Of a DNA stretch of 64,000 bases, positions 1 through 64,000 are shown one piece after another. Below the pieces are notes generated by a model. That model did not search any database. It saw nothing but the letters and a program-made list of their open reading frames with translations, and was not told where the DNA came from. The stretch comes from a bacterium (GTDB taxonomy: Bacteria > Bacillota > Clostridia > Oscillospirales > CAG-272). The DNA is taken from contig CAVGAA010000004.1 in NCBI GenBank assembly GCA_963627065.1, positions 1,147 through 65,146 of the forward strand, given 5' to 3'. The stretch's first letter is position 1; each line of letters starts with the position of its first letter. A program made the translations under genes and the position numbers.

Positions 1-214
1 CAGTTCTATTTTCGCAACCGGCGGTTGCAGGCAAAAAGCCCATCACATAGCCGTTTTTATCCATTTCGACCGACTGTAAGCCGATTTTTTGCATAATCCC
101 GCAAAGATGAGAACCTAAAATTTTCTGCTTTTCGGTACTCGGAACAGTGTCGGAATGCTCGTTCGACTGTGTGTCATACGATATTAAGTCTAAGAATAAT
201 TCTAAAACATCCAT
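1..214 (-). CDS. pepT: Peptidase T (M20B tripeptide aminopeptidase), N-terminal ~71 codons only; the gene runs off the left edge
   Basis: Hand translation of the minus strand from ATG (214-212) gives MDVLELFLDLISYDTQSNEHSDTVPSTEKQKILGSHLCGIMQKIGLQSVEMDKNGYVMGFLPAT... This follows the PepT N-terminal pattern (DT.S...S...PST..Q..L...L......G......D..GYV.....A). It is absent from the ORF track because it is truncated. Confidence 0.55.
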   Translation of the reverse strand, partial: MDVLELFLDLISYDTQSNEHSDTVPSTEKQKILGSHLCGIMQKIGLQSVEMDKNGYVMGFLPATAGCENRT

Positions 215-222
215 AGGAAGCC

Positions 223-1458
223 TCAAAATGCCCAAGTGCCGTTCACGAAAATCGGAACTTTCTTGCCGTCTTTCGTAATGCCGTTGATTGTGAGGTCACG
301 TGTGCCGATCATAAAGTCGACATGGATCATCGATTCATTGATGCCCATTGCGTAAAGTTCCTTCTGCGTGTAATTTTCGTAATCCTTGATCACGTTCGTG
401 AACCCGTGTCCCAGTGCCAAATGGCAAGCCGCATTCTCGTCAAAGAGCGTGTTGTAGAAAAGTACGCCGGTCTGGTTGACGGGGCTTTCGAAAGGCACTA
501 ACGCACATTCGCCGAGATAGGATGCTCCCTCGTCCATTTGAATCATCTCGCGGAGCAGGTCTTCGCCCTTTTCGGCGTGTACCTCGACAACTTTTCCGCC
601 CTCAAAACGGACCGAGAAATTCTCAATCAGTTCGCCGTTGTAGGACAGCGGTTTCGAGGAATAGACAATGCCATCCGCATCGCCACGGCGGGGAGATGTG
701 AACACTTCTTCGGACGGCATATTCGGATTGTAGAACAAGCCCTTGTGACCGAGCAGTTCTTCCGCTCCGCCCATAAAGAGTGCATTGTCGAGCAGACCGA
801 CACGGAAATCCGTTCCGTTCGATGCCTTGTATTCAAGAGCCGTCAGACCGAGTCCGTTGATGTAATCGCAACGGGCGTGCAGATCGTTGTTGTGATCCTC
901 CCATGCCTTGACGGGATCGTTGTCCTCGCTTACACGGACGGTATAAAGAATCTTTTCCCAGAGCTTTTCAACGGCTTTTCCGCGACTCTCGGAGGGGAAA
1001 ACTTTCTTCGCCCAAGCAGAGCCCGGGATTGCCGCAATGCACCACTGGTACTTGTTTTCCATTTCCTCACGGTAGGGTTTGATGACCTTGAAACGAGCCT
1101 GAGCCGACTTCGCACGCTTTGCCTGATTGATGCCTTTCAGACCGTCCGGATCGTCCGATTCGAGATAAATGCGGACCGGCAGAGTCTTGACATAATGCTT
1201 CATTTTTTCGACTTCCCAGTCTTCGACCTTCGAGAGCGTTGACACCGAGCAAGCCTTCAAATTGACCTTGGAAAGCGGTTGATAGGTCCAGTCGACCGTG
1301 ACTTTGCGAGCCCCGAGGCGGTAGCATTCTTCGGCGACCATTTTGGCGAATTCGGGCTGTTCAACCGATGCCATGATGATGACGTCCTGCCCCTTTTGGA
1401 CTTTACCGCCCTCTGCGGCAATCAATTTTGCGTATTTTCTTAAAACCGTTTTTTTCAT
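223..1458 (-). CDS. pepS: Aminopeptidase, peptidase family M29 (AmpS/PepS type)
   Basis: 411-aa ORF. The N-terminus (KYAKLIAAEGGKVQKGQDVII) and the C-terminal metal-site-like motifs (ACHLALGHGF, IHVDFMIG) are typical of M29 aminopeptidases. A GAGGAG RBS lies 5 nt upstream of the ATG. Confidence 0.8.
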   Translation of the reverse strand: MKKTVLRKYAKLIAAEGGKVQKGQDVIIMASVEQPEFAKMVAEECYRLGARKVTVDWTYQPLSKVNLKACSVSTLSKVEDWEVEKMKHYVKTLPVRIYLESDDPDGLKGINQAKRAKSAQARFKVIKPYREEMENKYQWCIAAIPGSAWAKKVFPSESRGKAVEKLWEKILYTVRVSEDNDPVKAWEDHNNDLHARCDYINGLGLTALEYKASNGTDFRVGLLDNALFMGGAEELLGHKGLFYNPNMPSEEVFTSPRRGDADGIVYSSKPLSYNGELIENFSVRFEGGKVVEVHAEKGEDLLREMIQMDEGASYLGECALVPFESPVNQTGVLFYNTLFDENAACHLALGHGFTNVIKDYENYTQKELYAMGINESMIHVDFMIGTRDLTINGITKDGKKVPIFVNGTWAF

Positions 1459-1553
1459 AATAACTCCTCAACCGAATAATCGGCAATAAAATGATAGACA
1501 AGTCGGAACGGCACGGTCCGAAAGCAAAGCAGAGTCTGAATCGACTACAGAAC

Positions 1554-1632
1554 CGAGATGCCACTGCGACAGCGAGACGCCATTGCAGATATCGAAATGT
1601 CGTTGCAGACATCGAGATGCCGTTGCAGAATT
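1554..1632. repeat. Four head-to-tail degenerate 19-20-bp direct repeats in the predicted pepS leader
   Basis: The units are CGAGATGCCACTGCGACAG / CGAGACGCCATTGCAGATAT / CGAAATGTCGTTGCAGACAT / CGAGATGCCGTTGCAGAATT. They lie between the predicted pepS -10 box (1645-1650) and the pepS start codon (1458). Confidence 0.75.
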
Positions 1633-1644
1633 GCAAACAATTAT

Positions 1645-1673
1645 ATTATACCGCCAAAACCGAAAAATGTCAA
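1645..1673 (-). promoter_or_regulatory. Putative sigma-A promoter of pepS
   Basis: The minus strand reads TTGACA (1673-1668), a 17-nt spacer, then TATAAT (1650-1645). This sits about 190 nt upstream of the pepS ATG. Confidence 0.5.
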
Positions 1674-1950
1674 TAGAATTGCGAGAACTTTTTGAGAGAT
1701 GCAACGCCGGCAGAGTGCAATAAAGAGAGATGAAACACAAGGAGAAATAATAAAACATTAGAACGCAGTGACAACGGTGTGCAAGGGGTTCAAGTTCAAA
1801 GCACGGATTTATGTTGTCAACCATATAGGCAAATTACTTGCATATATTTTGGCTTTTTATATGCAAATTATTCCGATTATAGGCAAATGTTATCGTGTGC
1901 AAACGGTATCATAGGCAAATGCAGTTATCGATATTTGTCGGTTCATCATA

Positions 1951-1981
1951 TTGCACAATTTTAGACTCAGATTTTGTACAA
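1951..1981. promoter_or_regulatory. Inverted-repeat-like element TTGCACAA-N15-TTGTACAA upstream of the operon promoter
   Basis: TTGCACAA at 1951-1958 and TTGTACAA at 1974-1981, where the ideal partner would be TTGTGCAA. The same element with the same N15 spacing occurs at 47403-47433. Confidence 0.45.
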
Positions 1982-1986
1982 ATCGC

Positions 1987-2002
1987 AAAAAAAAAAAAAA
2001 AA
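1987..2002. repeat. Homopolymeric A16 tract, 13 nt upstream of the -35 box
   Basis: 16 consecutive A by my count. The count checks against the distance to the ATG at 2147. A twin A15 tract lies at 47440-47454. Confidence 0.85.
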
Positions 2003-2015
2003 TAGATGTAATATG

Positions 2016-2043
2016 TTGACTTCTCATAAATTTATGTTATAAT
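2016..2043 (+). promoter_or_regulatory. Putative sigma-A promoter of the ten-gene operon
   Basis: TTGACT (2016-2021), a 16-nt spacer, and an extended -10 of TGtTATAAT (2035-2043). It lies about 100 nt upstream of the first ATG (2147). Confidence 0.55.
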
Positions 2044-2146
2044 ATAACTATATAGGCATTTTTGTTGCACCGATTCGGGTTAGTTTCATATTTGATCGGA
2101 TTTATATTTTCTTTTTTCTTCATTTTGAAAACCGCAGGGAGGATTC

Positions 2147-4072
2147 ATGGACGTTTTTCTTTCGATTGACATCGGTTCTTATTCCACCAAAACCGCCTAT
2201 GCTTACAAATTCGGAGATTCTTACCGCTACGGTATGTTAAATATTGACGGCGGAATCGATTTTTGGTCGATTGCCTGCTACAATCCGGACACCTGCAAAT
2301 GGACTTTCGGCAAAAACGATATGCTACGCTCGGCGAAAACATCCTTTCGGTATATCGTACACATCAAAGAGTTGCTCGAACTTTTTAAAGACGGCACAAT
2401 CTCGTTGTACCGTCGCAAAAAACTGTTCAAAAATTTCTATTTTCCGCCGAAAGAAACGAATTCTTCCTATGAGGAAACGGTGAAGAATGGCGACTATTTT
2501 CAGGCGAAACAGACACCTCGCAAAGTTGTGGAACTGTTTTTGGAACATTACTGCTCCGCTATCAAAAAAGAGGCACTTGCAAGGTTGAAATCGGACGGAA
2601 TTGACATCGATACCTTACCTGTTCGTCTTTTGCCAATTGTCCTTTATCCATGCAATTCTTCACTTGATTTTATTTGCGAGTTGCAGTCACTCGTTGCAAA
2701 TGCTTTCGGTTGCGATGCGGAAAAAGTCCGTGTCATTTCCTCGACCAAAGCCGTTGCCGTTTCGGCAAAAGAGTTCGGCGTGGTTGATACGTCCGTGGAA
2801 AAGGCTTTGATTTTCAACATCGGCGAGGCAAAAACCTCGGTTGTGAAAGTGGCTTTTCAGGAGAAGAATATTTCGGCTTACGGGGCAGACGGACATCTGC
2901 CCCCCGATTCCATAGGCGGAAAAGATTTCGATTATGCTCTTTACGATGCTTTAATGTCCCATTCACGGAATATTCCGTCATTCGGCTCTACCGATGCCTC
3001 GGATCAGGGTGAGCGGGGTTCTTATTATGAGCAGTTCCGCATGATGAGCAATATCGGCTACTGCAAACGTTTTTTCGGTTATGAACCGAACGGACAGAGC
3101 AACGGAGTCGAATTCAAAATCGAGCGGGAAATGTCTGTCCCCGTTTCGATAACATCGGGTGAATTCCAAGCGATTGCGACACCGGTTTATGAGAAGATTT
3201 GGGATTATGTCAAGAAGGAACTCAACAATCGGGTGGCAGGTAAGAAAGTCAATTCCGATGTCGATGCGGTTCTTTTTGCAGGCGGAGCGTCGGACACTTA
3301 CGGACTTGACAAGTTTGTGGAGGAGAAATTAAAGCAGTACAACAAGAATATTCGCTTTTTGGATTTCAGTCCTGCGACAGACGGCGGTCCGGATTTTGTG
3401 CTGTGTCCATCGACCGATACCGCTCCCGTCGGTGCGGTTCTCTTCGCGGTCGGAAAATATCCGTTTGAGATTATCACGACACGGTCTTACGGGACGTGGG
3501 GCAGTCTTGAAAAAAACGGCAACGATCCGTGTCTGTACTATGCCCCTATCATTCGATACGGCAAACGGATTCCGTTGCAGGGAAAACCTCTCGAATTTGA
3601 AAAGTCGGAGTCTTTCAAAATCAGCCGTTGCCGTTACGATTTCGAAAAGCAGATTTGCTACAACTACGATGAATATTATTCGTTGGCAATCGATGACTCG
3701 CAGAGTGAGGATGTCGAACACGGTCCTGCAATTGCCAGAAAAATCGGCGAAGAAGTGGACGACGATGCACTCATGCGGGAAAACAAATATTCTTCTTTTG
3801 AACGAAAAAACGCAATTTCCAACTATGAACTGAAAGTTCTGACGGAAGGCTTTCGAATGGTATTTGAAAATGTAAATCCGAAAATGCTCCGAGAACGAAA
3901 CGGATTTTACTTTTTTGACGGAAAATTAGATATCAGGCAGGGCTTGAAAATTGATTGCGAGGGGCGTGCGATTCCGTTTGCCGAAAGCAACGGCAAAGAC
4001 GGTCCGCTCGGCGATATCGAAATTACCTTCCGTGCGGACGAGGGCAAAGACAAGGAAATAAAGATCAATTGA
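2147..4072 (+). CDS. Operon gene A: divergent Hsp70/actin-fold (ASKHA) ATPase with a non-canonical C-terminal domain
   Basis: 641 aa. It has a phosphate-1-like LSIDIGSYSTKTAY, a phosphate-2-like FNIGEAKTSVVKV, an adenosine-motif-like AVLFAGGASDTYGLDKFVEEKL and an NBD-end-like APVGAVLFAVG, in the same order and spacing as DnaK-type NBDs. A GGGAGG RBS precedes the ATG. Confidence 0.6.
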   Translation: MDVFLSIDIGSYSTKTAYAYKFGDSYRYGMLNIDGGIDFWSIACYNPDTCKWTFGKNDMLRSAKTSFRYIVHIKELLELFKDGTISLYRRKKLFKNFYFPPKETNSSYEETVKNGDYFQAKQTPRKVVELFLEHYCSAIKKEALARLKSDGIDIDTLPVRLLPIVLYPCNSSLDFICELQSLVANAFGCDAEKVRVISSTKAVAVSAKEFGVVDTSVEKALIFNIGEAKTSVVKVAFQEKNISAYGADGHLPPDSIGGKDFDYALYDALMSHSRNIPSFGSTDASDQGERGSYYEQFRMMSNIGYCKRFFGYEPNGQSNGVEFKIEREMSVPVSITSGEFQAIATPVYEKIWDYVKKELNNRVAGKKVNSDVDAVLFAGGASDTYGLDKFVEEKLKQYNKNIRFLDFSPATDGGPDFVLCPSTDTAPVGAVLFAVGKYPFEIITTRSYGTWGSLEKNGNDPCLYYAPIIRYGKRIPLQGKPLEFEKSESFKISRCRYDFEKQICYNYDEYYSLAIDDSQSEDVEHGPAIARKIGEEVDDDALMRENKYSSFERKNAISNYELKVLTEGFRMVFENVNPKMLRERNGFYFFDGKLDIRQGLKIDCEGRAIPFAESNGKDGPLGDIEITFRADEGKDKEIKIN

Positions 4073-4107
4073 CGGTTAACGTTTGAAATTTCGGAAATGA
4101 GGCTATT

Positions 4108-6981
4108 ATGCGTAAAGATTATAAAATCCTGTCGGATTCCACAACCAAATTTTCAAAAACGAGCAGTTCGGCTACGCCCGTTGCCCTGACGCCCGAAATT
4201 TTCGATGATATGAACCGTGTGGAAGATTTGAGCCGTTATGACGATTTTTCCAAACTCGAAATCGATGCCGGCGAATATCGGGAAAACGGTATGGGCTTCG
4301 GTATTCCCTTTAATCCGACCATTCACACGGACGGTGCCGTTTTGCGTATGCACCAAACCGAGGCGGCAAAAATCTTTTTGAGTGACCTGCGTGGATTCGG
4401 TTTGCTTGCCGACTGTGTCGGTAGCGGAAAAACCTATGAAGCCGGCATTGTCATGTCCGAACTTGCCTACCGCGGAAAAGTCAAAAATCTGCTCATTATC
4501 GTTCCGGACGAAAATCTGCGTTTGAAGTGGATTGATGTAATCGGGGACAGATTCGGTATGGGGAAAAAGACTTTGTCGACAAAAATCGACGTGTCGAAAG
4601 GCTTGGAGCAGATCACCTCCTCGAACGGGGCTGTTTCCGTACGCCCGAACGGGGCATTTATTCTGCTTTACGACGAATTTGCAAGACTCGAACAGAGCCA
4701 GATTAAATCCTATCTGTTTGATTTGATTGTCGTCGACGAGGCACACAACCTCTGCTCCAAAGACGATATGCACAACCGTTCCATGCATTATCTGTCCTTG
4801 CTCATGCAAACCAAACGCAATTTCAATGTCCCCTACTGTCTGCTTTTAACAGCGACACCGCATTCGGGAAATCTCGAATCGATGTTTCCGCTTTGGTACT
4901 TTATTCGTTGCAAAGGCGGTACGCCTGCCTGCTTTTCCAAAAAGGAAATTCCCTCGCCCGAAGAAAAAGACGAATATGACAAGGAACGCTCTCACTATCT
5001 CAATATCGTGTGCAAAGGTGCGAAAACCGTTGCGGAATATATCGAAAACGCAAAACAACAGCACCTGATCGGTACAAAGAATCTGACAACCGACTACCGT
5101 GCGGATTACCTGTCGGAATTCACCTATGACGGCAGAAAGTACCCTGCACTGAAATACGAAGATTATACGGCACTGACACACTACGAGCAGAAAAGCCGTT
5201 GCAGTGCTTATCTCGCCGAACACAGAGATGTGGAAAGCCAAATTCTGCACAAGGTGAAAGACTCCTATTCGAGCGAGGTTATGCGGTCGATTATGGTCCG
5301 CCGTCGCAACGATTTTTCGCAGGCTCGCATGGCACACAGTTATTTCTTTCTGCCGATTGAAAATACGGTTGCAAAGCCGTCCGCTTCGAGAAAATCCGAA
5401 AATTTCACGTTTGACGGCATCAATCTGAATGCAGAAGGCTTTTCTAAACTTTTCAATCAATACGGCGACAAACTCTTTGAAAATGAGCGATTCGTCAAAA
5501 AAGGATCTTCCGATTTCTATTTCAATCGATTTCAAAAAGTAGCCGACAACCCCGAAAACGATTTTATTCACATAGAAGAAGTCCCCTCAACGCTTGAGAA
5601 GGAGGAAGATGCGATCTTTACAAAGAAATGCGAAGAATTCGTCAAAATCGTTCGTGACGAGGCGAAAAGGAGTGCAGATTCTTCCCGTATGATCGTATTT
5701 TTCGACTACGATCTCCCCTGCAATTCGTCAAACGATGACGATAAAACATCATGGTACAGACTCGCCGATTATCTGACGGCATCCGGAAACCGTGACATTG
5801 CAGAGCGGATTATTCACGGTGATGTCGACCACATCGAAAATGCGATTTCCGCTTACAACGCCCGTGAAGATGCCATTCTCTTTGCCGAAGGTGTGAAATA
5901 TTCCGAGGGGCAGGATTTGCAGGTCGGTAATGTCATTGTCAATTTTGAAGTTCCGATAGATCCCCTCACGGTCGACCAAAGAATCGGACGTGTGTACCGA
6001 ATCGGGCAGTCGCTCGATGTCAATATCTATTCTTTTGCGACGATGAACGCCCTTGACGGCTATTGCCTTGCGTACTTTGTCGATATCGGAATTCTTTCCG
6101 ACCGCAACGGCGATGCCTCAATTCTTTCGGGGTGCAACAGTGAAAATATGAAAGCCCTGAAATGTCCCCGTTGTAACGATATTTCACTGGTCAACGAAAC
6201 CGATTATATGAATTTTATGCCGAACTGTCCGAACTGCTCGAAAAGGATGTTTCCGACGGTCAAACGGCTGGACGGCGGAAAAGAAAAAGATGTATTCCTC
6301 TGCCCGAACTGCAAAGCGGAACAAGATATACCGAAAGAAAACGGTCTGCGGTGCATCAAACATTACAACGGCGAGGAGTGCGGTACGGTCAGACAACCGA
6401 TTCTCTTTTCGGAATTCGTATGCGAGGCGAACCCACGCCACAAAATCAAGCGTTTTCGTGGGGATGACGGCGAATCGTTTTATGCCTGCCTTTCCGTTCA
6501 CCAAAATAAAATGGAATACAAACCGCTCGACACCGGTTGCAGAATCGGTTGCCCGAAATTCTGTGCGTTGAAAAACTGCAAAAAAATCGATCCGAAATGC
6601 AAAATTCGTGTCAATAACATCACGGACGAAAATGAGGCAAAAATCATTTGTGCATCCTGCCCCGAAAAGCAAAACTGCCTGTGTAATGTCAACAAGCCCG
6701 TGTCGGAATCCTGCTCGGCAGGAAAATGTCATCGGGATTACCCGACCTGCAATCCGAAACCCTATACCATTCGGTTCGATGCTAATTACGAAAACGGTGT
6801 TTGCCCAATCTGCAAAGAAACACGGAAAAAAACAAACTTTTTGCTCCCTGTCAAGAAGAACACTTTTGAAACCTATATCAAAGAACGTTACGACACCGAC
6901 ACGGATTTTTGTCGGAATTTCGATGCGGATGCCGTAAAAACGCTGGAAATCAAGGACATTTTGATGTTCGATGACAACTGA
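4108..6981 (+). CDS. Operon gene B: SNF2-family helicase/translocase with a ~280-aa cysteine-rich (multi zinc-ribbon-like) C-terminal tail
   Basis: 957 aa. Motif I is VGSGKTYEAG (GSGKT at 4420-4434) and motif Ia is LLIIVPDENLRLKW. Motif II is VVDEAHNL (DEAH at 4735-4746) and motif III is LLLTATPHSGNLESMFPLWYF. Motifs V-VI read EVPIDPLTVDQRIGRVYRIGQ. The tail holds about 25 Cys, including CPRC, CPNC (twice), CASC and CPIC. Confidence 0.8.
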   Translation: MRKDYKILSDSTTKFSKTSSSATPVALTPEIFDDMNRVEDLSRYDDFSKLEIDAGEYRENGMGFGIPFNPTIHTDGAVLRMHQTEAAKIFLSDLRGFGLLADCVGSGKTYEAGIVMSELAYRGKVKNLLIIVPDENLRLKWIDVIGDRFGMGKKTLSTKIDVSKGLEQITSSNGAVSVRPNGAFILLYDEFARLEQSQIKSYLFDLIVVDEAHNLCSKDDMHNRSMHYLSLLMQTKRNFNVPYCLLLTATPHSGNLESMFPLWYFIRCKGGTPACFSKKEIPSPEEKDEYDKERSHYLNIVCKGAKTVAEYIENAKQQHLIGTKNLTTDYRADYLSEFTYDGRKYPALKYEDYTALTHYEQKSRCSAYLAEHRDVESQILHKVKDSYSSEVMRSIMVRRRNDFSQARMAHSYFFLPIENTVAKPSASRKSENFTFDGINLNAEGFSKLFNQYGDKLFENERFVKKGSSDFYFNRFQKVADNPENDFIHIEEVPSTLEKEEDAIFTKKCEEFVKIVRDEAKRSADSSRMIVFFDYDLPCNSSNDDDKTSWYRLADYLTASGNRDIAERIIHGDVDHIENAISAYNAREDAILFAEGVKYSEGQDLQVGNVIVNFEVPIDPLTVDQRIGRVYRIGQSLDVNIYSFATMNALDGYCLAYFVDIGILSDRNGDASILSGCNSENMKALKCPRCNDISLVNETDYMNFMPNCPNCSKRMFPTVKRLDGGKEKDVFLCPNCKAEQDIPKENGLRCIKHYNGEECGTVRQPILFSEFVCEANPRHKIKRFRGDDGESFYACLSVHQNKMEYKPLDTGCRIGCPKFCALKNCKKIDPKCKIRVNNITDENEAKIICASCPEKQNCLCNVNKPVSESCSAGKCHRDYPTCNPKPYTIRFDANYENGVCPICKETRKKTNFLLPVKKNTFETYIKERYDTDTDFCRNFDADAVKTLEIKDILMFDDN

Positions 6982-7003
6982 CCGATACACAGTGAGGTAG
7001 TAT

Positions 7004-8635
7004 ATGGCGATTGAATATATCATCCATGAAGAAGAGGACATCAAACTGTTCAAAAAACTGGTCGAATTGCGTGACAGTGGGTATGTCCGAGTCGAAAATT
7101 CCGAAAACGGTCCTGCCATCGTTCACGAACTCGGCGGAAAAGAATATCATTTTATTCAAAGTAATCATTCCGATTGCATGACGGAACTGTCGGAAAACCG
7201 TGAAAATGATGAAAACGGTTTCTACTGGTTTCGTGACATTCGGGGCGAAACGATTTCGGATGCGACGAAAGGAAAAATTGCTTGGAACGATCTCATCCTG
7301 AATGTTTCGGAAAAATTCTTCGGTAAATATCCCTGCCTCGTCTATGCGGACGAAAGGCAGTTGACGGGAAAAGACGATGCGGTTGAAATTCGCCGTACTC
7401 AACTTTCAAATCTTGTGGAAAACTTCTTCGATTTGGACGATGTAAAATACGAAATTGTCCATAAGGCAGACGAATCCCGTGCCTATTACGGTGCAAGTTT
7501 GAAACTCAATGTCAAAATTTCGGGTGAACCGAAGCCGATTGTCGGAAAAATTTTCTTTGTCGTCAGCGGTCAGAGAATCGTGCCTTTGGATGAGTCGGTC
7601 GGTCGGCAACTCTCCGATATGGTTTGGACCGGAATGAAGAAAAAACTGAATCAGGCAAAAGGCGATGCCCTGCGGGAAGATTCGAACGATATTACAACGC
7701 TTTACAGCCAATTGGAAAACTTTTTTAAGCAAGGTGTCGACCTCTCGCAGTATCTCATTCTTTCCGATGAGAACCAAGCAGTCATAACCGAATTACTGCG
7801 GAACAAAGAGCGTGGTAACGACAAAATTACCGTTACCTGCGAACAGATTTATATCAACTCGATTCTGAAAGTCTTTGTGAAAGTGCCGGTATTCGATATT
7901 GTTTTACATGCCGACCGTGGCGACAAAATTCTGTCGGCAAACTATTACGGTGATATGTTGACGCTCATCTGCCATGCGTGCAGTCGGCATGAGGTCATTG
8001 TCAATGACGGATATGTTTCCTACACCGATGAGGACGGCATTTCGCACAGTTATTTTCTCTCTTTCGATGCCGAAAATGAACCGTACCTCTCCCGTGACGG
8101 TCTGCCTCTTTCGGAGGACTCCGATGCGGAAGATTACAAAGCCGTTGGGGAAAATGTTTTCAGACGGCACATTCGAAAAATCGAGTGCCACAATTTGGGC
8201 ATCCACGGCGACTGTTACAATTATGTATGTCTTGACGATACGGTAACGATTGAAGGAAAGCCCGTGCGGTGTAAGGACTGCCCCTATCTCGAAAAAACCA
8301 TTGTTCTGAACGGTTGCAATTATTCGCCGAGCGAATTGTTTTTCGACACCGACAGCGGTACGATTCGGGAAAAGTCGCAGGAGAATGTCAAATGCAAGAC
8401 CGAAAAGTGCCAAAACTCGGCTACGGGCGGAAAGTACTGCAAACTTTGCGAATCTCTTCGCAGTACAGCACCGAGCGATATAGAAAAGCAACGGGCGGAT
8501 TACAAAAAATATGCTCGCATCCTTCCGCTTTTCCGGCGAATCGGATCGGGCGATAAGCGTTGTGTGGAAGATTACAAACAATTTGTATTTCGTCTGGGCA
8601 ATAAGACCTTTGTCATTGAAAAAGAAACACTTTGA
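7004..8635 (+). CDS. Operon gene C: hypothetical protein with a cysteine-rich C-terminal half
   Basis: 543 aa with no family recognised. CxxC-type pairs are present (CHAC, CKDC, CKLC), along with ECHNLGIHGDCYNYVC. There is an RBS-like GTGAGG. The gene starts 22 nt after gene B. Confidence 0.6.
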   Translation: MAIEYIIHEEEDIKLFKKLVELRDSGYVRVENSENGPAIVHELGGKEYHFIQSNHSDCMTELSENRENDENGFYWFRDIRGETISDATKGKIAWNDLILNVSEKFFGKYPCLVYADERQLTGKDDAVEIRRTQLSNLVENFFDLDDVKYEIVHKADESRAYYGASLKLNVKISGEPKPIVGKIFFVVSGQRIVPLDESVGRQLSDMVWTGMKKKLNQAKGDALREDSNDITTLYSQLENFFKQGVDLSQYLILSDENQAVITELLRNKERGNDKITVTCEQIYINSILKVFVKVPVFDIVLHADRGDKILSANYYGDMLTLICHACSRHEVIVNDGYVSYTDEDGISHSYFLSFDAENEPYLSRDGLPLSEDSDAEDYKAVGENVFRRHIRKIECHNLGIHGDCYNYVCLDDTVTIEGKPVRCKDCPYLEKTIVLNGCNYSPSELFFDTDSGTIREKSQENVKCKTEKCQNSATGGKYCKLCESLRSTAPSDIEKQRADYKKYARILPLFRRIGSGDKRCVEDYKQFVFRLGNKTFVIEKETL

Positions 8636-8660
8636 CACGCATCGGAGATAAACGATAGAT

Positions 8661-11600
8661 ATGGAAGACAAAAATCAAAAAAACAGTTTCGGCGGTTGGT
8701 ACGGTCGCATTCCGCCGGATGCAAAATACAATTATGAAGAGCAAAATGCGAGGTTCTTGGACAGAAAGTTATTTCTTTACATTACCTTGTTTTCTGCCGT
8801 TGCGTGCGAACTTTTAACGGTTATCGCCCTGATTGTACGCATTCATGCCGTGCGGTATTGGCTGTTTCCGTTCTTACTGCTCCTACTTGACGTATCTTTC
8901 TTTTTCGTGTCGAGAGCAATTGACTACTGTGTCGGCTACGCTAATAAGTATAAAATTTTCTATTCGATCCTGACGGTGATTCTATCGGGGCTTACACTGT
9001 TCTTCCTTCTCCGTGACAGCGATTTTGTCGTTCTTCGCTTACCGCAGGGCGTTGCGTTCTCGCTCATTCAGGTTGTCAAAATCGTGTTTGTACTGCGGAG
9101 TATTGCAATATCGAAAGCACCGCAAAGTCCGCACTACCTGCCACGTGGAATTCTGAATGCGTTTTTGTCGGTTCTCCTGCTTTCCTGCCTCTTGCTATGT
9201 GTCGGAAAATACGGCTATTTCGGGCAGGGTGCGGGGTGGCTCGACAAGCAGGCAACATTGGTTTTCTCCCTGAACGGTGACGGCAATTATATCGTCACGG
9301 ACACACTCAAAGACGGCAATTATCTTGTCATTCCGCAAACGCTCAACGGCGTTCAAGTTGTCGGTGCGGATGCCTCAGTCCTCAACCAAACCAAAATTTC
9401 GAAAATTACGGTTGAGGGCGATACATTCGATTTTTACAACCTCGAAAAATTCGAAATCTGCAATTCGTCCCTTTTGATTGAGGGCAATTCGGATGTTCTG
9501 GAAACTGTCCGTCAAACGGTTTTCAATGCCTCTTACAAAGACGGAAAGGCGACCGCTTGCACGCAACTGCTCGCACGCCTTTGCCCGAATGACATAGCAG
9601 AGGGCAAGACCTATTACCACGTGGTTTATTCGGGCGATATGGGGAATGCCTTTTACATTCCGATTTTGACAGTCGATGACACTGCCTCCCCCTTGGCGAG
9701 CGTTGAAAGTTACCTCTACAAATTTTATGACGACTCTGCCGACACGGTCGATTTTTCGAAAGTCGGCTATCTCAAATGGGCATTCGAAAAAAATGACGGC
9801 TATGCCTGCTCGGGTGAGAGAATCACTGCGGATGCCGAAACGCATACCGTTACGGTTTCGTTTGAACCGGTCTGCAAAATCGAATTTTCGAAAAGCAATG
9901 ACACTGTTTGGAATGGTCAAAATGCCGCATTCCTCTCGAATATAGCGTACATTCGTATCTGCGATGCCGAAACGTTCTACAATTCTCTGCCGACAAGGGA
10001 CGGCTTTTCGGTTATATGGAACGATACAAGGGGTACCGCAAGCGGAAACGGCTCTTACGAAAATGCAATGCAATTCGTTTCATTTGTGAATACGCAAAAA
10101 GCCGGTGGCAGTTTTACGTTGCGGTCGGCTTGGATCTTGCAATGCTCAGCCGAAATCAAAGAAGCGGAAAGCGACCTTTCCTTTACTTACGGCGATGACG
10201 GCAAAAAAATCGTCTTCACATCCGACTGCATTCTTCCCCTCACCTATTCACTCAAAGACGGTTCGGGAACGGTTTTGGCAAGCGGTTCGGGCGAAAGCGG
10301 AAAAATCAATGTACCCTTAACCAAAGACTTGGTTGAACCTTTGAATAGCGGAACGTGCAGTCTGTCCGTCGACTGGGAAGACGGTGAAAGCACCACGACA
10401 TCTCTGACGGGAAGCAAGGTTTTGACCTGCAAACTCAACATTGCCCCGAAACTGATTTCGGCATACTGGACAATTCCAACCGGCGGTACGAGAAACAATA
10501 CGTTCGATAACCAACCTTATACCGTATCGGTGCGGATTGACGATTCCGAAAAGGTCCGCCCGACCGATGTTATCGATTTGTCGCTCCTTTACTCTGCCGA
10601 CAAACTCAATTTGAACCGTGTTGCGGTTGACGATACCTCCGTGTCTTTTGTGAATGCATCAACCTACCGTTTGACGGCAATTATCGAATCTGCGGGGAAC
10701 GGCGATCAAAAATATCAACTGACTCCCGCAACGAACGGAGCGGATTTCACGATCCGACCGAAAACTCTGGAATTCTCTTGGAACTCCTTTACAACGGATC
10801 AACTCATTTATGACGGCAACAAAAAAATATTGACGCCGACGGTTACGAATGCGATTTCCGGTGTGCAAGTCGATCTGCTTTGGAGAATCCGCAATACCGT
10901 GTCGGGTGATGACGGCGGTATCAATGTCGGAACATACTATTGCGAAGTGTATGAACTTGTGGACAATACGGCTCTTTCGGCGAGTAACTATACCCTGACA
11001 AATTCCGCAACTGCAAAGAGCGGTTCTTACAGCATTACGCAACGCCCCCTGACCGTGACATGGGAAGGTGCTTCTTCCTATGTTTTCAACGGACAAGTGC
11101 AACGACCGAATGCTATCGTCACGGGACTTGCCAACGGCGAAATCTTTACCGTTGCTTACACGGCAGACACCGTGAACGCAGGCAATTATACCGCAACGCT
11201 TTCGCTCGAAAAATCTATAATTCAGAGCAGTGACAGGCAGGTCATTGCAGGCGGTATAAACAACTACGCAATCCCGTCTTCCGCCATGAGCAGTTCCGCT
11301 TACGAAATTCAAAAAGCAACCTATACAAATACATTCAAGTTTACCGACGCAACCTATACTTATGACGGAACGCATAAATTCCCGACTTTGACGGTTGACG
11401 GCGAAAATGTCAAAATTACGCAGAACAGTTTTGCACTTTCCGCAAAAGGACTTGACAATGTGGCAATCCGTGCGGAGATCGGCGAGGTCGACAATGTCAA
11501 TGCCGGCACGGTTACGATGACAATTCGCTTTATCCCCTCGTCAAACTACAACGATATTTCCTCATTGACGGCAACCGTGACAATTACGAAAAAATCTGTC

Positions 11601-12920
11601 GAAGGTGCAAAAGTAACGCTTGACAATACACAATTGATTTACTCCGGAAATGTCCAAACGAAGCAAATTACAAGCGTTGTGGCAGACGGTCTGAATATCA
11701 CTTATGACGTGACCGGAAACACGGGAACAAACGCAGGCTCGTATACCATGATAATTACCGCAAACGGTAACTTTACCGGCACTTTGACCGTCGATTGGAG
11801 TATTGCAAAATGCACCGTTTCCGTTCCCGAAAAAGATACAACGGTTTACACCTACAACGGCAAGGCACAGACCTACAAAATCAACGCAAATTCGCTTTAT
11901 ACCGTGAGCGATGCGGAGCAGACGAACGCCGGCAAATACACGGTGACCGTTGCTTTTGCGGACAAAAACAATTATTGTTGGGCGAGCGGTTCGAGCGAGA
12001 ATCTGACCTACGATTTCGTTATCGTACAGAGATCGATTTCGGATGCAGTCATAAAAATTGACGATACCGACCTCGTTTACAACGGCGACTATCAAGCCAA
12101 AATGGTTACAAGCGTGACGGTTGACGGTTTGGCGGTCACCTACTCCATTTTGGGAAATTCGGCAGTCAACGCAGGCTCGTATTCCATGACAATTACCGCA
12201 AGCGGTAACTTTACCGGTGCGAGAGAAGTCACGTGGTCAATCGCAAAGAAGACGGTCGCCGTACCGAAAAAAGATACGACAGTCTTCACTTATGACGGCT
12301 TTGAAAAAATCTATACACTTGCGACAAATTCCCTTTATACGATAAGCGGTAACAATCAGACGAACGCCGGCAAATACACGGTAACCGTTGCCTTGGCGGA
12401 CAAAAACAATTATTGTTGGGCGAGCGGTTCGAGTGAAAATCTGACTTACGATTTCGTTATCGGACAGAGATCGATTTCGGATGCAGTCGTAAAACTCGAC
12501 AATACCGACTTGATTTACAACGGCGACTATCAAGCCATAACGGTTACAAGCGTGACAGTTGACGGTCTGGCGGTCACTTACACCGTTTCGAAAAATTCGG
12601 CAATCAACGCAGGCTCGTATTCCATGACGATTACCGCAAACGGTAACTTTACCGGTGTGAAAAAAGTCACATGGTCAATCGCAAAGAAGACGGTTGAAAA
12701 GCCGACCGCCGATACAACTGTTTACACCTACAACGGCAAGGCACAGACCTACAAAATCAACGCAAATTCGCTTTATACCGTGAGCGGTGCAACACAGACC
12801 GAGGTCGGTACTTATACCGTTACGGTGTCGCTCAATGACAAAAACAATTACTGTTGGGCAGACGGAACAAGTGCAAATCTCACGTACGATTTTGTGATTC
12901 GTCCCGAGAGTACAACATAA
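8661..12920 (+). CDS. Operon gene D: polytopic-membrane-anchored giant surface protein with a BspA-like LRR segment and many MBG/YDG-type repeats
   Basis: 1419 aa. There are five hydrophobic segments in the first ~185 aa (about 37-59, 66-83, 99-117, 130-150 and 164-182) and no signal peptide. A segment reading YLVIPQTLNGVQVVGADASVL follows. After that come repeated modules carrying the ..YDG/YNG.., NAGSY/NAGKYT and ..Y.IT/TI.. signatures typical of MBG-domain adhesin repeats. Confidence 0.65.
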   Translation: MEDKNQKNSFGGWYGRIPPDAKYNYEEQNARFLDRKLFLYITLFSAVACELLTVIALIVRIHAVRYWLFPFLLLLLDVSFFFVSRAIDYCVGYANKYKIFYSILTVILSGLTLFFLLRDSDFVVLRLPQGVAFSLIQVVKIVFVLRSIAISKAPQSPHYLPRGILNAFLSVLLLSCLLLCVGKYGYFGQGAGWLDKQATLVFSLNGDGNYIVTDTLKDGNYLVIPQTLNGVQVVGADASVLNQTKISKITVEGDTFDFYNLEKFEICNSSLLIEGNSDVLETVRQTVFNASYKDGKATACTQLLARLCPNDIAEGKTYYHVVYSGDMGNAFYIPILTVDDTASPLASVESYLYKFYDDSADTVDFSKVGYLKWAFEKNDGYACSGERITADAETHTVTVSFEPVCKIEFSKSNDTVWNGQNAAFLSNIAYIRICDAETFYNSLPTRDGFSVIWNDTRGTASGNGSYENAMQFVSFVNTQKAGGSFTLRSAWILQCSAEIKEAESDLSFTYGDDGKKIVFTSDCILPLTYSLKDGSGTVLASGSGESGKINVPLTKDLVEPLNSGTCSLSVDWEDGESTTTSLTGSKVLTCKLNIAPKLISAYWTIPTGGTRNNTFDNQPYTVSVRIDDSEKVRPTDVIDLSLLYSADKLNLNRVAVDDTSVSFVNASTYRLTAIIESAGNGDQKYQLTPATNGADFTIRPKTLEFSWNSFTTDQLIYDGNKKILTPTVTNAISGVQVDLLWRIRNTVSGDDGGINVGTYYCEVYELVDNTALSASNYTLTNSATAKSGSYSITQRPLTVTWEGASSYVFNGQVQRPNAIVTGLANGEIFTVAYTADTVNAGNYTATLSLEKSIIQSSDRQVIAGGINNYAIPSSAMSSSAYEIQKATYTNTFKFTDATYTYDGTHKFPTLTVDGENVKITQNSFALSAKGLDNVAIRAEIGEVDNVNAGTVTMTIRFIPSSNYNDISSLTATVTITKKSVEGAKVTLDNTQLIYSGNVQTKQITSVVADGLNITYDVTGNTGTNAGSYTMIITANGNFTGTLTVDWSIAKCTVSVPEKDTTVYTYNGKAQTYKINANSLYTVSDAEQTNAGKYTVTVAFADKNNYCWASGSSENLTYDFVIVQRSISDAVIKIDDTDLVYNGDYQAKMVTSVTVDGLAVTYSILGNSAVNAGSYSMTITASGNFTGAREVTWSIAKKTVAVPKKDTTVFTYDGFEKIYTLATNSLYTISGNNQTNAGKYTVTVALADKNNYCWASGSSENLTYDFVIGQRSISDAVVKLDNTDLIYNGDYQAITVTSVTVDGLAVTYTVSKNSAINAGSYSMTITANGNFTGVKKVTWSIAKKTVEKPTADTTVYTYNGKAQTYKINANSLYTVSGATQTEVGTYTVTVSLNDKNNYCWADGTSANLTYDFVIRPESTT
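11592..12905 (+). repeat. Three tandem 438-bp (146-codon) repeats at the 3' end of gene D
   Basis: Units start at about 11592, 12030 and 12468. The string AGAGATCGATTTCGGATGCAGTC recurs exactly 438 bp apart. A 67-nt block is identical between units 1 and 3 (11844-11910 versus 12720-12786). The block GACAAAAACAATTATTGTTGGGCGAGCGGTTCGAG is shared by units 1 and 2. Confidence 0.85.
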
Positions 12921-12940
12921 TCCGAAAGGAGGACAAAGCA

Positions 12941-13966
12941 ATGACCGGAGAAAATTTCATAGAATGTCCGAACTGCCATAAAGAAATGCGTCCTTTGACC
13001 TACTTTACCGGAGAACTGTACTGTTCGAAATGCCATGCGGAGTTGATCGATGCGATTCAGATCAAGGATAATGCCAAATGCGAAGATTTTGCCCTCTCGC
13101 AACGCTGTTTTGCGGATTATCTGTTGAACATCGTCCCCAAAATGGACAAAGGCACGATAAAGCATACAAAAGAAAGTCACAGGAAAGAGGCTACGAGAGC
13201 CGTTCGGCGTGCATACGAATACTGTCGAAGTTCCGCTTATGCCGGAAACCCCTACGCAATTTTGAATATGGGGTACTACTTATCACACGGTTACGGCATA
13301 TTGATTGAAAACGATGTGCATACCGCAAAACTCTTTTACGAAAAAGCATTGCAGTCCTCCGATGATGAGGTTCGGAGCATTGCAAAAACGGCTCTCGAAG
13401 ATTTGAACGGCTTGCAAAAAATGCAATCCGGCAATTCGGAATTTGACCGATTGATAAAAATATTCGACTCGGCGGAAAATGCATCTCTCTCACGCACGCC
13501 TCTCTTAGGGATAGTATCGGTCACCTATTCGCAATTGCAGGAAAACGAGCGTGCAAAACTGCTTGAAAGGCTCAACAAAATTCTGCGAAAATGGGGAAAA
13601 GAAACGCTCTTTTTCTGGAATGCCGAACGGAAACGGTTTGAAATCTGCACGGATGAAATTACGGACGACCTGTTCGACGAAACCGGAAAGAATTATTTGG
13701 CTTTCCGCAACCTGAAATGCAAGCCGTCCAAAGAAGCCGTCCGTGCGGTGCAAAAGAACGTCACGGACCTTTCCGGTGAGAAAATCTGCGAAAATTTCTT
13801 TGACATTCTGATGCAGGCAAACCTCTCGCAGGAACTTGACAGAACAATTACGCTCTGCGATTGCGACTTTGTCATCACCAAAGACGAAAAAGGAACGGAA
13901 CGCGGAAAACTGGACGATCTGTCGGATGCAATTATCGACTTTTGGAAAGAAAAAGCGAATGCATGA
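12941..13966 (+). CDS. Operon gene E: N-terminal zinc-ribbon plus Sel1-like repeat protein
   Basis: 341 aa, counted from the ATG at 12941. An AAAGGAGG RBS lies 8 nt upstream, and the start falls 20 nt after the gene D stop. The track ORF begins at an upstream TTG inside gene D. The zinc-ribbon signature is CPNC...CSKC. The Sel1-like signature is AYEYCRSSAYAGNPYAILNMGYYLSHGYGILIENDVHTAKLFYEKAL. Confidence 0.6.
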   Translation: MTGENFIECPNCHKEMRPLTYFTGELYCSKCHAELIDAIQIKDNAKCEDFALSQRCFADYLLNIVPKMDKGTIKHTKESHRKEATRAVRRAYEYCRSSAYAGNPYAILNMGYYLSHGYGILIENDVHTAKLFYEKALQSSDDEVRSIAKTALEDLNGLQKMQSGNSEFDRLIKIFDSAENASLSRTPLLGIVSVTYSQLQENERAKLLERLNKILRKWGKETLFFWNAERKRFEICTDEITDDLFDETGKNYLAFRNLKCKPSKEAVRAVQKNVTDLSGEKICENFFDILMQANLSQELDRTITLCDCDFVITKDEKGTERGKLDDLSDAIIDFWKEKANA

Positions 13967-13991
13967 TAAATGCATAGCATAAGAGGAAATT

Positions 13992-15449
13992 ATGGGAAAC
14001 CGAATCAACAAAGAACAATGGGAAAAAATCATTGACAGATGTCAGCGAATGGGGTTTGACGGCATTGAAACCAAACATCTGAGGTCCGTTATCAACTCCA
14101 CGCAGACGGAATATCGCAACACCACCGCAGGACCTGTCGCCGAACGAACCGAAAATGCCCTGCTGTCGCTCCTTTTGCAGTCGAATCCGGACAAGAAAGA
14201 CGTTTTTGCACTTTTGAATTATCTTTTCGATTTGAGTCTGCAAAACCGAATTAACCTGATTTCCGGAATCAAAAATACCGCAATTGCAAATTATATCAAT
14301 AACGGAGGATCACTACCTATGAATGAATCGATTATGAACCGCAACGTCAACACGGCAATAGCGTGCATTGACCAAAATATCGCCCTCTTGAATGTGGAGT
14401 TAAAAAGCAAAGATCCCAATGAAGATGCAAAACTCTATCGAAATATCGAAGAATCTATTTCGTTCTACAAAACCGTCAAGTCCCGCTTGGAAACGGTTGC
14501 GGAAAATGCAAACGAGCGGTTTGTCGAGGTAACCGAGAAGGATTTGCGGAGCATCATCCGGACGGTGGTTGCGAACCGTGACGATATTTACAACGGCATT
14601 TACACATCCAATCTCGATACGACATCGCCGAATAGCAAATACCTGAAAATCGATAACACTCTGAAAAAAGTGGAAACCGCCATTACAGGCATCCCGCCGA
14701 AAAAAGTTTCCAAGGATATTCAGCCGATTTCCCTGCCGAAAGACGATACAATTATCGCTCATACCTCGATTTTGTCCGCCAAAGCGGAATATTACGAACT
14801 TACGGATGCGATTAATAGCAATTTAAGAGAACAGCACCGCAAACTGGATAAATGGCAAGCGGAATTGGACTCCGCAAAAAGTGAGTACGAAGCCGTAGAA
14901 GACGAAATCCGAAAATTCAAGTTGCAAATCGATAACGGTGAAGTGTCCGAGCTGGACAAAGCCCTGAAGGTACGTGACTTGACGAACAAAAAAAAGTTGA
15001 CCGAAAGCAAATATCAAACAATTAATAATCATAAAGACGTCCATTATGAGATGTTAGTCAATCAGGAAATCGCCTTTACCGATATTTTGACAAGAATCAA
15101 GGCTTTTGTCGAATTTGCTCCGGACGGCGAATTTATGGACTTTTCCGGACGTATCAACGACTGTTTGAAAACGCTCAAAAATATTCTTTTCGATCCGAAC
15201 CCGAACAACAACGATTATAACATTTTCAACCATACCATTGAGCAGTTGCAAGCAATCACCGAAGAAGACCGTTTCACGAGCATTATCAAACTAACTCCCG
15301 ACATCTCGGTGAATCCTGTCGGAGTAAACAAGCAATCAACCGACGATCTTTTGAACGATTTGTTCAGCGGGTTAGACGGCTCGGAACCGAAAAAACAAGA
15401 ACAGAAAACGCAAAATACCGCTTCGATTACATACGATCAACTTGACTGA
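13992..15449 (+). CDS. Operon gene F: hypothetical coiled-coil protein
   Basis: 485 aa. It has long heptad-like charged stretches, for example KLDKWQAELDSAKSEYEAVEDEIRKFKLQIDNGEVSELDKALKV. No catalytic motif was recognised. There is an AGAGGA RBS. Confidence 0.55.
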   Translation: MGNRINKEQWEKIIDRCQRMGFDGIETKHLRSVINSTQTEYRNTTAGPVAERTENALLSLLLQSNPDKKDVFALLNYLFDLSLQNRINLISGIKNTAIANYINNGGSLPMNESIMNRNVNTAIACIDQNIALLNVELKSKDPNEDAKLYRNIEESISFYKTVKSRLETVAENANERFVEVTEKDLRSIIRTVVANRDDIYNGIYTSNLDTTSPNSKYLKIDNTLKKVETAITGIPPKKVSKDIQPISLPKDDTIIAHTSILSAKAEYYELTDAINSNLREQHRKLDKWQAELDSAKSEYEAVEDEIRKFKLQIDNGEVSELDKALKVRDLTNKKKLTESKYQTINNHKDVHYEMLVNQEIAFTDILTRIKAFVEFAPDGEFMDFSGRINDCLKTLKNILFDPNPNNNDYNIFNHTIEQLQAITEEDRFTSIIKLTPDISVNPVGVNKQSTDDLLNDLFSGLDGSEPKKQEQKTQNTASITYDQLD

Positions 15450-15460
15450 GGAGTATCGGG

Positions 15461-17458
15461 ATGTCCATTATCGAAACCGTCAACCGTGCAAAAAGTGCCT
15501 ATTACACCTCCTTGCGGTCGGACGATTTGCGTTCGGCATATGAAGATTTGGATGGGTTGACAGACAGCAACTTAACCGAAAAAAACCTATCTGCAAAACG
15601 CCTTTACTCTGCCCTGCTCAAAGTCAAACTTGCGACTGTCGATTTCATGCGTGGAAAGCCGACCTCCGAAGCCCTGCAAAAGGCTCTTGCACTCCTCTCG
15701 GATGCAAAAAACGGTTTGGATGCCCACGCATTCGACTCCGCATGGGTAGATCGATTGACGGACGGGGTGCGATTTGTTGCCGAATTTTTCGCCGATGTGA
15801 ATTTGTCCCTGCAAATGGTACTCACGGGAAGCGGATTTCAAGGGACAATTCGGGAATTCACCAATCTTTCGCAACTGCTTGACGAAAAAAAGCAAAATGT
15901 AAACTTTGCGGAATGGGCAGAACTGTTTCCGTCCTACGAATCGACCGAATTCGGTTCGTTTCGTTATTTTTCGGTCAATGAACAGATCAGGCGAAAGTTG
16001 GAGGGCTACCGCTCCGACCTCTCGGATGCCTTTCGCCGTTCCGTCACGGTTGACGATTCAGTCTTCGTCAAGCCGATACCGGAATATAACGATTTTCAAT
16101 ACGTTTCCCCTCTCGATTTGGGACGAAGCACGATCCGCTCGCAGATTGCTTTTATCGAAACACCGCTCACGTCGGAGTTTGATCTGCTCCTCAATGCCAA
16201 CGAAAAATGTGAGAACGGAAAAGCACGCAACATCGTCCGTATCGATACGCAACGTTATTCCTTGCATACGTTCTGTGAAAAAAGCGGTGATTACAGAATC
16301 GAACTCGGATCTGCATTCCAAAATCAGTTTGCATCCTTTTTGACGGCGATTGCTTTGGATACCGAAATCGATATTTTGGCATTGTACCGTCTGAACGATC
16401 TCTCCCCTTTTGAAAAAATGAGCATTTTGATGGCTTGTGCGGACTTTTGCGGTTTTCACTTTGCTACGCAAATTGTTATCATGGACACGAGCGGAGAACG
16501 TGAACTGCCGAGTCTATACAACAAATTGAAGGTTGAAAAGCCAACCCTGCCGTCTGCGGACGGAATGTATCTTTCTTTTCCCTCGTATTCGGACGTTTGC
16601 GATGCTCTGGACGAGCAGAAAATTAAAAATCGCATTGATTTGGACGAATTGCGTAAAAAAGGGGCGTTTTTGGGCTTTGTCGGATTCAACCGTCTTTTGA
16701 AAAATCTTGCCGACGACAAACCGCTGTGGCAAGAAGAATACATTCGCACATCCGAATCAAACCAAAGAATTTCAACTCAATTTTTGAACGGTTTGCAAGA
16801 ACTTTCCCGCTTGATTCCGCCGGATTGGAAAACCAAAATCGTAAAGCGAGCCGTTTCGGATAACATCGGTTACGATTACGACGTCATTCGTGACGTTCTG
16901 GACGATAAAATCGAGGCAATTCTCTCTGACGAAACGCTGAATATTTACGATCTTTGCGGGAAACTTGTCATTTATTGCCTGCAAGCCGATGAAGATATTT
17001 CGGTGTGGGACAAGAATCTTTCGGAAGAAGAACGTGAAAACCGCATTCGTCTGGCGGTCCGTATCTGTGCTTTCGCCATGCGTGTGCAATATCAGAATCC
17101 TGCGGTGGAATTCGATTCCTCCCACGGGGGTGACTGGGGCGGTCAATGCTGTAACTGTGGGCAGTTGATCAAATTCAAAACCGATTGCATCGACAAACCG
17201 GAATGGACACGGGATGCAATTCTGCATGAACTTTACCATGCTTTGCAATTCACCGTCATCAATTCCAATTTACCGCTCGGTTGGTATAAAAAAACCTATC
17301 ACCTTTCCAATGAGCGAATTTCCTCTTGGCGTGATAATTTCGATTCGTACGCCGACATAGATGCAAAAGGAAACCGCAAAAACTACCGCATTCAAACCGT
17401 TGAAGTCGATGCTCGGGACTTTGCCTGCTTTTGCCTCGGCGACACGACAAGCCCGTAA
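15461..17458 (+). CDS. Operon gene G: helical protein with a C-terminal HExxH (zincin-like) motif
   Basis: 665 aa. The motif DAILHELYHALQ has HELYH at 17225-17239. It is preceded by CCNC and followed about 55 aa later by TVEVDARDFA. That E..A..FA pattern is reminiscent of ImmA/IrrE-type metallopeptidases. There is a GAGGAG RBS. Confidence 0.5.
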   Translation: MSIIETVNRAKSAYYTSLRSDDLRSAYEDLDGLTDSNLTEKNLSAKRLYSALLKVKLATVDFMRGKPTSEALQKALALLSDAKNGLDAHAFDSAWVDRLTDGVRFVAEFFADVNLSLQMVLTGSGFQGTIREFTNLSQLLDEKKQNVNFAEWAELFPSYESTEFGSFRYFSVNEQIRRKLEGYRSDLSDAFRRSVTVDDSVFVKPIPEYNDFQYVSPLDLGRSTIRSQIAFIETPLTSEFDLLLNANEKCENGKARNIVRIDTQRYSLHTFCEKSGDYRIELGSAFQNQFASFLTAIALDTEIDILALYRLNDLSPFEKMSILMACADFCGFHFATQIVIMDTSGERELPSLYNKLKVEKPTLPSADGMYLSFPSYSDVCDALDEQKIKNRIDLDELRKKGAFLGFVGFNRLLKNLADDKPLWQEEYIRTSESNQRISTQFLNGLQELSRLIPPDWKTKIVKRAVSDNIGYDYDVIRDVLDDKIEAILSDETLNIYDLCGKLVIYCLQADEDISVWDKNLSEEERENRIRLAVRICAFAMRVQYQNPAVEFDSSHGGDWGGQCCNCGQLIKFKTDCIDKPEWTRDAILHELYHALQFTVINSNLPLGWYKKTYHLSNERISSWRDNFDSYADIDAKGNRKNYRIQTVEVDARDFACFCLGDTTSP

Positions 17459-17481
17459 AATATGAACACTCGGAGGACTTT

Positions 17482-20400
17482 ATGCCGGATTACTTGGAAA
17501 AACTGCATTCTTTTGAGAAAAAACTCCTGCATTTGGAAGATCTGTCCAACAGACAAATCGATTTGAAATTGGATGACTATCGCATACCGACTTGTGACGA
17601 TGTTTATACGCTGTATGATAACCTTGCAGATTTCGGCAAGCGGTTTTACAGTTCCGTACGGAACAAAATCGGAAAAGGCGATGCCGTTTCGGTTCTGCTC
17701 GGCGACAGTTCCGTAACAACCTCCGAAAGCGGTATCCGGAGATCCGAATGTTTTTCGGTCGAATGGAGCGGATGCGTACCGAAAGACGATTCACGCACAC
17801 CTCAGAAAAAACTGAATTCCTACATTGAATCGATTTATAAAGATGTCCGTGAAAAAGGCATCAATCCGTTGTTTCTCTCAATCGGTGCTATCAAATGGAA
17901 AATCGCACGCCCGTCCGCATTCGGAAACGATGCGGAACAGGTTATCACGTCACCGCTCATAATCTTTCCGATAAAACTGATCCGCTCAACCAATTTCTTA
18001 CCGGTCGGCATTGAATTTGTCGATGACGATATTTATGTCAACGAGTGTTTTTGTGAACTGTTTAACGGCATTTACGAGGGGCATTTGCCACCGTTTCCCC
18101 TGCCGGTCGGCAATGACGACGATCGCAGTATCGATGTCGAAACATTCGATTTCGATGCCTATTGGGATACGATTGACCGCTATGTAAAAGAACATATCGA
18201 CCTGCGAAAAATCGACTCCACCGTGTTCGAATTTCTGCCGGATCTCGTTGCGATTTCCGAATATACGCACGAGGACATTTGTATGTTCCGTGATATTCGC
18301 AGGAATCAGGCGATCGTCGAAAATCATCCGCTCATCAAACGGGTGTTCGGCGGTGAGGTTGTCGACATCGGAAAAATGACCAAGGCACCGCTCAAATTTG
18401 CACTGCAATATGACGAGGTGCAGAAAGAAATCATTCAAAAAGTCATCGGCGACGGCGAATGCGTAAAGGTGCAAGGGCCACCCGGGACGGGTAAAACCCA
18501 GACCATTGCGAATATCATTGCCTGCTGTATGGCAACCGGCAAAAAAGTGCTTTTCGTATCACGCAAAAAGCCCGCCATTGACGAGGTTTACCGCAAACTG
18601 CCGGAAAATCTGCAACCGTTCGCTCTGCGATTGGGGCAGGATTCCGAACATTCCGTTGCCGGTATGAAACCTGCCGACTTGCAAGCGGAATTCCGCAAAA
18701 CTTTGGAATTTTCACTCTCAGAGTTGAATGCGACGGCGGTCGGGCAGAAAGACGGCGTTCTCACAAGCAAAGAAAACGCTCTGTCCGACAAACTCGAAAT
18801 CTATCACCGTTTGATGTTCGAAGACCTTTTCGAAAACGGTTACAATTTTTACGATGCACTGGTCGAATATTTACGGTTTGACTGCCAATTCGTCAAACTG
18901 AATGCCGAACCGGTCACCTATCTGCTCACGGCAAAAAAAGCGGTCTTCACATCTGCGTACGCCGATGTTGCAAAACTCGCAAAGTGGTATGCCGTTTTCA
19001 CCGACAATTGCCGTCACAGTCCGCTTTTGTCCCCACATTTCGGCATTTATCCGTCCTGCACAACCGACAATTTCCTGCCGGATGCAACGATTACGGATCT
19101 GAAAACCGCAGTCGAAAAGATCAAAGTGCAGTTGTCCGATTTTCCGGAAATGCGGGCGGTTGTTCTGCATGATCTGCATTCGGTCGCAAGCCTTGACGAT
19201 GAGGATTTTGTCAATCGGTTTGCGGATTCCGACTATATTTTGGATGCCACAACTTTGCTTTGCGAAATTACCGAACTGCACGGGAAACTGTCGGCGGAAG
19301 GACTTTTCGACAAATATCGCACCCTTTTGGAGAACGGTTCTCTCAAAGATCGCTCGGCATTTGAATTGCCGAATATTGACGAAACTTTCTACACCTATAC
19401 GGTAGCGGAACTTGAAAAGTTCATTGCATTTTTCGAAGATAAAACCGTCAACCGTATTCGAATTGAAAAAAAGAATATCACCGAAAGCGTCAATGCTTGG
19501 TTCAAGGCAAAGCGGACACTCTCGGACAATCGGCATACCGTTGCCGAAATTTTCGGAGAAAATGCACTGTCGGGCGACCGTTGCAAAAAGTTGAAAAATC
19601 ATTGCTCCGCCGTTTCGAAATATGTCGACAAAACCGATGCGGAACTTTCGAAAAATCCCCTTTCCAAACTGGCACTCCGAATGCTTTCCAAACTGCGTGA
19701 GAACGATACTCCGATCAAACCGACACGCTTGGTTGCCGGTGCAGTTGCCTATACGGCTTGCGTGAATGCCGTAGAATCCATGCAATTGCAATCGTTAAAC
19801 CTTTCGCAAATTGTTGAAAAGCAATTGACGGACGAAGACATTGAGCGAATCGCCACCATGCTTCTGATCGAAAGTGAACAGAAAATTATTGAGCATTTGC
19901 TCCGTGACCTGAACGGGTTCTGTCAAGTCGTCAAGGCGGCGTTTGCAGGCGAGCAGTCCCCGTCACTCTCGGCAATTTCAACCTGCGGAACGGCGGAGGA
20001 CATTCGGCACTTTGCAAGTATTCTGCCCCTTTACAAGTCCTATTCCGTCTTGATTGCAAGGCTCAATACCGTTACGGAAACCGATCTTTTGTATGCGGAC
20101 AAAGTCGTAAAACCGAAAGATTTGGCTCTGCTGTCGAACCGTTTCAACGCAATCAGAATAGCAAAACAATCGAAAAATCCCCGTGCTTTCATCGGTGCTA
20201 TGCAAAGCGTGTTCAAGGAATTGCGTTTTGTCATCGACAGGATTACGGATTATGCCGACACGGCGACAACGAATTTTGTCGATCGGGTTTCGGTTTATCA
20301 CGATGCACGGCAGTTCGGCACGGCGGAAGCGGAAATTTTTATCTGCGAGGTCAACAACGGTAAGGCTCGGTCTGCCATGTCCGATTTTCAAAAATTGCTT

Positions 20401-22119
20401 TTGCGGAACAACGATAACATTGTATTGCATTTCTTCCGCCCGTTCCTTGTCGGTGGCCGCTCGAAAGATGCACCGTTCGAAAATATCTTTGTAAAATGTT
20501 TCTACGGCAATTACATTGAAAGCGTTAAAAATCTGCCGACCGTCAAGGCGAAAAATTCGCAGGCATTCGCAAAATTGCCGATTGAAATTCAACAACTTGC
20601 AACCTTTGCGGAGCAGTACGCAAACGGCAGACTGCAAACCTTGCAAACCGAATTTGCAACGGTGGAAAAATCACTCCTTGCTTGCAATATCGACTTTATC
20701 GCCCTTTCGGAGATTGCCCGTGTGGCGAAACTCAAAAAAGATTATCCGCACGCCTTTGATATTTTCAACGATAACAAATCAATCTATCGCAATGCACGCT
20801 TGATTTTCAAGCATCAGGCAAGGGAAATTATGATGCTGAAAAGTTGTTACCTGATGTCCCCTGCCGCCGTCAGCGTTCTGCTCGGGAACGAAGCTTTCCG
20901 TGAATTCGATATTGCCATTTTCGACGAGGCAAGCCAAATCGAACCGCAACATTTGATACCGGTTCTTTTCAGGGCAAAACAGTGTGTGATCATCGGTGAC
21001 GAATTCCAAATGCCACCCATTAAGCATTTTGTCCGTCGATCGGCGGATGACGAGAGTGACGAGTATGCGAAAATCGAATCGGCACTCGACTTGATTTCAA
21101 ACGGCAGAGGAAAATTCTCGCCCGTGCGATTGCGTTGCCACTACCGGAGCAATTGCGAATCCCTGATTGCTTATTCGCAAAAATATTACCCCGATATGGT
21201 GACGTTTCCCTCAAAGACAAATTTCAACAGCCGTATGGGTATTCGGGACATTCTCGTAAATACGCCACTCGGCGGAGGTGCAAACGGCAGTAACCTGACC
21301 GAGGCAAAGGCGGTGATTTCCGCTCTCGAACGACATTTTGAAGTCAATTCGGATCTGTCTGTCGGCGTCATGACCTTCGGTGAACGGCAGGTCGACCTGA
21401 TTGTCAAACTGATACGGGAAAGCCCCGTTTTGAGAACCAAATATTTTGACGAAAAAGCCTTCTTTGTCGAGGCAATCGGAAAACTGCAGGGCAGAGAGGT
21501 CGACCACGTCATTATGAGTATGACCTATGCGAAAAACACCTCCGGTTTGCTCTACGGTCTTGGCGATCTCAGCCGTGATTACGGTGAGCAGGTGTTCAAT
21601 GTTGCGTCATCCCGTGCAAAAAATATGTTGACGGTCATTCACTCTTTTACCGCCGACGAAATTGCAACATCGAATACGACCGCATCGGGTTATCTTTCGG
21701 AATTCCTGCGGACCGTTGCGGAACACGCCGGCGAAGAACACACCGTTCTCGGCAGTACGAAAGACAAATTTGATAATCCGTTTGTGCAGAACATAGTCAG
21801 GTATCTCACAGAGGACTGTCAGGTTCCGTCTGAACGGATTCTCGTTGATTACGGTGCAACCGAAAAATCTTTGCGGATTCCGATTGTCATCACGGATAAG
21901 GACAGAACGCAAGCCGAAATTGCAATCTTCTGCGAAGTTCCGCCGATCGTAGGCGGGCAGGCGGTCGATTACATCGACTTTTCGACAAGGTATCACAATT
22001 CCCTTGTCAATCTCAGAGGTTGGGACAAGTCGATATGCATTTTTGCGTACGATTGGATTTATAACCCCACCGAAAAACAAACACTGCAAAAATTTATTAC
22101 GGAAAATAGAGGAGAATAA
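17482..22119 (+). CDS. Operon gene H: DUF4011-type N-terminus plus Upf1/DNA2-like SF1 helicase (AAA_11/AAA_12) plus a degenerate Vsr/DUF559-like C-terminal domain
   Basis: 1545 aa from the ATG at 17482, which has a GGAGG RBS. The track ORF starts upstream and overlaps gene G. The N-terminus carries GINPLFLSIGAIKW. Walker A is VQGPPGTGKTQ (18475-18498) and motif II is IFDEASQ...VIIGDEFQMPP. Further motifs are CHYRSNCESL, GKLQGREVDHVIMS and VASSRAKNMLTV. The tail reads IAIFCEV...RYHNSLVNLRGWDKSICIFAYDW. Confidence 0.8.
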   Translation: MPDYLEKLHSFEKKLLHLEDLSNRQIDLKLDDYRIPTCDDVYTLYDNLADFGKRFYSSVRNKIGKGDAVSVLLGDSSVTTSESGIRRSECFSVEWSGCVPKDDSRTPQKKLNSYIESIYKDVREKGINPLFLSIGAIKWKIARPSAFGNDAEQVITSPLIIFPIKLIRSTNFLPVGIEFVDDDIYVNECFCELFNGIYEGHLPPFPLPVGNDDDRSIDVETFDFDAYWDTIDRYVKEHIDLRKIDSTVFEFLPDLVAISEYTHEDICMFRDIRRNQAIVENHPLIKRVFGGEVVDIGKMTKAPLKFALQYDEVQKEIIQKVIGDGECVKVQGPPGTGKTQTIANIIACCMATGKKVLFVSRKKPAIDEVYRKLPENLQPFALRLGQDSEHSVAGMKPADLQAEFRKTLEFSLSELNATAVGQKDGVLTSKENALSDKLEIYHRLMFEDLFENGYNFYDALVEYLRFDCQFVKLNAEPVTYLLTAKKAVFTSAYADVAKLAKWYAVFTDNCRHSPLLSPHFGIYPSCTTDNFLPDATITDLKTAVEKIKVQLSDFPEMRAVVLHDLHSVASLDDEDFVNRFADSDYILDATTLLCEITELHGKLSAEGLFDKYRTLLENGSLKDRSAFELPNIDETFYTYTVAELEKFIAFFEDKTVNRIRIEKKNITESVNAWFKAKRTLSDNRHTVAEIFGENALSGDRCKKLKNHCSAVSKYVDKTDAELSKNPLSKLALRMLSKLRENDTPIKPTRLVAGAVAYTACVNAVESMQLQSLNLSQIVEKQLTDEDIERIATMLLIESEQKIIEHLLRDLNGFCQVVKAAFAGEQSPSLSAISTCGTAEDIRHFASILPLYKSYSVLIARLNTVTETDLLYADKVVKPKDLALLSNRFNAIRIAKQSKNPRAFIGAMQSVFKELRFVIDRITDYADTATTNFVDRVSVYHDARQFGTAEAEIFICEVNNGKARSAMSDFQKLLLRNNDNIVLHFFRPFLVGGRSKDAPFENIFVKCFYGNYIESVKNLPTVKAKNSQAFAKLPIEIQQLATFAEQYANGRLQTLQTEFATVEKSLLACNIDFIALSEIARVAKLKKDYPHAFDIFNDNKSIYRNARLIFKHQAREIMMLKSCYLMSPAAVSVLLGNEAFREFDIAIFDEASQIEPQHLIPVLFRAKQCVIIGDEFQMPPIKHFVRRSADDESDEYAKIESALDLISNGRGKFSPVRLRCHYRSNCESLIAYSQKYYPDMVTFPSKTNFNSRMGIRDILVNTPLGGGANGSNLTEAKAVISALERHFEVNSDLSVGVMTFGERQVDLIVKLIRESPVLRTKYFDEKAFFVEAIGKLQGREVDHVIMSMTYAKNTSGLLYGLGDLSRDYGEQVFNVASSRAKNMLTVIHSFTADEIATSNTTASGYLSEFLRTVAEHAGEEHTVLGSTKDKFDNPFVQNIVRYLTEDCQVPSERILVDYGATEKSLRIPIVITDKDRTQAEIAIFCEVPPIVGGQAVDYIDFSTRYHNSLVNLRGWDKSICIFAYDWIYNPTEKQTLQKFITENRGE

Positions 22120-22125
22120 AAAATC

Positions 22126-22788
22126 ATGCCGGAAATGCAATGTCAAGTAATTAGAGATCCGAAACTGTACGAGGTCTACAACAAAAAAGAAAAAAGTCTT
22201 GAAGAATATCTGGAATACGGCGAGAAATACGGCGAAGAAGATACCCGTACGCAGTTAAAACTTTCTCTGTTCGTGATTCGTTCCACGCTCTGCACCTTCA
22301 AGGAAACGCTTGCGTCTTACCGAGAGGTTTTGCAGGAATTCGCGGATATTTCGCAGGAATTGGAAGGCTTTTTCGATCTGGATTTCGGAGAAGTGACGAA
22401 TTCGTTCTATGACGGTTTGGAAAAATATCCCCGCTTTATGCGGAATTGGTTGGCACGCAGACGTGCGAAAAGATATTATCGGAACAAATTCGACAAACTC
22501 CGTTTTCAACTCGAATCGGTCGGTATCGGTGTCGCTCAGGTCGGTTCGCTTCTCGGAATTGTGCAGGGATCCATGAACAGTATGATTTCGGCAATGGTCC
22601 CCAAAAAGAGCAAAAAGAATCAGGGATTGATGATCGATCCGAAAATTCAGGCGGAAATCGACAATGCAAGGCAAAACAGACGGCAAGGCGGAAACGGCGG
22701 TCAACCGACCAATCAAACGCAACCTTCCCAGACCGCATCGGGTTCGACGGGGGCATCGTCCGGTAAATTCAGTCCGGAAGATTTTTAA
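22126..22788 (+). CDS. Operon gene I: small helical protein with a glycine-zipper-like hydrophobic segment and a disordered Q/G/N/S-rich tail
   Basis: 220 aa. The segment SVGIGVAQVGSLLGIVQGSMNSMISAMV (about 22516-22599) follows a basic stretch, RRRAKRYYRNKFDKLR. The tail reads RRQGGNGGQPTNQTQPSQTASGSTGASSG. The gene starts 6 nt after gene H. Confidence 0.55.
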   Translation: MPEMQCQVIRDPKLYEVYNKKEKSLEEYLEYGEKYGEEDTRTQLKLSLFVIRSTLCTFKETLASYREVLQEFADISQELEGFFDLDFGEVTNSFYDGLEKYPRFMRNWLARRRAKRYYRNKFDKLRFQLESVGIGVAQVGSLLGIVQGSMNSMISAMVPKKSKKNQGLMIDPKIQAEIDNARQNRRQGGNGGQPTNQTQPSQTASGSTGASSGKFSPEDF

Positions 22789-22806
22789 TCAAGAAGGGAT
22801 ACCGCT

Positions 22807-24015
22807 ATGTCAGATACCATGAAAAAGCGTGGAAATGCGACGGATGCGACGCCCCCGAAAGCTCCGGACGATATCGTTTCTCTTTTGGAAGATTGCAAAA
22901 CCAAAATCGCAAAAATCAAGATTTTGGAAGACGAATTGGAAAAGAATCCGAATGCATCGGACATAGAATTGAAACGCAGTAACCTTTCCGCTCTCAACCT
23001 CGAAGCGGCAGGCTTACTCCAAAAAATCATTACCATGGCAACCGGCAATCCGAAATGCCACTCCGAACTTATCAAGGCATTCAATGACGAAAACGCCCTT
23101 GAAGTTGTAAAAGAACGGCTCAAACGCCGTTTTGCACAGGCACAAAAATACGGTTCCCGTGTCAAAACCGAAATACCGAAAACCTCGCTTGACGATATTG
23201 CAGGTCAGGAAGACGTCAAAAAGACCGTTCGCAGTTTCGTTTTCCTCTGCCAAAATGCCGAACTGTTTGAGAAATACAAACTCAAAGGCGGACTCGGCAT
23301 GATGATGTACGGAGCCCCCGGGACGGGAAAAACCATGTTCGCCGAGGCGATTGCACACGAAATGAAAATGCCCCTTTTCGTCATCACGCCTGCCGATATT
23401 TTCAAGTCCTATGTCGGTGCATCCGAGCAAGCCGTGCGACAGATTTTCCAAGATATTGCAAGTTTTCCCGAAGGTGCAATTCTGTTTGTGGACGAGTGCG
23501 AATCGATCTTTTCCAAGCGTTCGAATGACACAAAAGATTATAAAGCGGCGGTTACAAGCGAACTGTTGCAACGCATGAACGGTGAGGGTGTTGACGGTAG
23601 CCGTCGGATTATGATTGCCGCAACGAACAGACCTTGGGACATCGATCCCGCCTACCTGCGTTACAAGCGATTCTCACACCTCGTGCATATCACACCACCG
23701 GACGATTCCGCAATCGAGGTCATTGTGCGGAACAAACTCAAAGGCATTCCTTTGTCAGACGGCGTTTGCGAATATGCAATACAAGTCATTTGCAGTCAAC
23801 GAGGCGGACGTTATTCCGCGGCGGATGTGTGCGGAATTATTGAGGAGGCTTGCCGAATTGCGGTGGAGAATTGTATGCAGAATTATGCCGATTCGCATAC
23901 TTTAGCCCCCGTGACGAAAGATATGATCGACTCTGCCGTCGGCAGACGAAAGCCGAGCATCAAAGCCGAAGATTTGGAACTGTACAACAATTTTTCGCCG
24001 GACTCGATGTTTTAA
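22807..24015 (+). CDS. Operon gene J: classic-clade AAA+ ATPase (Vps4/katanin/FtsH-like module) with a helical N-terminal domain
   Basis: 402 aa. It contains LDDIAGQEDVKK, Walker A GAPGTGKT (23311-23334), Walker B AILFVDECESIF, a sensor-1-like IAATNRPWDIDPAYLRYKRF and an SRH-like region. Confidence 0.8.
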   Translation: MSDTMKKRGNATDATPPKAPDDIVSLLEDCKTKIAKIKILEDELEKNPNASDIELKRSNLSALNLEAAGLLQKIITMATGNPKCHSELIKAFNDENALEVVKERLKRRFAQAQKYGSRVKTEIPKTSLDDIAGQEDVKKTVRSFVFLCQNAELFEKYKLKGGLGMMMYGAPGTGKTMFAEAIAHEMKMPLFVITPADIFKSYVGASEQAVRQIFQDIASFPEGAILFVDECESIFSKRSNDTKDYKAAVTSELLQRMNGEGVDGSRRIMIAATNRPWDIDPAYLRYKRFSHLVHITPPDDSAIEVIVRNKLKGIPLSDGVCEYAIQVICSQRGGRYSAADVCGIIEEACRIAVENCMQNYADSHTLAPVTKDMIDSAVGRRKPSIKAEDLELYNNFSPDSMF

Positions 24016-24040
24016 TATCGCTTATAAGGCAACAGAAGAA

Positions 24041-24075
24041 CCCCGACCGCAAACTGTGGTCGGGGCATTTTGATT
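24041..24075. terminator. Rho-independent terminator shared by the ten-gene operon and the convergent downstream gene
   Basis: CCCCGACC (24041-24048), a 9-nt loop, GGTCGGGG (24058-24065), then CATTTTGATT. It begins 26 nt after the gene J stop. Confidence 0.7.
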
Positions 24076-24089
24076 CGCATATTTTCGAT

Positions 24090-24764
24090 TTACAAGCTGT
24101 TATAAGATAGCATACAGATGAGCCAACCAAGAACTGAAATGTAGCAGTTGACAAGACCGATAATACCGAAAACCAATGTCGAAACAGGTCTTGGGAGATT
24201 TTCTCTTCCACATTTCCGAAAAATCCGAATCGACTTGATGCCGAGTATCAATGCCACTACAAAGACAATCGGGAATAGAAGGAACGCCGACCAATTGTAA
24301 AAGCACAAAACGATAAAGGAGCAAATGCTTGCAAGAAAAGAGCCGAATGCAATTCCGAAGCCTTGCATTTTTCCGCTCGGTGCGGTCGGTTGAGCATTTT
24401 TCGCTACCGTCGTTGTTAGCGGTTCGGGCTTGTTTACAAAGGCAAATTGCGATTGGATATTGTCGAATTCCGCACTCCCGATTTCGGCACTGCCGATTTC
24501 TGTGCCGTCCGGTTTGGCATTGTCGAATTCCTCATCACCGTATTTGCTCAATATCGCATGACCGTCGTTTGCACTGTTTTCGGCATTTCCGTCAAACTGA
24601 AATTCTTTCGTGACGGTTCTGATCGGTTTACCGTCCTTGTCGAGCAGAGGCGTAAGTTTGTCGGCGGTATGCAAATAATTGACACCGGTTTCTTTGTCAC
24701 GCAGAATTTCGATGTTTGCAGGCATCCCCTGCGTGTAAATCACATCAAAACGTTTATCTGTCAT
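24090..24764 (-). CDS. Membrane protein with a small soluble N-terminal head (possibly DUF6440-like) and a C-terminal multi-TM module
   Basis: 224 aa. The N-terminus reads RFDVIYTQGMPANIEILRDKETGVNYLHTADKLTPLLDKDGKPI. There is an internal EIGSAEIGSAEFDN duplication. The C-terminal TM module (RPVSTLVFGIIGLV) is paralogous to that of the next gene. Confidence 0.55.
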   Translation of the reverse strand: MTDKRFDVIYTQGMPANIEILRDKETGVNYLHTADKLTPLLDKDGKPIRTVTKEFQFDGNAENSANDGHAILSKYGDEEFDNAKPDGTEIGSAEIGSAEFDNIQSQFAFVNKPEPLTTTVAKNAQPTAPSGKMQGFGIAFGSFLASICSFIVLCFYNWSAFLLFPIVFVVALILGIKSIRIFRKCGRENLPRPVSTLVFGIIGLVNCYISVLGWLICMLSYNSL

Positions 24765-24866
24765 TTTTGTCCGTGTTCTCTCCTTTCGATTTTTCGGTTT
24801 CCATTTTGTCTGCTTTGTTTTGCTTTTTGCTATCGATAACGATGCCGACGGCAGTGCCTCTGCCGA

Positions 24867-25409
24867 TTAAACGAGAGCAAGGACCGTAATGAGAGATGCC
24901 AAGAAATAGACAATGGTTGTCGCACTCATCACGCAGGCAATGATTCCGAGTACCAAAGTGGACACCGGTTTGACTTTTCCTGCGTTTTTGTTGTTGATGA
25001 AAAGTTTAATGGACAGAATTCCGTTCCGAATGCTGAATACGAGGGCAACCATAAACGGGAGCGAGGAAAGCAGAAATCCGATGACGTTTCCGACTCCGTT
25101 CGCCACGACCTGACGAACAACGAAAATGAGATTGGTCAATTCAACGATTGAAAAGACCGCTTGGCTGACGATTGCCGATGCCAATGCACGATTGAAGCCG
25201 TCCATTCTGCTCCCTTTGTCGTCGGGGGTGCTGAAATTGATTTTTTCGACATTTTCGTTTTCGAAACGGTTGTCCGTGTTGCCGGAGTTGTCATTCTGGT
25301 TCGACTCCGCCTGCTTTGACGTATCAAAGAGCAGTTCCGCATTGCGACAGTCTTCGCAAAGGCTTTCGTCCGAGTCGATTTTCTTTCCGCATTTTGTACA
25401 GTAAGGCAT
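24867..25409 (-). CDS. Zinc-ribbon membrane protein, paralogous in its TM module to 24090-24764
   Basis: 180 aa. The N-terminus is MPYCTKCGKKIDSDESLCEDC. The C-terminal TM module contains KPVSTLVLGIIACV. Confidence 0.55.
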   Translation of the reverse strand: MPYCTKCGKKIDSDESLCEDCRNAELLFDTSKQAESNQNDNSGNTDNRFENENVEKINFSTPDDKGSRMDGFNRALASAIVSQAVFSIVELTNLIFVVRQVVANGVGNVIGFLLSSLPFMVALVFSIRNGILSIKLFINNKNAGKVKPVSTLVLGIIACVMSATTIVYFLASLITVLALV

Positions 25410-25439
25410 AAGTTTATCTCCTTTTATTTTTTTGCCCGA

Positions 25440-26393
25440 TTATATTTCGGGTTGATTTTCCTTTAAGAATTCTTCGATTGTGCCGTCATATTTTTCTACG
25501 GCATTGATTCGCACGTGAGAGTGAATTCCCTTTTCGAACCACACAATTTGTTTTTTCTCCGAACCGCATTTTTCATACATTTGCCCGATGTCCGCCGGTG
25601 TGGAGTAGATGTCCTCTTTGCTGTAAAGGAAGAGCATCGGCTTTTTCATCTCTCCGATACAGTTGACGGGGCTGTATTTTTTCGGATTTTTACCGGACAC
25701 CAGTTTGATGAGCAGTAAAATAATTTCCGTTGTGGGTTGCGGTGCGTGTTTCCGCTCTTTGATGCGTTTTTCAAGCATATCGCCGAAATGCAGGTACATT
25801 CCGTCATTTGTAAGCCCTGCAAGATAGTCAGGGGCGTCTTTTGCCGTGAGAGCATTGAGTGCCGTTGCCGAGCCGATGCAGATTCCGTGAAACCAAACGG
25901 ATTTGACATGGCATTCGTCATGCAGAAACGCCGACCATTTGAGCAAGTCCCGATATTCGAGCATACCGACCGTGTTGTAACGTCCTTCCGACAGACCGTG
26001 CGAACGGTTGTCGATTGCCAAAACATTATAGCCCATTTTGCGGTAGGGTTCTGCGAAATAGTAAGAATAAACGCAGGTTTCCATTCGCCCCGATACGATA
26101 ATCACGGCACGGTCACAACCGAAATCGAAGTATTCTCCGACCAGTTTAAAGCCGTCACTCGTGACCGACACCTGCCGATGAAAGTCTTTGTACTTTTCGC
26201 CCCACTCCTCGCCGAGAGCGAACATTCTTTTCTGTTCCTCATTGTCCCAACTGCAATTGCGTGACCACTTTTCCGGTTTGGTCCTGACCAAGAGAATTTT
26301 GAAAATGACTATCGGAACAATCACACAATTGACGAGAAGACAGGAGAACAGTACAAAACCGACAATTCCCAATATGATATAAAGTGCCGTCAT
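25440..26393 (-). CDS. Membrane-anchored alpha/beta hydrolase with Cys at the nucleophile elbow
   Basis: 317 aa with an N-terminal TM segment. The elbow reads FHGICIGSA, with the Cys codon at 25878-25880. This aligns with LHGVSMGAT in the paralog at 30361-31287. Asp-like (SKEDIY) and His-like (GIHSH) positions are conserved. Confidence 0.65.
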   Translation of the reverse strand: MTALYIILGIVGFVLFSCLLVNCVIVPIVIFKILLVRTKPEKWSRNCSWDNEEQKRMFALGEEWGEKYKDFHRQVSVTSDGFKLVGEYFDFGCDRAVIIVSGRMETCVYSYYFAEPYRKMGYNVLAIDNRSHGLSEGRYNTVGMLEYRDLLKWSAFLHDECHVKSVWFHGICIGSATALNALTAKDAPDYLAGLTNDGMYLHFGDMLEKRIKERKHAPQPTTEIILLLIKLVSGKNPKKYSPVNCIGEMKKPMLFLYSKEDIYSTPADIGQMYEKCGSEKKQIVWFEKGIHSHVRINAVEKYDGTIEEFLKENQPEI

Positions 26394-26401
26394 TTTTCCT
26401 C

Positions 26402-28048
26402 CTACACGATGCCGACAATTACGTCATAGATTTGTTGCCCGCCGTCAAGGAATTCTCGGTCCATATCGGAAAATTCCGTGTCCAGTGCCTTGTCGATTTT
26501 CTCCTCGGCATCGGCAGTCAGGTTTGAACCTCGCAGGAGGACAAAAGAGCCTTTTTCGGCGATATCGGGAATGGCTTTTACCGCCTCGACCAGTGCGGTT
26601 TCGATGTTTTGGCTTGCCGAGATGAGCTTTGAACCGATAAAGCCGATATAGTCACCGCATTTGCAGGAAAATGTGAAATTTTGATAATCCTTTATAGCCT
26701 TTGCAACGTAAACCGTTGTAATGCTTTCCGCTCCGTCCCGCATCGCCCCGATTCGTTCGTCCGTGTCTTCGATGTCGGGGGAACCGAGTGCCAATGCGTA
26801 GTACCCCTCCATAACCGATTTGGTTTCGAGGACCGTGACGTTTGAAAGTCCACAGACCTCCCCTGCCTGCCGTGCCGTCTGAATGATGTTGCGGTTATTC
26901 GGCAGGACGACGATGCGGTCGGCATCAAACGATTCAAAAGCGTTGACGAAATCTTCCGACGGCGGATTCATGGACTGTCCCCCACGCAGAACAATGTCAC
27001 ATCCGCACCCCGTGAGAATGTCCGAAATGCCGTCCCCGTCCGCCACGGCGACCACGGCAAGTTTTTTGTGTACCCGCTCTTTTTTCTTTGCTTGGTTTGC
27101 GATGAATTCGTTGTGTTGCATCTGCATATTTTCGAGTTTGAAGGTTACGAATTCGCCGTAACGCCTTGCAAATTCCATGACTTTTTCGGGGCAGAATGTG
27201 TGAATATGCACTTTGACGATGCCGTCACTTTCAAGGGCGACGAGCGATGTTCCCATACCGGTTAATGTGCCGATGAACGGTTGGATTTCGAAGTCTATCG
27301 CCTGCCGTTCTTTGTCGGTGAGTTGCAGGAGAAATTCCATACAGTAGCCGTACTCAAACGTTGCGTTTGTCGGTATATTCGGTTGTGCCGATACCGTTTC
27401 GCTTGCGATATCCGTGCCTTTTTTCGGCAGAATTTCTTCACCGTACATAGTCCGCACCATACCGTCAAAAATTGTGATATATCCGACCGCTCCGCTGTCA
27501 AGGACATTCGCCTCACGCAGGACATCGAGAATTTCGGGGGTATGTTTGACCGATTTTTTCATTTCCGCCAGATACAACGACAGTACCAAGTCGCAGGTTA
27601 TTCCGTGCCGGATCTGCGGAAGAATGTTTTCGATTCCCTCACGTGCGACCGTGAGGAGCGTGCCTTCCACCGGATGAATGACGGCTGAATATGCCGTTTT
27701 GTAGGCTCTGATGAGTGCGTTTCGCATCTCCCCCGCATCGACGATGCCGTCATCCGCAAGTTCCTCCGCTATCCCCCTGAACAACTGCGAGAGAATGACA
27801 CCGGAGTTTCCTCTTGCCCCCAAGAGCATACCGTGGCTCAACTGCTTGATATACCGACCGAAATGCTTGTCCGATTTGGCGTGTTCAATGCCGTTTTCGA
27901 GCGTTCTCCGCATATTGAAACCTGTATCGCCGTCCGGTACGGGAAAGATATTCATTTCGTTGATTTCTTTCTCGTGGTTGCAAAGATTTGTGAAACCGCC
28001 TCTTACCATGGCTTCAAAAATCTGCCCGTTCAATCTTTGTAGTCTCAT
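26402..28048 (-). CDS. fakA: DAK2-domain protein of the YloV/FakA type (fatty-acid kinase catalytic subunit-like)
   Basis: 548 aa. It carries the Dak2 signature FPVPDGDTGFNMRRTLENG. Length and architecture are typical of FakA/YloV. A DegV gene lies in the same operon. Confidence 0.65.
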   Translation of the reverse strand: MRLQRLNGQIFEAMVRGGFTNLCNHEKEINEMNIFPVPDGDTGFNMRRTLENGIEHAKSDKHFGRYIKQLSHGMLLGARGNSGVILSQLFRGIAEELADDGIVDAGEMRNALIRAYKTAYSAVIHPVEGTLLTVAREGIENILPQIRHGITCDLVLSLYLAEMKKSVKHTPEILDVLREANVLDSGAVGYITIFDGMVRTMYGEEILPKKGTDIASETVSAQPNIPTNATFEYGYCMEFLLQLTDKERQAIDFEIQPFIGTLTGMGTSLVALESDGIVKVHIHTFCPEKVMEFARRYGEFVTFKLENMQMQHNEFIANQAKKKERVHKKLAVVAVADGDGISDILTGCGCDIVLRGGQSMNPPSEDFVNAFESFDADRIVVLPNNRNIIQTARQAGEVCGLSNVTVLETKSVMEGYYALALGSPDIEDTDERIGAMRDGAESITTVYVAKAIKDYQNFTFSCKCGDYIGFIGSKLISASQNIETALVEAVKAIPDIAEKGSFVLLRGSNLTADAEEKIDKALDTEFSDMDREFLDGGQQIYDVIVGIV

Positions 28049-28059
28049 AAATCGTCCGT

Positions 28060-29415
28060 TTAACCGTTCTTTTTAATTTCTTTTCTTATATCTTCTTGGC
28101 TCTTATCTTCTTTTCCGAGTACCACGATTGAATGCGGTAAAATGAATGTAAATGCGAATGCGACAAGGCAACCGACAGCCGAAATCAAAGTCATAAAAAT
28201 GATTTTGTCTGCCGTTTTGAGTGCCGTTAAGACAACGCCGGTCGCAAGCCCCGAGAACACGCCCGAGAAGAGTCCCTGCACCGCAAAATACATTGCCGAG
28301 TGCGAAATGCCCGTCCGCTTTTCGTCGTCTGCGGCAAGTTGGGAGGGAATGGAGTAGGCAACCGAAAAGATAGCACCGACCGCAAAGGAGCAGATAAGAC
28401 CGCCGACAATGCCGAGTACTTTTTTAGCCGTATCGCTCGGAATAAACGCAAAACCGAAGAGTGCCGCCATTGCAGAAGCGAAAATCAGGAGGACATACTG
28501 AATTGCGAAACGGAAGCCTTTTTTGCGGATGAGGTAGTTATAAAGCATTAGGGTAAGCGGAACAGGTCCGAACGCCGCAACCATTACGAGCATCATACTC
28601 ATACCGGTTTTGGAGAAATACTCGTTGATACCGCCGAGATAGAGTTGCACGCCGAAGGTCAGGAAGGAATAAACGACCATCCAGCAGATGAAATCTTTGT
28701 CTTTCAATGTATAGACGAGCGATTTGACGATGTTGACCGATTTCCCGCTTGATTCGCTGTTTTTGGTGGACGGCTCTTTGATGAGGAACATCGGAATGAG
28801 CATAAAGAGAACGAGGGGCAAAGTCACCATGGCGACTTTGCGAATGTTCATACCGTTCAGCATCACGCCGACCAACACATAACCGATGATAAAGTAAACA
28901 ATGTCGCAGACCGATTTGACGTTGGAAATGAAGTTTCTGTCCTGCTCGTTGTCGACAATTTCTGTGAATGTTGCGTAATAACTGACAAGCGTTAACGTGT
29001 AGGAGCAGTAGAAAATGCAGAGCATCACGCCGTAGTAAACCGTGTTGAGAACGGTTGCCCCGTCCTGCGGTGTAAAGAGGGTGAATGCGACAAAGGATGC
29101 GACAACCGCCACCAGTCCTGCGAGAATGGTCGGTCTACGCCGTCCCCAGCGGGATTTGAGGTTATCGGTTAAGGTTGCCATAGGAATGTCGATGATGCCG
29201 TCAATGATTTTTGCAACGAGTGCAAAGACCGCCCAAATGCCTGCAATGACCAGATTTTTGCCCGCAAAAGTTTGATTTGCAATTGCCTCCGCACCGAAAC
29301 CGTCCGCAATCAATGCGGAACAGAGATACGAACCCATCATCAGATTGAGAAAGTTTACCCCAATCGCCGAACATGCATAGAGGAGCATTTTCCCTCTGCT
29401 TCTTAAAACTCTCAT
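28060..29415 (-). CDS. MFS transporter of the GPH/MelB-like (MFS_2) branch
   Basis: 451 aa with about 12 hydrophobic segments. The GPH signature is TLTDNLKSRWGRRRPTILAG. Confidence 0.7.
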   Translation of the reverse strand: MRVLRSRGKMLLYACSAIGVNFLNLMMGSYLCSALIADGFGAEAIANQTFAGKNLVIAGIWAVFALVAKIIDGIIDIPMATLTDNLKSRWGRRRPTILAGLVAVVASFVAFTLFTPQDGATVLNTVYYGVMLCIFYCSYTLTLVSYYATFTEIVDNEQDRNFISNVKSVCDIVYFIIGYVLVGVMLNGMNIRKVAMVTLPLVLFMLIPMFLIKEPSTKNSESSGKSVNIVKSLVYTLKDKDFICWMVVYSFLTFGVQLYLGGINEYFSKTGMSMMLVMVAAFGPVPLTLMLYNYLIRKKGFRFAIQYVLLIFASAMAALFGFAFIPSDTAKKVLGIVGGLICSFAVGAIFSVAYSIPSQLAADDEKRTGISHSAMYFAVQGLFSGVFSGLATGVVLTALKTADKIIFMTLISAVGCLVAFAFTFILPHSIVVLGKEDKSQEDIRKEIKKNG

Positions 29416-29429
29416 TGTATTATCCTCTC

Positions 29430-30356
29430 TTATTTGAGTAATTCGGTCAAAATTTTTCTTTCTTCGTCCAATCCGACGGAAATCGGTTTTCCGAGGTAGT
29501 ATGCCGCCATAAGTCCCGGACCGACGTTGATTCCGCAGGACGGATACACACTGTTCATATACAGTTTTTTGGGGTGAATTTCCTTTTCAATCAGTTCTCT
29601 GTAAATCTCCGCTTGCTTTTTGCGGTCGGAAGTCGCAATTAAAATAATTTGGTCTTCCGGATTTTCAATCGTGCGTTTGATATACTCGATGAGAACTTTG
29701 AACCCCTGCTTTTCGCCTTTCGCTTTTGCAAGAGCCGTTGTCAAGCCGTTATAGTCGAATTCCCCTATCGGTTTGACTCCCGCCAAAGTGCCGAAAAGTG
29801 CTTTTGCGTGACTGATTCTGCCTTTCTTTGCGACAAAGGACAACTCGTCCAGCCAACCTGCCTGATGAATGCGGTTTTTATTCTGCTCCAACCAATCGGC
29901 GACCTCATCAACGTCCTTTCCCTCACTCCGCAGAATCGATGCATAAATTGCCATAAGCCCGCAACCGGAACTGAACCGTCTGGAATCGATGCAACGGATA
30001 CGGATATTCGGATATTTTTCCGCCGTGGCGTCGCAGGCATTTTTGACAAAGTTATATGTTCCCGAAAGTTGCGACGAAATGGTCAGTGTGAGAATGTCAA
30101 TGCCCTTTTCTGCGTAAGACTTGAAAATTTCACAGCACTCATCGGTGTTCGGGGGCGATGTGGAAAAATCGTTCGGGTGTGCTTTGAGTTGCTTGTAAAA
30201 CTCCTCCGAGGACATATCGCCCCAGTCCAAGAATCCCGGGGTTTCGTGTCCGTCCGGAAACCGCAGATGTCCGTTGAGAAAGCCGATATTGAACTCCGCA
30301 CGCAGAGCATCGCTCAGGTCGCAGGTAACGTCCGGTAAAATTACAAAATCTCGCAT
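29430..30356 (-). CDS. fakB: DegV-family fatty-acid-binding protein (FakB-like)
   Basis: 308 aa. The N-terminus is FVILPDVTCDLSD. The layout is DegV-like and includes IDSRRFSSGCGLMAIYA. Confidence 0.65.
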   Translation of the reverse strand: MRDFVILPDVTCDLSDALRAEFNIGFLNGHLRFPDGHETPGFLDWGDMSSEEFYKQLKAHPNDFSTSPPNTDECCEIFKSYAEKGIDILTLTISSQLSGTYNFVKNACDATAEKYPNIRIRCIDSRRFSSGCGLMAIYASILRSEGKDVDEVADWLEQNKNRIHQAGWLDELSFVAKKGRISHAKALFGTLAGVKPIGEFDYNGLTTALAKAKGEKQGFKVLIEYIKRTIENPEDQIILIATSDRKKQAEIYRELIEKEIHPKKLYMNSVYPSCGINVGPGLMAAYYLGKPISVGLDEERKILTELLK

Positions 30357-30360
30357 TTTT

Positions 30361-31287
30361 TCACTCTCCTATAAATTGAAATATTTTTTGTCTGATTTCA
30401 GGACCGCCGAGAATTGTCGACACCGCATGACCGGCACTCTCAACGATGTACAATTCTTTGCGTGACGAACAAGCATCGTAATTCGCCATACTGTGTTCCT
30501 TTGTGACAACGTCATCTTCCGCTCCGTGCAGAAAGAGGCAGGGAATTTTCGACCTCGACAGATGCGTTTGCGTTTGCTCCTCCGGTTTCACCTCACCGAA
30601 CCGTTTGCCAAGATGCAAGCCGATTTTGAAGAGCCATTTCGGCAGATGTTGGTATTTTCCGAGACTTTCTCCAAGTCCCCGCAACGATGTAAAACCGCAG
30701 TCGAGTATCAATGCGGTGACACGTTCGTCCACGATTCTGTCGGATGCCATTGCCAATGCCGTTGCCCCCATGGAAACGCCGTGCAGGACGATTTTCCGAT
30801 AGGGCTTGTCACGGAATTTGTCGAGCCACAAAAGGAAATCTTCGCTTTCCCGATAGCCGTATGTAACGAAATTTCCTTCGCTTTCCCAGTGTGTCCGCTC
30901 CTCAATGAGCAGAATATCATAACCGTGATTTCGATAGTCTTCCCCGACAACGCCGAAGTTGTGCCACGGAACTGCGTGAATGCCGTGACAGAAAATGACA
31001 AGTTTTTCTCCGCCGTTTTCATAAAATCTTGCCGAAAGATTCAAGCCGTCCGCCGATTTACACCAAATTCTCTCATAAGGCAGTGATTCCGCTTTTTCGC
31101 TTGCTTTTTTGATTTCTTCACGGCAGTTGTCGTAATAGTGGTCATGCATGGAAATACGCAACATTTTTTCGGGTTGCATTCGCCTGAAAAATTTGTGAAA
31201 GAAGACCGCAATCACAATCAGAATCGATAACACAAATCCGCCGAGCAGGAGAGCCACCGCCAAGAGAATCCAACTTTGTACCGTCAC
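30361..31287 (-). CDS. Membrane-anchored alpha/beta hydrolase (Ser nucleophile)
   Basis: 308 aa with an N-terminal TM segment. The triad-like elements are GVSMG, LHGAEDDVV and SAGHAV. The GTG start overlaps the upstream stop by 4 nt. Confidence 0.7.
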   Translation of the reverse strand: MTVQSWILLAVALLLGGFVLSILIVIAVFFHKFFRRMQPEKMLRISMHDHYYDNCREEIKKASEKAESLPYERIWCKSADGLNLSARFYENGGEKLVIFCHGIHAVPWHNFGVVGEDYRNHGYDILLIEERTHWESEGNFVTYGYRESEDFLLWLDKFRDKPYRKIVLHGVSMGATALAMASDRIVDERVTALILDCGFTSLRGLGESLGKYQHLPKWLFKIGLHLGKRFGEVKPEEQTQTHLSRSKIPCLFLHGAEDDVVTKEHSMANYDACSSRKELYIVESAGHAVSTILGGPEIRQKIFQFIGE

Positions 31288-32294
31288 AATGTCACCTCCC
31301 CGATGCGAGTTGCCCTGCCGTTCTCAACTAGATAAAGCAGGAGAAACGGAGCAAATTCACCGGACACGGCAAGCAGATAATCGCCTATCGCCAAGTGTTT
31401 GACGTTCTTTCCGTCAAGCGTTATTTCGGCAGGGGCAAAAACGCCTTCGCCTGTTTCTTTATAAACGCTCTCTTTGGCGGTCCAGATCTTCAAAAGGTCT
31501 GTCGGATCGGTTGTGTCTGCACCGATTTTCTTTGCAAATGCAGTGGAAAAGCCGTCTTTTTCGCATTTTTCCTTGAATTTCGAAAGATTTTCAATGTCGA
31601 TTCCGCACGCCCCGTTCGAAACGACGACCGCCACCGTACCGTCCGTATGGGATAAGGAAAATTTGCATTCTTTCGCCGTCCATTTTCCGTATTTCGTCTT
31701 TTTGAATTTCACTTTGTCGGTATCGAGATTCATACCGTCACGGAGTGCGACAAGGAGCAGATTCCACGCATTGATTTTTTGCTTTTTCAGGTCTTCGTTC
31801 CCGATCAGGTCTATTTCTTTTTTGCGTGCGTGGGGCAAATCGGAGTCGGAGATTACCGTATCATCGAAGGAAACATACACCGAAAAGCGAGGTCTGTTCT
31901 GCCATTTTTCACGCAATTTTTCTTCCTGCTCGCTGTATTTTCTGCCGAACGCACACAGATATGCAAAATGTTCGCAATTGTTGTGCAGGATATTATATCC
32001 ACCCTCGCCGAGTTTTGCCCTTGCGTTCTCAACGATTTTTTCGGGTTTGAAAATCGTTTTTTTCTCTTTGCGGTCGGGAATGCCAATTTCGAGAATCCCG
32101 CCCATGAGAAAATCTTCGGCATTCGTCCGCAGGACCGTGACCAGTTCACCTTTGTGTTCCCCCGTATAATAGGACGGCGGGCGACCGAATTGAATGATTT
32201 CGTCGGGCGACACGAAAATGCCGTAATGGTAAACATCGCCGATGCGGACTCGGACAATGTCACCTGCCCTGCACTCCTCGGGTAACCACTTCAA
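31284..32294 (-). CDS. Fusion protein: N-terminal LRAT/PLAAT-like (NlpC/P60 superfamily) domain plus C-terminal Sfp-type 4'-phosphopantetheinyl transferase
   Basis: 336 aa. The N-terminal domain has VYHYGIFV and the family signature NCEHF (31965-31979). The C-terminal domain has LSHTDGTVAVVVSNGACGIDIE and WTAKESVYKETGEG. The start codon is TTG. Confidence 0.65.
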   Translation of the reverse strand: MKWLPEECRAGDIVRVRIGDVYHYGIFVSPDEIIQFGRPPSYYTGEHKGELVTVLRTNAEDFLMGGILEIGIPDRKEKKTIFKPEKIVENARAKLGEGGYNILHNNCEHFAYLCAFGRKYSEQEEKLREKWQNRPRFSVYVSFDDTVISDSDLPHARKKEIDLIGNEDLKKQKINAWNLLLVALRDGMNLDTDKVKFKKTKYGKWTAKECKFSLSHTDGTVAVVVSNGACGIDIENLSKFKEKCEKDGFSTAFAKKIGADTTDPTDLLKIWTAKESVYKETGEGVFAPAEITLDGKNVKHLAIGDYLLAVSGEFAPFLLLYLVENGRATRIGEVTL

Positions 32295-32539
32295 CGCAGT
32301 TTCTCCGTTATGAAGTCAACGACTTCGCCGACCGTTTCAAAAGGCTTTTCGTTGTCAAAAACGATGCCGAAAGTTTCTTCGACCGCTATGACCAGATAGA
32401 GCATTCCGACCGAAGACAAGCCGAGGTCTGTCAACAGTTTGGTGCTGTCGGTGGCATTTTCAAACTTGTCACGGTTCTTTGCGTCCATTCCGATAAGAAC
32501 ACTTTTCAACTTTTCGTATATTTCGTCCCTTGTCAACAT
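32291..32539 (-). CDS. Stand-alone acyl carrier protein
   Basis: 82 aa. The carrier fold signature is LLTDLGLSSVGMLYLVIAVEETF, with a Ser attachment site. Confidence 0.7.
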   Translation of the reverse strand: MLTRDEIYEKLKSVLIGMDAKNRDKFENATDSTKLLTDLGLSSVGMLYLVIAVEETFGIVFDNEKPFETVGEVVDFITEKLR

Positions 32540-34059
32540 TTGTGATACCTCGCAATCTTCATACTCGGCGTTCTGTCAAAATCTTTGTCACGAATGACGA
32601 TTTTGGTTGCCCTTTGGAAAGTCGGCAAAGAAAGATTCGTTTTTTCGAGTTCCTGCATCATATAGGCGTTTTTATCGGCGACGTCCAATTTTGCGAGAAC
32701 CGCTCCCCTCGGCACGATTTCAAGCGACAGAAAATGCCGTCCGCTTTCGTCAACGTCTTCAAAAAGTTGCGAATCCTGCACGAACGAAAGTTCATTGAAT
32801 CGGCTTTCCACCTCAGCCGGCGATACGTTTTCTCCGTTCGGAAGAATGATAACTTCCTTGATTCGTCCCGTGATATAGAGGAAGCCCCCGTCATCGATTT
32901 TCACAAGGTCACCGGTCCTGAACCAACCGTCAACATAGGCGGTTTTGTTGTCCTCGGGATTCACGTAGCCGTCCATCATATTTTTGCCTTTGAGCCACAA
33001 CTCGCCGTCAACGATTTTCAATTCCTGATTCGGATACGGAATGCCGACCGATGCGGGCTTTTTGTAATTTTCCGGATTTCCGCACACAAGGTTGGCACTT
33101 TCGGTTAAACCGTACCCTGCCAGCAGTACAATGCCGATTTTGCGATATTCTTCAATGAGATACGGGGCAACCGGTGCCGCACCGCAAATGATGCATTTGA
33201 GGTCGTTCCCGAGCATATTTTTGCCGAACTGCTTGGAGAGCGACAGAGCCATTTCGCAAAGAGCCGGAACGGCTACAAGAACCGTCGGTTTGAAAATTGC
33301 AATGTCACGGAACATATCTTTGTTATTCCGACAGATCCACAGCGTACTGCCGGTATAAAGCGACGTCATAAGATTCCGAATCAAGCCGAACACGTGCGAC
33401 AGAGGCAGGACAAGCAGGTATTTCTGCCCGAACACGTCACGAATTCCGTAACATCCGTTGACAGTCCCCTGCATCACGGCTTCGTGCGAAAGTTTTACGC
33501 CTTTGCTCTTTCCGGTTGTACCGCCGGTAAACATTACGACACAGGCATCGTGCGGAGCGACATCGGCAGGTTCTGTTGCGGTGTCGGCTTCCTCGCTTGT
33601 CAAAATGACTCGGCAGGCGGGATTTTTCTCGCCCAACGTTTTGGTTGTGTCGTGCAGGTCTGCATTGGTGATAACGGCTTTCAGACCGAACGACAGACTG
33701 CAACCGAGCAGAGCCGTATCGTTCAGGTGCGGAGGTAAAACAGCAACACATACACCGTAGGTTACGCCTGCTAAATAGGCTTTGACAAAATCGTAAGAAT
33801 TGCGGATGAAAACGCCGATGCCGTCGCCCTTTTTCAGTCCCGCATTTGAGAGTACCGTGCGGAATTTTGCAATGTCGGAGTCGATTTCGGCATAGGTGTA
33901 AGTTTTGCCGTTATCGGCAATGGCGGTTTTGTCGGCGTAGTTTTTTACGCAATGCCCCCACATACTTACCACGTCCGGATATTCGATAATTTTCGCAAAT
34001 GTTTCCGCAGATGTGTACTTTGCAAACAAATCTCTTGTGGTCATACCGTGTTCCCCCAA
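32533..34059 (-). CDS. AMP-binding acyl-CoA/acyl-ACP synthetase
   Basis: 508 aa. Motifs seen are FTGGTTGKSKGVKLSH, GYGLTESA and WFRTGDLVKIDDGGFLYITGRIKEVI. Confidence 0.8.
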   Translation of the reverse strand: MGEHGMTTRDLFAKYTSAETFAKIIEYPDVVSMWGHCVKNYADKTAIADNGKTYTYAEIDSDIAKFRTVLSNAGLKKGDGIGVFIRNSYDFVKAYLAGVTYGVCVAVLPPHLNDTALLGCSLSFGLKAVITNADLHDTTKTLGEKNPACRVILTSEEADTATEPADVAPHDACVVMFTGGTTGKSKGVKLSHEAVMQGTVNGCYGIRDVFGQKYLLVLPLSHVFGLIRNLMTSLYTGSTLWICRNNKDMFRDIAIFKPTVLVAVPALCEMALSLSKQFGKNMLGNDLKCIICGAAPVAPYLIEEYRKIGIVLLAGYGLTESANLVCGNPENYKKPASVGIPYPNQELKIVDGELWLKGKNMMDGYVNPEDNKTAYVDGWFRTGDLVKIDDGGFLYITGRIKEVIILPNGENVSPAEVESRFNELSFVQDSQLFEDVDESGRHFLSLEIVPRGAVLAKLDVADKNAYMMQELEKTNLSLPTFQRATKIVIRDKDFDRTPSMKIARYHKC

Positions 34060-34064
34060 TTATT

Positions 34065-34742
34065 TTAGTTGCGATGCCCTCGGTAAAATTCTTTCAGTTC
34101 GTTTTCTTTCTCAAAAATCGTTTTTGTCATGGTATCGATATATTCGAGCGGTGACACCGATCCGTCAAGCGAAATTGTAATGGGTTCGCCTATCACAATC
34201 ACCAACCGTTTGAAAATGTTCTTGCGGTTATGCACGTAAACGGGAATAACCGGTTTTCCGCTTTTGAGTGCCATGAGAACCGCTCCCGACTTGAAAGCCT
34301 GCATTTCTTCTTTATCCGTCACGTTGATATGCCCTTCGGGAAACATCGTAACGACACCGTCACCTTTGAGAATGCCGACAATTTCATGCACCGTTGCGGA
34401 ACTGACGTTTTCACGGTCAATGCGGATGCAGTGTGCAACAGTTCCGAACAGAAAGCGTTTGAAACGAGTCGAGAACAACTCTTTCGTAGCTATGAATCTC
34501 TGACGGCGGTAACCGACGGCAAGAACGAGATAAACGGGATCGCAAAAGCCGATATGATTGGAAATGAGTAATGCTCCGCCGTGAATTTTCTTTTTCGCAC
34601 GTTCGGAAATATAATATTTTTTCGGTCTGTACCAAATGAATGCCGTAACCAGAACAAAAGCGAAGGCTAAATCGTACAGAAAATGATTCCACCGATATTT
34701 CTTTTTTTCGCTCTCGGCATTCCGTTCTTTTTTACTTTTCAT
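34065..34742 (-). CDS. PlsC-family (lysophospholipid) acyltransferase 1
   Basis: 225 aa. It has an N-terminal TM segment, an HxxxxD box (SNHIGFCDP) and FPEGHIN. Confidence 0.75.
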   Translation of the reverse strand: MKSKKERNAESEKKKYRWNHFLYDLAFAFVLVTAFIWYRPKKYYISERAKKKIHGGALLISNHIGFCDPVYLVLAVGYRRQRFIATKELFSTRFKRFLFGTVAHCIRIDRENVSSATVHEIVGILKGDGVVTMFPEGHINVTDKEEMQAFKSGAVLMALKSGKPVIPVYVHNRKNIFKRLVIVIGEPITISLDGSVSPLEYIDTMTKTIFEKENELKEFYRGHRN

Positions 34743-35352
34743 ATGCCTCTAAATCAATGACCTTCTGTCGCAAAAATTCCGTAATGGCGTTCAGATTCGC
34801 ACGTTCGGTTTTGCTCCCGTCATACAAATCCCGACACAAAACAGGTTTTCCGATAACCACTTTCGTCCGCTTTCCGTGAAAATAATTTCCGCTTGTACGG
34901 ACGGGAATTATCGGCACGTCCGCATACAATGCAAGATAGACCGCTCCGGACTTGAATGCAAGGGGCGTTTCTTCCTCGGGGAGCGGAATCCTGCCCTCCG
35001 GAAAGATACCGACAACACCGCCACGGTCGAGAACCGTGCGGGATTTTTCGATAAAGCCGAAGTGGAATGAACCTCTGTCGACCTCAATTCCGCCCATGGC
35101 ACGCAGAAAATGCCCCAAAACTTTCTTCCTGAAAAGCACTTCCGCCATTTGATAACGCAATGTCCTCGTGAAGAAGACAAAGAGGAAAACGCCGTAATCG
35201 TAAACCGATGTATGATTGGAAACGATGATTGCCGGTCCTTTGATTTTCCTCGACTGCACCGATTTGTCTTCGTAAAAAACTTTTGTCCGAAAGACGATTT
35301 TCTGCAAGAGCCAACCGGTGATTTTGACAAACCAATTTACAAATGCTATCAT
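34732..35352 (-). CDS. PlsC-family acyltransferase 2
   Basis: 206 aa from the ATG at 35352 (MIAFVNWF...). The longer track ORF would overlap the upstream gene by 200 nt. It has an HxxxxD box (SNHTSVYDY) and FPEGRIP. Confidence 0.7.
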   Translation of the reverse strand: MIAFVNWFVKITGWLLQKIVFRTKVFYEDKSVQSRKIKGPAIIVSNHTSVYDYGVFLFVFFTRTLRYQMAEVLFRKKVLGHFLRAMGGIEVDRGSFHFGFIEKSRTVLDRGGVVGIFPEGRIPLPEEETPLAFKSGAVYLALYADVPIIPVRTSGNYFHGKRTKVVIGKPVLCRDLYDGSKTERANLNAITEFLRQKVIDLEAYEK

Positions 35353-35359
35353 AATGCTA

Positions 35360-37285
35360 TCACAATTTTTCGGAAAGGTACTCCGCAATACCGCCAACGG
35401 TTCTGAGCGATTCGGTCGCCGTATCGGGAAACGAAACGGCAAAATCTTCCTGCAACGATGATATGAGTGCAAAATAATCCAAACTGCTACCGCCCTCGTC
35501 CGTGAAAAAGTCCGAATCGATGCCGACCTCGTCCGCAGGCTTGGAAAGTGCCACTGCAAAATAAGTGCGGACTTTCAAGAGCAGTTCGTCCGTGACGGCG
35601 GTATTTTCCGTTTTGTTCCCCTGCCATGCGGTCATGGCACCGCTCTCGTAGTCGGCTTTGAGGCGTCGGCGGTTGAGTTTGAATTCATTCCCCACAATGA
35701 GGTCGTCGGTTGTCACAAAGATTTTTCCGACCTGCCCCGTGAGTTTCCGTTCGGTTATTTTCCGCTTTATTTCGGTGAGCAGTTTTTCGCCGTCCGTTCC
35801 CGACAGATGCCGATCGACCGACACGAGCAGTACGGCGAGTCCCCCGCCCTCTCCGCCGATGAGGCAAATGCCCTTTGCGTTTTCGCAGTGTAAACCGTCC
35901 TCAATCTGCACGGGATTGAGATTTTCACCGGTTGCGGAAACGATGAGATCGTCCGCACGTCCGAGCAGTTTATAACATCCTTTTTCGTATAGTGCCAAAT
36001 CGCAGGTTTTGTACCATTCGTTTTGAATCTGCGTTTTCCGTCCGTCCGCAAAAACATACTTGGCGGATGCCGTCCCACGAACGTACAGAATGCCCTCCCG
36101 CAACGTATATTCCGCCGACGGCAGAGGCACACCGACCGAACCGGAAACGATTTTTCTCCGACTTTGCGACAGTTCGACCGAAGTAATTCCAATCTCTGAC
36201 ATTCCGTAACCATTCGCAAGATGATAGCCGATATTGTTGAAAAAGCGTAACACATCCGTGTCGATACCGCTACCGCCGGAAATCATAAACCGGACACTGT
36301 CGCCGAAAAGATTTTCCCTCACCTCTGCAAAAGCCTTTTTCGTAAAGATTTTGCCGAGCGGTGAATTGCCGAGTCTGTCTGCAAGTTTCATACCGTGGCG
36401 GAATTGCTTTTCGGTCTTCTCCCCCCGTTCCCGAACGGTCTTCATTGCCTGACCGTACACCGTGTTCCAGAAGAGCGGAACGGCGAAAATATGCGTGACG
36501 CGGTGCTTGCGGATCGTCCCTAAAATTGTTTGCGGACGGAAATCGTTCAGTTTGACAAAAGTTCTCGAAAAGAAGCCGAACCACAGATAGACCGCAACGA
36601 AACCGAAAATATGGTAAAACGGCAGGAAAGTCAAAAGTTTCAACTGCCCGTGATAATGCTGTTTGATCCGCCGGTTGTGTCGCATCACGTAACGGCTGTT
36701 CTCGATGATTGTCGCAAGTTCTTTTGCACCGTAAGCACAAATTTTGACCGACGACGTGCCGGAAGAAAGCACGTAAAATTCTTCGCCGAATTCATCGCAG
36801 GAGTCGGTGCCGGTCCACTCCGGAATCCCCCCGAACAGAATTGTCGGGATTGAAAAAGTCTTGCCGTCCGATACGACCGCAACAACATGAAATTCCCGTA
36901 AAATCTCCTCGGTTTTCGCATCGTCGAATCTCGTATTGAGGAGCATCGGACAAAAACCTGCACGGAGAATCGCCCAAAATGCTATAATCCAGTCGCAGGA
37001 GTTTTCCATATAAAGCCCGACAACCGCCTGCGGTTTTGCCTGTGTTTTCTCGGTGATTGCACTTTTCAAGCCGTTCGATTTTTCGATGACTCGGTCATAC
37101 GCCTCTCCGTAAGTGATTTTCTTGATGCGGAGTCCGTCGGTTTCTTCGAAAAGGACGTTTTCACGCTCCGAGAACATCAAAGGGAAAAGGGACGGCATGG
37201 TTTTGTCCGACCTTTCGAGCAGTCCGATTTTATAATCCACATAACCGTCGATTTTTTTGAATCCGCCAAGATTATCGTATTTCAT
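35360..37285 (-). CDS. Adenylation (fatty acyl-AMP ligase-like) domain fused to a C-terminal carrier-protein domain
   Basis: 641 aa. Motifs seen are LSSGTSSVKICAYG, NGYGMSEIG and YKTCDL...GRADDLIV. The C-terminal thiolation motif is DEGGSSLDYFALISSL. Confidence 0.7.
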   Translation of the reverse strand: MKYDNLGGFKKIDGYVDYKIGLLERSDKTMPSLFPLMFSERENVLFEETDGLRIKKITYGEAYDRVIEKSNGLKSAITEKTQAKPQAVVGLYMENSCDWIIAFWAILRAGFCPMLLNTRFDDAKTEEILREFHVVAVVSDGKTFSIPTILFGGIPEWTGTDSCDEFGEEFYVLSSGTSSVKICAYGAKELATIIENSRYVMRHNRRIKQHYHGQLKLLTFLPFYHIFGFVAVYLWFGFFSRTFVKLNDFRPQTILGTIRKHRVTHIFAVPLFWNTVYGQAMKTVRERGEKTEKQFRHGMKLADRLGNSPLGKIFTKKAFAEVRENLFGDSVRFMISGGSGIDTDVLRFFNNIGYHLANGYGMSEIGITSVELSQSRRKIVSGSVGVPLPSAEYTLREGILYVRGTASAKYVFADGRKTQIQNEWYKTCDLALYEKGCYKLLGRADDLIVSATGENLNPVQIEDGLHCENAKGICLIGGEGGGLAVLLVSVDRHLSGTDGEKLLTEIKRKITERKLTGQVGKIFVTTDDLIVGNEFKLNRRRLKADYESGAMTAWQGNKTENTAVTDELLLKVRTYFAVALSKPADEVGIDSDFFTDEGGSSLDYFALISSLQEDFAVSFPDTATESLRTVGGIAEYLSEKL

Positions 37286-37309
37286 CGTCCTCTCACTGCC
37301 CCTTTATCA

Positions 37310-37362
37310 CCGAAAAACAAATCGCAACCGAAAAATAAGTCGCCCCGAAAAAACAAGTCCCC
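37310..37362. repeat. Three tandem 17-18-nt direct repeats in the leader of the lipid operon
   Basis: On the plus strand the units read CCGAAAAACAAATCGCAA / CCGAAAAATAAGTCGCC / CCGAAAAAACAAGTCCCC. They lie between the predicted -10 box (37378-37383) and the ATG (37285). Confidence 0.7.
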
Positions 37363-37377
37363 ATCTTAAATCTATTT

Positions 37378-37406
37378 ATTATACCATATTTTCGACAAAA
37401 AATCAA
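37378..37406 (-). promoter_or_regulatory. Putative sigma-A promoter of the lipid operon
   Basis: The minus strand reads TTGATT (37406-37401), a 17-nt spacer, and an extended -10 of TGgTATAAT (37386-37378). Confidence 0.5.
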
Positions 37407-37475
37407 CCGAAAATTCATATTTTCTTGCAGTTTGAAGACAGAATTCACGCTTTTCGGGTAGGGGAACGGGCGAAA

Positions 37476-37511
37476 ATGAAAAAAGAGAACCGCATTTTCA
37501 GCGATTCTCTT
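37476..37511 (-). terminator. Rho-independent terminator after the CE15-like esterase gene
   Basis: The minus strand reads AAGAGAATCGC, a loop, then GCGGTTCTCTT followed by TTTTTTCA. There is one mismatch in an 11-bp stem. Confidence 0.6.
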
Positions 37512-37531
37512 CAAAACTACTTTCTAAACTG

Positions 37532-38617
37532 CTATCTGTGCTTATCCATATAATCCATATAGATCTGCCAATCTTCACGACTGAGATAGTGCTTTCCGTG
37601 CCGAATGTGGTAAGAGAGATTTCCGCCCGATAAAACCTTTTTTGCAATCGGAATTTTGTCCTGTGTGACCAAACCGCTATTTCCGTAAAAGGTATCGTAT
37701 TTACCTGCTTGATAAAGGCACAGAAATTCGCTTACGGGATCTGCCCAAAGGTCTTCTTCCGCACCACCGACAAGAATGTGACGTGGCAGAGACAAAGCAA
37801 GCAGGAAATGTTGGTCGATTGGAATTTCTTTTCCCTCCTTTGCATTTCTTACAAAACGCGGGCAGAACCAAAACGGAAACACATCGGCGATCTGTTCGAC
37901 ACTTTCACCCTTCTTCATGCGAAGAAGAGCCGCACCGGAACAACCGGAATCATTTGAAATTACATAGCGAAATCTATCATCGTACGCAGACGCCAAAAGT
38001 GCCGCCTTGCCGAGTCGGGAATGTCCGATAACGGCAACTCTTTCACGGTCAATTTGCGGAATCGTTTCGATCATATCCATAACACGCATGGAGGCCCATG
38101 CCCACATGGCAATTTTTCCGGTTGCGTTTTCTTTCGTTCTGTCACGGCAAAGGACTTTGGCACAACCGTACGAAAAGTCGTTGCTATCAGTTGCGACTTC
38201 CTTATAGCAGAATGAAAAAATTGCATAGCCGTGATCGATAATTTCTTCAGTCGGTTGGTATATGTCGGGAATATGCGGTCGAAAATTGATATGGACGAAT
38301 GCCGGATTTTTGCCGTCCACTTTGTTCGGGATGACGGCTCGCACCGGAAACGAACAAAGCTCATTTCCCATAGCAATTATCAAATTATATAGCGAAAAAG
38401 TCGCTTTGCCTGCCAGAAATTCCGAATCGGTTTCCACAAGTTCCGCTTTGATACCGTCCGGTTTCGGTGGCATCATGCCGTATTCTTCCTCTTCGAGCAG
38501 GTGTCGCAAATACGGTTTTGCCTCATCAAGCATTCGGGCATTTGCAATCACCTGACCTTTTTCGTTTTCGAGTTGCGGTAAATGTCTTTCTTTAATTAGA
38601 GAATCCAAATAGTCCAT
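37532..38617 (-). CDS. Alpha/beta hydrolase, glucuronoyl-esterase (CE15)-like
   Basis: 361 aa from the ATG at 38617 (MDYLDSL...). The upstream part of the track ORF would overlap the preceding gene. The nucleophile motif IGHSRLGKAALLA resembles the CE15 G-x-S-R-x-G-K signature. Confidence 0.5.
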   Translation of the reverse strand: MDYLDSLIKERHLPQLENEKGQVIANARMLDEAKPYLRHLLEEEEYGMMPPKPDGIKAELVETDSEFLAGKATFSLYNLIIAMGNELCSFPVRAVIPNKVDGKNPAFVHINFRPHIPDIYQPTEEIIDHGYAIFSFCYKEVATDSNDFSYGCAKVLCRDRTKENATGKIAMWAWASMRVMDMIETIPQIDRERVAVIGHSRLGKAALLASAYDDRFRYVISNDSGCSGAALLRMKKGESVEQIADVFPFWFCPRFVRNAKEGKEIPIDQHFLLALSLPRHILVGGAEEDLWADPVSEFLCLYQAGKYDTFYGNSGLVTQDKIPIAKKVLSGGNLSYHIRHGKHYLSREDWQIYMDYMDKHR

Positions 38618-38627
38618 ACAATCGCCT

Positions 38628-40151
38628 TTACTGTTGCTTGGAAAAATCTTCCTTCCATTTTTGCAAAAGTTCCGATGTAGAGGTTGCACGTTTTCCGTAC
38701 TCGGACACGACAACATTCGTTTCCATTAAAACGACCTGCGTTATCAGAACACCGCAACCGCTTCCGGCTTCATACTCGTAAAGAAAATTTTTGGTTGCCG
38801 TTCCGGTAATAATATCAATCATATCTGCAATGCCGGTTTCTCTTGCGTATTTGATTTTCAGTGCCGTTTCATAGAACGGGAAAATCACACTACGGTAGGA
38901 TTCCGCACACAGAGCCTCGATAACGGTCGATGCAAATTCGGTTTCGTCCATACCTTTCAGAAAACCAACCATATCGGCGGAATTCTGCACATTTGTCGTA
39001 TATTCTTCCTGCTGTTCATCGAGCATCGGCAAAGGGACAATGGTATAGGTTTTTGTCATTTTCGACATATTTGAATTCATCAGAGTAGACATCCAGGACA
39101 CCTGAAAGAGCGTTCTGCCCTGTGCAAACTCCGCTCCGTTCTGGTAACTTTCTTCCCAGAAAACGCCTTCATTGTCGTCAAAAATCAAGTCGATAAGTTT
39201 ATCTGCGGCAGTCACTGCACGATTGACATCATAATCGAGAACAGCACACCCGTCCGCATCTCTCGAATAACGTTTTACGTCAAATCCGTACTCCAAAAAC
39301 TTGATCATCTCGATGTTTCCGATCGAAAGACCGACAAAATCACCGCTGTCTTTGAGACTGACGCCGTTTCCGTCCAAATCAACATAAGATTCCTTGACTC
39401 GTGTCTTCAATGCCTCGATTGTCCATTTGCGATCTTTGACCAATTCATACAGACCGTCAATCGTTTCATCTGCAAATTTGTTGTTATACTCGGTTAAATT
39501 AACCATCATGATACCGCATCTGGTATAATTGGTTAAGCAAATATCGCCGATGAGAAATTTGCGATGATTGATGTCAAAGGACACCTCATTGATGGCATCG
39601 TTCCACCACCAAGGCGATTGCAGGGAAAGCCTTGTCATATCATCGACATCTTGATACAGACCGAAATTGCCGAGTTGAATTGCGGAATTGCCCATAGTGT
39701 AGATGGCATGGTAGGACTCGGGGGCGGACTGCTGAATATTCTTGACCTCGGTTGCAAAATCGACAAAAGATTTTGCGGAGGACATTTTGTTGATAATTGA
39801 GCATTTCAAACGCTGCTCAACGGAGCGATTACGTGAATAAACCGCATCTTTGACAATGTCACCGGTATATTCCGTGCCTTCTACATCCAATTCATACTGC
39901 TCTTTGAATGTCAAAGTGAGAAATTCTTTGTTTTCGTAATCCAAATTTTCCGGTAAATTGTCCTTTGTGTCCGCACGTTTTGAAAGGTCGGACAGATCTC
40001 TTGAACCGTCACCACCGTCATTCGTTTCTGCTTCGGTCGTAATCTCCTCACCGGAGGTACTTTCTTCTTTTGCCGGCGTTTTCTCACCGCAGGATACGAC
40101 AGCTCCCATGAAGATGAGAATTGCCAACAGCAATGCAAATCGTTTTATCAT
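38628..40151 (-). CDS. Lipoprotein resembling the large (~500-aa) sugar ABC solute-binding proteins of the LplA/YtcQ type
   Basis: 507 aa. The lipobox is GAVVSC. Size and general sequence character fit this class. No permease or ATPase genes are adjacent. Confidence 0.4.
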   Translation of the reverse strand: MIKRFALLLAILIFMGAVVSCGEKTPAKEESTSGEEITTEAETNDGGDGSRDLSDLSKRADTKDNLPENLDYENKEFLTLTFKEQYELDVEGTEYTGDIVKDAVYSRNRSVEQRLKCSIINKMSSAKSFVDFATEVKNIQQSAPESYHAIYTMGNSAIQLGNFGLYQDVDDMTRLSLQSPWWWNDAINEVSFDINHRKFLIGDICLTNYTRCGIMMVNLTEYNNKFADETIDGLYELVKDRKWTIEALKTRVKESYVDLDGNGVSLKDSGDFVGLSIGNIEMIKFLEYGFDVKRYSRDADGCAVLDYDVNRAVTAADKLIDLIFDDNEGVFWEESYQNGAEFAQGRTLFQVSWMSTLMNSNMSKMTKTYTIVPLPMLDEQQEEYTTNVQNSADMVGFLKGMDETEFASTVIEALCAESYRSVIFPFYETALKIKYARETGIADMIDIITGTATKNFLYEYEAGSGCGVLITQVVLMETNVVVSEYGKRATSTSELLQKWKEDFSKQQ

Positions 40152-40166
40152 TTGTTAACCCCTTTC

Positions 40167-42251
40167 TTACGGAACAAGGATTTGCCCGTCCCATATCACA
40201 TTTTTCGTGTAAGTTTTATCCAAAATTGTAACATCCGAAGCTGAAATTGCGATGCCGTCTTTCGTAATATTTTTGAATGTAATATTTTCCGTTGTATGCA
40301 AATCATCAAATCCGCCAATGCTGATCGTACCCAAATCGATACCGACGAGCGAAATGTTTTCAAATGTCACATCCCGTATCTGTCCACGTTCGGTGTCTTT
40401 GGAATATTGTGATTCTCTGATATAAATCTCCACAAACTTTTTATAGCAGTCTTCCACTCGAATATTGCGATAATGTATATCCGACACGGTGGCGTGATCG
40501 CCCAAATGAATGCTGAACAGCGAACCGCCCAAAATGTGAATGATGTCGTTATCTTCAAAGACAATGTCGGTAATTTTGTCCCCTCTCGTTTCAAATCCGA
40601 TTTCCAGTGCATTGCCGTAGACATCGTTAAAAAGAATGTTTCCGATTACGCGGATGTGTTCGACATCCATTCCTTCATAGGACTTGATTGCGATGCAGTC
40701 ATCGTTATTTTTGAGATAGCATCCCGTGACCGTGACGTTTTTACTCCCGACAATGTCAACGCCGTCACTGTTCATTTCTGTTCCGACGATATTCATATTT
40801 TGCACGATACATTCGGAACTGTTCTCGAATTTGATCATCCATTTGCGAGGACCTATCAGAGAAAAATCTTTGAGTGTCACATTTTTGCAGTTCACGAAAG
40901 TCAGCATATTCGTGTCCACGTCAAACGGGAATGTGTCGATAACGCCATATCCCATAATTGTTATATTCGATACATTTTCTGCCGACAGTCTTGCGTGAAG
41001 TCTTGCCCCCTGTGCCAAGTAGATTATCTGTCCGCTTGTCAATTTCAATTCTTCGGCAATCGTATATTCACCTGCGGGAAAGTAGAGCGTATTTGCACCG
41101 AGTGCAGTTACATCCGCCGTATCGTGTGCATAAAGAAACAGTTGCACCGAGTCGGAATAGGAACCGTCAAATTCCACCGAAAGTTTTTTCGGAAATTCGT
41201 CAACGGTGATTTTAACCTCTTTTCCGTCGCTTATATAATCCTGATTTTCATTGAGCGGTCGGATTTTCACGCTTTGATGCGTATGTTTGATGACAATTTC
41301 CATACTTTTCTGCTCGACGCTTCCACAGGATGCGACAATAAGGTTTCCGGCGGACGAACGGAAAGTTTTTTGCTCAATGCCGTCGATATAGACCTTCATA
41401 CCGACAGTAGATGCCGTGGCGGTTGCGGTAACATAGGAGATATTCCGATATTGCAGAACCGTCACACCGTTGCAAACAATTTCCAAGCGGTTGACATTTT
41501 CCCGCGGTGACATTTGTGCCTGCCAGTTTCCGGCGATATCAACCGTCGCATCGGTTTGGCATAGAAGATCTTCACCGTCATATTGCAGAACCGACACTGT
41601 ACTTTTCTGCGGTGCTATGCCGAAAACGATCGTGTCCCCCATAAGTTTCATACCGTCAGCAAGATAAGTTTGCAGTTTGAACGCGTCAAAACGGTTGATA
41701 TTTTTGTCCTGCAAGGCACTCGCAAAAGTATTTTTGACCTCTTTTGCGGATTTTGCATAGCAAATTTCGACGAGAAGAGATTCCAAAGCATTTTTCAGTT
41801 CTGCACGGCTTCCGTAGGCGAGATATATTTTTTTGTCAACTACCCCAATCCGATAAGCATCCACCGACGGCGAAGCGTCACTCCCCGATCGTTCGGTCAA
41901 ACCGACAATGATTTCGGTTACCTTTTCCGGATAAATGCGTGCATCGTCCGTCACGATTTTCACATCGTATGAGGTAAGTTTTGAGAGCGATTGTCGAAAA
42001 CTCAAAAGAATTTTTACCTCGACGTCACTTGCCTTTTCGGAACGCACCAATTGGTAATCGTTTGGATTTTCCGCAAGCAAGGATGCAATTTCACTTGCAA
42101 GTTCAGAGGAAATTTCTTCACTTTCGGTCATTTTTTCGGTAGTCTGTTTGCCGGTTTGAATCGCCCCATTGCAACCGATGGACGAAAGCAACAAAGAAAT
42201 CAACAGAATCCATAGAAACAGATTTTTCTTCAATCTATTTTCCTTTCTCAA
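40167..42251 (-). CDS. Lipoprotein with a right-handed beta-helix glycoside hydrolase domain (GH28-like)
   Basis: 694 aa. The lipobox is LSSIGC. The catalytic-region motif is NSDGVDIVGSKNVTVTGCYLKNNDDCIAIKS. Confidence 0.6.
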   Translation of the reverse strand: MRKENRLKKNLFLWILLISLLLSSIGCNGAIQTGKQTTEKMTESEEISSELASEIASLLAENPNDYQLVRSEKASDVEVKILLSFRQSLSKLTSYDVKIVTDDARIYPEKVTEIIVGLTERSGSDASPSVDAYRIGVVDKKIYLAYGSRAELKNALESLLVEICYAKSAKEVKNTFASALQDKNINRFDAFKLQTYLADGMKLMGDTIVFGIAPQKSTVSVLQYDGEDLLCQTDATVDIAGNWQAQMSPRENVNRLEIVCNGVTVLQYRNISYVTATATASTVGMKVYIDGIEQKTFRSSAGNLIVASCGSVEQKSMEIVIKHTHQSVKIRPLNENQDYISDGKEVKITVDEFPKKLSVEFDGSYSDSVQLFLYAHDTADVTALGANTLYFPAGEYTIAEELKLTSGQIIYLAQGARLHARLSAENVSNITIMGYGVIDTFPFDVDTNMLTFVNCKNVTLKDFSLIGPRKWMIKFENSSECIVQNMNIVGTEMNSDGVDIVGSKNVTVTGCYLKNNDDCIAIKSYEGMDVEHIRVIGNILFNDVYGNALEIGFETRGDKITDIVFEDNDIIHILGGSLFSIHLGDHATVSDIHYRNIRVEDCYKKFVEIYIRESQYSKDTERGQIRDVTFENISLVGIDLGTISIGGFDDLHTTENITFKNITKDGIAISASDVTILDKTYTKNVIWDGQILVP

Positions 42252-43485
42252 AGGTAATATCCTTTGTCCGCTCGCAAATCATTCGGCAGTCGAGTGGTGA
42301 CAAAATTGGTTTTCCGTATGCGGTAATGCCGACAAAACGCACATTCCGAACAAGGTGATCATCGGGGGTATATCCGCTTAAAATGGACGGTGGAAATGCT
42401 CCGGACACAATCGCAACACGCTCAACCAAAATATTCTCGACCGAACCTCTTTCATCATCTTTTGAATAATTCGACCGCAACACCTTAAAATCAAAGAGTT
42501 TGTCATAGGAGTCTTCCACACGAATGTCACGGTAGATAATATCGTGAATTTTCGCTCGGTCACCGTTGTGAATAGTAATACTACCGCCGGACTGCCATCC
42601 CTCATGCTCACAGTGAATCAAATCAATGTCTTCAAATACGATATCGGAAATTTCATCGCATCTTGTTTCGAAACCGATCTCCATACCGTTCCCCGGGTGT
42701 CCATTCCACAACACGCAATGTTTGACCGTCACATTGTACACATCTTGCATACCGGATGCATGACTGTACCCTGCCGCTTTGATTGCAACACAATCATCCG
42801 CCGTACGAATAAAACAATTTTGAACGGTTACATTTTGAGAACCGACAATGTCAACACCGTCTCCCGTACAACGCCAACCGATGATATTGATACCGTCTGC
42901 GGTTATATTTTCGCAACCCGTGAAAACGCAACACCAGCCGTAAGAACCTGTAATCGTAATATCACGCATCGTGATATTTTTCGATTCGATAAAGTGGAAC
43001 GGTTTGCGAACACTGCTTCCGCATTCATCTACATCGAGGATACCCCGACCGCAAACGGTCACGTTTTTGCAATAGATTGCCTCAACGGGTATATGGAGAA
43101 TTGCCCCCTCCTCGAGATAGAGCGTGTCGCCTGAATGCAATTCTATTTTGTCACCACGATGTTCACCTTTTGCATAGACCCGAATGTTCTTGCCCTCCGG
43201 CTTCTTCTCCGGTTCGTAGAGGAAAAGGAAGAGCGGAAGTTCTTCATTATCTGTAAATTCAAGGCTGATTTTAGACGGTATCTCGACATCAAAAAGGACT
43301 TTCCCGTTCTCGTTTCTGCAATTGATTTTAGCAGATAACGGTTTGATTTTTGCATTGCCGATTTTTTCGTCCGGCAGAACCTCTACCGACACTTTGTCAC
43401 ACTTTTCGAAGGCTGAATAAATGACATACCGGCAAATCGGTGTTTCGAAAACCTCGCAGTTTTTTCCGTCAATCAAAACATTCAT
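42235..43485 (-). CDS. Cytoplasmic GH28-like glycoside hydrolase
   Basis: 416 aa with no signal peptide. Motifs seen are TGDGVDIVGSQNVTVQNCFIRTADDCVAIKA and NGHPGNGMEIG. Confidence 0.6.
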   Translation of the reverse strand: MNVLIDGKNCEVFETPICRYVIYSAFEKCDKVSVEVLPDEKIGNAKIKPLSAKINCRNENGKVLFDVEIPSKISLEFTDNEELPLFLFLYEPEKKPEGKNIRVYAKGEHRGDKIELHSGDTLYLEEGAILHIPVEAIYCKNVTVCGRGILDVDECGSSVRKPFHFIESKNITMRDITITGSYGWCCVFTGCENITADGINIIGWRCTGDGVDIVGSQNVTVQNCFIRTADDCVAIKAAGYSHASGMQDVYNVTVKHCVLWNGHPGNGMEIGFETRCDEISDIVFEDIDLIHCEHEGWQSGGSITIHNGDRAKIHDIIYRDIRVEDSYDKLFDFKVLRSNYSKDDERGSVENILVERVAIVSGAFPPSILSGYTPDDHLVRNVRFVGITAYGKPILSPLDCRMICERTKDITFEKGK

Positions 43486-45308
43486 TCGGCATCTCTCGCT
43501 TTTGTATGGGTCACTTTTGAATAGATAATATCATCTACCGCCCATTCACCTGTATTGTAACGGCAGATACGGAAATGGTCGATATAAGCGACATTGTCGG
43601 TAATTGCAAACGTTGCGACTTTTGTCCCGTTCAGGTAGACATCCGCAGAGGTGAAGAGTTTCGATTCGCTGTCATAGCAGAACTCAACGTCAAGAGACGA
43701 AAAATCACCGACCGTCAAAATTCCGACTTCATTTCCGTCAATCAGTAATTTGCAGTTCTTCACAACGATCTTTTGATTCACCCATGAACCGTTATGGAAT
43801 CTGAAATCAATGAGATGCGTTGAAGAATAATTCTCGGTCATGGGCTTGATTTTCATAGACAGCATCACATTCTGTTTCAATTTTGGAAAGCCTTCGACAT
43901 TGAAATACTGCATATCGAAAAACGCACTCGACTTTGTCGATTTGCACAGCAATACCCCATCAGAGATTTGACAATCTAATCCGTCCAAAGCCACAAAGCC
44001 TTTCGCAGTATTGACATCTGCGGATTTTGTACCCGTATTAACCGTTTCCGTTGTATCGAAATGCTCCTCGTAAAGCGTTTCTACCGTTCTTACATCGGTT
44101 TCTGTTTCGGTCTTTGTCTCGAACACGTTTTTTGTATTGATAAATGCCAGCAGTTTTTCGGATGCCATTTGATGAGCTTCTGCCGATGGGTGACCGTTGG
44201 CGGCATCTCTGTTCTTATTCAACTCGCAAAGATACAGTCCTTTTGCATCTCCGCCGAGTTCGGCTATCACATCGGAAATCCAATCGTAGCAACCGTCATT
44301 CATCATATTGTAGCACCAGACGATAGGCACATTTTCTCCGTTGTGCGTGCGGATCTTTTCAATTAAATCTTCCACGGCGGACTTGAATTCGCTCTCCGTT
44401 CCGATTCCTTTGGCAAGGTAAGTTTGGTCATTCGTACCGAGATTGATAACAATGAGATTTGGTTTTCTTTCGAAGCCGTACGCCTTTTCTTTGTCACGCA
44501 GATAGGAAGTTTTTTCGTAAATGTCGCCAATACAATAGGATGTGAATCCGTTTTTCATGCCGATTCCGCTGACAGACACAATCGAATAATCTGCATTCAT
44601 TGCGTATGCCGTCAGATACGGGTATGCAAGCGTACCGTCCTCATATAATGCACTCCCGGGATTTGATGCATTTTCCGTATAGTTGTAATTTCCGTAACCA
44701 CAGGAAATACTGTCGCCGATAAATTCGATATATAAATTGTTGTCTTCAGGCTTTTCTCCAATCTCACCTGCAAAAATAAGCGAGTTCAGAACGCAAATTG
44801 ACTCTTGTGCCTCTGTCTGCTTGACGACACGAACCATGTGCAACCCGTCCGTTGCAAGATTGCAGAGTTCCACCGTTCCGCTACCGGATGAAACTTTCAC
44901 TCTCGTTTTTTCTCTGACACCGTCAACAAAAATCGTAAAGTAGGTTTCGGCGGATGCGTTGAGTTTCATTTTCAATGTTCCGCTACCAATAAGATTCACT
45001 TCAAAGCCCGATGCCGTCCAGTCGCAAGTCACGCCTGCCGAAACCACGTCACAGCGACCGTAAAGTTTAATGCGGTCAATGTTTTCGCTAAACAGATAGT
45101 TTTTATCTTCCACTGTCTGCTTTTCTCCGGTTGTCGTTTTTTCTTCGTCCGTTTTCTTTTCCGTTTCGATGTCCTTTGCGGTTTCGATTGTTTCTTCGCT
45201 TTGCGAGGTGTCAATCGGCATTTGCTTTTTTCCGTCGCAGGATACGGCAAACGGAAGACAAAGGATAAGGCACAGCAGTAATGCCGACAGTTTTTGAATT
45301 GCATTCAT
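43482..45308 (-). CDS. Lipoprotein SGNH/GDSL esterase (CE2-like) with a C-terminal beta-sandwich-like module
   Basis: About 608 aa from the ATG at 45308, which has an AAAGGAG RBS. The lipobox is FAVSC. SGNH blocks are FIGDSISCGYG and NLGTNDQ. The last ~200 aa resemble the repeated module of the next gene. Confidence 0.6.
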   Translation of the reverse strand: MNAIQKLSALLLCLILCLPFAVSCDGKKQMPIDTSQSEETIETAKDIETEKKTDEEKTTTGEKQTVEDKNYLFSENIDRIKLYGRCDVVSAGVTCDWTASGFEVNLIGSGTLKMKLNASAETYFTIFVDGVREKTRVKVSSGSGTVELCNLATDGLHMVRVVKQTEAQESICVLNSLIFAGEIGEKPEDNNLYIEFIGDSISCGYGNYNYTENASNPGSALYEDGTLAYPYLTAYAMNADYSIVSVSGIGMKNGFTSYCIGDIYEKTSYLRDKEKAYGFERKPNLIVINLGTNDQTYLAKGIGTESEFKSAVEDLIEKIRTHNGENVPIVWCYNMMNDGCYDWISDVIAELGGDAKGLYLCELNKNRDAANGHPSAEAHQMASEKLLAFINTKNVFETKTETETDVRTVETLYEEHFDTTETVNTGTKSADVNTAKGFVALDGLDCQISDGVLLCKSTKSSAFFDMQYFNVEGFPKLKQNVMLSMKIKPMTENYSSTHLIDFRFHNGSWVNQKIVVKNCKLLIDGNEVGILTVGDFSSLDVEFCYDSESKLFTSADVYLNGTKVATFAITDNVAYIDHFRICRYNTGEWAVDDIIYSKVTHTKARDAE

Positions 45309-45368
45309 AATATTTTCTCCTTTCACTCCGACAAACAAAATCGGAATGGCTTATACGGTCGGAATTTT

Positions 45369-45509
45369 TTATGGTTGCGTTTTATTCAGATTGATGATAG
45401 AGAAATAATCTTCCGTGTCCCCGACACCGGCACTTTGATTGGAAAGTGTGCAAATGTCATCACTGTCGAATTGCAGAAATTCAATTTTGGGTTGTAAATA
45501 TGCTTTCAT
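45369..45509 (-). CDS. Possible 46-aa small ORF between two operon genes
   Basis: Hand translation gives MKAYLQPKIEFLQFDSDDICTLSNQSAGVGDTEDYFSIINLNKTQP. An AAAGGA RBS lies 7 nt upstream. The ORF sits 24 nt after the upstream stop and ends 60 nt before the next start. It falls below the ORF-track length cut-off. Confidence 0.25.
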   Translation of the reverse strand: MKAYLQPKIEFLQFDSDDICTLSNQSAGVGDTEDYFSIINLNKTQP

Positions 45510-45533
45510 ATTTTAATCCTTTCCGACACTTTG

Positions 45534-47258
45534 TCAATTCGTGGAGGCAGACAGTTCAAAACTGCCGATGTTGCTAACCGATTTCCCGTTTAGTTCATAA
45601 TAAGACTGCACCGTAAACTTGTGGAGTGTACCTTGCGGGATTCCGCAAATAGTCAGGGCGATAAGTTTATTTCCGTTGCTTGCAGTGACATTTTGCACTT
45701 CATTGTGTCCGTCACGGGCGATAATCGAATCGTAGCAGGCAGTAACATCCCGAGTTAAAGAATAGGTGTTATTGCCAACCGTCATCGTGATAAGCAGTCC
45801 TGCTTTTGTAATTTCCGCAATCTTGTCCGCCGGAATTTCGGCAACTATACGCAGATCGTAAACCTGCGAGGTTGTGCCGTCCGTTGTCTTTTCATAAGCA
45901 TCGGTGCATTGATAGCCCAAGAGTGCCGTTGTCGTACCGTTGATATATTCGCCGATACGGATTTTCAAATCCTTGAATGCATAATCGACATTCGCATATC
46001 GCAGAAAGCGGAATCCGTAAAGTCCCGTAACGTTCAATGAAGAAATATCACAGGTTCCGATCTCTTTTCCGCCGACATACAAAGTCATCACCGTAAACTT
46101 CGTTCCGTCATAGCGAAAAGCCACATCTATTGTCGTGAAGTTATCGGTCGGGAGAACTTCGGACCAAGCATATTGCGATTTTTCGGTGCTTGTCGCAATG
46201 CCGATTTTACCTTGCTTTGCCTGAATGAATTTTTCAAATTCCACCAATTTGTTGCATCCGAAGCATACAAAATGCTCTGTTCCGAAAGTCATACTGCTCG
46301 GCTTGAATTTCATGGAGAAAGTCACCGTTTCGGCAAGTGCCTTTTTTTGAAGGCAATCCCTGAATACAAAATCAAAAAAACCGAATTCGTTGTTTGTAAA
46401 ATTTTCCTTTGCGACATTCGCCACACCATCCGTGATCGGCACGGCTCCGTTGTTACTGCTTCCGCCGAAATTCAAGGCTCTGAGATATTCATTGACCGCA
46501 AGCGTATTTCCGATTTCCGTCATGGCAGACAACGGCTTTGCGAAATAATAACGACCGCTTTTTTCACTGACCGTTAAGCCCTTCGCAATCCACCATTCAT
46601 CGACACGATAGGTCGCCACGGCATAAAGATTAAAGCAACGCAGAATATTCAACCGATATGCCGATTTGTTCGTCAGTTCTTTTTCGGAGACTTTTTCACC
46701 GTTCAAAAACAGAATTACACGGTTATAGTAACTGTTTTCGCTGTCATAAACCAATTGCAAATCGATGTCGGCATAATCCCCCGTAGCAGTGAACAGACCG
46801 CTACCACTGACTTCTTTCAGACTGACCTCCCCTGCTTTGTAAAGCACATTGGCATCCCAAGTGCTCAAATTATTACCCGTCGAATCGCCGAATTTGACCG
46901 ATATAAAAGCATTATTACCGAAAGACAGCATCAGGTCATCCGGTTTGAAACGCAAATGCACGGTTACCGTTTCTTTGATAATCGGTTTTGTCGACATGGC
47001 ACTTGCCTGCCAGTCAATGAAATTTTGAGTATTCGATGGCGTTGTGTAGACCATTGCACCGTCTGCAAACGATACACCGCTTGCATCTTTGAAGTTAAAG
47101 CCTTTTCCGCTTGTATAATCCGTCAGTGCCTCATTAAAGTCCTGATACCAGATGTACTCGGTTGTTGCCGTGTCGGTCGCCGATGCCGTCATAGGAAGAA
47201 TTGCCACAGATAGCATCAGAAGGACCAGTAAGAAAGAAATTGTTCTTTGTCTTTTCAT
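45534..47258 (-). CDS. Secreted protein with two copies of an uncharacterised beta-sandwich (LamG-like?) module
   Basis: 574 aa. The signal peptide is MKRQRTISFLLVLLMLSVAILPMTASA. Two internal modules share the pattern ..V.(F/L).(M/R)(K/F)KP......F..........D(I/V)(D/A)........(L/V)(F/Y)(L/V).G.(K/E)(V/I). Confidence 0.5.
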   Translation of the reverse strand: MKRQRTISFLLVLLMLSVAILPMTASATDTATTEYIWYQDFNEALTDYTSGKGFNFKDASGVSFADGAMVYTTPSNTQNFIDWQASAMSTKPIIKETVTVHLRFKPDDLMLSFGNNAFISVKFGDSTGNNLSTWDANVLYKAGEVSLKEVSGSGLFTATGDYADIDLQLVYDSENSYYNRVILFLNGEKVSEKELTNKSAYRLNILRCFNLYAVATYRVDEWWIAKGLTVSEKSGRYYFAKPLSAMTEIGNTLAVNEYLRALNFGGSSNNGAVPITDGVANVAKENFTNNEFGFFDFVFRDCLQKKALAETVTFSMKFKPSSMTFGTEHFVCFGCNKLVEFEKFIQAKQGKIGIATSTEKSQYAWSEVLPTDNFTTIDVAFRYDGTKFTVMTLYVGGKEIGTCDISSLNVTGLYGFRFLRYANVDYAFKDLKIRIGEYINGTTTALLGYQCTDAYEKTTDGTTSQVYDLRIVAEIPADKIAEITKAGLLITMTVGNNTYSLTRDVTACYDSIIARDGHNEVQNVTASNGNKLIALTICGIPQGTLHKFTVQSYYELNGKSVSNIGSFELSASTN

Positions 47259-47402
47259 TGCTTTTGCTCCTTTTTTGATTTTTTGTCGGCTTTTTCAGCC
47301 TCACCTATATTAAATCACATTTTTTTCGATTTGTCAAACACGAAAAACTGAAAAAGGTACATAAAATAAACCTTTTCGACTAAAAATCGAATTTTCTCCG
47401 TT

Positions 47403-47433
47403 TTGCACAAATTTTGAGCGATTTTTTGTGCAT
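47403..47433. promoter_or_regulatory. Inverted repeat TTGCACAA-N15-TTGTGCAt upstream of the AraC gene promoter
   Basis: TTGCACAA at 47403-47410 and TTGTGCAT at 47426-47433, a 7/8 match to the reverse complement. It is the twin of the element at 1951-1981. Confidence 0.45.
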
Positions 47434-47439
47434 ATTGAC

Positions 47440-47454
47440 AAAAAAAAAAAAAAA
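47440..47454. repeat. Homopolymeric A15 tract, 14 nt upstream of the -35 box
   Basis: 15 consecutive A by my count. Confidence 0.8.
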
Positions 47455-47468
47455 TAAAAGCTTTTCTG

Positions 47469-47497
47469 TTGACTTTTGCTAATCGTTGTGCTAAAAT
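47469..47497 (+). promoter_or_regulatory. Putative sigma-A promoter of the AraC-family gene
   Basis: TTGACT (47469-47474), a 17-nt spacer, and an extended -10 of TGcTAAAAT (47489-47497). Confidence 0.5.
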
Positions 47498-47573
47498 ATA
47501 AAAAGTAATACCGGAAAACTTTCGTTTTTTATTTCATCAACCATCAGATAAAGGTTCGTTTTTGTAAGGGGGA

Positions 47574-48458
47574 GTGATTTTGAAACAGTATCAATTCTAC
47601 CGTGAATATTACTATGACGAAGATTTGTGGTTTATCAATCCGCTCCCGAAAAATAGCATTCTCAATATCGAATTGGCCGGCACATCTTTTCCCGATCCGC
47701 TCTACCATATCAAAAGGGGCGCAGAGTGGGATTTTTATGTAATTGAATATGTCCGCCGTGGCATAGGTTATATCGTCTGCGGAAAGCAAAAATATACCGT
47801 CCACGCAGGCGATACCTATATCATCAAACGCATGACGGATCACGAATATTGGTCCGATCCGAATCAACCGATGGATAAAGTTTGGATCAATGTTTCCGGC
47901 GATCTGGTCAGACACCTGACCGAAGTTTTTTATCTCCGTGACGATGTCATCGTCAGCCATACAGACCTTAACGAATCATTTGCTCAAATCAAAAATCTGC
48001 TTTTGAAAAACGGTAAAACCGAAGAATTGGCACAAATTATCCTGCAAATGTTCTTCAAAATTTCGGAATCCGTGTCGATCAAAACAGATATTCAACTTTC
48101 CATAGCGGACAAAATTCGGCTTTATATCGATAACCACCCGCAATTGAACCTGACCACCGACGATGTTGCAAAACATTTCGGCATCACCACAATTTATGCC
48201 ACGAGAGTTTTCAAGGCAAGCTATCAAATGACAGTCGGTCAGTATATCAGGCTGTCGGTGATTTCCGCAGCCGCACAAATGTTGAGACTTTCAGATCTCA
48301 CCGTCGGCGAAGTGTCCGATAATTTCGGTTTCTGTAACGATAACTATTTTGCCTATCAATTCAAACGTTTTTTCGGAGTTTCACCCAAGCAGTATCAACT
48401 TGAAAGCAAGCGGAAGGGGGACTGCAGTCTGCCGGTCAATTTCGGAAAATATGAATAA
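47574..48458 (+). CDS. AraC-family transcriptional regulator (cupin-like N-terminus plus HTH)
   Basis: 294 aa with a GTG start after an AAGGGGGAG RBS. The C-terminal AraC HTH reads LTVGEVSDNFGFCNDNYFAYQFKRFFGVSPKQY. Confidence 0.8.
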   Translation: MILKQYQFYREYYYDEDLWFINPLPKNSILNIELAGTSFPDPLYHIKRGAEWDFYVIEYVRRGIGYIVCGKQKYTVHAGDTYIIKRMTDHEYWSDPNQPMDKVWINVSGDLVRHLTEVFYLRDDVIVSHTDLNESFAQIKNLLLKNGKTEELAQIILQMFFKISESVSIKTDIQLSIADKIRLYIDNHPQLNLTTDDVAKHFGITTIYATRVFKASYQMTVGQYIRLSVISAAAQMLRLSDLTVGEVSDNFGFCNDNYFAYQFKRFFGVSPKQYQLESKRKGDCSLPVNFGKYE

Positions 48459-48496
48459 TTTTTTTGCGATTTTCCTCTGAAAATCATCAAAACATC

Positions 48497-48525
48497 TTGA
48501 CAAATCCGCTTGTTGCATATATAAT
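48497..48525 (+). promoter_or_regulatory. Putative sigma-A promoter of copA
   Basis: TTGACA (48497-48502), a 17-nt spacer, then TATAAT (48520-48525). Confidence 0.55.
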
Positions 48526-48639
48526 TATAGTGTATGATTAGTCAAGACTAACTCTTAAATTTTCTTCAAAGAAAATTCTAACCGGAGTTTGGGACAGTAT
48601 CCTAAGGTCTTCACTCATCACTCGTAAAGGAGGTATCGA

Positions 48640-51171
48640 ATGCAACAATATACAGTTAGCGGAATGAGTTGTGCCTCGTGCGTTGCAAGAGTCGAAAAGG
48701 CGGTCGGAAAAGTCGCGGGCGTTACATCGTGTGCCGTCAGCCTTTTGACCAATTCCATGGGCGTTGAGGGTAATGCCGATCCCGATGCGGTTGTAAGAGC
48801 CGTCGAGCAGGCAGGTTACCACGCCGAGCCGAAAGACCGAATGTCCGAAAAGCAAAGCATCGCCGAAAAGCACAGACAGGCGGAGGATGCTCTCGCCGAT
48901 AAAACCACTCCACAACTCAAAAAACGACTCTTTACGTCAATCGGCTTTTTGGTAGTCCTCATGTACGTTTCCATGGGGCATATGATGTGGAACTTTCCTC
49001 TCCCTCCCTTCTTTGACGGCAACCACGTCGCCGTGGGACTGGCGGAATTGCTCCTTTCAACCGTGATTCTGGTTATCAATCGGCAATTCTTCGTGAACGG
49101 TTTCAAAGCACTTCTGCACGGCTCGCCCAATATGGACACTTTGGTCGCACTCGGATCGGGAGCATCCTATCTGTGGAGCGTTTATGTTCTCTTCGCTATG
49201 ACGGGAGCAGTCGCAAATGGCAATACCGATGCCGTTATGGCTTATATGGACGAGTTCTATTTCGAATCGGCATCCATGATTTTGACCTTGATCACCGTCG
49301 GAAAAATGCTCGAAGCACACTCCAAAGGCAAAACAACCGATGCACTGCGAGCCTTGATGAACTTAGCACCGCAAACCGCTACCATTCTGCGTGACGGAAA
49401 AGAGTTCACCGTTCCGGTTGAAGAAGTTGTCACGGGCGATCTGTTCGTCGTACGTCCAGGGGAAAGCATCCCCGTCGACGGTGTTGTCACGGACGGTGAA
49501 AGTGCCGTCAACGAATCGGCTCTGACCGGTGAAAGTCTGCCGGTCGATAAAAGTGTCGGGGACAAAGTTTCGTCCGGAACTGTCAACCAATCGGGATTTT
49601 TAACCTGCCGTGCCACAAGAGTCGGCGAAGATACCACACTGTCGCAGATTATCAAAACCGTGAGCGATGCATCGGCGACAAAAGCCCCGATCGCAAAGAT
49701 TGCAGACAAAGTCGCAGGCGTGTTCGTCCCGTCGGTCATTTCAATTGCGGTTGTCGTGACGGTCATCTGGCTATGTGTCGGGAAAGAATTCGGTTATGCT
49801 CTGGCTCGCGGAATTTCGGTGCTTGTCATCAGTTGCCCGTGTGCGTTGGGACTTGCCACACCGGTCGCAATTATGGTCGGTAGCGGTGTAGGAGCGAGAA
49901 ACGGCATTCTGTTCAAAACGGCGGAATCGCTCGAAAGTACCGGTCGCACCGAAATTGTGGCACTCGACAAAACCGGAACGGTCACAACGGGAGAAGCGAA
50001 CGTCACGGACGTTCTGCCCTGCGGTTCGGCGACGGCAGAAGAATTGCTCTCGACCGCATACGCCCTTGAAAAGAAAAGCGAGCATCCTCTGGCAAAAGCC
50101 ATTGTGCGATATGCGGAACAAAAAGGGCTTGATACGCCCCCCGTCGATGCGTTTGAGGCTCTCACCGGAAACGGTGTCAAGGGTGAACAGAACGGAAAAA
50201 CAGTTTTGGGCGGTAGCGTCAAGTTTATCGGCACAAAAACAGATTTGACCGAAGAAACGCAAAAAACGGTCGAAAAATTGGCGGACGGCGGAAAAACGCC
50301 ACTCCTCTTTTTGCGTGACAATGTTCTGCTCGGCATCATTGCGGTGGCGGACACGATAAAAGAAGACAGCAGGCAAGCCGTTGCGGACCTGCGGAATATG
50401 GGAGTGCGTGTCGTGATGATCACCGGCGACAACGAGCGGACGGCGAAGGCGGTTGCGGAATCCGCAGGCATTGACGAGGTGGTTGCAGGCGTTCTGCCGG
50501 AGGGCAAAGCGACTGCCGTGAAGAAATTACGGCAGAGCGGACGGGTCGCAATGGTCGGTGACGGCATCAACGATGCACCTGCCCTCACCGAAGCGGACAT
50601 CGGCATTGCAATCGGGGCAGGCACGGATGTTGCAATCGATGCGGCGGACGTGGTCCTGATGAAAAGCAATCTTTGCGACGTGCCGTCGGCAATCAGGCTC
50701 GGTCGGGCAACACTCCGAAACATTCGGGAAAATCTCTTTTGGGCGTTCTTCTACAATGTCATTTGCATTCCTTTGGCAAGCGGTGCGTTCGTGTGGGCAG
50801 GCATCACGCTGAATCCGATGTACGGTGCGGCGGCGATGAGTCTTTCGAGTTTCTGCGTGGTCACGAATGCCCTGCGACTCAATCTTTGCAAGCCTTACGA
50901 CAGACGTCACGACCGAAAAATTACGCCGAAAAAGAGTGCAAAACACGGCTTGCTTTCGGCAGGTACCGTAACGCTCACTGTCGGCGGTATGATGTGCGGG
51001 CACTGTGAAAAACGTGTCAAAGAGGCACTCGAAACTCTGCCGACGGTCGAAAGTGCCGTAGTTAGCCACGAGAGCGGAACGGCAGTGGTCACTCTGACGG
51101 CAGAAACAGACAAAAAAACGCTTGCGACCGCCGTGAAAAACGCAGGTTACAAGTGCAAAAAAATAGATTGA
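48640..51171 (+). CDS. copA: Copper-translocating P1B-type ATPase with N- and C-terminal HMA domains
   Basis: 843 aa. Motifs seen are GMSCASC, a CPC motif ([12 protein letters not shown]), DKTGT and GDGINDAP. A second HMA domain (GGMMCGHC) lies at the C-terminus. Confidence 0.9.
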
Positions 51172-51184
51172 TTGAGAGGAAAAG

Positions 51185-51442
51185 ATGATGTTCAAAACAA
51201 CAATGAAAATCGACGGTATGATGTGCGGTATGTGCGAGGCACACATGAACGATGCAATCCGTGGAGCGTTTGCGGTCAAAAAAGTGACGTCTTCGCACGC
51301 AAAAGGCGAAACGGTCGTCATCAGCGAGGAAAAACTCGACGAGGAAAAACTGCGTGCGACGGTCAACGCAACCGGTTACAAACTCGGCGATATTACGGTC
51401 GAACCGTATGAGAAAAAAGGGTTGTTCCACTTCGGGAAATAA
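51185..51442 (+). CDS. copZ: Heavy-metal-associated domain protein (copper chaperone-like)
   Basis: 85 aa. The metal-binding motif is MKIDGMMCGMCEAHM. The gene lies directly downstream of copA. Confidence 0.6.
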   Translation: MMFKTTMKIDGMMCGMCEAHMNDAIRGAFAVKKVTSSHAKGETVVISEEKLDEEKLRATVNATGYKLGDITVEPYEKKGLFHFGK

Positions 51443-51457
51443 CCGATTAAACGCAGA

Positions 51458-51497
51458 GGGGCTGTACTGAATGCGACAGCCCCTTTTCTGTTTTTTC
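51458..51497 (+). terminator. Rho-independent terminator after copZ
   Basis: GGGGCTGT (51458-51465), a 10-nt loop, ACAGCCCC (51476-51483), then TTTTCTGTTTTTTC. Confidence 0.7.
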
Positions 51498-51510
51498 ATT
51501 GTTCGGTTGT

Positions 51511-52440
51511 TCAGTCCGCATAGAGAACCAAGAAATCGCTCACGGTTTCCTCGGCGGTGGAGAGCAGATTTTTCTGCTCGGACGAAAGCAGAAGTCGCAT
51601 ACCGTAGGAAGACAGATAATAATTCGCACGCACCATAGGACTTTGCTCGGCACTGTCTGACGCCGTTTCGGTTTCCGTGTCAATGCCGATGTCGTCTTCA
51701 TTCGTCAAATCGAGCGTTAAAAAGGGCAGTTTTTGTCCCAGTGCGTAAAGAATGTCCCATCCGCCGTCCCCTTCCGCCGTGGCAAGTGTCACCGACACGG
51801 AAAGCGTTACACTGTCCCCCAAAAGCAATTGCAATTTTGTGAGATACAGATAGGTCGATTCAAAATTCTTATCACTGAAATCCATACCGACAAGCAGAAT
51901 TTCCCTCCCACCGTAGGACAAAAATTCTTCCAGTACCGCAGAATCCCGTTTGGCAAGTGCCGTATAGACGGCATCGTCTTCACCGTCCGGCAAATTCGGG
52001 TGCCAAGTCCCGACAAGATAGGACACGACACCGGTTAAGTTTTCCATACTTTTTTGCGGAGTGGTGTTGGGACTTTCGATCGTATCGAAGCCGAGATATT
52101 CCGCAACCTGCGACTTGTAATAGAGTTTTCCGTCTGCTGTGCTCAGAGGCACGGACAGTGCATTCGGCGGATCGCTCCCGAGCGATCTCGTGGAATTTCC
52201 GAGTCGGAAGGAATATGCCATGACCTGCGGGGACGTGCGATTCGGGGTGTCGCTTTCCTGCTCTTTTTCACTGCCGGTCGTCAGTTTTTTGTATGTTTCA
52301 TCGTCCAAAACGTGATTCAGAATGTTGCCGACAACAATTGCAAGCACCAGAACAATGCCTGCCACAATTGCGACAATGGCAAGCGGAGGCAGTTTGTGCC
52401 GATAATTTCTTCCGTGATAACTTTTGCCGTAGCGGTACAT
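51511..52440 (-). CDS. Hypothetical membrane-anchored protein
   Basis: 309 aa. It has a basic N-terminus followed by one TM segment (LPPLAIVAIVAGIVLVLAIVVGNIL). No family was recognised. Confidence 0.5.
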   Translation of the reverse strand: MYRYGKSYHGRNYRHKLPPLAIVAIVAGIVLVLAIVVGNILNHVLDDETYKKLTTGSEKEQESDTPNRTSPQVMAYSFRLGNSTRSLGSDPPNALSVPLSTADGKLYYKSQVAEYLGFDTIESPNTTPQKSMENLTGVVSYLVGTWHPNLPDGEDDAVYTALAKRDSAVLEEFLSYGGREILLVGMDFSDKNFESTYLYLTKLQLLLGDSVTLSVSVTLATAEGDGGWDILYALGQKLPFLTLDLTNEDDIGIDTETETASDSAEQSPMVRANYYLSSYGMRLLLSSEQKNLLSTAEETVSDFLVLYAD

Positions 52441-52472
52441 ACGCCCCTCCTTCCGATATTCCGATACAGAGA

Positions 52473-52500
52473 TACCCCGACAAAAGCATCGGGGTATTTT
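52473..52500. terminator. Stem-loop between two minus-strand genes, with its T-run on the plus strand
   Basis: TACCCCGA (52473-52480), an 8-nt loop, TCGGGGTA (52489-52496), then TTTT. The orientation of the T-run does not match the flanking minus-strand genes. Confidence 0.3.
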
Positions 52501-52540
52501 CCGTATTTACAAAATGAAATATAACTGTCCGAATTACCGA

Positions 52541-53386
52541 TTATTCGGCATCAACCGTCGGAATGGCATCGGCGTATGCTTTGACCGTGTCGGGGGCGGT
52601 TGTGGGAACGGTGACGGTTTCAAGTTGACTTGCACCGTAGAAAGCCAGATCCTGCGTGGGATCGGTATTTTTCAATGTGGACGGGAGCGTGAGCGTTTTG
52701 AGGCTTGTTGCGTTCATAAAGCACTGCTCGCCGAGCGTTTCAACGCCTTCCGCAATCGTCAAGGTTGTAAGACCGGAGCAACCGAGGAATGCACCTGTAC
52801 CGACCGTTTTGACACTCGCCGGAATCGTGAGTGTTGTCAGTGCCTTGCAATCCGAGAAGCATTGCCGTGCGATTTCGGAGAGTTTTGTTTTCGAAAGATC
52901 ACCAATGTCGGAAAGTTTCGTGCAACCGTAAAAGGCAGCCTCGTCAATGCTTTCCAATGTGGACGGGAACGAAACTCTTTCAAGTTGTTTGCACTCTGCG
53001 AATGCGTATTTTTCAATCGTGACAAGCCCTTCGGGGAGAATCACTTCTTTGATATTCGAGAACGAATGGAACGCACTTGCCGAAATGGAGACAACCGTTT
53101 TGGGTGCGACACTCGAATCGGTACTGGTCTGAACCGTTGCCGGAATGGTGACGGTGTGCGGTGTGTCAGGTCCTACGTAACCCGTAATGGTCACCGTGTC
53201 ACTGTCGATTGACTCGAAAGAAAGTGTGCCTTCGGTATCTCCGCTACCGATTTTTACACTGTCGATGACGGCTTCTTCCTGCTTGTACTGATCCCAGTCG
53301 GTCGTACTGCTGTCCGAAGAACAAGCCGTGAGAGTCAGAAGGGTGCAGGCGACAAGTCCCGCAGACAAAAGTTTGATGAGTTTCAT
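52541..53386 (-). CDS. BspA-type leucine-rich-repeat lipoprotein
   Basis: About 281 aa from the ATG at 53386 (MKLIKLLSAGLVACTLLTLTACSS). The LRR_5-like repeats read ISASAFHSFSNIKEVILPEGLVTIEKYAFAECKQLERVSFPSTLESIDEAAFYGC. Confidence 0.7.
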   Translation of the reverse strand: MKLIKLLSAGLVACTLLTLTACSSDSSTTDWDQYKQEEAVIDSVKIGSGDTEGTLSFESIDSDTVTITGYVGPDTPHTVTIPATVQTSTDSSVAPKTVVSISASAFHSFSNIKEVILPEGLVTIEKYAFAECKQLERVSFPSTLESIDEAAFYGCTKLSDIGDLSKTKLSEIARQCFSDCKALTTLTIPASVKTVGTGAFLGCSGLTTLTIAEGVETLGEQCFMNATSLKTLTLPSTLKNTDPTQDLAFYGASQLETVTVPTTAPDTVKAYADAIPTVDAE

Positions 53387-53524
53387 ATTTGAATCCTTTC
53401 CGAAATGCTTTTGTGCATCGTAATATCGTATCAACTAATCATTATATAAGATTATGACAAAAAAGTCAAGTGGAAATTGTAAATTTTTCTGTCTTTTGCC
53501 GATTTTTCGGTACAAAATTGCCCG

Positions 53525-54310
53525 TTAAACGAATTTTTCGGCTTTGAGTCGCAACCGTCCTTTTTTCGTTTCGCCTTCGAAAGCTATCAGGCGGAATTTT
53601 CCCGTTCCCCGAACCGAGATCGTGACGGGTGGCATAAGGTTCTTGTCGGCTCTCGTTTCGGGAAGATAATCGACCTCTACGAGTCCGCTCTCAATCGTCT
53701 GCCGTGCGGTTTCCCGTGATTTTCCGGACAGCGATGCGACAATGCAATCCAGCCGTGCGGATGCTACCGTGTCGGTGACCGTTACGGTTTTTCTGCCGTC
53801 CGTAAAACTTTCGTCCGGTGTATAAAGCGTGCATCTGACTTTATCGTTTGCGACTTTTTCCATATTTTCACAAAGGAATTTTGCAATTTCTCCCGTTGTG
53901 AAAACGACTGCCGAACAGTTGTTTTGCAGTGCGATGTCGCCGACCGAATCCCGCTCGATTCCGAGTCCCAAGAGCGAACCCAGATAGTCACGGTGCGACA
54001 GTTCCCTATAACCACTCCCGACGATTTTTATCGCCGTTACGGCATTTGCTATTTTTTTCTCGTCCGTGTAAAACGCAGGGTTGTCACGGTCATCTTCGAG
54101 CGGAATCCATTCGGGAAACAGAAAAAGTCGACGTCTTTCCGCCGTCTCGTAACCGCCGTAAAATTTTGCTCGGTCCGCAAAGCCCCGCACGGTGAGTTCC
54201 TGCTTGGTTTCAATCTGCTCTCTCGGAGTGAGATAGGGACTGCACGTAATGTTGCCTTTTTCAGCCGAGCGAATGAGATCGTCCAGCCTTGCCTCGTTAA
54301 ACTCTCCCAT
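53525..54310 (-). CDS. ylmH: S4-domain RNA-binding protein YlmH
   Basis: 261 aa. The C-terminal S4-like motif is ARLDCIVASLSGKSRETARQTIESGLVEVD. The gene sits in conserved ylmE-sepF-ylmG-ylmH order. Confidence 0.7.
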   Translation of the reverse strand: MGEFNEARLDDLIRSAEKGNITCSPYLTPREQIETKQELTVRGFADRAKFYGGYETAERRRLFLFPEWIPLEDDRDNPAFYTDEKKIANAVTAIKIVGSGYRELSHRDYLGSLLGLGIERDSVGDIALQNNCSAVVFTTGEIAKFLCENMEKVANDKVRCTLYTPDESFTDGRKTVTVTDTVASARLDCIVASLSGKSRETARQTIESGLVEVDYLPETRADKNLMPPVTISVRGTGKFRLIAFEGETKKGRLRLKAEKFV

Positions 54311-54311
54311 A

Positions 54312-54587
54312 TCAAAGAATCCGAATGACCGTCTGCAAGAGACTCAACACAACAAGCGTAATGAGAAACGGCACGTCTATCGGCGTTGACTGAAACCAGT
54401 TTTTCTTGACACACAACGCACGGATCGGCAGAATCATCGGTTCGGTGACAAGATACAGAAATGCCGAAAAACGTCCGGAGCGTTCCGGATCGAACCACGA
54501 CATAACCGCCCGAAGGAGAAAGCCTATCTGCACGATGTCGATGAGGAGCAAGAGCGTATTCCTGATAATTGTAACTGCTATATCCAT
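54312..54587 (-). CDS. ylmG: YggT/YlmG-family small membrane protein
   Basis: 91 aa with two hydrophobic segments and the LRAVMSWF motif. The gene context supports the call. Confidence 0.7.
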   Translation of the reverse strand: MDIAVTIIRNTLLLLIDIVQIGFLLRAVMSWFDPERSGRFSAFLYLVTEPMILPIRALCVKKNWFQSTPIDVPFLITLVVLSLLQTVIRIL

Positions 54588-54671
54588 TTATTCTCTTTCC
54601 GAAAAAGAGTGAAGATAACAAGCCTCGTCTTCACTCTTATCGTCTTATTTTTGAAGAACTTGGCAGAGGAA

Positions 54672-55193
54672 TTATTCCTCGGTCGGTTCTTCGGCGGGTT
54701 CTTCTTCCGGTTGCGGTGCTTTGGGTGCGGGTGCAGGTTCTGCTCCCAAATCCTGAGCCAATCCCGTGATGTCAACGCCTGCGGGGGACACCACAATGGT
54801 ACTGCGGTTGGTTTTGATCATCTGACCGCCGAGTACGTAAACCGCACCTGCCATAAAATGTACCAGTCTGTTTGCCTGATCTCTCTCCAGTTTGCTGATA
54901 TCAAGCAGAACGATATTGCCCTCTTTGAGTTTGTCGGCAATTTTGGTCGATTCGGTGTGGCTCTTCGGTTGCATGAGTTTGAGTGCGACTTTATCGGGTT
55001 GTGCCGGTGTCTGCGTCGCCGTGGAGATGGGTGCTTTGACGTTGCCCATAGCACCGGTGGCGGTGGGGGCAGGTTGGCTTTCCTCTACATCGGCTTTGAT
55101 GTCATCGTCAAGGTAGAGATCGTCGAATTCTTCCTCGATGTCTTCCTCTTCACGGGCGTTATCGTTTCCCAAAAATTTCTTTAACAGGTTCAT
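54672..55193 (-). CDS. sepF: Cell-division protein SepF
   Basis: 173 aa. The conserved C-terminal domain reads PKSHTESTKIADKLKEGNIVLLDISKLERDQANRLVHFMAGAVYVLGGQMIK. Confidence 0.85.
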   Translation of the reverse strand: MNLLKKFLGNDNAREEEDIEEEFDDLYLDDDIKADVEESQPAPTATGAMGNVKAPISTATQTPAQPDKVALKLMQPKSHTESTKIADKLKEGNIVLLDISKLERDQANRLVHFMAGAVYVLGGQMIKTNRSTIVVSPAGVDITGLAQDLGAEPAPAPKAPQPEEEPAEEPTEE

Positions 55194-55954
55194 AATTCAA
55201 TCTCCTTTTCGGCTGTATTTTGATTCGAATTTTCTTCGTATGTTTCGTCTTTCGGCGGTAAGAACAAAGCCCGTCCGACTCGGACATAGTCCGCTCCTTC
55301 CGCAATTGCGACCTCAAAACTTTCCGACATTCCCATCGAAAAAATCGGTCCACCTATATTATGATAGATTTTTTCCCAAATGTCAAGACCTATTTTGTAA
55401 GTTTCTTGAAAATATTTATGATATTCTTCTTTTTTTTCGCATTTCGGTGCCATTGTCATGAATCCGCAAAGCCGGAGATGCCCCAATTCCGCAATTTTCC
55501 GGCAGAGGTCTTCCGCATCGCACGGAGCGACACCGCTCTTGTTTTCTTCGTTTCCGCTGTTGATTTCCACCAAGACGTCCATGCATTTCCCACGCTTTGC
55601 CATTTGTTTTTCAATCTCCTCCGCCAGCGGTACGGAATCGACCGAATGGATCATTGCGACACGGTCGGCAAGGTATTTGACTTTGTTTTTCTGGAGCGTT
55701 CCGATGAAGTGGAATCTTGCATTCGTAAGCCCCATTTTTTCAAGTGCCTCGCTGTGTTCGAGCAGTTGTTGGACACGGTTTTCTCCCAAGTCGCAAACAC
55801 CGAGTCGCAGAAGTTCCGCAATATGTTCCGAGTCGGTATATTTCACCGCCGCTATGAGTTTGGTCTGCCCGCATCTGCCGACCGACTTTTCCGCCACGGC
55901 GATTTTTTCAAGCACGGCATCGAGATTATTTTTCATATAGGACAGGTCTTTCAT
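55190..55954 (-). CDS. ylmE: YggS/YlmE-family pyridoxal-phosphate homeostasis protein
   Basis: 254 aa. The PLP-Lys region is KLIAAVKY. RLCGFMTMAP is also present. The gene overlaps sepF by 4 nt. Confidence 0.8.
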   Translation of the reverse strand: MKDLSYMKNNLDAVLEKIAVAEKSVGRCGQTKLIAAVKYTDSEHIAELLRLGVCDLGENRVQQLLEHSEALEKMGLTNARFHFIGTLQKNKVKYLADRVAMIHSVDSVPLAEEIEKQMAKRGKCMDVLVEINSGNEENKSGVAPCDAEDLCRKIAELGHLRLCGFMTMAPKCEKKEEYHKYFQETYKIGLDIWEKIYHNIGGPIFSMGMSESFEVAIAEGADYVRVGRALFLPPKDETYEENSNQNTAEKEIEL

Positions 55955-57177
55955 TGCTTGTAAACCTTCCCCTCGTATAGATTTTTCCCCGACAGAATCA
56001 TAAGATCGTTGATAGCAAGATAAGCGGTTTCCTTGTCCGGTTCGGAATCGCTCTCGTCCGCCAGATAATAGCCGTCCCGTTCTGCCGTGACCGAAATTCT
56101 GCGGAACGCGACAACACCGCTTTTGAAAATATACACACCGACGTCGCCGTCTTTTTTGACAATCGCCTGCTCCGGAATATACAGTCCCTCGTTCTCGTCC
56201 ATTACGATTTCAACCGTTTGCGAACGCAGGAAAGAAAAGTCCGCAGGCGTTGCATCCGAACGCAGAATCACCAGTTTTTCGCCCGATCCGTCTTCCGCAT
56301 CACGCACGGCAGTGCAGGTCAGTTTCAGAACTCTGTCGCCGTTTTCGGGGAATGTTACCCGATAGAGCGTATCGACCTCCGGCACGGTTTCGACGTCGGC
56401 GGGCAGTGTAAATACCAAATACCACGTATACCCGTAGCAGAGTTTTCCGACCACCGTTTTGCCGGATGCTGTCGCCTCTGTCTGTTGTAATGCCCGAAAG
56501 GTGTCGACCGTGAGCGTGCCTAACACATTCGTCTGAAAGTATTTTTCCAAGCCGTCCACGTTATTCGCATCGTAATAATAAGCCGATCCGTTCTCATTCC
56601 TGACCGTGACTTTTTCGCCCGTGAGCAGACCGTTTCGCTCCGCAGTTAAAAGGTCCAGCGTCTTTTTGATGCCGTCTTCACCCGAAAGGAGCGATGCATA
56701 GCGGTTGAGCGAAATCAGGGTACTGTCGCCGGCATCCGACACGCCCGACCAGTTGCCCGACCGAATGCTTTTCCGAATCTCGGAAAGTGCCTCTTTTGCA
56801 TTGCTCCGATAGGTTGAAAGGTCCGATAGTTTTGCACCGTCTGACAAAAGGCTTTCTTCGAGCAGGGCAATCTGGCGGTTTAACGTGTTGAGTTTGATTT
56901 GCAGATCCGAAAGACTTTCGCCGTCCGTGTCCGTCGGGTAATAGACCTCTGCAAGTGCGGTATTTTTCTTTGCTTTCGTTCCGCTGTCGGTTAGGACATT
57001 AACCAGTCCCCTCTCCGATCCGGTGAGAATTTCTTCGTCACGGAATAACCAGCCCTCTCCGGTGATAACGGTGGTATCGGTGACGGTTTTGACCGGTGTT
57101 GTAGTAAGACTGCCGGAAGATCCGCCGACCGCATGATAGAGTGTATAAACGATTAGGCATCCGAGCAGTACCGTCAA
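55951..57177 (-). CDS. Membrane-anchored HlyD-like (barrel-sandwich plus coiled-coil) protein
   Basis: 408 aa with a TTG start and an N-terminal TM segment. It has a lipoyl-like stretch (GLVNVLTDSGTKAKKNTALAEVY), a coiled coil (LQIKLNTLNRQIALLEESLL) and a beta-barrel-like C-terminus. Confidence 0.45.
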   Translation of the reverse strand: MTVLLGCLIVYTLYHAVGGSSGSLTTTPVKTVTDTTVITGEGWLFRDEEILTGSERGLVNVLTDSGTKAKKNTALAEVYYPTDTDGESLSDLQIKLNTLNRQIALLEESLLSDGAKLSDLSTYRSNAKEALSEIRKSIRSGNWSGVSDAGDSTLISLNRYASLLSGEDGIKKTLDLLTAERNGLLTGEKVTVRNENGSAYYYDANNVDGLEKYFQTNVLGTLTVDTFRALQQTEATASGKTVVGKLCYGYTWYLVFTLPADVETVPEVDTLYRVTFPENGDRVLKLTCTAVRDAEDGSGEKLVILRSDATPADFSFLRSQTVEIVMDENEGLYIPEQAIVKKDGDVGVYIFKSGVVAFRRISVTAERDGYYLADESDSEPDKETAYLAINDLMILSGKNLYEGKVYKQ

Positions 57178-57247
57178 ACCGATTCTGCCGAATCGACTGT
57201 CAAAGCGACGTTTGATAGTACCACCCCCAAAAAAATCAACTGTTTTA

Positions 57248-58171
57248 TCAGGTCATGTCAACCCAGTGGACATAAGTTTTTGCCTTGAACCACGTCATTT
57301 GCCGTTTGGCGTATTGTGCGGTGGCGGTTTTGAGTTTTTCCGTCGCCTCCGCAAGGCTTTCTTTCCCGTCTAAATACGGCAAAAGTTCTTTATAACCGAT
57401 TGCGGACGATGCGGTCGCATTCACTTCGAAAACGCCCTCACGGAGCAGTTGCTCGGTTTCGGCTACCAGTCCGTCATACATCATTTGATCGACACGCAGG
57501 TTAATCCGTTCCCGCAGTACGCCACGCTCCCAATGCAGTCCCAGAACATAGGGGCAGTAGGATTCGTCAAACGTCGACGTCATTCTGTCCGATTCGGTTT
57601 TCGTCCGACCGGTCACACGGTAGATTTCCAATGCCCTGATTACTCTCGGAATGTTGTTTTCGTGAATCGCATCGGCACTTTCGGGATCGACCTCACGCAA
57701 GAGATTGTGCAGTGCGTGATTGCCGTTTGCAAGGCGGTACTGTTCGAGTTCTTCACGCACGTCCGGCGATGACACGGCTCTGTTGTCGCTACCGCCACGC
57801 AGAAGTCTGTCGAGGTAAAGTCCCGTCCCTCCGCAGAGAACCGGCAATTTGCCCCTTTCGTGTATTTCGACTATAATTTTTTTTGCCCCCGACACATACT
57901 CGGCACAGGAGTAAACTTCTGTCGGCTCGACGATGTCGATCATATAATGCGGAATGCCCTGCATTTCTTCTTTTGTCGGTTTTGCCGTGCCGATATTCAT
58001 TCGCCGATAGACCTGCATCGAGTCGCAGGAAACGACCTCGCCGTTGTATTTTTCGGCAAGTGCGACTGCAAGACCGCTTTTTCCGCCTGCGGTCGGTCCC
58101 ACGATTGCGAGGAGCGGTATTTTTGTAGGATCGGATGCGAACATTTCAAAAGCCTCATCGATTTTTACCAT
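57248..58171 (-). CDS. miaA: tRNA dimethylallyltransferase
   Basis: 307 aa. The P-loop region is IVGPTAGGKSGLAVALAEKYNGEVVSCDSMQVYRRMNIGTAKP. Confidence 0.9.
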   Translation of the reverse strand: MVKIDEAFEMFASDPTKIPLLAIVGPTAGGKSGLAVALAEKYNGEVVSCDSMQVYRRMNIGTAKPTKEEMQGIPHYMIDIVEPTEVYSCAEYVSGAKKIIVEIHERGKLPVLCGGTGLYLDRLLRGGSDNRAVSSPDVREELEQYRLANGNHALHNLLREVDPESADAIHENNIPRVIRALEIYRVTGRTKTESDRMTSTFDESYCPYVLGLHWERGVLRERINLRVDQMMYDGLVAETEQLLREGVFEVNATASSAIGYKELLPYLDGKESLAEATEKLKTATAQYAKRQMTWFKAKTYVHWVDMT

Positions 58172-58222
58172 CGCGATTCCTCCGCCGTTTCCGAATTCCC
58201 GACAGATCGGGTACTCTGTAAT

Positions 58223-58251
58223 ATTATACTACAAAAAAACGAAAATGTCAA
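58223..58251 (-). promoter_or_regulatory. Putative sigma-A promoter of miaA
   Basis: The minus strand reads TTGACA (58251-58246), a 17-nt spacer, then TATAAT (58228-58223). The -35 box overlaps the stop codon of the upstream AraC gene. Confidence 0.45.
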
Positions 58252-59069
58252 TCTTTTTTGCAAGAAGAACGGTAAGATGTCGGAGAAATTCCGACAACCG
58301 AATGAAAAACCCTTGTAAAATAGGAGTGCGACGCAAAACCGCACCGCCGTGCGACCTCGCAGGTATCGAAATTTCCGTCCGCCAGCAGTTCTTTGGCTCG
58401 TTCGCAACGGGTTAAATTGATAAAGCCTGCACAGGTATAGCCGGTTACCCTTTTGAAGCCGTGTGCCAAGTAGGAATGACTGATGCCGGCAAATTCGGAA
58501 AGTTCAACCGGTGAGAGATTCGGATCGGCGTAATCGGTGCGGATGCGACCGATGATTTGTCGGACCGCCGAGAGCATTTTGCCGTCGCCGTGTCGGTCGT
58601 CCGCCGTAGAATAAGACCTGCACAAATGTGCCACCGCAGACAGAATATTCGCACGGATTGTCGGAATGCGGAACGGTTCGGCGTTGTCATTTTCATACTC
58701 GTGTTTGAGATTTTCAAAGCAAGCCGAGAGTGTTTTATCTTCGATTGCGGTATGCGGAAAGTTGAGCGTTGCCGTGTCAAAGCCGTTTGCGATACAGAAA
58801 GAGCGGTCTATAATGAGATAGTGATAGCGAAAGACCGTATCGCCCCAGACATCGTGCAAAGCATTGGCGGAAATGACCGCAAACCGACCTGCTTCGAGTG
58901 CGATTTTGTTACCGTCGCAGAAAACACCGCCGACTCCGGAATCCGCCTGAATGATTTCAAGATTTTCGTGCCAGTTCGTTCCGCCGGAATGCGTGGGAGT
59001 GATTTTGGAATGGCGAAAGATAAACGGCAGTTGCGGTTCGGTGAAAACATGCAGTTCGTAACGGCTCAT
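58248..59069 (-). CDS. AraC-family transcriptional regulator (cupin plus HTH)
   Basis: 273 aa. The C-terminal double HTH reads ELSEFAGISHSYLAHGFKRVTG...VARRCGFASHSYFTRVFHSVVGISPTSYR. Confidence 0.8.
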   Translation of the reverse strand: MSRYELHVFTEPQLPFIFRHSKITPTHSGGTNWHENLEIIQADSGVGGVFCDGNKIALEAGRFAVISANALHDVWGDTVFRYHYLIIDRSFCIANGFDTATLNFPHTAIEDKTLSACFENLKHEYENDNAEPFRIPTIRANILSAVAHLCRSYSTADDRHGDGKMLSAVRQIIGRIRTDYADPNLSPVELSEFAGISHSYLAHGFKRVTGYTCAGFINLTRCERAKELLADGNFDTCEVARRCGFASHSYFTRVFHSVVGISPTSYRSSCKKD

Positions 59070-59119
59070 AAAACCTCCAAAAAAGCAAAAAAGTGCAAAT
59101 CAAGGGCAAAAATTTATGA

Positions 59120-59148
59120 TTGACAAGCCACTGTAAATAGTATATAAT
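59120..59148 (+). promoter_or_regulatory. Putative sigma-A promoter of the isomerase gene
   Basis: TTGACA (59120-59125), a 17-nt spacer, then TATAAT (59143-59148). Confidence 0.5.
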
Positions 59149-59209
59149 AAAATCGTCAAAATTGCAAGAGCAAATTTTGAAAAAACAAAGATTTCCGGAG
59201 GTATTTTTT

Positions 59210-60064
59210 ATGTACCGTTTTCCTATCGGTGTCATTCTCGATTCTTTTCGGGTTGACACGGCGACCGCCATTGAAAAAGCCAAAGATTTGGGGGCTGACG
59301 GCGTACAACTTTACTGCACGAGAGGTGACAATTGCCCCAAAGCCCTCACGCCTGCCAAAAGGCGGGAACTGCTCGACAGAGTCAAGTCTGCAGGACTGAA
59401 ATTTTCCGCTCTTTGCGGTGACCTCGGCGAAGGTTTTTTCCGTCCCGAACGCAACCCCGAACTGATTGAGGAATCCAAGCGGATTCTCGACTTGGCTATG
59501 GATCTCGAAACAAACATCGTCACCACGCATATCGGTGTCGTTCCGTCCGATCCGTCAAATCCCCGCTATAAAATCTTGCAGGAAGCCTGCCACACGCTTG
59601 CCGAATATGCGGACAGTCTCGACGCTCATTTCGCAATCGAAACAGGTCCGGAACCTTCTGCCGTTCTGAAACAGTTTCTTGACAGTCTCGGATCTCGCGG
59701 AGTTGCGGTCAACCTCGATCCCGCAAACCTTGCGATGGTGGTCGGTGACAATGCAGTCGATGCGGTTCATAATCTCAAAGATTACATCGTCCACACGCAC
59801 GCAAAGGACGGCGTGATGCTCGCACCCTCCAATCCGGAATATGTTTACGGCGTAATCAAAGAACCCGAAGATGTGGCAAAGGTCACCTATTTCCGTGAAG
59901 TTCCGCTCGGCACGGGCAGTGTTCCCTTCCCCGCTTATCTCAAAGCGTTGGAGGAGATCGGTTACAAAGGCTTCTTAACCATTGAAAGAGAAGTCGGTGA
60001 CAACCCGTCGGGCGATATTCTGCTGGCTAAAAATTATCTCGAATCGGTTATCCGTGAGAACTGA
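59210..60064 (+). CDS. Sugar-phosphate isomerase/epimerase (xylose-isomerase-like TIM barrel)
   Basis: 284 aa from the ATG at 59210, which has a GGAGG RBS. Motifs seen are FAIETGPEP, VNLDPANL and HTHAKDG. Confidence 0.7.
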   Translation: MYRFPIGVILDSFRVDTATAIEKAKDLGADGVQLYCTRGDNCPKALTPAKRRELLDRVKSAGLKFSALCGDLGEGFFRPERNPELIEESKRILDLAMDLETNIVTTHIGVVPSDPSNPRYKILQEACHTLAEYADSLDAHFAIETGPEPSAVLKQFLDSLGSRGVAVNLDPANLAMVVGDNAVDAVHNLKDYIVHTHAKDGVMLAPSNPEYVYGVIKEPEDVAKVTYFREVPLGTGSVPFPAYLKALEEIGYKGFLTIEREVGDNPSGDILLAKNYLESVIREN

Positions 60065-60196
60065 GAGAATGGCATAAAAATTGCTTTGGTCGGCATTGAT
60101 AACATTGCCGAAACGCTTATACATGTCGTACGAATCCGCAAAAAAGCGGACACGAAATCATTTTGAAATAATTGCAATTATCAACGCTTTCGGTAA

Positions 60197-60237
60197 CAAA
60201 AAAGAGCGGAGAGGTTTTACGCCTCTCTGCTCTTTTG
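60197..60237. terminator. Bidirectional rho-independent terminator between convergent genes
   Basis: AGAGCGGAGAGG (60203-60214), a 7-nt loop, then CCTCTCTGCTCT (60222-60233) with one G-U pair. It is flanked by an A-run upstream and TTTT downstream. Confidence 0.65.
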
Positions 60238-60285
60238 ATATGCAAGTTTATGGGCTACCGCAACCGTTGCAGAACCTTTATCTTT

Positions 60286-61206
60286 TTACTTTTTCTGCTT
60301 CCGGATTTCGGCGATTTTGAGTGCAGCCTCTTTGTCGATGACATCGATTCCGTTCTCCTCGGCGATTTGTGCAATCTGGAGTAGTGCCGCTTTCATAAAC
60401 GGACGGGGAATTTTGACGTACATTTCGCACGCCTCTTTGGTGAATTTTACCTTTGTTTCAAGGCGTTCGGCACAGTACAGAACGCTGTCGACCGAGCCTG
60501 CATTGCTGTCGGCAATCGCCTCGCAAACGGGAGAAAATCCACGGAATTTTTTGTACCAGAAATTCTTGCTGTCGTGATAACCGTAATCGACCGGCACCGG
60601 CGGGAAAGAATTCTTCTTCAATCCTTTTTTGAGGTTGTCTGCGTACTTTTCTTCCATTAAGATTTTGTCAATGCGGAGAATGAAATGGCAACCGAATTTG
60701 GATGTAATGCCGTTGAAATCGTTGTACGGCGGTTCAACGCCTTCAAGTTCGCCCAAGTGTTTCTTTGCAAGGAATCCGTTTTCAAGCGAATCGTCCCATG
60801 TGCATTCGATGACTTGGTAGGCATCTTTCATAATGAGCGGACGTTCGCCCTCTGCCTCACCCTTGATGAGTTCATAAAAGCAGTCTTTCATTTTCTCCTG
60901 CGGAGTTTTACCGGGGAAGCCCAGACGGACTGCCTCTTTGAAATATTTGCGGTCGTCCTTGATAAAGTTCAAGGCACATTTGCCGTTGCGGAGAATGTTT
61001 TGTGCGGTGTTGGACGAGTTACGGCATTCGAGAATCATGGCGTAATAGTCCTTGCCTGCAATGTAATACGGGAAAACGAGGGAATAACTGCCGATCGTGG
61101 TACTGCCGTCCTCGCAAAGCGTGGAAATTTCGACCGTCGGCATCGGGAAAAACAGGTTGTTCTGATAAAAATTATCGACAACTTTCAGACTTCTGAATTT
61201 TGACAT
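60286..61206 (-). CDS. Flavin-reductase-like (FMN-binding split-barrel) domain protein with a C-terminal extension
   Basis: 306 aa from the ATG at 61206, which has an AGGAGG RBS. The N-terminal pattern FPMPTVEISTLCEDGSTTIGSYSLVF...ALNFI resembles flavin reductase-like domains. Confidence 0.4.
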   Translation of the reverse strand: MSKFRSLKVVDNFYQNNLFFPMPTVEISTLCEDGSTTIGSYSLVFPYYIAGKDYYAMILECRNSSNTAQNILRNGKCALNFIKDDRKYFKEAVRLGFPGKTPQEKMKDCFYELIKGEAEGERPLIMKDAYQVIECTWDDSLENGFLAKKHLGELEGVEPPYNDFNGITSKFGCHFILRIDKILMEEKYADNLKKGLKKNSFPPVPVDYGYHDSKNFWYKKFRGFSPVCEAIADSNAGSVDSVLYCAERLETKVKFTKEACEMYVKIPRPFMKAALLQIAQIAEENGIDVIDKEAALKIAEIRKQKK

Positions 61207-61487
61207 ATTTTGACTCCTCCTATGCAAAATCAAACTGTTACTGTACTATTATAGCACAAACCGCCCGCATTTGCAATAGTAAAATGAAAAAATCTCTCTA
61301 TCTTTTTCGCATATTGTAAGAATAAGAACAGTTTTTATTCTATATTTATACTGCGTATAATCGAATTATTATACAAGATTTTATATTTTATTTGCATAGC
61401 CGATATATCAAGTTTGCAAGGCGTCGGCACTTGCGTGTTTTTTGAGCGAAAAATTGATGAACTTTTCAAAATCTTTTCGAAATCCCC

Positions 61488-61516
61488 TTGCAAAATCGGG
61501 GAAAATGGTGTAAAAT
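61488..61516 (+). promoter_or_regulatory. Putative sigma-A promoter of pck, giving a ~165-nt leader
   Basis: TTGCAA (61488-61493), a 17-nt spacer, then TAAAAT (61511-61516). Confidence 0.4.
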
Positions 61517-61684
61517 ATATAATGGGTTACGATTGGGCAACATCAAAACGCCTACGATTGACAATCTTTTAACAATTTCAATTGCGGTCTGATTCTCAAT
61601 CTATCCTGCCCGATTTCATGTTTGTTTTAACATAAGATTGCACCTTTGTGCAGTCAAATCTATATTTATGCGGAGGAAATTATC

Positions 61685-63481
61685 ATGAACGGTAACATGA
61701 CAAACAACAAGTACGTTCTGGACTGGATCAAGTCCATGGCGGACATGGTTCAACCGAAAGACATCGTCTGGATTGACGGTAGCGAAGAACAGGCAAACGA
61801 ATTGCGTCGCATCGCCTGCTCGACCGGTGAACTCATCAAACTGAATGAAGAAAAATATCCGAACTGCTATCTGCACCGCACCGCCGTCAACGACGTTGCA
61901 CGTGTCGAGGGCAGAACTTTCATCTGCACACGCAAGAAGGAAGATGCCGGCAACATCAACAACTGGATGGATCCCGTTGAATGCTATGCAAAACTCACCA
62001 AACTGTACACCGGTTCTTACAAGGGCAAGACCATGTACGTCATTCCCTACAGCATGGGCATTGTCGGTTCGGAATTCGGCAAAATCGGCGTTGAATTGAC
62101 CGACTCCATTTATGTTGTCCTCAACATGATTATTATGACTCGTGTCGGCAAGAACGTTATGGATGCTCTCGGCGATTCCGCAGATTTCGTCAAAGGTCTG
62201 CACGCAACTGCAGATTGCAGTGAAGAAAACCGTTACATCTGCCATTTCCCCGAAGACAACACCATCTGGTCGGTCAACTCGGCTTACGGCGGAAACGTTC
62301 TGCTCGGCAAAAAGTGCTTTGCACTCCGTATCGCATCCTACCTCGGCAGAAAAGAGGGCTGGATGGCTGAACATATGCTCATTCTCGGCATCCAAAATCC
62401 GAAGGGCGAAATCAAGTATGTAACCGCCGCATTCCCGTCTGCCTGCGGTAAAACCAACCTCGCAATGCTCATTCCGCCGGAAGTTTACAAAAAGCAGGGC
62501 TACAAAGCTTGGACGGTCGGCGATGACATCGCATGGCTCCGTGTCGGAGAAGACGGCAGACTTTATGCAGTCAACCCCGAAAACGGTTTCTTCGGTGTTG
62601 CCCCCGGTACGAACGAACACTCCAACTTCAACGCTCTGCAAACCACCAAGAAGAATTGCATCTTCACCAACGTCGGTCACAACCTCGACGACAACACGGT
62701 ATGGTGGGAGGGCATGAACGATCAGCCTCCGCACAACGCAATCAACTGGAAGGGCGAAAAATGGGATTACACCAAGTACGACAAAGCGGACAAGATCAAC
62801 ACGTCCTGTGCTCATCCGAACTCCCGTTTCACCGCTATGGCTACCAACTGTCCCTGCCTCTCCTCCGAATTCAATAATCCGAAGGGCGTTCCGGTAACGG
62901 CAATCATCTTCGGCGGAAGACGTGCTAAAACCGCTCCGCTGGTGTACCAGTCGAGAAGCTGGCAACACGGAACGTTTGTCGGTTCGATTATGGCATCCGA
63001 AACAACCGCAGCAGCCGCAGGTGCTATCGGTGTGGTTCGTCGTGATCCGATGGCAATGCGTCCGTTCGTCGGTTATGATATGGGCGATTATTTCGAACAT
63101 TGGCTTGAAATGGGCAAGCACATTCCGAACGCTCCGAAGATCTTCCACGTCAACTGGTTCCGTACCGATGACGAAGGTCACTTCATCTGGCCGGGATTCG
63201 GCGACAATATGCGTGTCGTGATGTGGATTCTCGCCCGTTGTGCAGGTGAAGTCGATGCAGTCGAAACGCCTATCGGATTTGTTCCGAAGCCCGAAGACAT
63301 CAACATCGAAGGACTTGACGGCGTAACGGTCGATACCGTCAAAGATTTGCTCTCAATCGATAAGAAGAGCTGGCTCGAAGACGTCGAAAACATCAAAGCA
63401 TTCTACAAACAGGTCGGCGACCGTGTTCCCGCAGAACTTTACGACGAACTCGCAACCTTGGAGAACAACCTGAAAAAATAA
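61685..63481 (+). CDS. pck: Phosphoenolpyruvate carboxykinase (GTP)
   Basis: 598 aa from the ATG at 61685, which has a GGAGG RBS. The kinase-1a motif is AAFPSACGKTNLAML, and the protein shows full-length GTP-PEPCK character. Confidence 0.9.
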   Translation: MNGNMTNNKYVLDWIKSMADMVQPKDIVWIDGSEEQANELRRIACSTGELIKLNEEKYPNCYLHRTAVNDVARVEGRTFICTRKKEDAGNINNWMDPVECYAKLTKLYTGSYKGKTMYVIPYSMGIVGSEFGKIGVELTDSIYVVLNMIIMTRVGKNVMDALGDSADFVKGLHATADCSEENRYICHFPEDNTIWSVNSAYGGNVLLGKKCFALRIASYLGRKEGWMAEHMLILGIQNPKGEIKYVTAAFPSACGKTNLAMLIPPEVYKKQGYKAWTVGDDIAWLRVGEDGRLYAVNPENGFFGVAPGTNEHSNFNALQTTKKNCIFTNVGHNLDDNTVWWEGMNDQPPHNAINWKGEKWDYTKYDKADKINTSCAHPNSRFTAMATNCPCLSSEFNNPKGVPVTAIIFGGRRAKTAPLVYQSRSWQHGTFVGSIMASETTAAAAGAIGVVRRDPMAMRPFVGYDMGDYFEHWLEMGKHIPNAPKIFHVNWFRTDDEGHFIWPGFGDNMRVVMWILARCAGEVDAVETPIGFVPKPEDINIEGLDGVTVDTVKDLLSIDKKSWLEDVENIKAFYKQVGDRVPAELYDELATLENNLKK

Positions 63482-63526
63482 TCGCCTGAAACGCTCATAG
63501 ACAATAAAGCGTTAAAGCGATAAACA

Positions 63527-63570
63527 AAAAAGCACTCGGAGCGAAAAAGTTAACTTCGGGTGCTTTTGTT
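63527..63570. terminator. Stem-loop terminator between pck and the convergent DUF2752 gene
   Basis: AAAAGCACTCGGA, a 14-nt loop, then TTCGGGTGCTTTT followed by GTT. The stem is imperfect. Confidence 0.45.
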
Positions 63571-63599
63571 ATACGTAGATTGATTTTTGACCGAAACTT

Positions 63600-63953
63600 T
63601 TACGTTTTTTGCCAGAAAAATGCAAGGTCGCCGAGCGGATCATAATCGAATTTTATCAGGAGCAGGTTGCGTAGAACCGCATAAAAAAGGAAGAGTACGC
63701 CGACGGCAATCCACTCCCATGTGTAAATTCGAAAAAGCGGTTGTCCACCTTTTACAAACCTTACCCACGCAAAAACATAATGCATCAAACAGACGAAAAA
63801 CAAACCGGTGATAAAGGCATTTGCGTGAAAAGCAGTTAAAAAACGGAAATGCAGAATCGCATCGACTGCTCTTGTCGCACCGCAGAGCGGGCAATAGAGA
63901 AAAAGCCAATCGTGGAGAACGCAACCGGTCATATTTTCCGGCAAGAGCGACAC
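63600..63953 (-). CDS. DUF2752-family membrane protein
   Basis: 117 aa. The signature is YCPLCGATRA, followed by hydrophobic segments. Confidence 0.6.
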   Translation of the reverse strand: MSLLPENMTGCVLHDWLFLYCPLCGATRAVDAILHFRFLTAFHANAFITGLFFVCLMHYVFAWVRFVKGGQPLFRIYTWEWIAVGVLFLFYAVLRNLLLIKFDYDPLGDLAFFWQKT

Positions 63954-64000
63954 CAGATAGCGATACAGCGGAAAAAGTGCGACACCGCAAATTACGATGC

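Follow-up and report, generated by a model that had tools for sequence, protein, structure and literature searches.

A ten-gene Hsp70, SNF2, SF1-helicase and AAA+ cassette of gut and rumen Clostridia as a candidate nuclease-free conflict system

What could a bacterium gain from one operon that places an Hsp70-like protein, an SNF2-family ATPase, an SF1 helicase and a AAA+ ATPase side by side? Ten genes of this kind, A to J, lie in a 64,000-nucleotide stretch of clostridial DNA (the window), where the initial annotation had proposed an undescribed defence system. The cassette is kept as one block, and the most likely answer is a new type of protection from viruses or plasmids. The full reading is given a probability of about 0.5: a co-transcribed, co-inherited and undescribed conflict system free of nuclease activity, a candidate for action against phages or plasmids in uncultured Clostridia (Christensenellaceae and relatives) of gut and rumen. 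The features on which it rests are as follows.

2016..2043, + strand: sigma-70-type promoter, TTGACT-16 nt-(TG)TATAAT, 11/12 consensus, extended -10 TG
2147..4072, + strand: A, Hsp70-like ATPase, 641 aa, nucleotide-binding and substrate-binding domains (NBD, SBD); phosphate-1 DIGSYSTK (2168-2191), phosphate-2 LIFNIGEA (2807-2830), IGGKDFD (2912-2932), adenosine motif (3275-3307)
4108..6981, + strand: B, SNF2-family ATPase, 957 aa, Cys-rich tail; GSGKT (4420-4434), DEAH (4735-4746), TATPH (4849-4863), QRIGRVYRIGQ (5977-6009)
7004..8635, + strand: C, fold-unassigned protein, 543 aa, C-terminal zinc-ribbon-like CxxC cluster
8661..12920, + strand: D, 1419 aa, membrane anchor and large predicted extracellular region; 438-bp tandem repeat (11830-12799)
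12941..13966, + strand: E, 341 aa, N-terminal zinc ribbon (CPNC 12965-12976, CSKC 13022-13033) and one Sel1-like repeat
13992..15449, + strand: F, 485 aa, largely helical or coiled-coil, poorly conserved
15461..17458, + strand: G, 665 aa, C-terminal zincin-type metallopeptidase motif (HELYH 17225-17239, EVDARDF 17402-17422)
17482..22119, + strand: H, DUF4011/Upf1-like SF1 helicase, 1545 aa; Walker A (18475-18498) and Walker B (DEASQ, 20923-20937) about 810 aa apart; C-terminal REase domain (MTES_1575/Vsr-like, about 21769-22116), catalytic residues gone
22126..22788, + strand: I, small helical protein, 220 aa; conserved basic motif YPRFMR..RRRAKRYYR (22426-22482)
22807..24015, + strand: J, classic-clade AAA+ ATPase of Cdc48/p97 D2 type, 402 aa; helical N-terminal region of about 120 aa, Walker A (23311-23334), Walker B (23482-23505)
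24041..24075, + strand: intrinsic terminator, 11-bp stem CCCCGACC.../...GGTCGGGG then CATTTTGATT

The layout proposed for the locus was borne out exactly: ten co-directional ORFs on the plus strand between 2147 and 24015, separated from A to J by gaps of 35, 22, 25, 20, 25, 11, 23, 6 and 18 nt. The near-consensus promoter and the strong hairpin terminator were both recovered as well. The hairpin and its stem span 24041-24065 with eight G-C pairs among the 11; this is the strongest terminator-like site of the region, and a scan of the operon interior found no terminator-like hairpin near its strength. Promoter-like sites inside the operon are all weak (at most 10/12 consensus), their number being at chance level in one half and about 2 SD above that half's own shuffles in the other. 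A GGAGG/GAGG-type ribosome-binding site precedes most genes, as had been claimed for each; D and J have weaker ones. The upstream region, described as 690 bp, AT-rich and non-coding, is indeed AT-rich (1459-2146, 688 bp, 36.8% GC against 46.8% for the window) but contains a 118-aa minus-strand ORF without a family match and the divergent promoter, of perfect consensus, of an M29 peptidase gene. A run of 15 A (1989-2003) lies upstream of the cassette promoter. Transcription of the ten genes as one unit is plausible.

All four of the unrelated NTPases named at the outset (A, B, H and J) were confirmed as ATPase engines with intact motifs. The AlphaFold2 model of A (pLDDT 77, pTM 0.81) finds its best Foldseek match in the PDB in full-length DnaK/BiP (E 7.6e-24, about 660 columns), which upholds the Hsp70/actin fold; a profile search of the PDB returned Hsp70 chains only, and Pfam, NCBIfam and PADLOC models gave no match. 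A may be a poor ATPase, because it aligns a Thr with the catalytic Glu of Hsp70 (DnaK) and because the phosphate-2 Asp is replaced by Asn in the subfamily of the window. For B, Pfam (ResIII, SNF2-rel_dom, Helicase_C) and PDB profile searches agree on an SNF2 translocase. Its C-terminal domain is a Cys-rich, multi-zinc module of about 280 aa, and the SNF2 motifs together with 19 Cys of this domain are invariant in 10 orthologues. C, which always follows B directly, matched none of the family models searched (Pfam, NCBIfam and PADLOC included); it is Cys-rich as described, with 10 Cys invariant in five orthologues, and its profile meets eL43 zinc ribbons in the PDB, in each case below threshold. 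J is better conserved than any other cassette gene (45-63% identity), and its placement in the classic AAA+ clade is shared by Pfam (AAA, 1e-32) and PDB profiles (p97/Cdc48/VAT at about 4e-70), with NCBIfam matches to CDC48 (1.7e-39) and CdvC (8e-36).

H was likewise recognized as a DUF4011/Upf1-like SF1 helicase by Pfam (DUF4011, AAA_11, AAA_12) and by PDB profiles. In H and its 11 closest orthologues the catalytic-strand Asp of the REase domain has become Pro (LRIPIVI, 21871-21891) and IECDG reads IFCEVPP (21925-21945); the Pro is present in every aligned cassette-type orthologue. Judged by these residues the domain is catalytically dead. The claim that the cassette holds no intact nuclease thus stands, but a nuclease-type domain is present in degenerate form, and the family-wide loss of its catalytic Asp fits a non-nucleolytic output.

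The remaining proteins are less readily assigned, and six of the ten cassette proteins have no family match. D is membrane-anchored and repeat-bearing, as described: its anchor of five hydrophobic helices (aa 41-181) is kept in full in seven orthologues. Its repeats are LRR/Listeria-Bacteroides-repeat-like, by motif reading, and MBG (Pfam MBG_3 in the window protein, MBG_2 in orthologues). The repeat region is probably extracellular, since the helix number is odd, the N-terminus basic and the repeats of surface-protein types. E keeps all four zinc-ribbon Cys in six orthologues, which secures half of its description as a zinc-ribbon/Sel1 protein; the Sel1 match recurs at the same position in four of the six but stays below threshold (best E 0.0068). 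F shares only 14-18% identity with its positional orthologues and found nothing significant in Pfam or other family models. The HExxH motif reported for G is part of an invariant HExxHxxQ and ExDARxF pair in six orthologues that are elsewhere 21-36% identical. One of five G orthologues reaches the Pfam SprT-like family (E 0.0028, sub-threshold), and a sub-threshold match to Wss1p (5xbn, E 1.2) sensibly aligns the strand preceding HExxH. From the motif and these matches, G is a putative metalloprotease. The glycine zipper ascribed to I did not hold: orthologue alignments contain no conserved transmembrane or glycine-zipper segment (maximum hydropathy 0.45-1.44). Past its basic motif, I has a Lys-rich linker and a low-complexity tail with an acidic and aromatic end; it matches no Pfam, NCBIfam or PADLOC family and nothing in the PDB.

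The conserved synteny for which the initial annotation had proposed to look outside the source genome was found. The same A-J order occurs in about 20 independent loci, much more than chance would give, all from MAGs of uncultured gut or rumen Clostridia/Christensenellaceae, and holds at sequence identities as low as about 20-30%. Every locus recovered through A carries A-B-C-D(-E), and every locus recovered through H carries C/D-E-F-G-H-I-J, including those of tier-2 helicases about 30% identical; one JGI contig bears the complete A-J. The chromosomal context varies from lineage to lineage. Two MAGs carry the cassette at the same chromosomal site, where the flanking HD-domain protein, DnaG, RpoD, TrmK, NIF3 and SSF are 84-97% identical and one small zinc-ribbon protein 75%, against 50-58% for A-D. 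Nucleotide identity at this site falls from 80-89% to 40-70% immediately upstream of A. The cassette evolves, or is exchanged, much faster than its surroundings. Strong constraint acts on the catalytic motifs of B, H, J and G even as the remaining sequence diverges. Within species the cassette is stable: three cassettes share 94-100% identity, and 20 contigs encode one and the same H protein. None of the neighbourhoods examined is a defence island; they consist of metabolic or housekeeping genes, with no adjoining defence genes, integrases or transposases.

Support for defence is indirect: H, B and J are distantly related to validated or candidate defence proteins, the cassette is much more divergent than its flanks at the shared site and sits in different contexts in different lineages, and the CoCoNuT defence operons described below unite a similar set of proteins. 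Defence is disfavoured by the lack of defence islands or mobile-element genes in the neighbourhoods examined, by stability within species and by a GC content equal to the genome background. The six proteins without a family match, the sub-threshold matches of G and the possibly poor ATPase A also count against it, as does the large surface protein. If the cassette is a conflict system, the five-helix anchor of D and its rapidly evolving exposed repeats would let this protein position or trigger the system at the envelope, the point of entry of foreign DNA. The translocases B and H would locate and track invading nucleic acid or nucleoprotein, B working with its own zinc-cluster tail and the zinc-ribbon partner C, and H acting as an Hhe-like helicase whose REase would serve as an inactive, nuclease-shaped DNA-binding domain. 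The system would act on protein and would not cut DNA: A, as an Hsp70-like protein, and J, as a Cdc48-like unfoldase, would extract or unfold target proteins, with I as a possible small partner of J (its tail resembles a AAA+ docking or substrate tail), and the WLM/SprT-like zincin G would cleave the proteins unfolded by A and J. Targets may be nucleic-acid-bound invader proteins, or a host target with an abortive-infection outcome; E and F would be adaptors or scaffolds. By analogy, such a protein-directed output fits the sub-threshold Wss1/SprT-type alignment of G and the Cdc48-like nature of J.

The same activities could instead belong to housekeeping genome maintenance, in which B, H, J, A and G would clear DNA-protein crosslinks or stalled nucleoprotein from the cell's own chromosome. 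The resemblances of G and J, the lack of an active nuclease, the housekeeping neighbours (dnaG-rpoD in one lineage) and the stability within species all suit it. This explanation is nevertheless unlikely: the A family is rare, with 272 clusters (50% identity) in a set of 1.84 billion representatives, all recovered cassettes come from Clostridia MAGs of gut and rumen, its divergence far exceeds that of its housekeeping flanks, which is unexpected for repair on conserved substrates, and the variable surface protein D is left unexplained.

Large surface proteins are unusual among known defence systems, and D could point to a different biology, in which D would be a large adhesin or receptor (serving, say, cell-cell contact, plant-fibre attachment or kin recognition) that the operon builds, quality-controls, varies or signals from, and the cytoplasmic ATPases would serve D export, turnover or regulation. 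D is the gene that varies most in length (975 to 2273 aa across loci), its repeats are of surface-protein types, its five-helix anchor is conserved, and further giant surface proteins are encoded nearby in the same genomes. Chaperone, unfoldase and protease all handle proteins, and surface-antigen loci, too, undergo allele replacement at fixed sites. However, it is not obvious what adhesin biogenesis would need from two nucleic-acid translocases whose helicase motifs are fully conserved (B, H) or from several zinc-ribbon proteins, the divergence of the cytoplasmic A, B and C equals that of D, and Pfam and NCBIfam searches found no secretion, sortase or glycosylation genes in the cassette. A system centred on D is therefore improbable.

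An unrecognised integrated mobile element that carries the cassette as cargo or as a module for its own maintenance, or a selfish cassette of the addiction type, would account for the varying contexts, the sharp identity drop at the upstream border and the AT-rich spacer, but is very doubtful. No integrase, transposase, relaxase, replication gene or tRNA adjoins the cassette in the window or the other loci, the sole transposase-type (rve) gene lying about 5.5 kb downstream of J in one of them. Homologues of A were absent from searches of IMG/VR viral contigs, PLSDB plasmids and GenBank phages, and cassette GC content matches the genome background. Chance juxtaposition of small independent systems (Hhe-like, Iet-like, SNF2) and unrelated genes, suggested by the resemblance of H, J and B to parts of different defence systems, is effectively refuted, since synteny reaches far beyond the source genome, at identities down to about 20-30%, the gaps are 6-35 nt between one strong promoter and one strong terminator, and H is without the nuclease that makes Hhe self-sufficient.

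The reading of the cassette as a conflict system can be set against systems already named. As the initial annotation had supposed, PADLOC, NCBIfam and Pfam models assign it to none of them and found no methyltransferase, PglZ, DUF1998, PLD or MotAB-like protein; a literature search found no paper describing it. Its distant defence relatives are those of H (Hhe, ProA, PDC-S37), B (DrmD, BrxH) and J (IetA). Hhe is reportedly a single-gene DUF4011 helicase-nuclease, said to come from the 2020 work of Gao et al. H shares with Hhe, the NCBIfam anti-phage protein ProA and the PADLOC candidate PDC-S37 the N-terminal DUF4011, the SF1 core (AAA_11/AAA_12), in which a very long insertion separates Walker A from Walker B, and the C-terminal MTES_1575/Vsr-type REase fold. 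It matches PDC-S37 at 1e-107 (PADLOC) and Hhe models at 2e-51 (PADLOC) and 1e-68 (PADLOC/NCBIfam searches), whereas its NCBIfam scores fall far below the curated cut-offs (ProA 1.6e-102, 344 bits against 1500; Hhe 232 bits against 2000). Unlike Hhe, the cassette-type clade has lost the nuclease catalytic residues, and H is never solitary in the loci recovered, being always gene 8 of the ten-gene block.

IetAS, reportedly from the same 2020 work, is said to be a AAA+ ATPase with a protease. J matches IetA models (NCBIfam 4.5e-27; PADLOC 1.5e-30) and the cassette has the putative protease G, but J reaches 95 bits against a cut-off of 510, G is a zincin and not an IetS-type serine protease, and H and I stand between G and J. 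With DISARM DrmD, BREX BrxHI/HII and Dpd DpdE, B has the SNF2 core in common (E 1e-25 to 1e-29); these PADLOC and NCBIfam matches, RapA among them, cover the helicase core only, far below cut-off (89-103 bits against 500-950 for DrmD, BrxH and DpdE), the partners DrmA/B/C, PglX/PglZ/BrxC and DpdA-K are all missing, and the Cys-rich C-terminal domain is unique to B. Zorya offers a functional analogy only, in that cytoplasmic SNF2-family ATPases directed at invading DNA go together with a membrane-embedded component. B matches ZorD weakly (1.6e-06, PADLOC), but ZorA/ZorB of MotAB type, ZorC and a nuclease fused to the SNF2 protein are absent, and D has a five-helix anchor with extracellular repeats in place of a stator-like channel.

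In eukaryotes, Wss1/SPRTN proteases act together with Cdc48/p97 to repair DNA-protein crosslinks. The cassette recalls them, again as a functional analogy only, in pairing a zincin, with HExxH after a conserved strand, and a Cdc48-type unfoldase; the similarity of G is sub-threshold, its likely third ligand differs and looks gluzincin-like (ExDAR), and the cassette showed no SHP, VIM or ubiquitin-type elements.

Type III CoCoNuT and the Type III-A extensions are defence operons (Bell et al., eLife 2024, PMC11090510). They encode CnuD, an Hsp70-like NBD/SBD protein whose ATPase motifs are degenerate, and CnuH, a UPF1-like SF1 helicase into which a large helical segment is inserted after Walker A. 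Zinc-ribbon and coiled-coil proteins accompany these, as does a Cdc48/SpoVK-like AAA+ ATPase beside a small protein (PMC11090510). The cassette shares this theme of Hsp70-like protein, UPF1-like helicase and Cdc48-like AAA+ ATPase, A being compared with CnuD by description only. It is without the McrB-like GTPase (CnuB) and McrC/DUF2357 (CnuC) that define CoCoNuT, and without a HEPN or CnuE effector, the TerY-P triad or a vWA protein; in contrast, its SNF2 ATPase, its zincin and its membrane-anchored surface protein are additions to that theme.

The initial annotation had described ten co-directional open reading frames between 2147 and 24015, here called A to J, and all ten are present exactly there. 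Together with the signals that flank them, they are arranged as follows:

1673-1645, minus strand: promoter of the divergent M29 peptidase gene, in the upstream spacer; TTGACA-17-TATAAT, perfect consensus
2016-2043, plus strand: operon promoter; TTGACT-16-TATAAT with extended TG, 11 of 12 consensus positions
2147-4072, plus strand: gene A, 641 aa
4108-6981, plus strand: gene B, 957 aa
7004-8635, plus strand: gene C, 543 aa
8661-12920, plus strand: gene D, 1419 aa
12941-13966, plus strand: gene E, 341 aa
13992-15449, plus strand: gene F, 485 aa
15461-17458, plus strand: gene G, 665 aa
17482-22119, plus strand: gene H, 1545 aa
22126-22788, plus strand: gene I, 220 aa
22807-24015, plus strand: gene J, 402 aa
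24041-24065, plus strand: terminator-like hairpin, the strongest of the region; 11-bp stem with 8 G-C pairs

The genes are separated by 35, 22, 25, 20, 25, 11, 23, 6 and 18 nt, in order, and most are preceded by a GGAGG- or GAGG-type ribosome-binding site, weaker for D and J. Within the operon, terminator-like hairpins occur at chance level, and promoter-like sites are all weak (at most 10 of 12 matches). One half contains 16 such sites against 14.5 in shuffled sequences, which is chance level; the other contains 23 against 13.5 (SD 4.2), about 2 SD above the shuffles.

The upstream spacer of 688 bp has a GC content of 36.8%, compared with 46.8% for the whole window. The entire interval 1459-2146 is probably non-coding, as a 118-aa open reading frame on its minus strand (1468-1824), which has no family match and overlaps both promoter-like sites and a tandem repeat, is probably not a gene. 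The repeat comprises 3.1 copies of a 20-bp unit (consensus GACATCGAAATGCCGTTGCA) at 1568-1629 of the divergent intergenic region. It lies on the transcribed side of the minus-strand promoter at 1673-1645, where it would form part of the 5' leader of the M29 peptidase gene, and may serve as a leader element or as an array of operators. A run of 15 A residues at 1989-2003, immediately 5' of the -35 box of the operon promoter, resembles an UP element.

Related loci from metagenomes maintain the same arrangement. Loci recovered with protein A that extend far enough read A-B-C-D(-E) in every case, and those recovered with protein H read C/D-E-F-G-H-I-J in every case, including loci whose helicases are only about 30% identical; one of them spans B-J, and a single JGI contig carries the complete A-J block. 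The named sources are all metagenome-assembled genomes (MAGs) of uncultured Clostridia or Christensenellaceae, sampled from the rumen of goat and buffalo and the gut of rabbit and mouse. The gene order is common to about 20 independent loci: the A-J block is co-inherited. A distant version of the cassette, locus L030, has an additional co-directional gene (16468-17652, 394 aa) that begins 23 nt after J; its product has a precomputed match to Pfam Ribosomal_L27A and no counterpart in the window.

Four of the ten proteins are motors. Protein A has no match among the Pfam, NCBIfam, PADLOC and PHROG models. Its AlphaFold2 model, built on ten homologues (pLDDT 77, pTM 0.81), aligns in Foldseek with full-length DnaK, BiP and Hsp110 over about 660 columns (E down to 7.6e-24), and all 23 PDB matches of its sequence profile are Hsp70 chains. 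Protein A is therefore Hsp70-like, with both the nucleotide-binding and the substrate-binding domains. The order of domains, with the actin-fold nucleotide-binding domain ahead of the Hsp70-type substrate-binding domain, is that of the Hsp70 superfamily; A lacks the canonical catalytic residues, and the Pfam HSP70 model does not match it. Thr occupies the position of the catalytic Glu171 of DnaK (from a DnaK alignment extended by eye), and the phosphate-2 Asp is Asn in the A subfamily of the window and Asp in the wider A family, so that, judged from the alignment, its motifs are partly non-canonical. None of the ten proteins contains an HPD (J-domain) motif, and a classical Hsp70/J-protein pair is thus not evident. 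Protein A has few but genuine relatives, a full HMM search among 1.84 billion representatives having returned 272 clusters at 50% identity, 132 of them at E ≤ 1e-30.

Protein B is an SNF2 ATPase in which every core motif is invariant, and it carries a unique C-terminal domain with 19 invariant Cys. Protein H is an SF1 helicase (Pfam DUF4011, AAA_11 and AAA_12) with the motifs GPPGTGKT, DEASQ and NVASSRAK all in place; Walker A and Walker B are about 810 aa apart. The C-terminal part can be aligned with the MTES_1575/Vsr-type nuclease that canonical DUF4011 helicases carry. The strand that should bear the catalytic Asp reads LRIPIVI, and in all the aligned cassette-type orthologues Pro replaces the Asp; where canonical members have IECDG, H and its closest orthologues read exactly IFCEVPP; and H has no match to PF18741 in Pfam. 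The nuclease domain is predicted from these substitutions to be inactivated family-wide. In the loci recovered, H is always gene 8 of the cassette and never stand-alone. Protein J is a classic-clade AAA+ ATPase (PF00004 at 1e-32) whose profile is closest in the PDB to the D2 domain of p97/Cdc48/VAT (about 4e-70). Its motifs are invariant in five orthologues and are those of the classic-clade Cdc48/p97-like ATPases, and with 45-63% identity it is the best conserved of the ten proteins. In the aligned families, three of the four motors (B, H and J) keep canonical catalytic motifs, A being the exception.

Protein I, encoded next to J, is small and helical, with a conserved basic motif and a low-complexity tail that ends in acidic and aromatic residues; it has no family match and no significant match in a PDB profile search. 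The glycine zipper initially proposed for I, and with it a pore reading, was rejected as a family feature, since the segment seen in the window is not conserved in orthologues. The initial interpretation as a whole is partly supported. Its operon, its four engines and the lack both of an intact nuclease and of an assignment to a named system stand, and its synteny test turns out in its favor; the evidence for the candidate defense role is indirect, and the loci do not lie in defense islands. An ESCRT-III/Vps4 reading of I and J was likewise rejected: matches to Vps4_C are weak, I lacks a PDB or family match, and the best match of J is p97 D2.

Among the remaining proteins, D contains five hydrophobic helices that are kept in seven orthologues and precede two kinds of repeat, MBG repeats and, from a reading of motifs, LRR/Listeria-Bacteroides-type ones. 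Both kinds are typical of surface proteins. The length of D ranges from 975 to 2273 aa among loci, evidently through variation in repeat number, and D is a membrane-anchored protein of variable length. In the window, gene D includes a 438-bp tandem repeat (11830-12799; 2.2 copies, 80% identity) encoding paired MBG-type repeats. Protein C combines an N-terminal domain lacking a family match with a zinc-ribbon-like C-terminal Cys cluster, and its PDB profile search gave nothing significant. Protein E pairs an invariant zinc ribbon of four Cys with a single Sel1 repeat that stays below threshold, and protein F is helical and poorly conserved.

Protein G is recognizable chiefly by its zincin motif. 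A word-based search with G found only an identical copy, and its orthologues were taken by position from the H-recovered loci. HExxHxxQ and ExDARxF are invariant in six orthologues, which are otherwise 21-36% identical, a pattern that places the motif under constraint as read from the alignment. Similarity to the WLM/SprT-like zincin (Wss1) family is putative and sub-threshold: Pfam SprT-like is matched at E 0.0028 by one of five orthologues, and an alignment with Wss1p (5xbn, E 1.2) pairs the strand before HExxH. PDB profile searches with full-length G and with its C-terminal domain gave no significant match, and the single-sequence AlphaFold2 model of that domain (pLDDT 38.5) is unusable. 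Overall, the mechanistic handle is weak for six of the ten proteins.

At a shared site, the cassette is far more divergent than its surroundings. In the most informative comparison, two related loci from rumen MAGs, L001 and L003, carry it at one common chromosomal site, where the flanking HD-domain, DnaG, RpoD, TrmK, NIF3 and SSF proteins are 84-97% identical and a small zinc-ribbon protein is 75% identical, compared with 53, 58, 52 and 50% for cassette proteins A, B, C and D. Directly upstream of A, nucleotide identity falls from 80-89% to 40-70%. Either of two processes, each characteristic of loci that take part in conflict or encode surface antigens, would be expected to give this pattern: divergent alleles replacing one another at a fixed site, or strongly accelerated evolution. 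The cassette is stable inside a species, with 94-100% identity among L017, L018 and L019 and a single H protein shared unchanged by 20 contigs. L001 (1-1049) and L003 (1-1037) also encode, about 9 kb upstream of their cassettes, giant YDG-domain surface proteins (6322 and 4844 aa), whose C-terminal part of about 1 kb shows about 46-59% nucleotide identity, far below that of the intervening housekeeping genes.

The reading favored here, that the A-J cassette is a conflict system, is given a probability of roughly one half. In such a system, D would put or trigger the machinery at the envelope, and B (with C) and H would recognize and track foreign nucleic acid or nucleoprotein. The output would be protein-directed: A and J, with I as an adaptor or substrate-like partner, would extract or unfold targets that G would then cleave, and E and F would serve as scaffolds. 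What is attacked may be DNA-bound proteins of the invader or, as part of an abortive response, a target in the host. In eukaryotes, the partnership of Cdc48 with Wss1/SPRTN in DNA-protein crosslink repair is established. The protein-directed output, considerably less probable than a conflict system as such, is proposed by analogy with this partnership, G being a putative member of that protease family. A more specific version, which is speculative and rather improbable, is nuclease-free immunity in which D, as a hypervariable envelope receptor, would put or trigger B and H on incoming DNA, and A, J with I, and G would extract and proteolyse the DNA-bound proteins of the invader. Candidate targets of the A, J-I and G triad would be a conjugative relaxase, a terminal protein, or replication or packaging proteins. 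So read, the cassette would put to use in prokaryotic defense a counterpart of the Cdc48-Wss1 nucleoprotein disassembly of eukaryotes.

A housekeeping machine for nucleoprotein or crosslink repair is a possible but poorly fitting alternative, because the family is rare, was recovered only from MAGs of gut and rumen Clostridia, and is divergent when set against the flanks. A surface function centered on D would account for the variability of the locus, yet it leaves the two conserved nucleic-acid translocases unexplained.

Carriage of the cassette as cargo of a mobile element finds no support among the neighboring genes or in phage and plasmid collections. The neighbors differ among lineages:

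Window: M29 peptidase upstream; DUF6440, FakA, DegV and lipid genes downstream
L001, L003 and L007: dnaG-rpoD...SSF upstream; ThiD-like kinase and phosphomutase downstream
L017 and L018: GH3 glycosidases
L008: melibiase
L011: isochorismatase and SprT-like
L030: HxlR and MerR

Neither integrases or transposases adjoining the cassette nor recognizable defense genes occur in the neighborhoods examined, the sole gene of the former kind being an rve-type gene of the related locus L004, located downstream of J at a distance of about 5.5 kb. Searches of IMG/VR viral contigs, PLSDB plasmids and GenBank phages recovered no relative of A, and exact-sequence look-ups with A, P0001 and the flanking M29 peptidase gave no match. 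Chance juxtaposition, for which the initial annotation had offered synteny outside this genome as the test, is excluded by the order shared among the roughly 20 loci.

In the window itself, tRNA genes and Rfam matches are absent, and the remaining genes encode enzymes that metabolize lipids and pectin, together with an AraC regulator and a copper ATPase. The convergent gene downstream of the cassette (24090-24764, minus strand) encodes a DUF6440 protein with a hydrophobic C-terminal half and contains a 15-bp repeat (24464-24500, 2.5 copies) that specifies the peptide GSAEI/GSAEF. Further along, 37532-47258 (minus strand) is a run of plant-polysaccharide genes, encoding a glucuronyl esterase, two GH28 pectinases and a CE2/GDSL esterase, which fits a fiber-degrading gut or rumen organism. 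Beside it lie the AraC regulator (47574-48458) and the copper P-type ATPase (48640-51171), the latter in a stretch of locally high GC.

Should the conflict reading hold, the composition of the cassette (Hsp70-like, SNF2, nuclease-dead Hhe-type helicase, Cdc48-like, zincin and variable surface protein) would be new among named systems. Having no recognizable nuclease or toxin, it would point to protein-directed or envelope-coupled immunity, and it would give a function to six protein families that now lack any match. Its hosts are gut and rumen bacteria of the Christensenellaceae type, a group in which the biology of phages and plasmids has hardly been explored. Even if it does not act in defense, a strictly conserved ten-gene, four-motor machine is a defined structural and genetic target.

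Comparison with named systems yields matches to single proteins only, far below the curated NCBIfam cut-offs (2000 bits for Hhe, NF042953; 1500 for ProA, NF058533; 610 for DrmD; 510 for IetA). Protein H shares DUF4011 and an intact SF1 helicase core with Hhe and reaches 232 bits, with the best stretch of the PADLOC Hhe match (2.3e-51) in the C-terminal helicase half; however, Hhe is a stand-alone single gene with an active C-terminal Vsr/MTES_1575 nuclease, whereas H is gene 8 of the cassette and its catalytic Asp is gone. Against ProA, H scores 344 bits, best over residues 1105-1444. Its match to PDC-S37, a PADLOC single-gene candidate whose model has no stated cut-off, is partial (1e-107, 359.6 bits) and falls in two stretches, the better covering profile positions 850-1252 of 1550. 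No paper on PDC-S37 was found, and literature searches on PDC-S37, ProA and Hsp70+SNF2+UPF1-like+AAA+ combinations gave no description of the cassette.

Protein B scores 103 bits against DrmD of DISARM, whose DUF1998 (DrmB) and PLD (DrmC) proteins are unmatched among the ten. It matches BREX (BrxHI/HII-type, 4.3e-29) and DpdE of Dpd in the helicase core only, no other BREX model, such as those of PglZ, the PglX methyltransferase or the BrxC ATPase, being matched, and within Zorya it matches ZorD only (1.6e-06), with the MotAB-like pair ZorA and ZorB, and ZorC, unmatched. Protein J reaches 95 bits against IetA; the partner IetS is a serine protease, whereas the cassette has no subtilase-type protein and G is an HExxH protein. 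In the PADLOC, NCBIfam and Pfam searches, A-J include none of the partner proteins that mark BREX, DISARM, Druantia, Zorya, Dpd, Mokosh and IetAS. PHROGs returned generic helicase and AAA matches only, and a conjugation or secretion apparatus was rejected, as VirB4, VirD4, FtsK, relaxase and sortase are all missing from the ten proteins.

The nearest parallels are found in CoCoNuT systems. Type III CoCoNuTs and their extensions include an Hsp70-like protein with nucleotide-binding and substrate-binding domains and degenerate ATPase motifs, a UPF1-like helicase in which Walker A precedes a large insertion, coiled-coil and zinc-ribbon proteins, and a Cdc48/SpoVK-like AAA+ ATPase adjoining a small protein (PMC11090510). 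The pairing of an Hsp70-like protein with a UPF1-like helicase recurs in A and H, A being likened to CnuD by description only. However, the McrB-like GTPase (CnuB) and McrC/DUF2357 protein (CnuC) that define Type II and III CoCoNuTs are absent from A-J, where the sole AAA_5 match is a weak one in J; HEPN and CnuE effectors are absent as well, and the cassette has, in addition, an SNF2 ATPase, a zincin and a surface protein. As a defense system, it would extend the Hsp70-like/Cdc48-like theme in prokaryotic immunity beyond CoCoNuT. The cassette, although built of parts with known folds, lies outside every named system tested and belongs to none of them, and it would work somewhat like CoCoNuT and others, with Type III CoCoNuT systems and their extensions as, by analogy, its closest thematic relatives.

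Follow-up and report, generated by a model that had tools for sequence, protein, structure and literature searches.

An operon that, judged from its sequence, is common gene for gene to many uncultured gut and rumen Clostridia was characterised in a 64,000-nucleotide stretch of contig CAVGAA010000004.1 (the window). Two predicted ATP-dependent adenylating enzymes, two carriers, an Sfp-type 4'-phosphopantetheinyl transferase (PPTase) and two putative HX4D-type PlsC acyltransferases are encoded with intact residues and inherited as a block. With about even confidence, the locus is read as a self-contained operon that activates pre-formed fatty acids and transfers the acyl groups onto lipids, in a scavenging or remodelling pathway resembling Aas/LplT. 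The literature search found no published operon of such composition, in agreement with the preliminary description of this DNA, and the domain calls made there for all eleven genes were upheld by Pfam and NCBIfam (Table 1).

Table 1. Genes and transcription signals of the operon and its borders (window positions)
Feature	Coordinates	Strand	Length	Assignment	Basis
Terminator-like hairpin	37482..37512	-		End of upstream glucuronyl-esterase gene	12-pair stem, then T run
Promoter-like site	37378..37406	-		TTGATT-17 nt-TATAAT, extended TG	Consensus match only
G01	35360..37285	-	641 aa	ANL carboxylate-adenylating enzyme, C-terminal phosphopantetheine carrier domain	Pfam/NCBIfam
G02	34732..35352	-	206 aa	PlsC-family acyltransferase	PF01553, 5.5e-21
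G03	34065..34742	-	225 aa	Second PlsC-family acyltransferase	Pfam PlsC
G04	32533..34044	-	503 aa (from ATG 34044)	Stand-alone ANL ligase	AMP-binding, 9.5e-66
G05	32291..32539	-	82 aa	Dedicated acyl carrier protein (ACP)	Borderline Pfam, Ser43, fold
G06	31284..32294	-	336 aa	N-terminal PLAAT/LRAT-type domain, C-terminal Sfp-type PPTase	Pfam
G07	30361..31287	-	308 aa	Ser alpha/beta hydrolase, N-terminal membrane anchor	Pfam
G08	29430..30356	-	308 aa	DegV-family fatty-acid-binding protein (FakB-like)	PF02645, 5.4e-54
G09	28060..29415	-	451 aa	GPH/MFS_2-family MFS permease	MFS_2, 95 bits
G10	26402..28048	-	548 aa	FakA-type fatty acid kinase catalytic subunit	Dak2, FakA_M, FakA_C
G11	25440..26393	-	317 aa	Cys-nucleophile alpha/beta-hydrolase-fold protein, N-terminal membrane anchor	HGICIG motif
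D12	24867..25409	-	180 aa	Zn-ribbon membrane protein, ~4 TM segments	30 nt gap, good Shine-Dalgarno
D13	24090..24764	-	224 aa	DUF6440 membrane protein	Domain search
GC-rich hairpin	24041..24065	.		Between convergent genes	Seen on plus strand

Operon layout and boundaries

All eleven open reading frames were present on the minus strand, from 37285 down to 25440, with intergenic distances along the run of 7, -11, 5, -7, -4, -4, 4, 14, 11 and 8 nt. For G04, ATG 34044, preceded by a GGGGGA Shine-Dalgarno sequence, is preferred over an alternative TTG at 34059, which places G04 20 nt behind its upstream neighbour, vs 5 nt with the earlier start. The tight packing claimed initially thus stands for the overlaps (4-11 nt), and the gaps widen to 4-20 nt.

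The hairpin at 37482..37512 and the promoter-like site form the upstream end of the operon; the promoter-like site is followed by a leader of ~90 nt and a Shine-Dalgarno sequence (GAGAGGA). It was the single such site found ahead of the operon, within which no strong internal terminator was found. Upstream neighbours in the window are genes for the degradation of plant polysaccharide esters. At the other end, the hairpin at 24041..24065 is, when read on the minus strand, directly followed by TTCTTCTGTT and is likely a terminator serving both strands. The unit of eleven genes described previously is real, and its extent is probably larger: transcription probably runs on through D12 and D13 to this hairpin. 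D12 is probably co-transcribed, and in 41 loci, which include both architectures, a homologue is found downstream in the same orientation; D13, which may be the final gene, recurs more weakly (matches in 11 loci, 3 of them placed at a 40% coverage cutoff).

Conservation across loci

Synteny was assessed in 40 related loci whose flanks are complete and proved strong, as the earlier proposal of a single operon had implied: the 11-gene order was identical in 17 of the 40, and in 35 all five core partners adjoined the LRAT-PPTase gene. Protein identity between loci is only 35-75% and flanking genes are unrelated, and the conserved order is not due to chance. The core, which is near-constant, consists of the adenylating enzyme-carrier fusion, two PlsC proteins, the second adenylating enzyme, the free ACP and the LRAT-PPTase; membrane-anchored alpha/beta hydrolases and a GPH-type MFS permease are usually encoded with it. 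In some loci, either the second ligase and ACP or the MFS is missing. Only ANL, PlsC, LRAT-PPTase, alpha/beta hydrolase, MFS, Zn-ribbon membrane protein, DegV and FakA families recur around the core. No acceptor-making enzyme, head-group enzyme, PlsX or PlsY was found alongside the operon in 85 loci, nor any regulator across the loci. Checked catalytic residues were all invariant (37-83 orthologues per gene).

A genome scan based on LRAT-domain patterns only gave at least 522 candidate species-level genomes, and the LRAT-PPTase gene was present in all 80 genomes examined, with operon partners beside it on every contig long enough to show them. At least 2168 protein clusters belong to the G01 family. 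The LRAT-PPTase tree mostly follows two operon architectures, and the examined loci all stem from metagenome-assembled or other uncultured genomes.

Adenylating enzymes and carriers

G01 matched the Pfam families AMP-binding (1.6e-35) and PP-binding (2e-9) and conserves the P-loop S174-K181, E364, D429, R443, K536 and the carrier Ser601, with K536 and S601 present in 68/68 sequences. Its closest solved relative is 4-chlorobenzoate CoA ligase; the Asp that binds an alpha-amino group is absent, and the motif LPFYH is of the acyl/aryl-CoA-ligase type. G04 conserves TGGTTGxxKG, E320, D384, R399 and K501 (K501 in 71/71), and its closest solved relatives are oxalate-, feruloyl- and o-succinylbenzoate-CoA ligases. 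Both ligases share the motif LP[FL]xH[IV]FG, of the acyl/aryl-CoA-ligase and not the amino-acid type, and FadD, FAAL and AasS were not among the nearest solved relatives of either. Long-chain fatty acids are proposed as ligase substrates from context only, because these nearest solved relatives are aryl- and small-acid ligases.

The same relationships would fit activation of aromatic or short carboxylic acids (e.g. plant phenolic acids), which the PlsC proteins would pass to an acceptor, with the Fak genes only loosely associated, and the polysaccharide-ester genes upstream in this window point the same way. This appears very improbable, however, as those flanking genes differ from locus to locus, the top NCBIfam matches of G04 are models of long-chain fatty-acid CoA ligases, and the PlsC proteins, the PLAAT-like domain, DegV and FakA all point to long acyl chains.

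The G04 stop overlaps the start of the ACP gene by 7 nt, and G04 is therefore the presumed loader of this ACP. G05 scored 19.5 bits for PP-binding (cutoff 20.8) and 42 bits, likewise below cutoff, for NCBIfam ACP models; all sequences (78/78) have an invariant Ser43, and a low-confidence model has a helix beginning at this residue, with top fold matches that are all ACPs (TM 0.65-0.70). Both domains of G06 passed their Pfam cutoffs (LRAT 57 bits, ACPS 33 bits), with H23, NCEHF including C107, D233, E235 and K279 invariant. The AlphaFold2 model is confident (pLDDT 91.5) and shows two domains, of which the PPTase part matches Sfp and AASDHPPT (E about 2e-9) and the LRAT part, of the Cys acyltransferase/phospholipase class, matches PLAAT3, HRASLS2 and AdPLA (TMt 0.77-0.80). 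Sfp-type PPTases typically belong to secondary pathways.

Acyltransferases

In G02, H47x4D52, R93 and [FY]PE[SGA]R121 are invariant (70/70) and a P-I-I-P motif is present, so that by its motifs it carries the complete glycerol-phosphate acyltransferase (GPAT/LPAAT) signature. Its best specific NCBIfam match is the Aas-type acyl-[ACP]--phospholipid O-acyltransferase model. G03, 30% identical to G02, retains H63x4D68 (74/74), and in its motif III the position after FPEG is taken by H, G, Q, R or T instead of a conserved Arg. Both score better on NCBIfam models of the acyltransferase part of Aas than on that of E. coli PlsC, which fits the analogy to Aas suggested at the outset.

The complete signature on G02 would also suit a main, essential phosphatidic acid route in reduced uncultured Clostridia without type II fatty acid synthesis and AcpP/AcpS, in which diet- or host-derived fatty acids on the operon's carriers are transferred to glycerol-3-phosphate by G02 (sn-1) and G03 (sn-2). 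A cell of this kind would need its own ACP and PPTase, as found here; conservation is very wide and vertical over the candidate genomes of the LRAT-pattern scan, the LRAT-PPTase tree largely tracks the architectures, and the base composition of the operon is similar to that of the remaining window. We nevertheless regard such a housekeeping role as unlikely, given the loci without second ligase and ACP or without MFS, the Arg missing from G03 and the secondary-pathway character of the PPTase.

Permease and biosynthetic precedent

G09 has invariant D72, D76, R93, K167, D171, E214 and K400. The searches run detected no relation to LplT, Mfsd2a or solved lipid transporters and no informative solved relative. 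The GPH/MFS_2 family is best known for glycoside transport, which, together with the missing relation to LplT, is a point against lipid scavenging.

Such a permease would suit an ester-forming biosynthetic gene cluster, in which the PlsC proteins conjugate exogenous fatty acids to a non-membrane acceptor (sugar, glycoside, hydroxy acid or alcohol) and the MFS protein exports the product, which may act on the host or other microbes, or imports the acceptor. The Sfp-type PPTase, the lost Arg of G03 and the NCBI label of G01 ('non-ribosomal peptide synthetase') are in line with this, as is the set of parts (PPTase, lipid-binding protein, hydrolase, A, T), which matches the one in the ebf/ecf and oaa clusters. 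Condensation domain, glycosyltransferase and tailoring enzyme are all absent, though, G02 retains its glycerol-phosphate acyltransferase signature, and a specialised cluster would not usually be so widespread and vertically inherited; we assign this explanation a low probability. As a precedent, the clostridial fatty-acid-amide clusters, with PPTase, lipid-binding protein, hydrolase, stand-alone A and T domains and transferase (PMC10871352; PMC13310621), support the reading of acyl activation and transfer.

Accessory Fak module

G10 is a three-domain protein of the FakA/YloV type (YloV model 462 bits, cutoff 396), as the preliminary description had held, with an invariant DGDTG Asp pair (D39 and D41) and likewise invariant C236, H281 and H283 (39/39 sequences); no DhaK or DhaM gene, which would have pointed to a dihydroxyacetone kinase, was found nearby. 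G08 scored above cutoff for TIGR00762 (190 bits) and below the cutoff of 350 for the FakB1 equivalog (100 bits).

In G07, G-x-S172-x-G, D258 and H287 are invariant (41/41), a TM helix occurs in 41/41 sequences with a K/R bias behind it in 36/41, and the closest solved relative is the esterase 5G59. G11 (28% identical to G07) always follows FakA and has C172, D261 and H291 invariant in 37/37. A search of 1.84 billion representatives gave ~60 best matches with Cys (3 exceptions) and remoter ones with Ser; the predicted Cys nucleophile defines a discrete clade. Both hydrolases are predicted to carry their catalytic domains on the cytoplasmic side, an orientation that rules them out as secreted lipases.

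FakA, DegV and the Ser and Cys hydrolases form an accessory module and not the heart of the system. It is missing from 17/40 loci and present in about half, including the locus of this window, so that of the originally proposed merger of FakA/FakB with acyl-transfer logic the gene content stands and the central place of Fak does not. The module also occurs in rearranged order within the other clade (L040 and L073), which argues for a functional link with the core.

For Gram-positive bacteria of the gut and rumen, long-chain fatty acids in free form are toxic, and the operon might serve detoxification, with fatty acids captured by DegV/FakA and the ligases, esterified to an inert lipid, and the product expelled or stored; the gut and rumen habitats, the several capture routes and the permease are compatible with this. 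An efflux-type transporter is absent, however, as is a regulator alongside the operon, and at the sequence level detoxification is indistinguishable from scavenging; we consider it most improbable.

Proposed function and comparison with known systems

For the preferred reading, fatty acid scavenging or remodelling, we infer the acids, the acceptor and the physiological role as follows. An ester lipid would be built or re-acylated from pre-formed, not newly synthesised, fatty acids. G06 would prime both carriers, G01-fused and free; fatty acids would then be attached as thioesters, by G01 to its fused carrier domain and by G04 to the free ACP. G02, with both phosphate-binding arginines kept, would acylate a glycerol-phosphate-type acceptor (candidates are a lysophospholipid, glycerol-3-phosphate or a glycerophosphodiester), and G03, with one of these arginines lost, would add a second acyl chain at a different position or acceptor. 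The GPH-type permease may import the acceptor or move the product. In the clade to which this locus belongs, the added module would supply and recycle fatty acids on the inner membrane face. They would be freed from esters by the membrane-anchored Ser hydrolase, bound by DegV and phosphorylated by FakA, while the PLAAT-like domain of G06 and the Cys hydrolase-fold protein would be thioester-forming transacylases or editing enzymes. Against this scheme count the absence of acceptor-making and head-group enzymes, PlsX and PlsY alongside the operon in the 85 loci and the aryl- and small-acid relatives of the ligases; it also leaves the acyl-phosphate from FakA unaccounted for, and the Fak route and the ATP/AMP route of activation look redundant.

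Compared with Aas/LplT of E. coli, the logic of re-acylation would be alike; here, it would be doubled, linked to a Fak module and served by dedicated carriers and a PPTase, and the permease is of the GPH/MFS_2 family instead of an LplT relative.

Gene order and boundaries of the operon

All eleven minus-strand open reading frames between 37285 and 25440, with the domains named in the preliminary description, were recovered by profile searches and are numbered G01 to G11 in transcription order. The successive intergenic distances are 7, -11, 5, -7, -4, -4, 4, 14, 11 and 8 nt. The close packing reported earlier for these genes therefore stands, with two amendments: translation of the ligase gene G04 starts more plausibly from the ATG at 34044, with GGGGGA ahead of it, than from the TTG at 34059, so that the gap before the gene widens to 20 nt, and the end at 25440 was probably drawn too early, the transcription unit probably running on into two genes for small membrane proteins, D12 and then D13.

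Genes and flanking features of the operon region
Feature	Position	Strand	Assignment
G01	35360-37285	-	AMP-binding + PP-binding (profile search)
G02	34732-35352	-	acyltransferase, PlsC-type (profile search)
G03	34065-34742	-	acyltransferase, PlsC-type (profile search)
G04	32533-34059 (better start ATG 34044)	-	AMP-binding (profile search)
G05	32291-32539	-	small carrier protein
G06	31284-32294	-	LRAT + ACPS (profile search)
G07	30361-31287	-	alpha/beta hydrolase, Ser nucleophile
G08	29430-30356	-	DegV (profile search)
G09	28060-29415	-	MFS_2 (profile search)
G10	26402-28048	-	Dak2 + FakA middle + FakA C-terminal (profile search)
G11	25440-26393	-	alpha/beta hydrolase, GICIG at nucleophile elbow
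D12	24867-25409	-	Zn-ribbon membrane protein, 30 nt after G11, good ribosome-binding site
D13	24090-24764	-	DUF6440 membrane protein, next after D12
GC-rich hairpin	24041-24065	both	terminator-like reading either way

Upstream of the operon, a terminator-like hairpin closes the preceding glucuronyl-esterase gene, and a TTGATT-17-TATAAT site with an extended TG lies ahead of the leader. No Rfam family matched anywhere in the operon region, leader included, and a riboswitch or other known RNA was rejected for both. The motif TTTTCGG[GT][GT] is present in promoter and leader (37300-37460, minus strand) in three exact copies and one near copy, and 11 times over the whole window (3.2 expected). Its candidacy as an operator was dropped because the upstream regions of two related loci, L001 and L006, have no repeat array; the single partial TTTTCGG copy upstream of L006 lies within an apparent terminator hairpin.

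Ligases, carriers and acyltransferases

Residue conservation was assessed over 37-83 orthologues per gene. In these alignments both ligases, the carrier-fused G01 and G04, keep the P-loop, the YGxTE Glu, the TGD Asp, the hinge Arg and the catalytic Lys; G04, the stop of which overlaps the start of the ACP gene G05 by 7 nt, has its ANL motifs intact. The nearest solved relatives of both enzymes act on aryl or small acids, and G01 is publicly annotated as 'non-ribosomal peptide synthetase'. The phosphopantetheine Ser is kept in both carriers (68/68 for G01; 78/78 for G05, Ser43). G05 scores just under the curated cutoffs of Pfam and NCBIfam; in a low-confidence model a helix begins at residue 43, and all top fold matches are ACPs. 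As modelled, G05 has the features of an ACP: it is a small bundle of helices, and helix II begins at the phosphopantetheine Ser.

Both acyltransferases, G02 and G03, carry HX4D and an FPEG block. G02 keeps HX4D, the motif II Arg and [FY]PE[SGA]R, the full phosphate-binding signature, across its orthologues. G03 keeps HX4D and FPEG, and the residue after FPEG, Arg in G02, varies. Among the NCBIfam models, both proteins match those of Aas-type acyl-ACP:phospholipid acyltransferases better than that of E. coli PlsC.

The LRAT-PPTase fusion

G06, publicly annotated as hypothetical or as a PPTase superfamily protein, passed the cutoffs for its LRAT domain (57.3 bits, cutoff 24.3) and its ACPS domain (33.3 bits, cutoff 25). 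H23, N105-F110 (with the NCEHF Cys), D233, E235 and K279 are invariant, and K274 and E275 are kept in at least 90% of orthologues. In the AlphaFold2 model (pLDDT 91.5) the C-terminal half matched Sfp, human AASDHPPT and mycobacterial PptT (E 2e-9 to 1e-5), and the N-terminal domain matched human PLAAT2/3/4 (TM-score relative to target 0.72-0.80). By domain (about 200 aa, D-x-E, W/F-x-K-E-x-x-x-K) and modelled fold, the C-terminal part is assigned as an Sfp-type 4'-phosphopantetheinyl transferase; the NCEHF Cys, the His and the predicted fold likewise place the N-terminal domain in the PLAAT/LRAT (NlpC/P60-like) group. A C-terminal transmembrane anchor is a feature of PLAAT1-4. It is missing from G06, which has no hydrophobic segment and ends in the PPTase.

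Fak module, hydrolases and permease

The Dak2 protein G10 matched PF02734, PF21645 and PF13684 above cutoff and the YloV subfamily at 462 bits (cutoff 396). Residues D39 and D41 (DGDTG), C236, H281 and H283 are invariant in 39/39 orthologues; judging by S. aureus FakA, we take the two Asp residues to bind Mg/ATP and the Cys and His residues to form the metal site of the middle domain. The DegV protein G08 matched PF02645 (5.4e-54) and TIGR00762 (190 bits, cutoff 99.7), and at related loci its gene always co-occurs with FakA. Neither protein reached the equivalog level (G10 against FakA (VfrB), 369 bits, cutoff 975; G08 against FakB1, 100, cutoff 350). A dihydroxyacetone kinase identity of G10 was rejected on account of its FakA-type middle and C-terminal domains and its YloV score above cutoff; the earlier reading of G10 as FakA-like was upheld, a search of the neighbourhood having found neither DhaK nor DhaM.

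The two hydrolase-fold proteins G07 and G11 are paralogues (28% identical). G07 keeps Ser172, Asp258 and His287 in the orthologue alignment, and G11 has a G-x-C-x-G elbow, with C172, D261 and H291 in 37/37. When G11 was compared with 1.84 billion representative proteins, roughly 60 best matches carried the Cys elbow, with three exceptions, and all more distant relatives carried Ser; the Cys proteins form a small, discrete clade, apart from their Ser relatives. The Cys hydrolase gene directly follows FakA at every locus examined except L024, where it lies downstream on the opposite strand. Both proteins have one N-terminal transmembrane helix, followed by positive charges in 36/41 (G07) and 32/37 (G11) orthologues, so that by the positive-inside rule their catalytic domains would face the cytoplasm.

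The permease G09 was assigned by profile search to MFS_2/GPH, a family of glycoside transporters. It had no match to the LplT-containing fusion models of NCBIfam, and single-sequence and profile searches of solved structures found no relationship to LplT or Mfsd2a; the sole match among solved structures was a marginal one, to a plant sucrose transporter.

Conservation survey

The LRAT-PPTase fusion, as the most distinctive protein of the operon, served as seed. Its relatives form 297 clusters in the protein database, and nearly all of these have both of its domains. With one genome taken per species, a scan gave at least 522 candidate genomes, by patterns that fall within the LRAT domain; the confirmed set is the 80 loci examined. 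All 80 belong to uncultured Clostridia (labelled Oscillospiraceae, Christensenellaceae, Ruminococcus, CAG:727, Scatosoma, Coproplasma and others) from human gut, rumen and other animal guts. Gene calls and precomputed Pfam hits revealed the identical eleven-gene order at loci where the fusion protein is merely 38-54% identical and where the flanks have nothing in common, and the arrangement is therefore a conserved cassette rather than a product of chance.

Window proteins were then mapped by tblastn onto 85 loci, and counts were limited to the 40 with sufficient flank. Synteny in relatives was confirmed: G01-G05 are kept beside G06 in 35/40 loci and the exact order of the window in 17/40. FakA and DegV are present in 23 of the 40 loci and absent from the other 17. 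All-against-all clustering of every open reading frame at the 85 loci yielded eight recurrent families, namely ANL enzymes (83 loci), LRAT-PPTase (75), PlsC (72), alpha/beta hydrolases (60), MFS (58), Zn-ribbon membrane proteins (41), DegV (36) and FakA (34). No further family occurred in more than about ten loci, and no head-group enzyme, PlsX, PlsY or chain-building enzyme was recurrent in or around the operon or at the related loci.

Two architectures dominate. The long form, that of the window, consists of G01 to G06, Ser hydrolase, DegV, MFS, FakA and Cys hydrolase, often followed by a third, membrane-anchored Ser hydrolase and Zn-ribbon membrane proteins. The short form, without Fak genes, consists of G01, an MFS protein of about 645 aa, G02 to G06, the third hydrolase and Zn-ribbon proteins; an apparent extra gene between its MFS and PlsC genes proved to be the C-terminal membrane extension of the 645-aa MFS. 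At some loci the MFS is missing; at others the second ligase is, alone or together with the ACP. In a tree of the fusion protein the two forms are two clades. Two members of the short-form clade, L040 and L073, have Fak genes as well, arranged in another order, which indicates that the link between Fak genes and core is old and recurrent. The Fak module is thus not the centre of the system; the core is constant and the Fak genes are accessory.

In both architectures the third hydrolase (about 360 aa, GHSxGG elbow) is often encoded downstream in the cassette, and it was found at 48 loci, including L026:11018-12127 and L001:17066-18136; the window has no homologue. Zn-ribbon proteins of the D12 type (about four transmembrane segments, DUF4190-like) lie 3' of the lipid operon on the same strand at 41 loci (e.g. 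L026:12153-12689), among which both architectures are represented. Up to four of them can stand in tandem, and the DUF6440 protein D13 recurs less. Beside the short-form cassette of L086 lies a gene (8707-9918, minus strand) whose 403-aa product begins with a PlsC acyltransferase domain and contains a CxxC...CxxC zinc ribbon; no similarity of this protein to the D12 family was found. A HAD-family gene is its neighbour, and L087 likewise has a HAD gene nearby. Between the Cys hydrolase and the third hydrolase, a polysaccharide-deacetylase-family gene is present at L006 (16896-17795) and four related loci. Its carriers are the closest relatives (CAG:727 group), and the window does not have it.

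Genomic neighbourhood

Ten large co-directional genes (2147-24015, plus strand) form a defence-island-like run. Among them are an SNF2 helicase resembling BrxHI/DrmD (4108-6981), a 1562-aa helicase (17431-22119) that matched the candidate system PDC-S37 at 1e-107 as well as Hhe and MkoA/C, and an IetA-like AAA ATPase (22807-24015), all on the plus strand. The other seven proteins matched no PADLOC model; six also had no Pfam match, and the seventh (8661-12920, plus strand) had an MBG domain alone. Upstream of the operon lies a run of plant-polysaccharide genes (37532-47258, minus strand). Its profile-scanned part (37532-40151, minus strand) encodes a CE15-type glucuronyl esterase and a 507-aa protein with no Pfam match that resembles a lipoprotein or solute-binding protein; the next genes, from their translations alone, appear to encode two pectate-lyase-like beta-helix proteins and an SGNH-type esterase. 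Related loci do not share this neighbourhood.

Proposed function

The survey shows a co-inherited block of predicted parts: two ATP-dependent carboxylate activators, two carriers, a priming PPTase and two O-acyltransferases of the glycerolipid family. Most likely, the operon loads pre-formed fatty acids as thioesters on its own carriers, and the PlsC proteins esterify the acyl groups onto a glycerol-phosphate-type acceptor, with the permease supplying the acceptor or moving the product. A lipid substrate is suggested by the closeness of both PlsC proteins to Aas-type models, by the full phosphate-binding signature of G02, by DegV, FakA and the PLAAT-like domain, all lipid-handling parts, and by the lack of recurrent chain-building enzymes around the operon. 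In the long form, fatty acids at the membrane would be set free, captured and activated again by DegV, FakA and the hydrolases, which are predicted to face inward. As Cys nucleophiles form thioester intermediates, the Cys hydrolase-fold protein and the PLAAT-like domain may be transacylases or carrier-editing enzymes rather than simple hydrolases, a speculative assignment.

Several observations weigh against this lipid-loading reading: the locus has no consumer of acyl-phosphate, the two activation routes look redundant, and the permease, from a glycoside-transporter family, could not be linked to LplT. In addition, the solved proteins nearest to the ligases use aryl or small acids. Activation of acids other than fatty acids is considered less likely, as is a role in detoxifying free fatty acids. 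The operon could also be the main, housekeeping route to phosphatidic acid in fatty-acid auxotrophs without FASII, in keeping with its wide vertical conservation and with its having an ACP and a PPTase of its own. Alternatively, it could make a specialised ester lipid, as a counterpart of the clostridial fatty-acid-amide clusters; the supporting cast of PPTase, lipid-binding protein, hydrolase and stand-alone A and T proteins is the same, but the amide clusters use a condensation domain (PMC13310621, PMC10871352).

We consider it unlikely that the operon is a complete carrier-centred, FASII-independent glycerolipid assembly line with two undescribed enzyme activities, allowing many uncultured Clostridia of gut and rumen to form membranes wholly out of lipids from the host or the diet. 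G11, with its Cys and its place after FakA, would then be a functional analogue of PlsX, passing the acyl group from FakB-bound acyl-phosphate to the dedicated carriers or directly to the acceptor, and the PLAAT-like domain would move acyl chains between phospholipid and carrier thiol without ATP.

Significance

Many uncultured Clostridia species from the rumen and from the guts of humans and other animals carry the cassette; they belong to abundant lineages, and the lipid metabolism of these is, to our knowledge, essentially uncharted. If it serves the use of dietary or host fatty acids and lysolipids, this would partly explain their dependence on the gut environment, suggest supplements that might permit culturing, and bear on how far antibiotics directed at fatty acid synthesis spare or hit them. 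If the product is a specialised ester lipid, the cassette would stand for a new family of lipid clusters in the microbiome, very widespread and comparable to the fatty-acid-amide clusters, which produce ligands of host receptors. Either way, the PLAAT-PPTase fusion and the FakA-tied Cys-nucleophile hydrolase are concrete targets for biochemistry and new enzymology.

Comparison with known systems

Full-text literature searches turned up neither the operon nor an LRAT-PPTase fusion, in agreement with the earlier statement that no described operon of this composition was known. The E. coli Aas/LplT system and the single-chain MFS-PlsC-ANL fusions (NCBIfam PRK08633, PRK06814) likewise combine an MFS permease, an HX4D PlsC protein and an ANL enzyme that uses ATP to form an acyl-carrier thioester, a function predicted here; it is the acyltransferase region of the fusion models that G02 and G03 match best. 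By analogy, the minimal recurring set of permease, PlsC and ANL enzyme with carrier would follow the same logic, here doubled in acyltransferase, ligase and carrier and apparently independent of the housekeeping ACP. Unlike in those systems, the proteins are separate, an own ACP, a fused carrier and a PPTase take the place of AcpP, the permease is of the GPH/MFS_2 type and not LplT-like, and a PLAAT-like domain, hydrolases and FakA/DegV are added.

With the FakA/FakB system of Firmicutes the operon shares the three FakA domains, the Mg/ATP Asp residues and the Cys/His/His set of G10, and the DegV fold of G08. It differs in that both proteins fall short of the equivalog cutoffs, are encoded within a carrier-protein operon and not in the usual housekeeping context, have no PlsX or PlsY nearby, are accessory (17/40 loci lack them) and are without exception accompanied by a Ser hydrolase and a Cys hydrolase-fold protein.

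Gut Clostridia also have fatty-acid-amide clusters (oaa of Coprococcus eutactus, ebf/ecf), whose substrates are exogenous fatty acids; these clusters encode a lipid-binding protein, a hydrolase, a PPTase and separate A and T proteins, and the amides are made by a free-standing NRPS condensation domain (PMC13310621, PMC10871352). The operon shares the stand-alone A and T proteins with PPTase and hydrolase (compared with PMC10871352). A profile search found no Condensation domain in any of the 13 proteins G01-G11, D12 and D13, however, and membership in that family was rejected for this reason. Two PlsC-type O-acyltransferases stand in place of the C domain, the lipid binder is DegV instead of an SCP2-like protein, and the operon includes a kinase and a permease.

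The N-terminal domain of G06 shares the NCEHF Cys and the His with mammalian PLAAT/HRASLS and LRAT and superposes on PLAAT2/3/4, whereas it is bacterial, has no C-terminal membrane anchor and is fused to an Sfp-type PPTase. Each protein of the operon thus belongs to a known superfamily, and the combination fits none of the three systems: it departs from Aas/LplT in its permease, separate proteins and own carriers, from the Fak pathway in having no PlsX/PlsY and sub-equivalog scores, and from the fatty-acid-amide clusters in having no condensation domain. The cassette is clearly real and broad; it is best described as a widespread and so far uncharacterised cassette for probable lipid acylation, in which two components are unusual.
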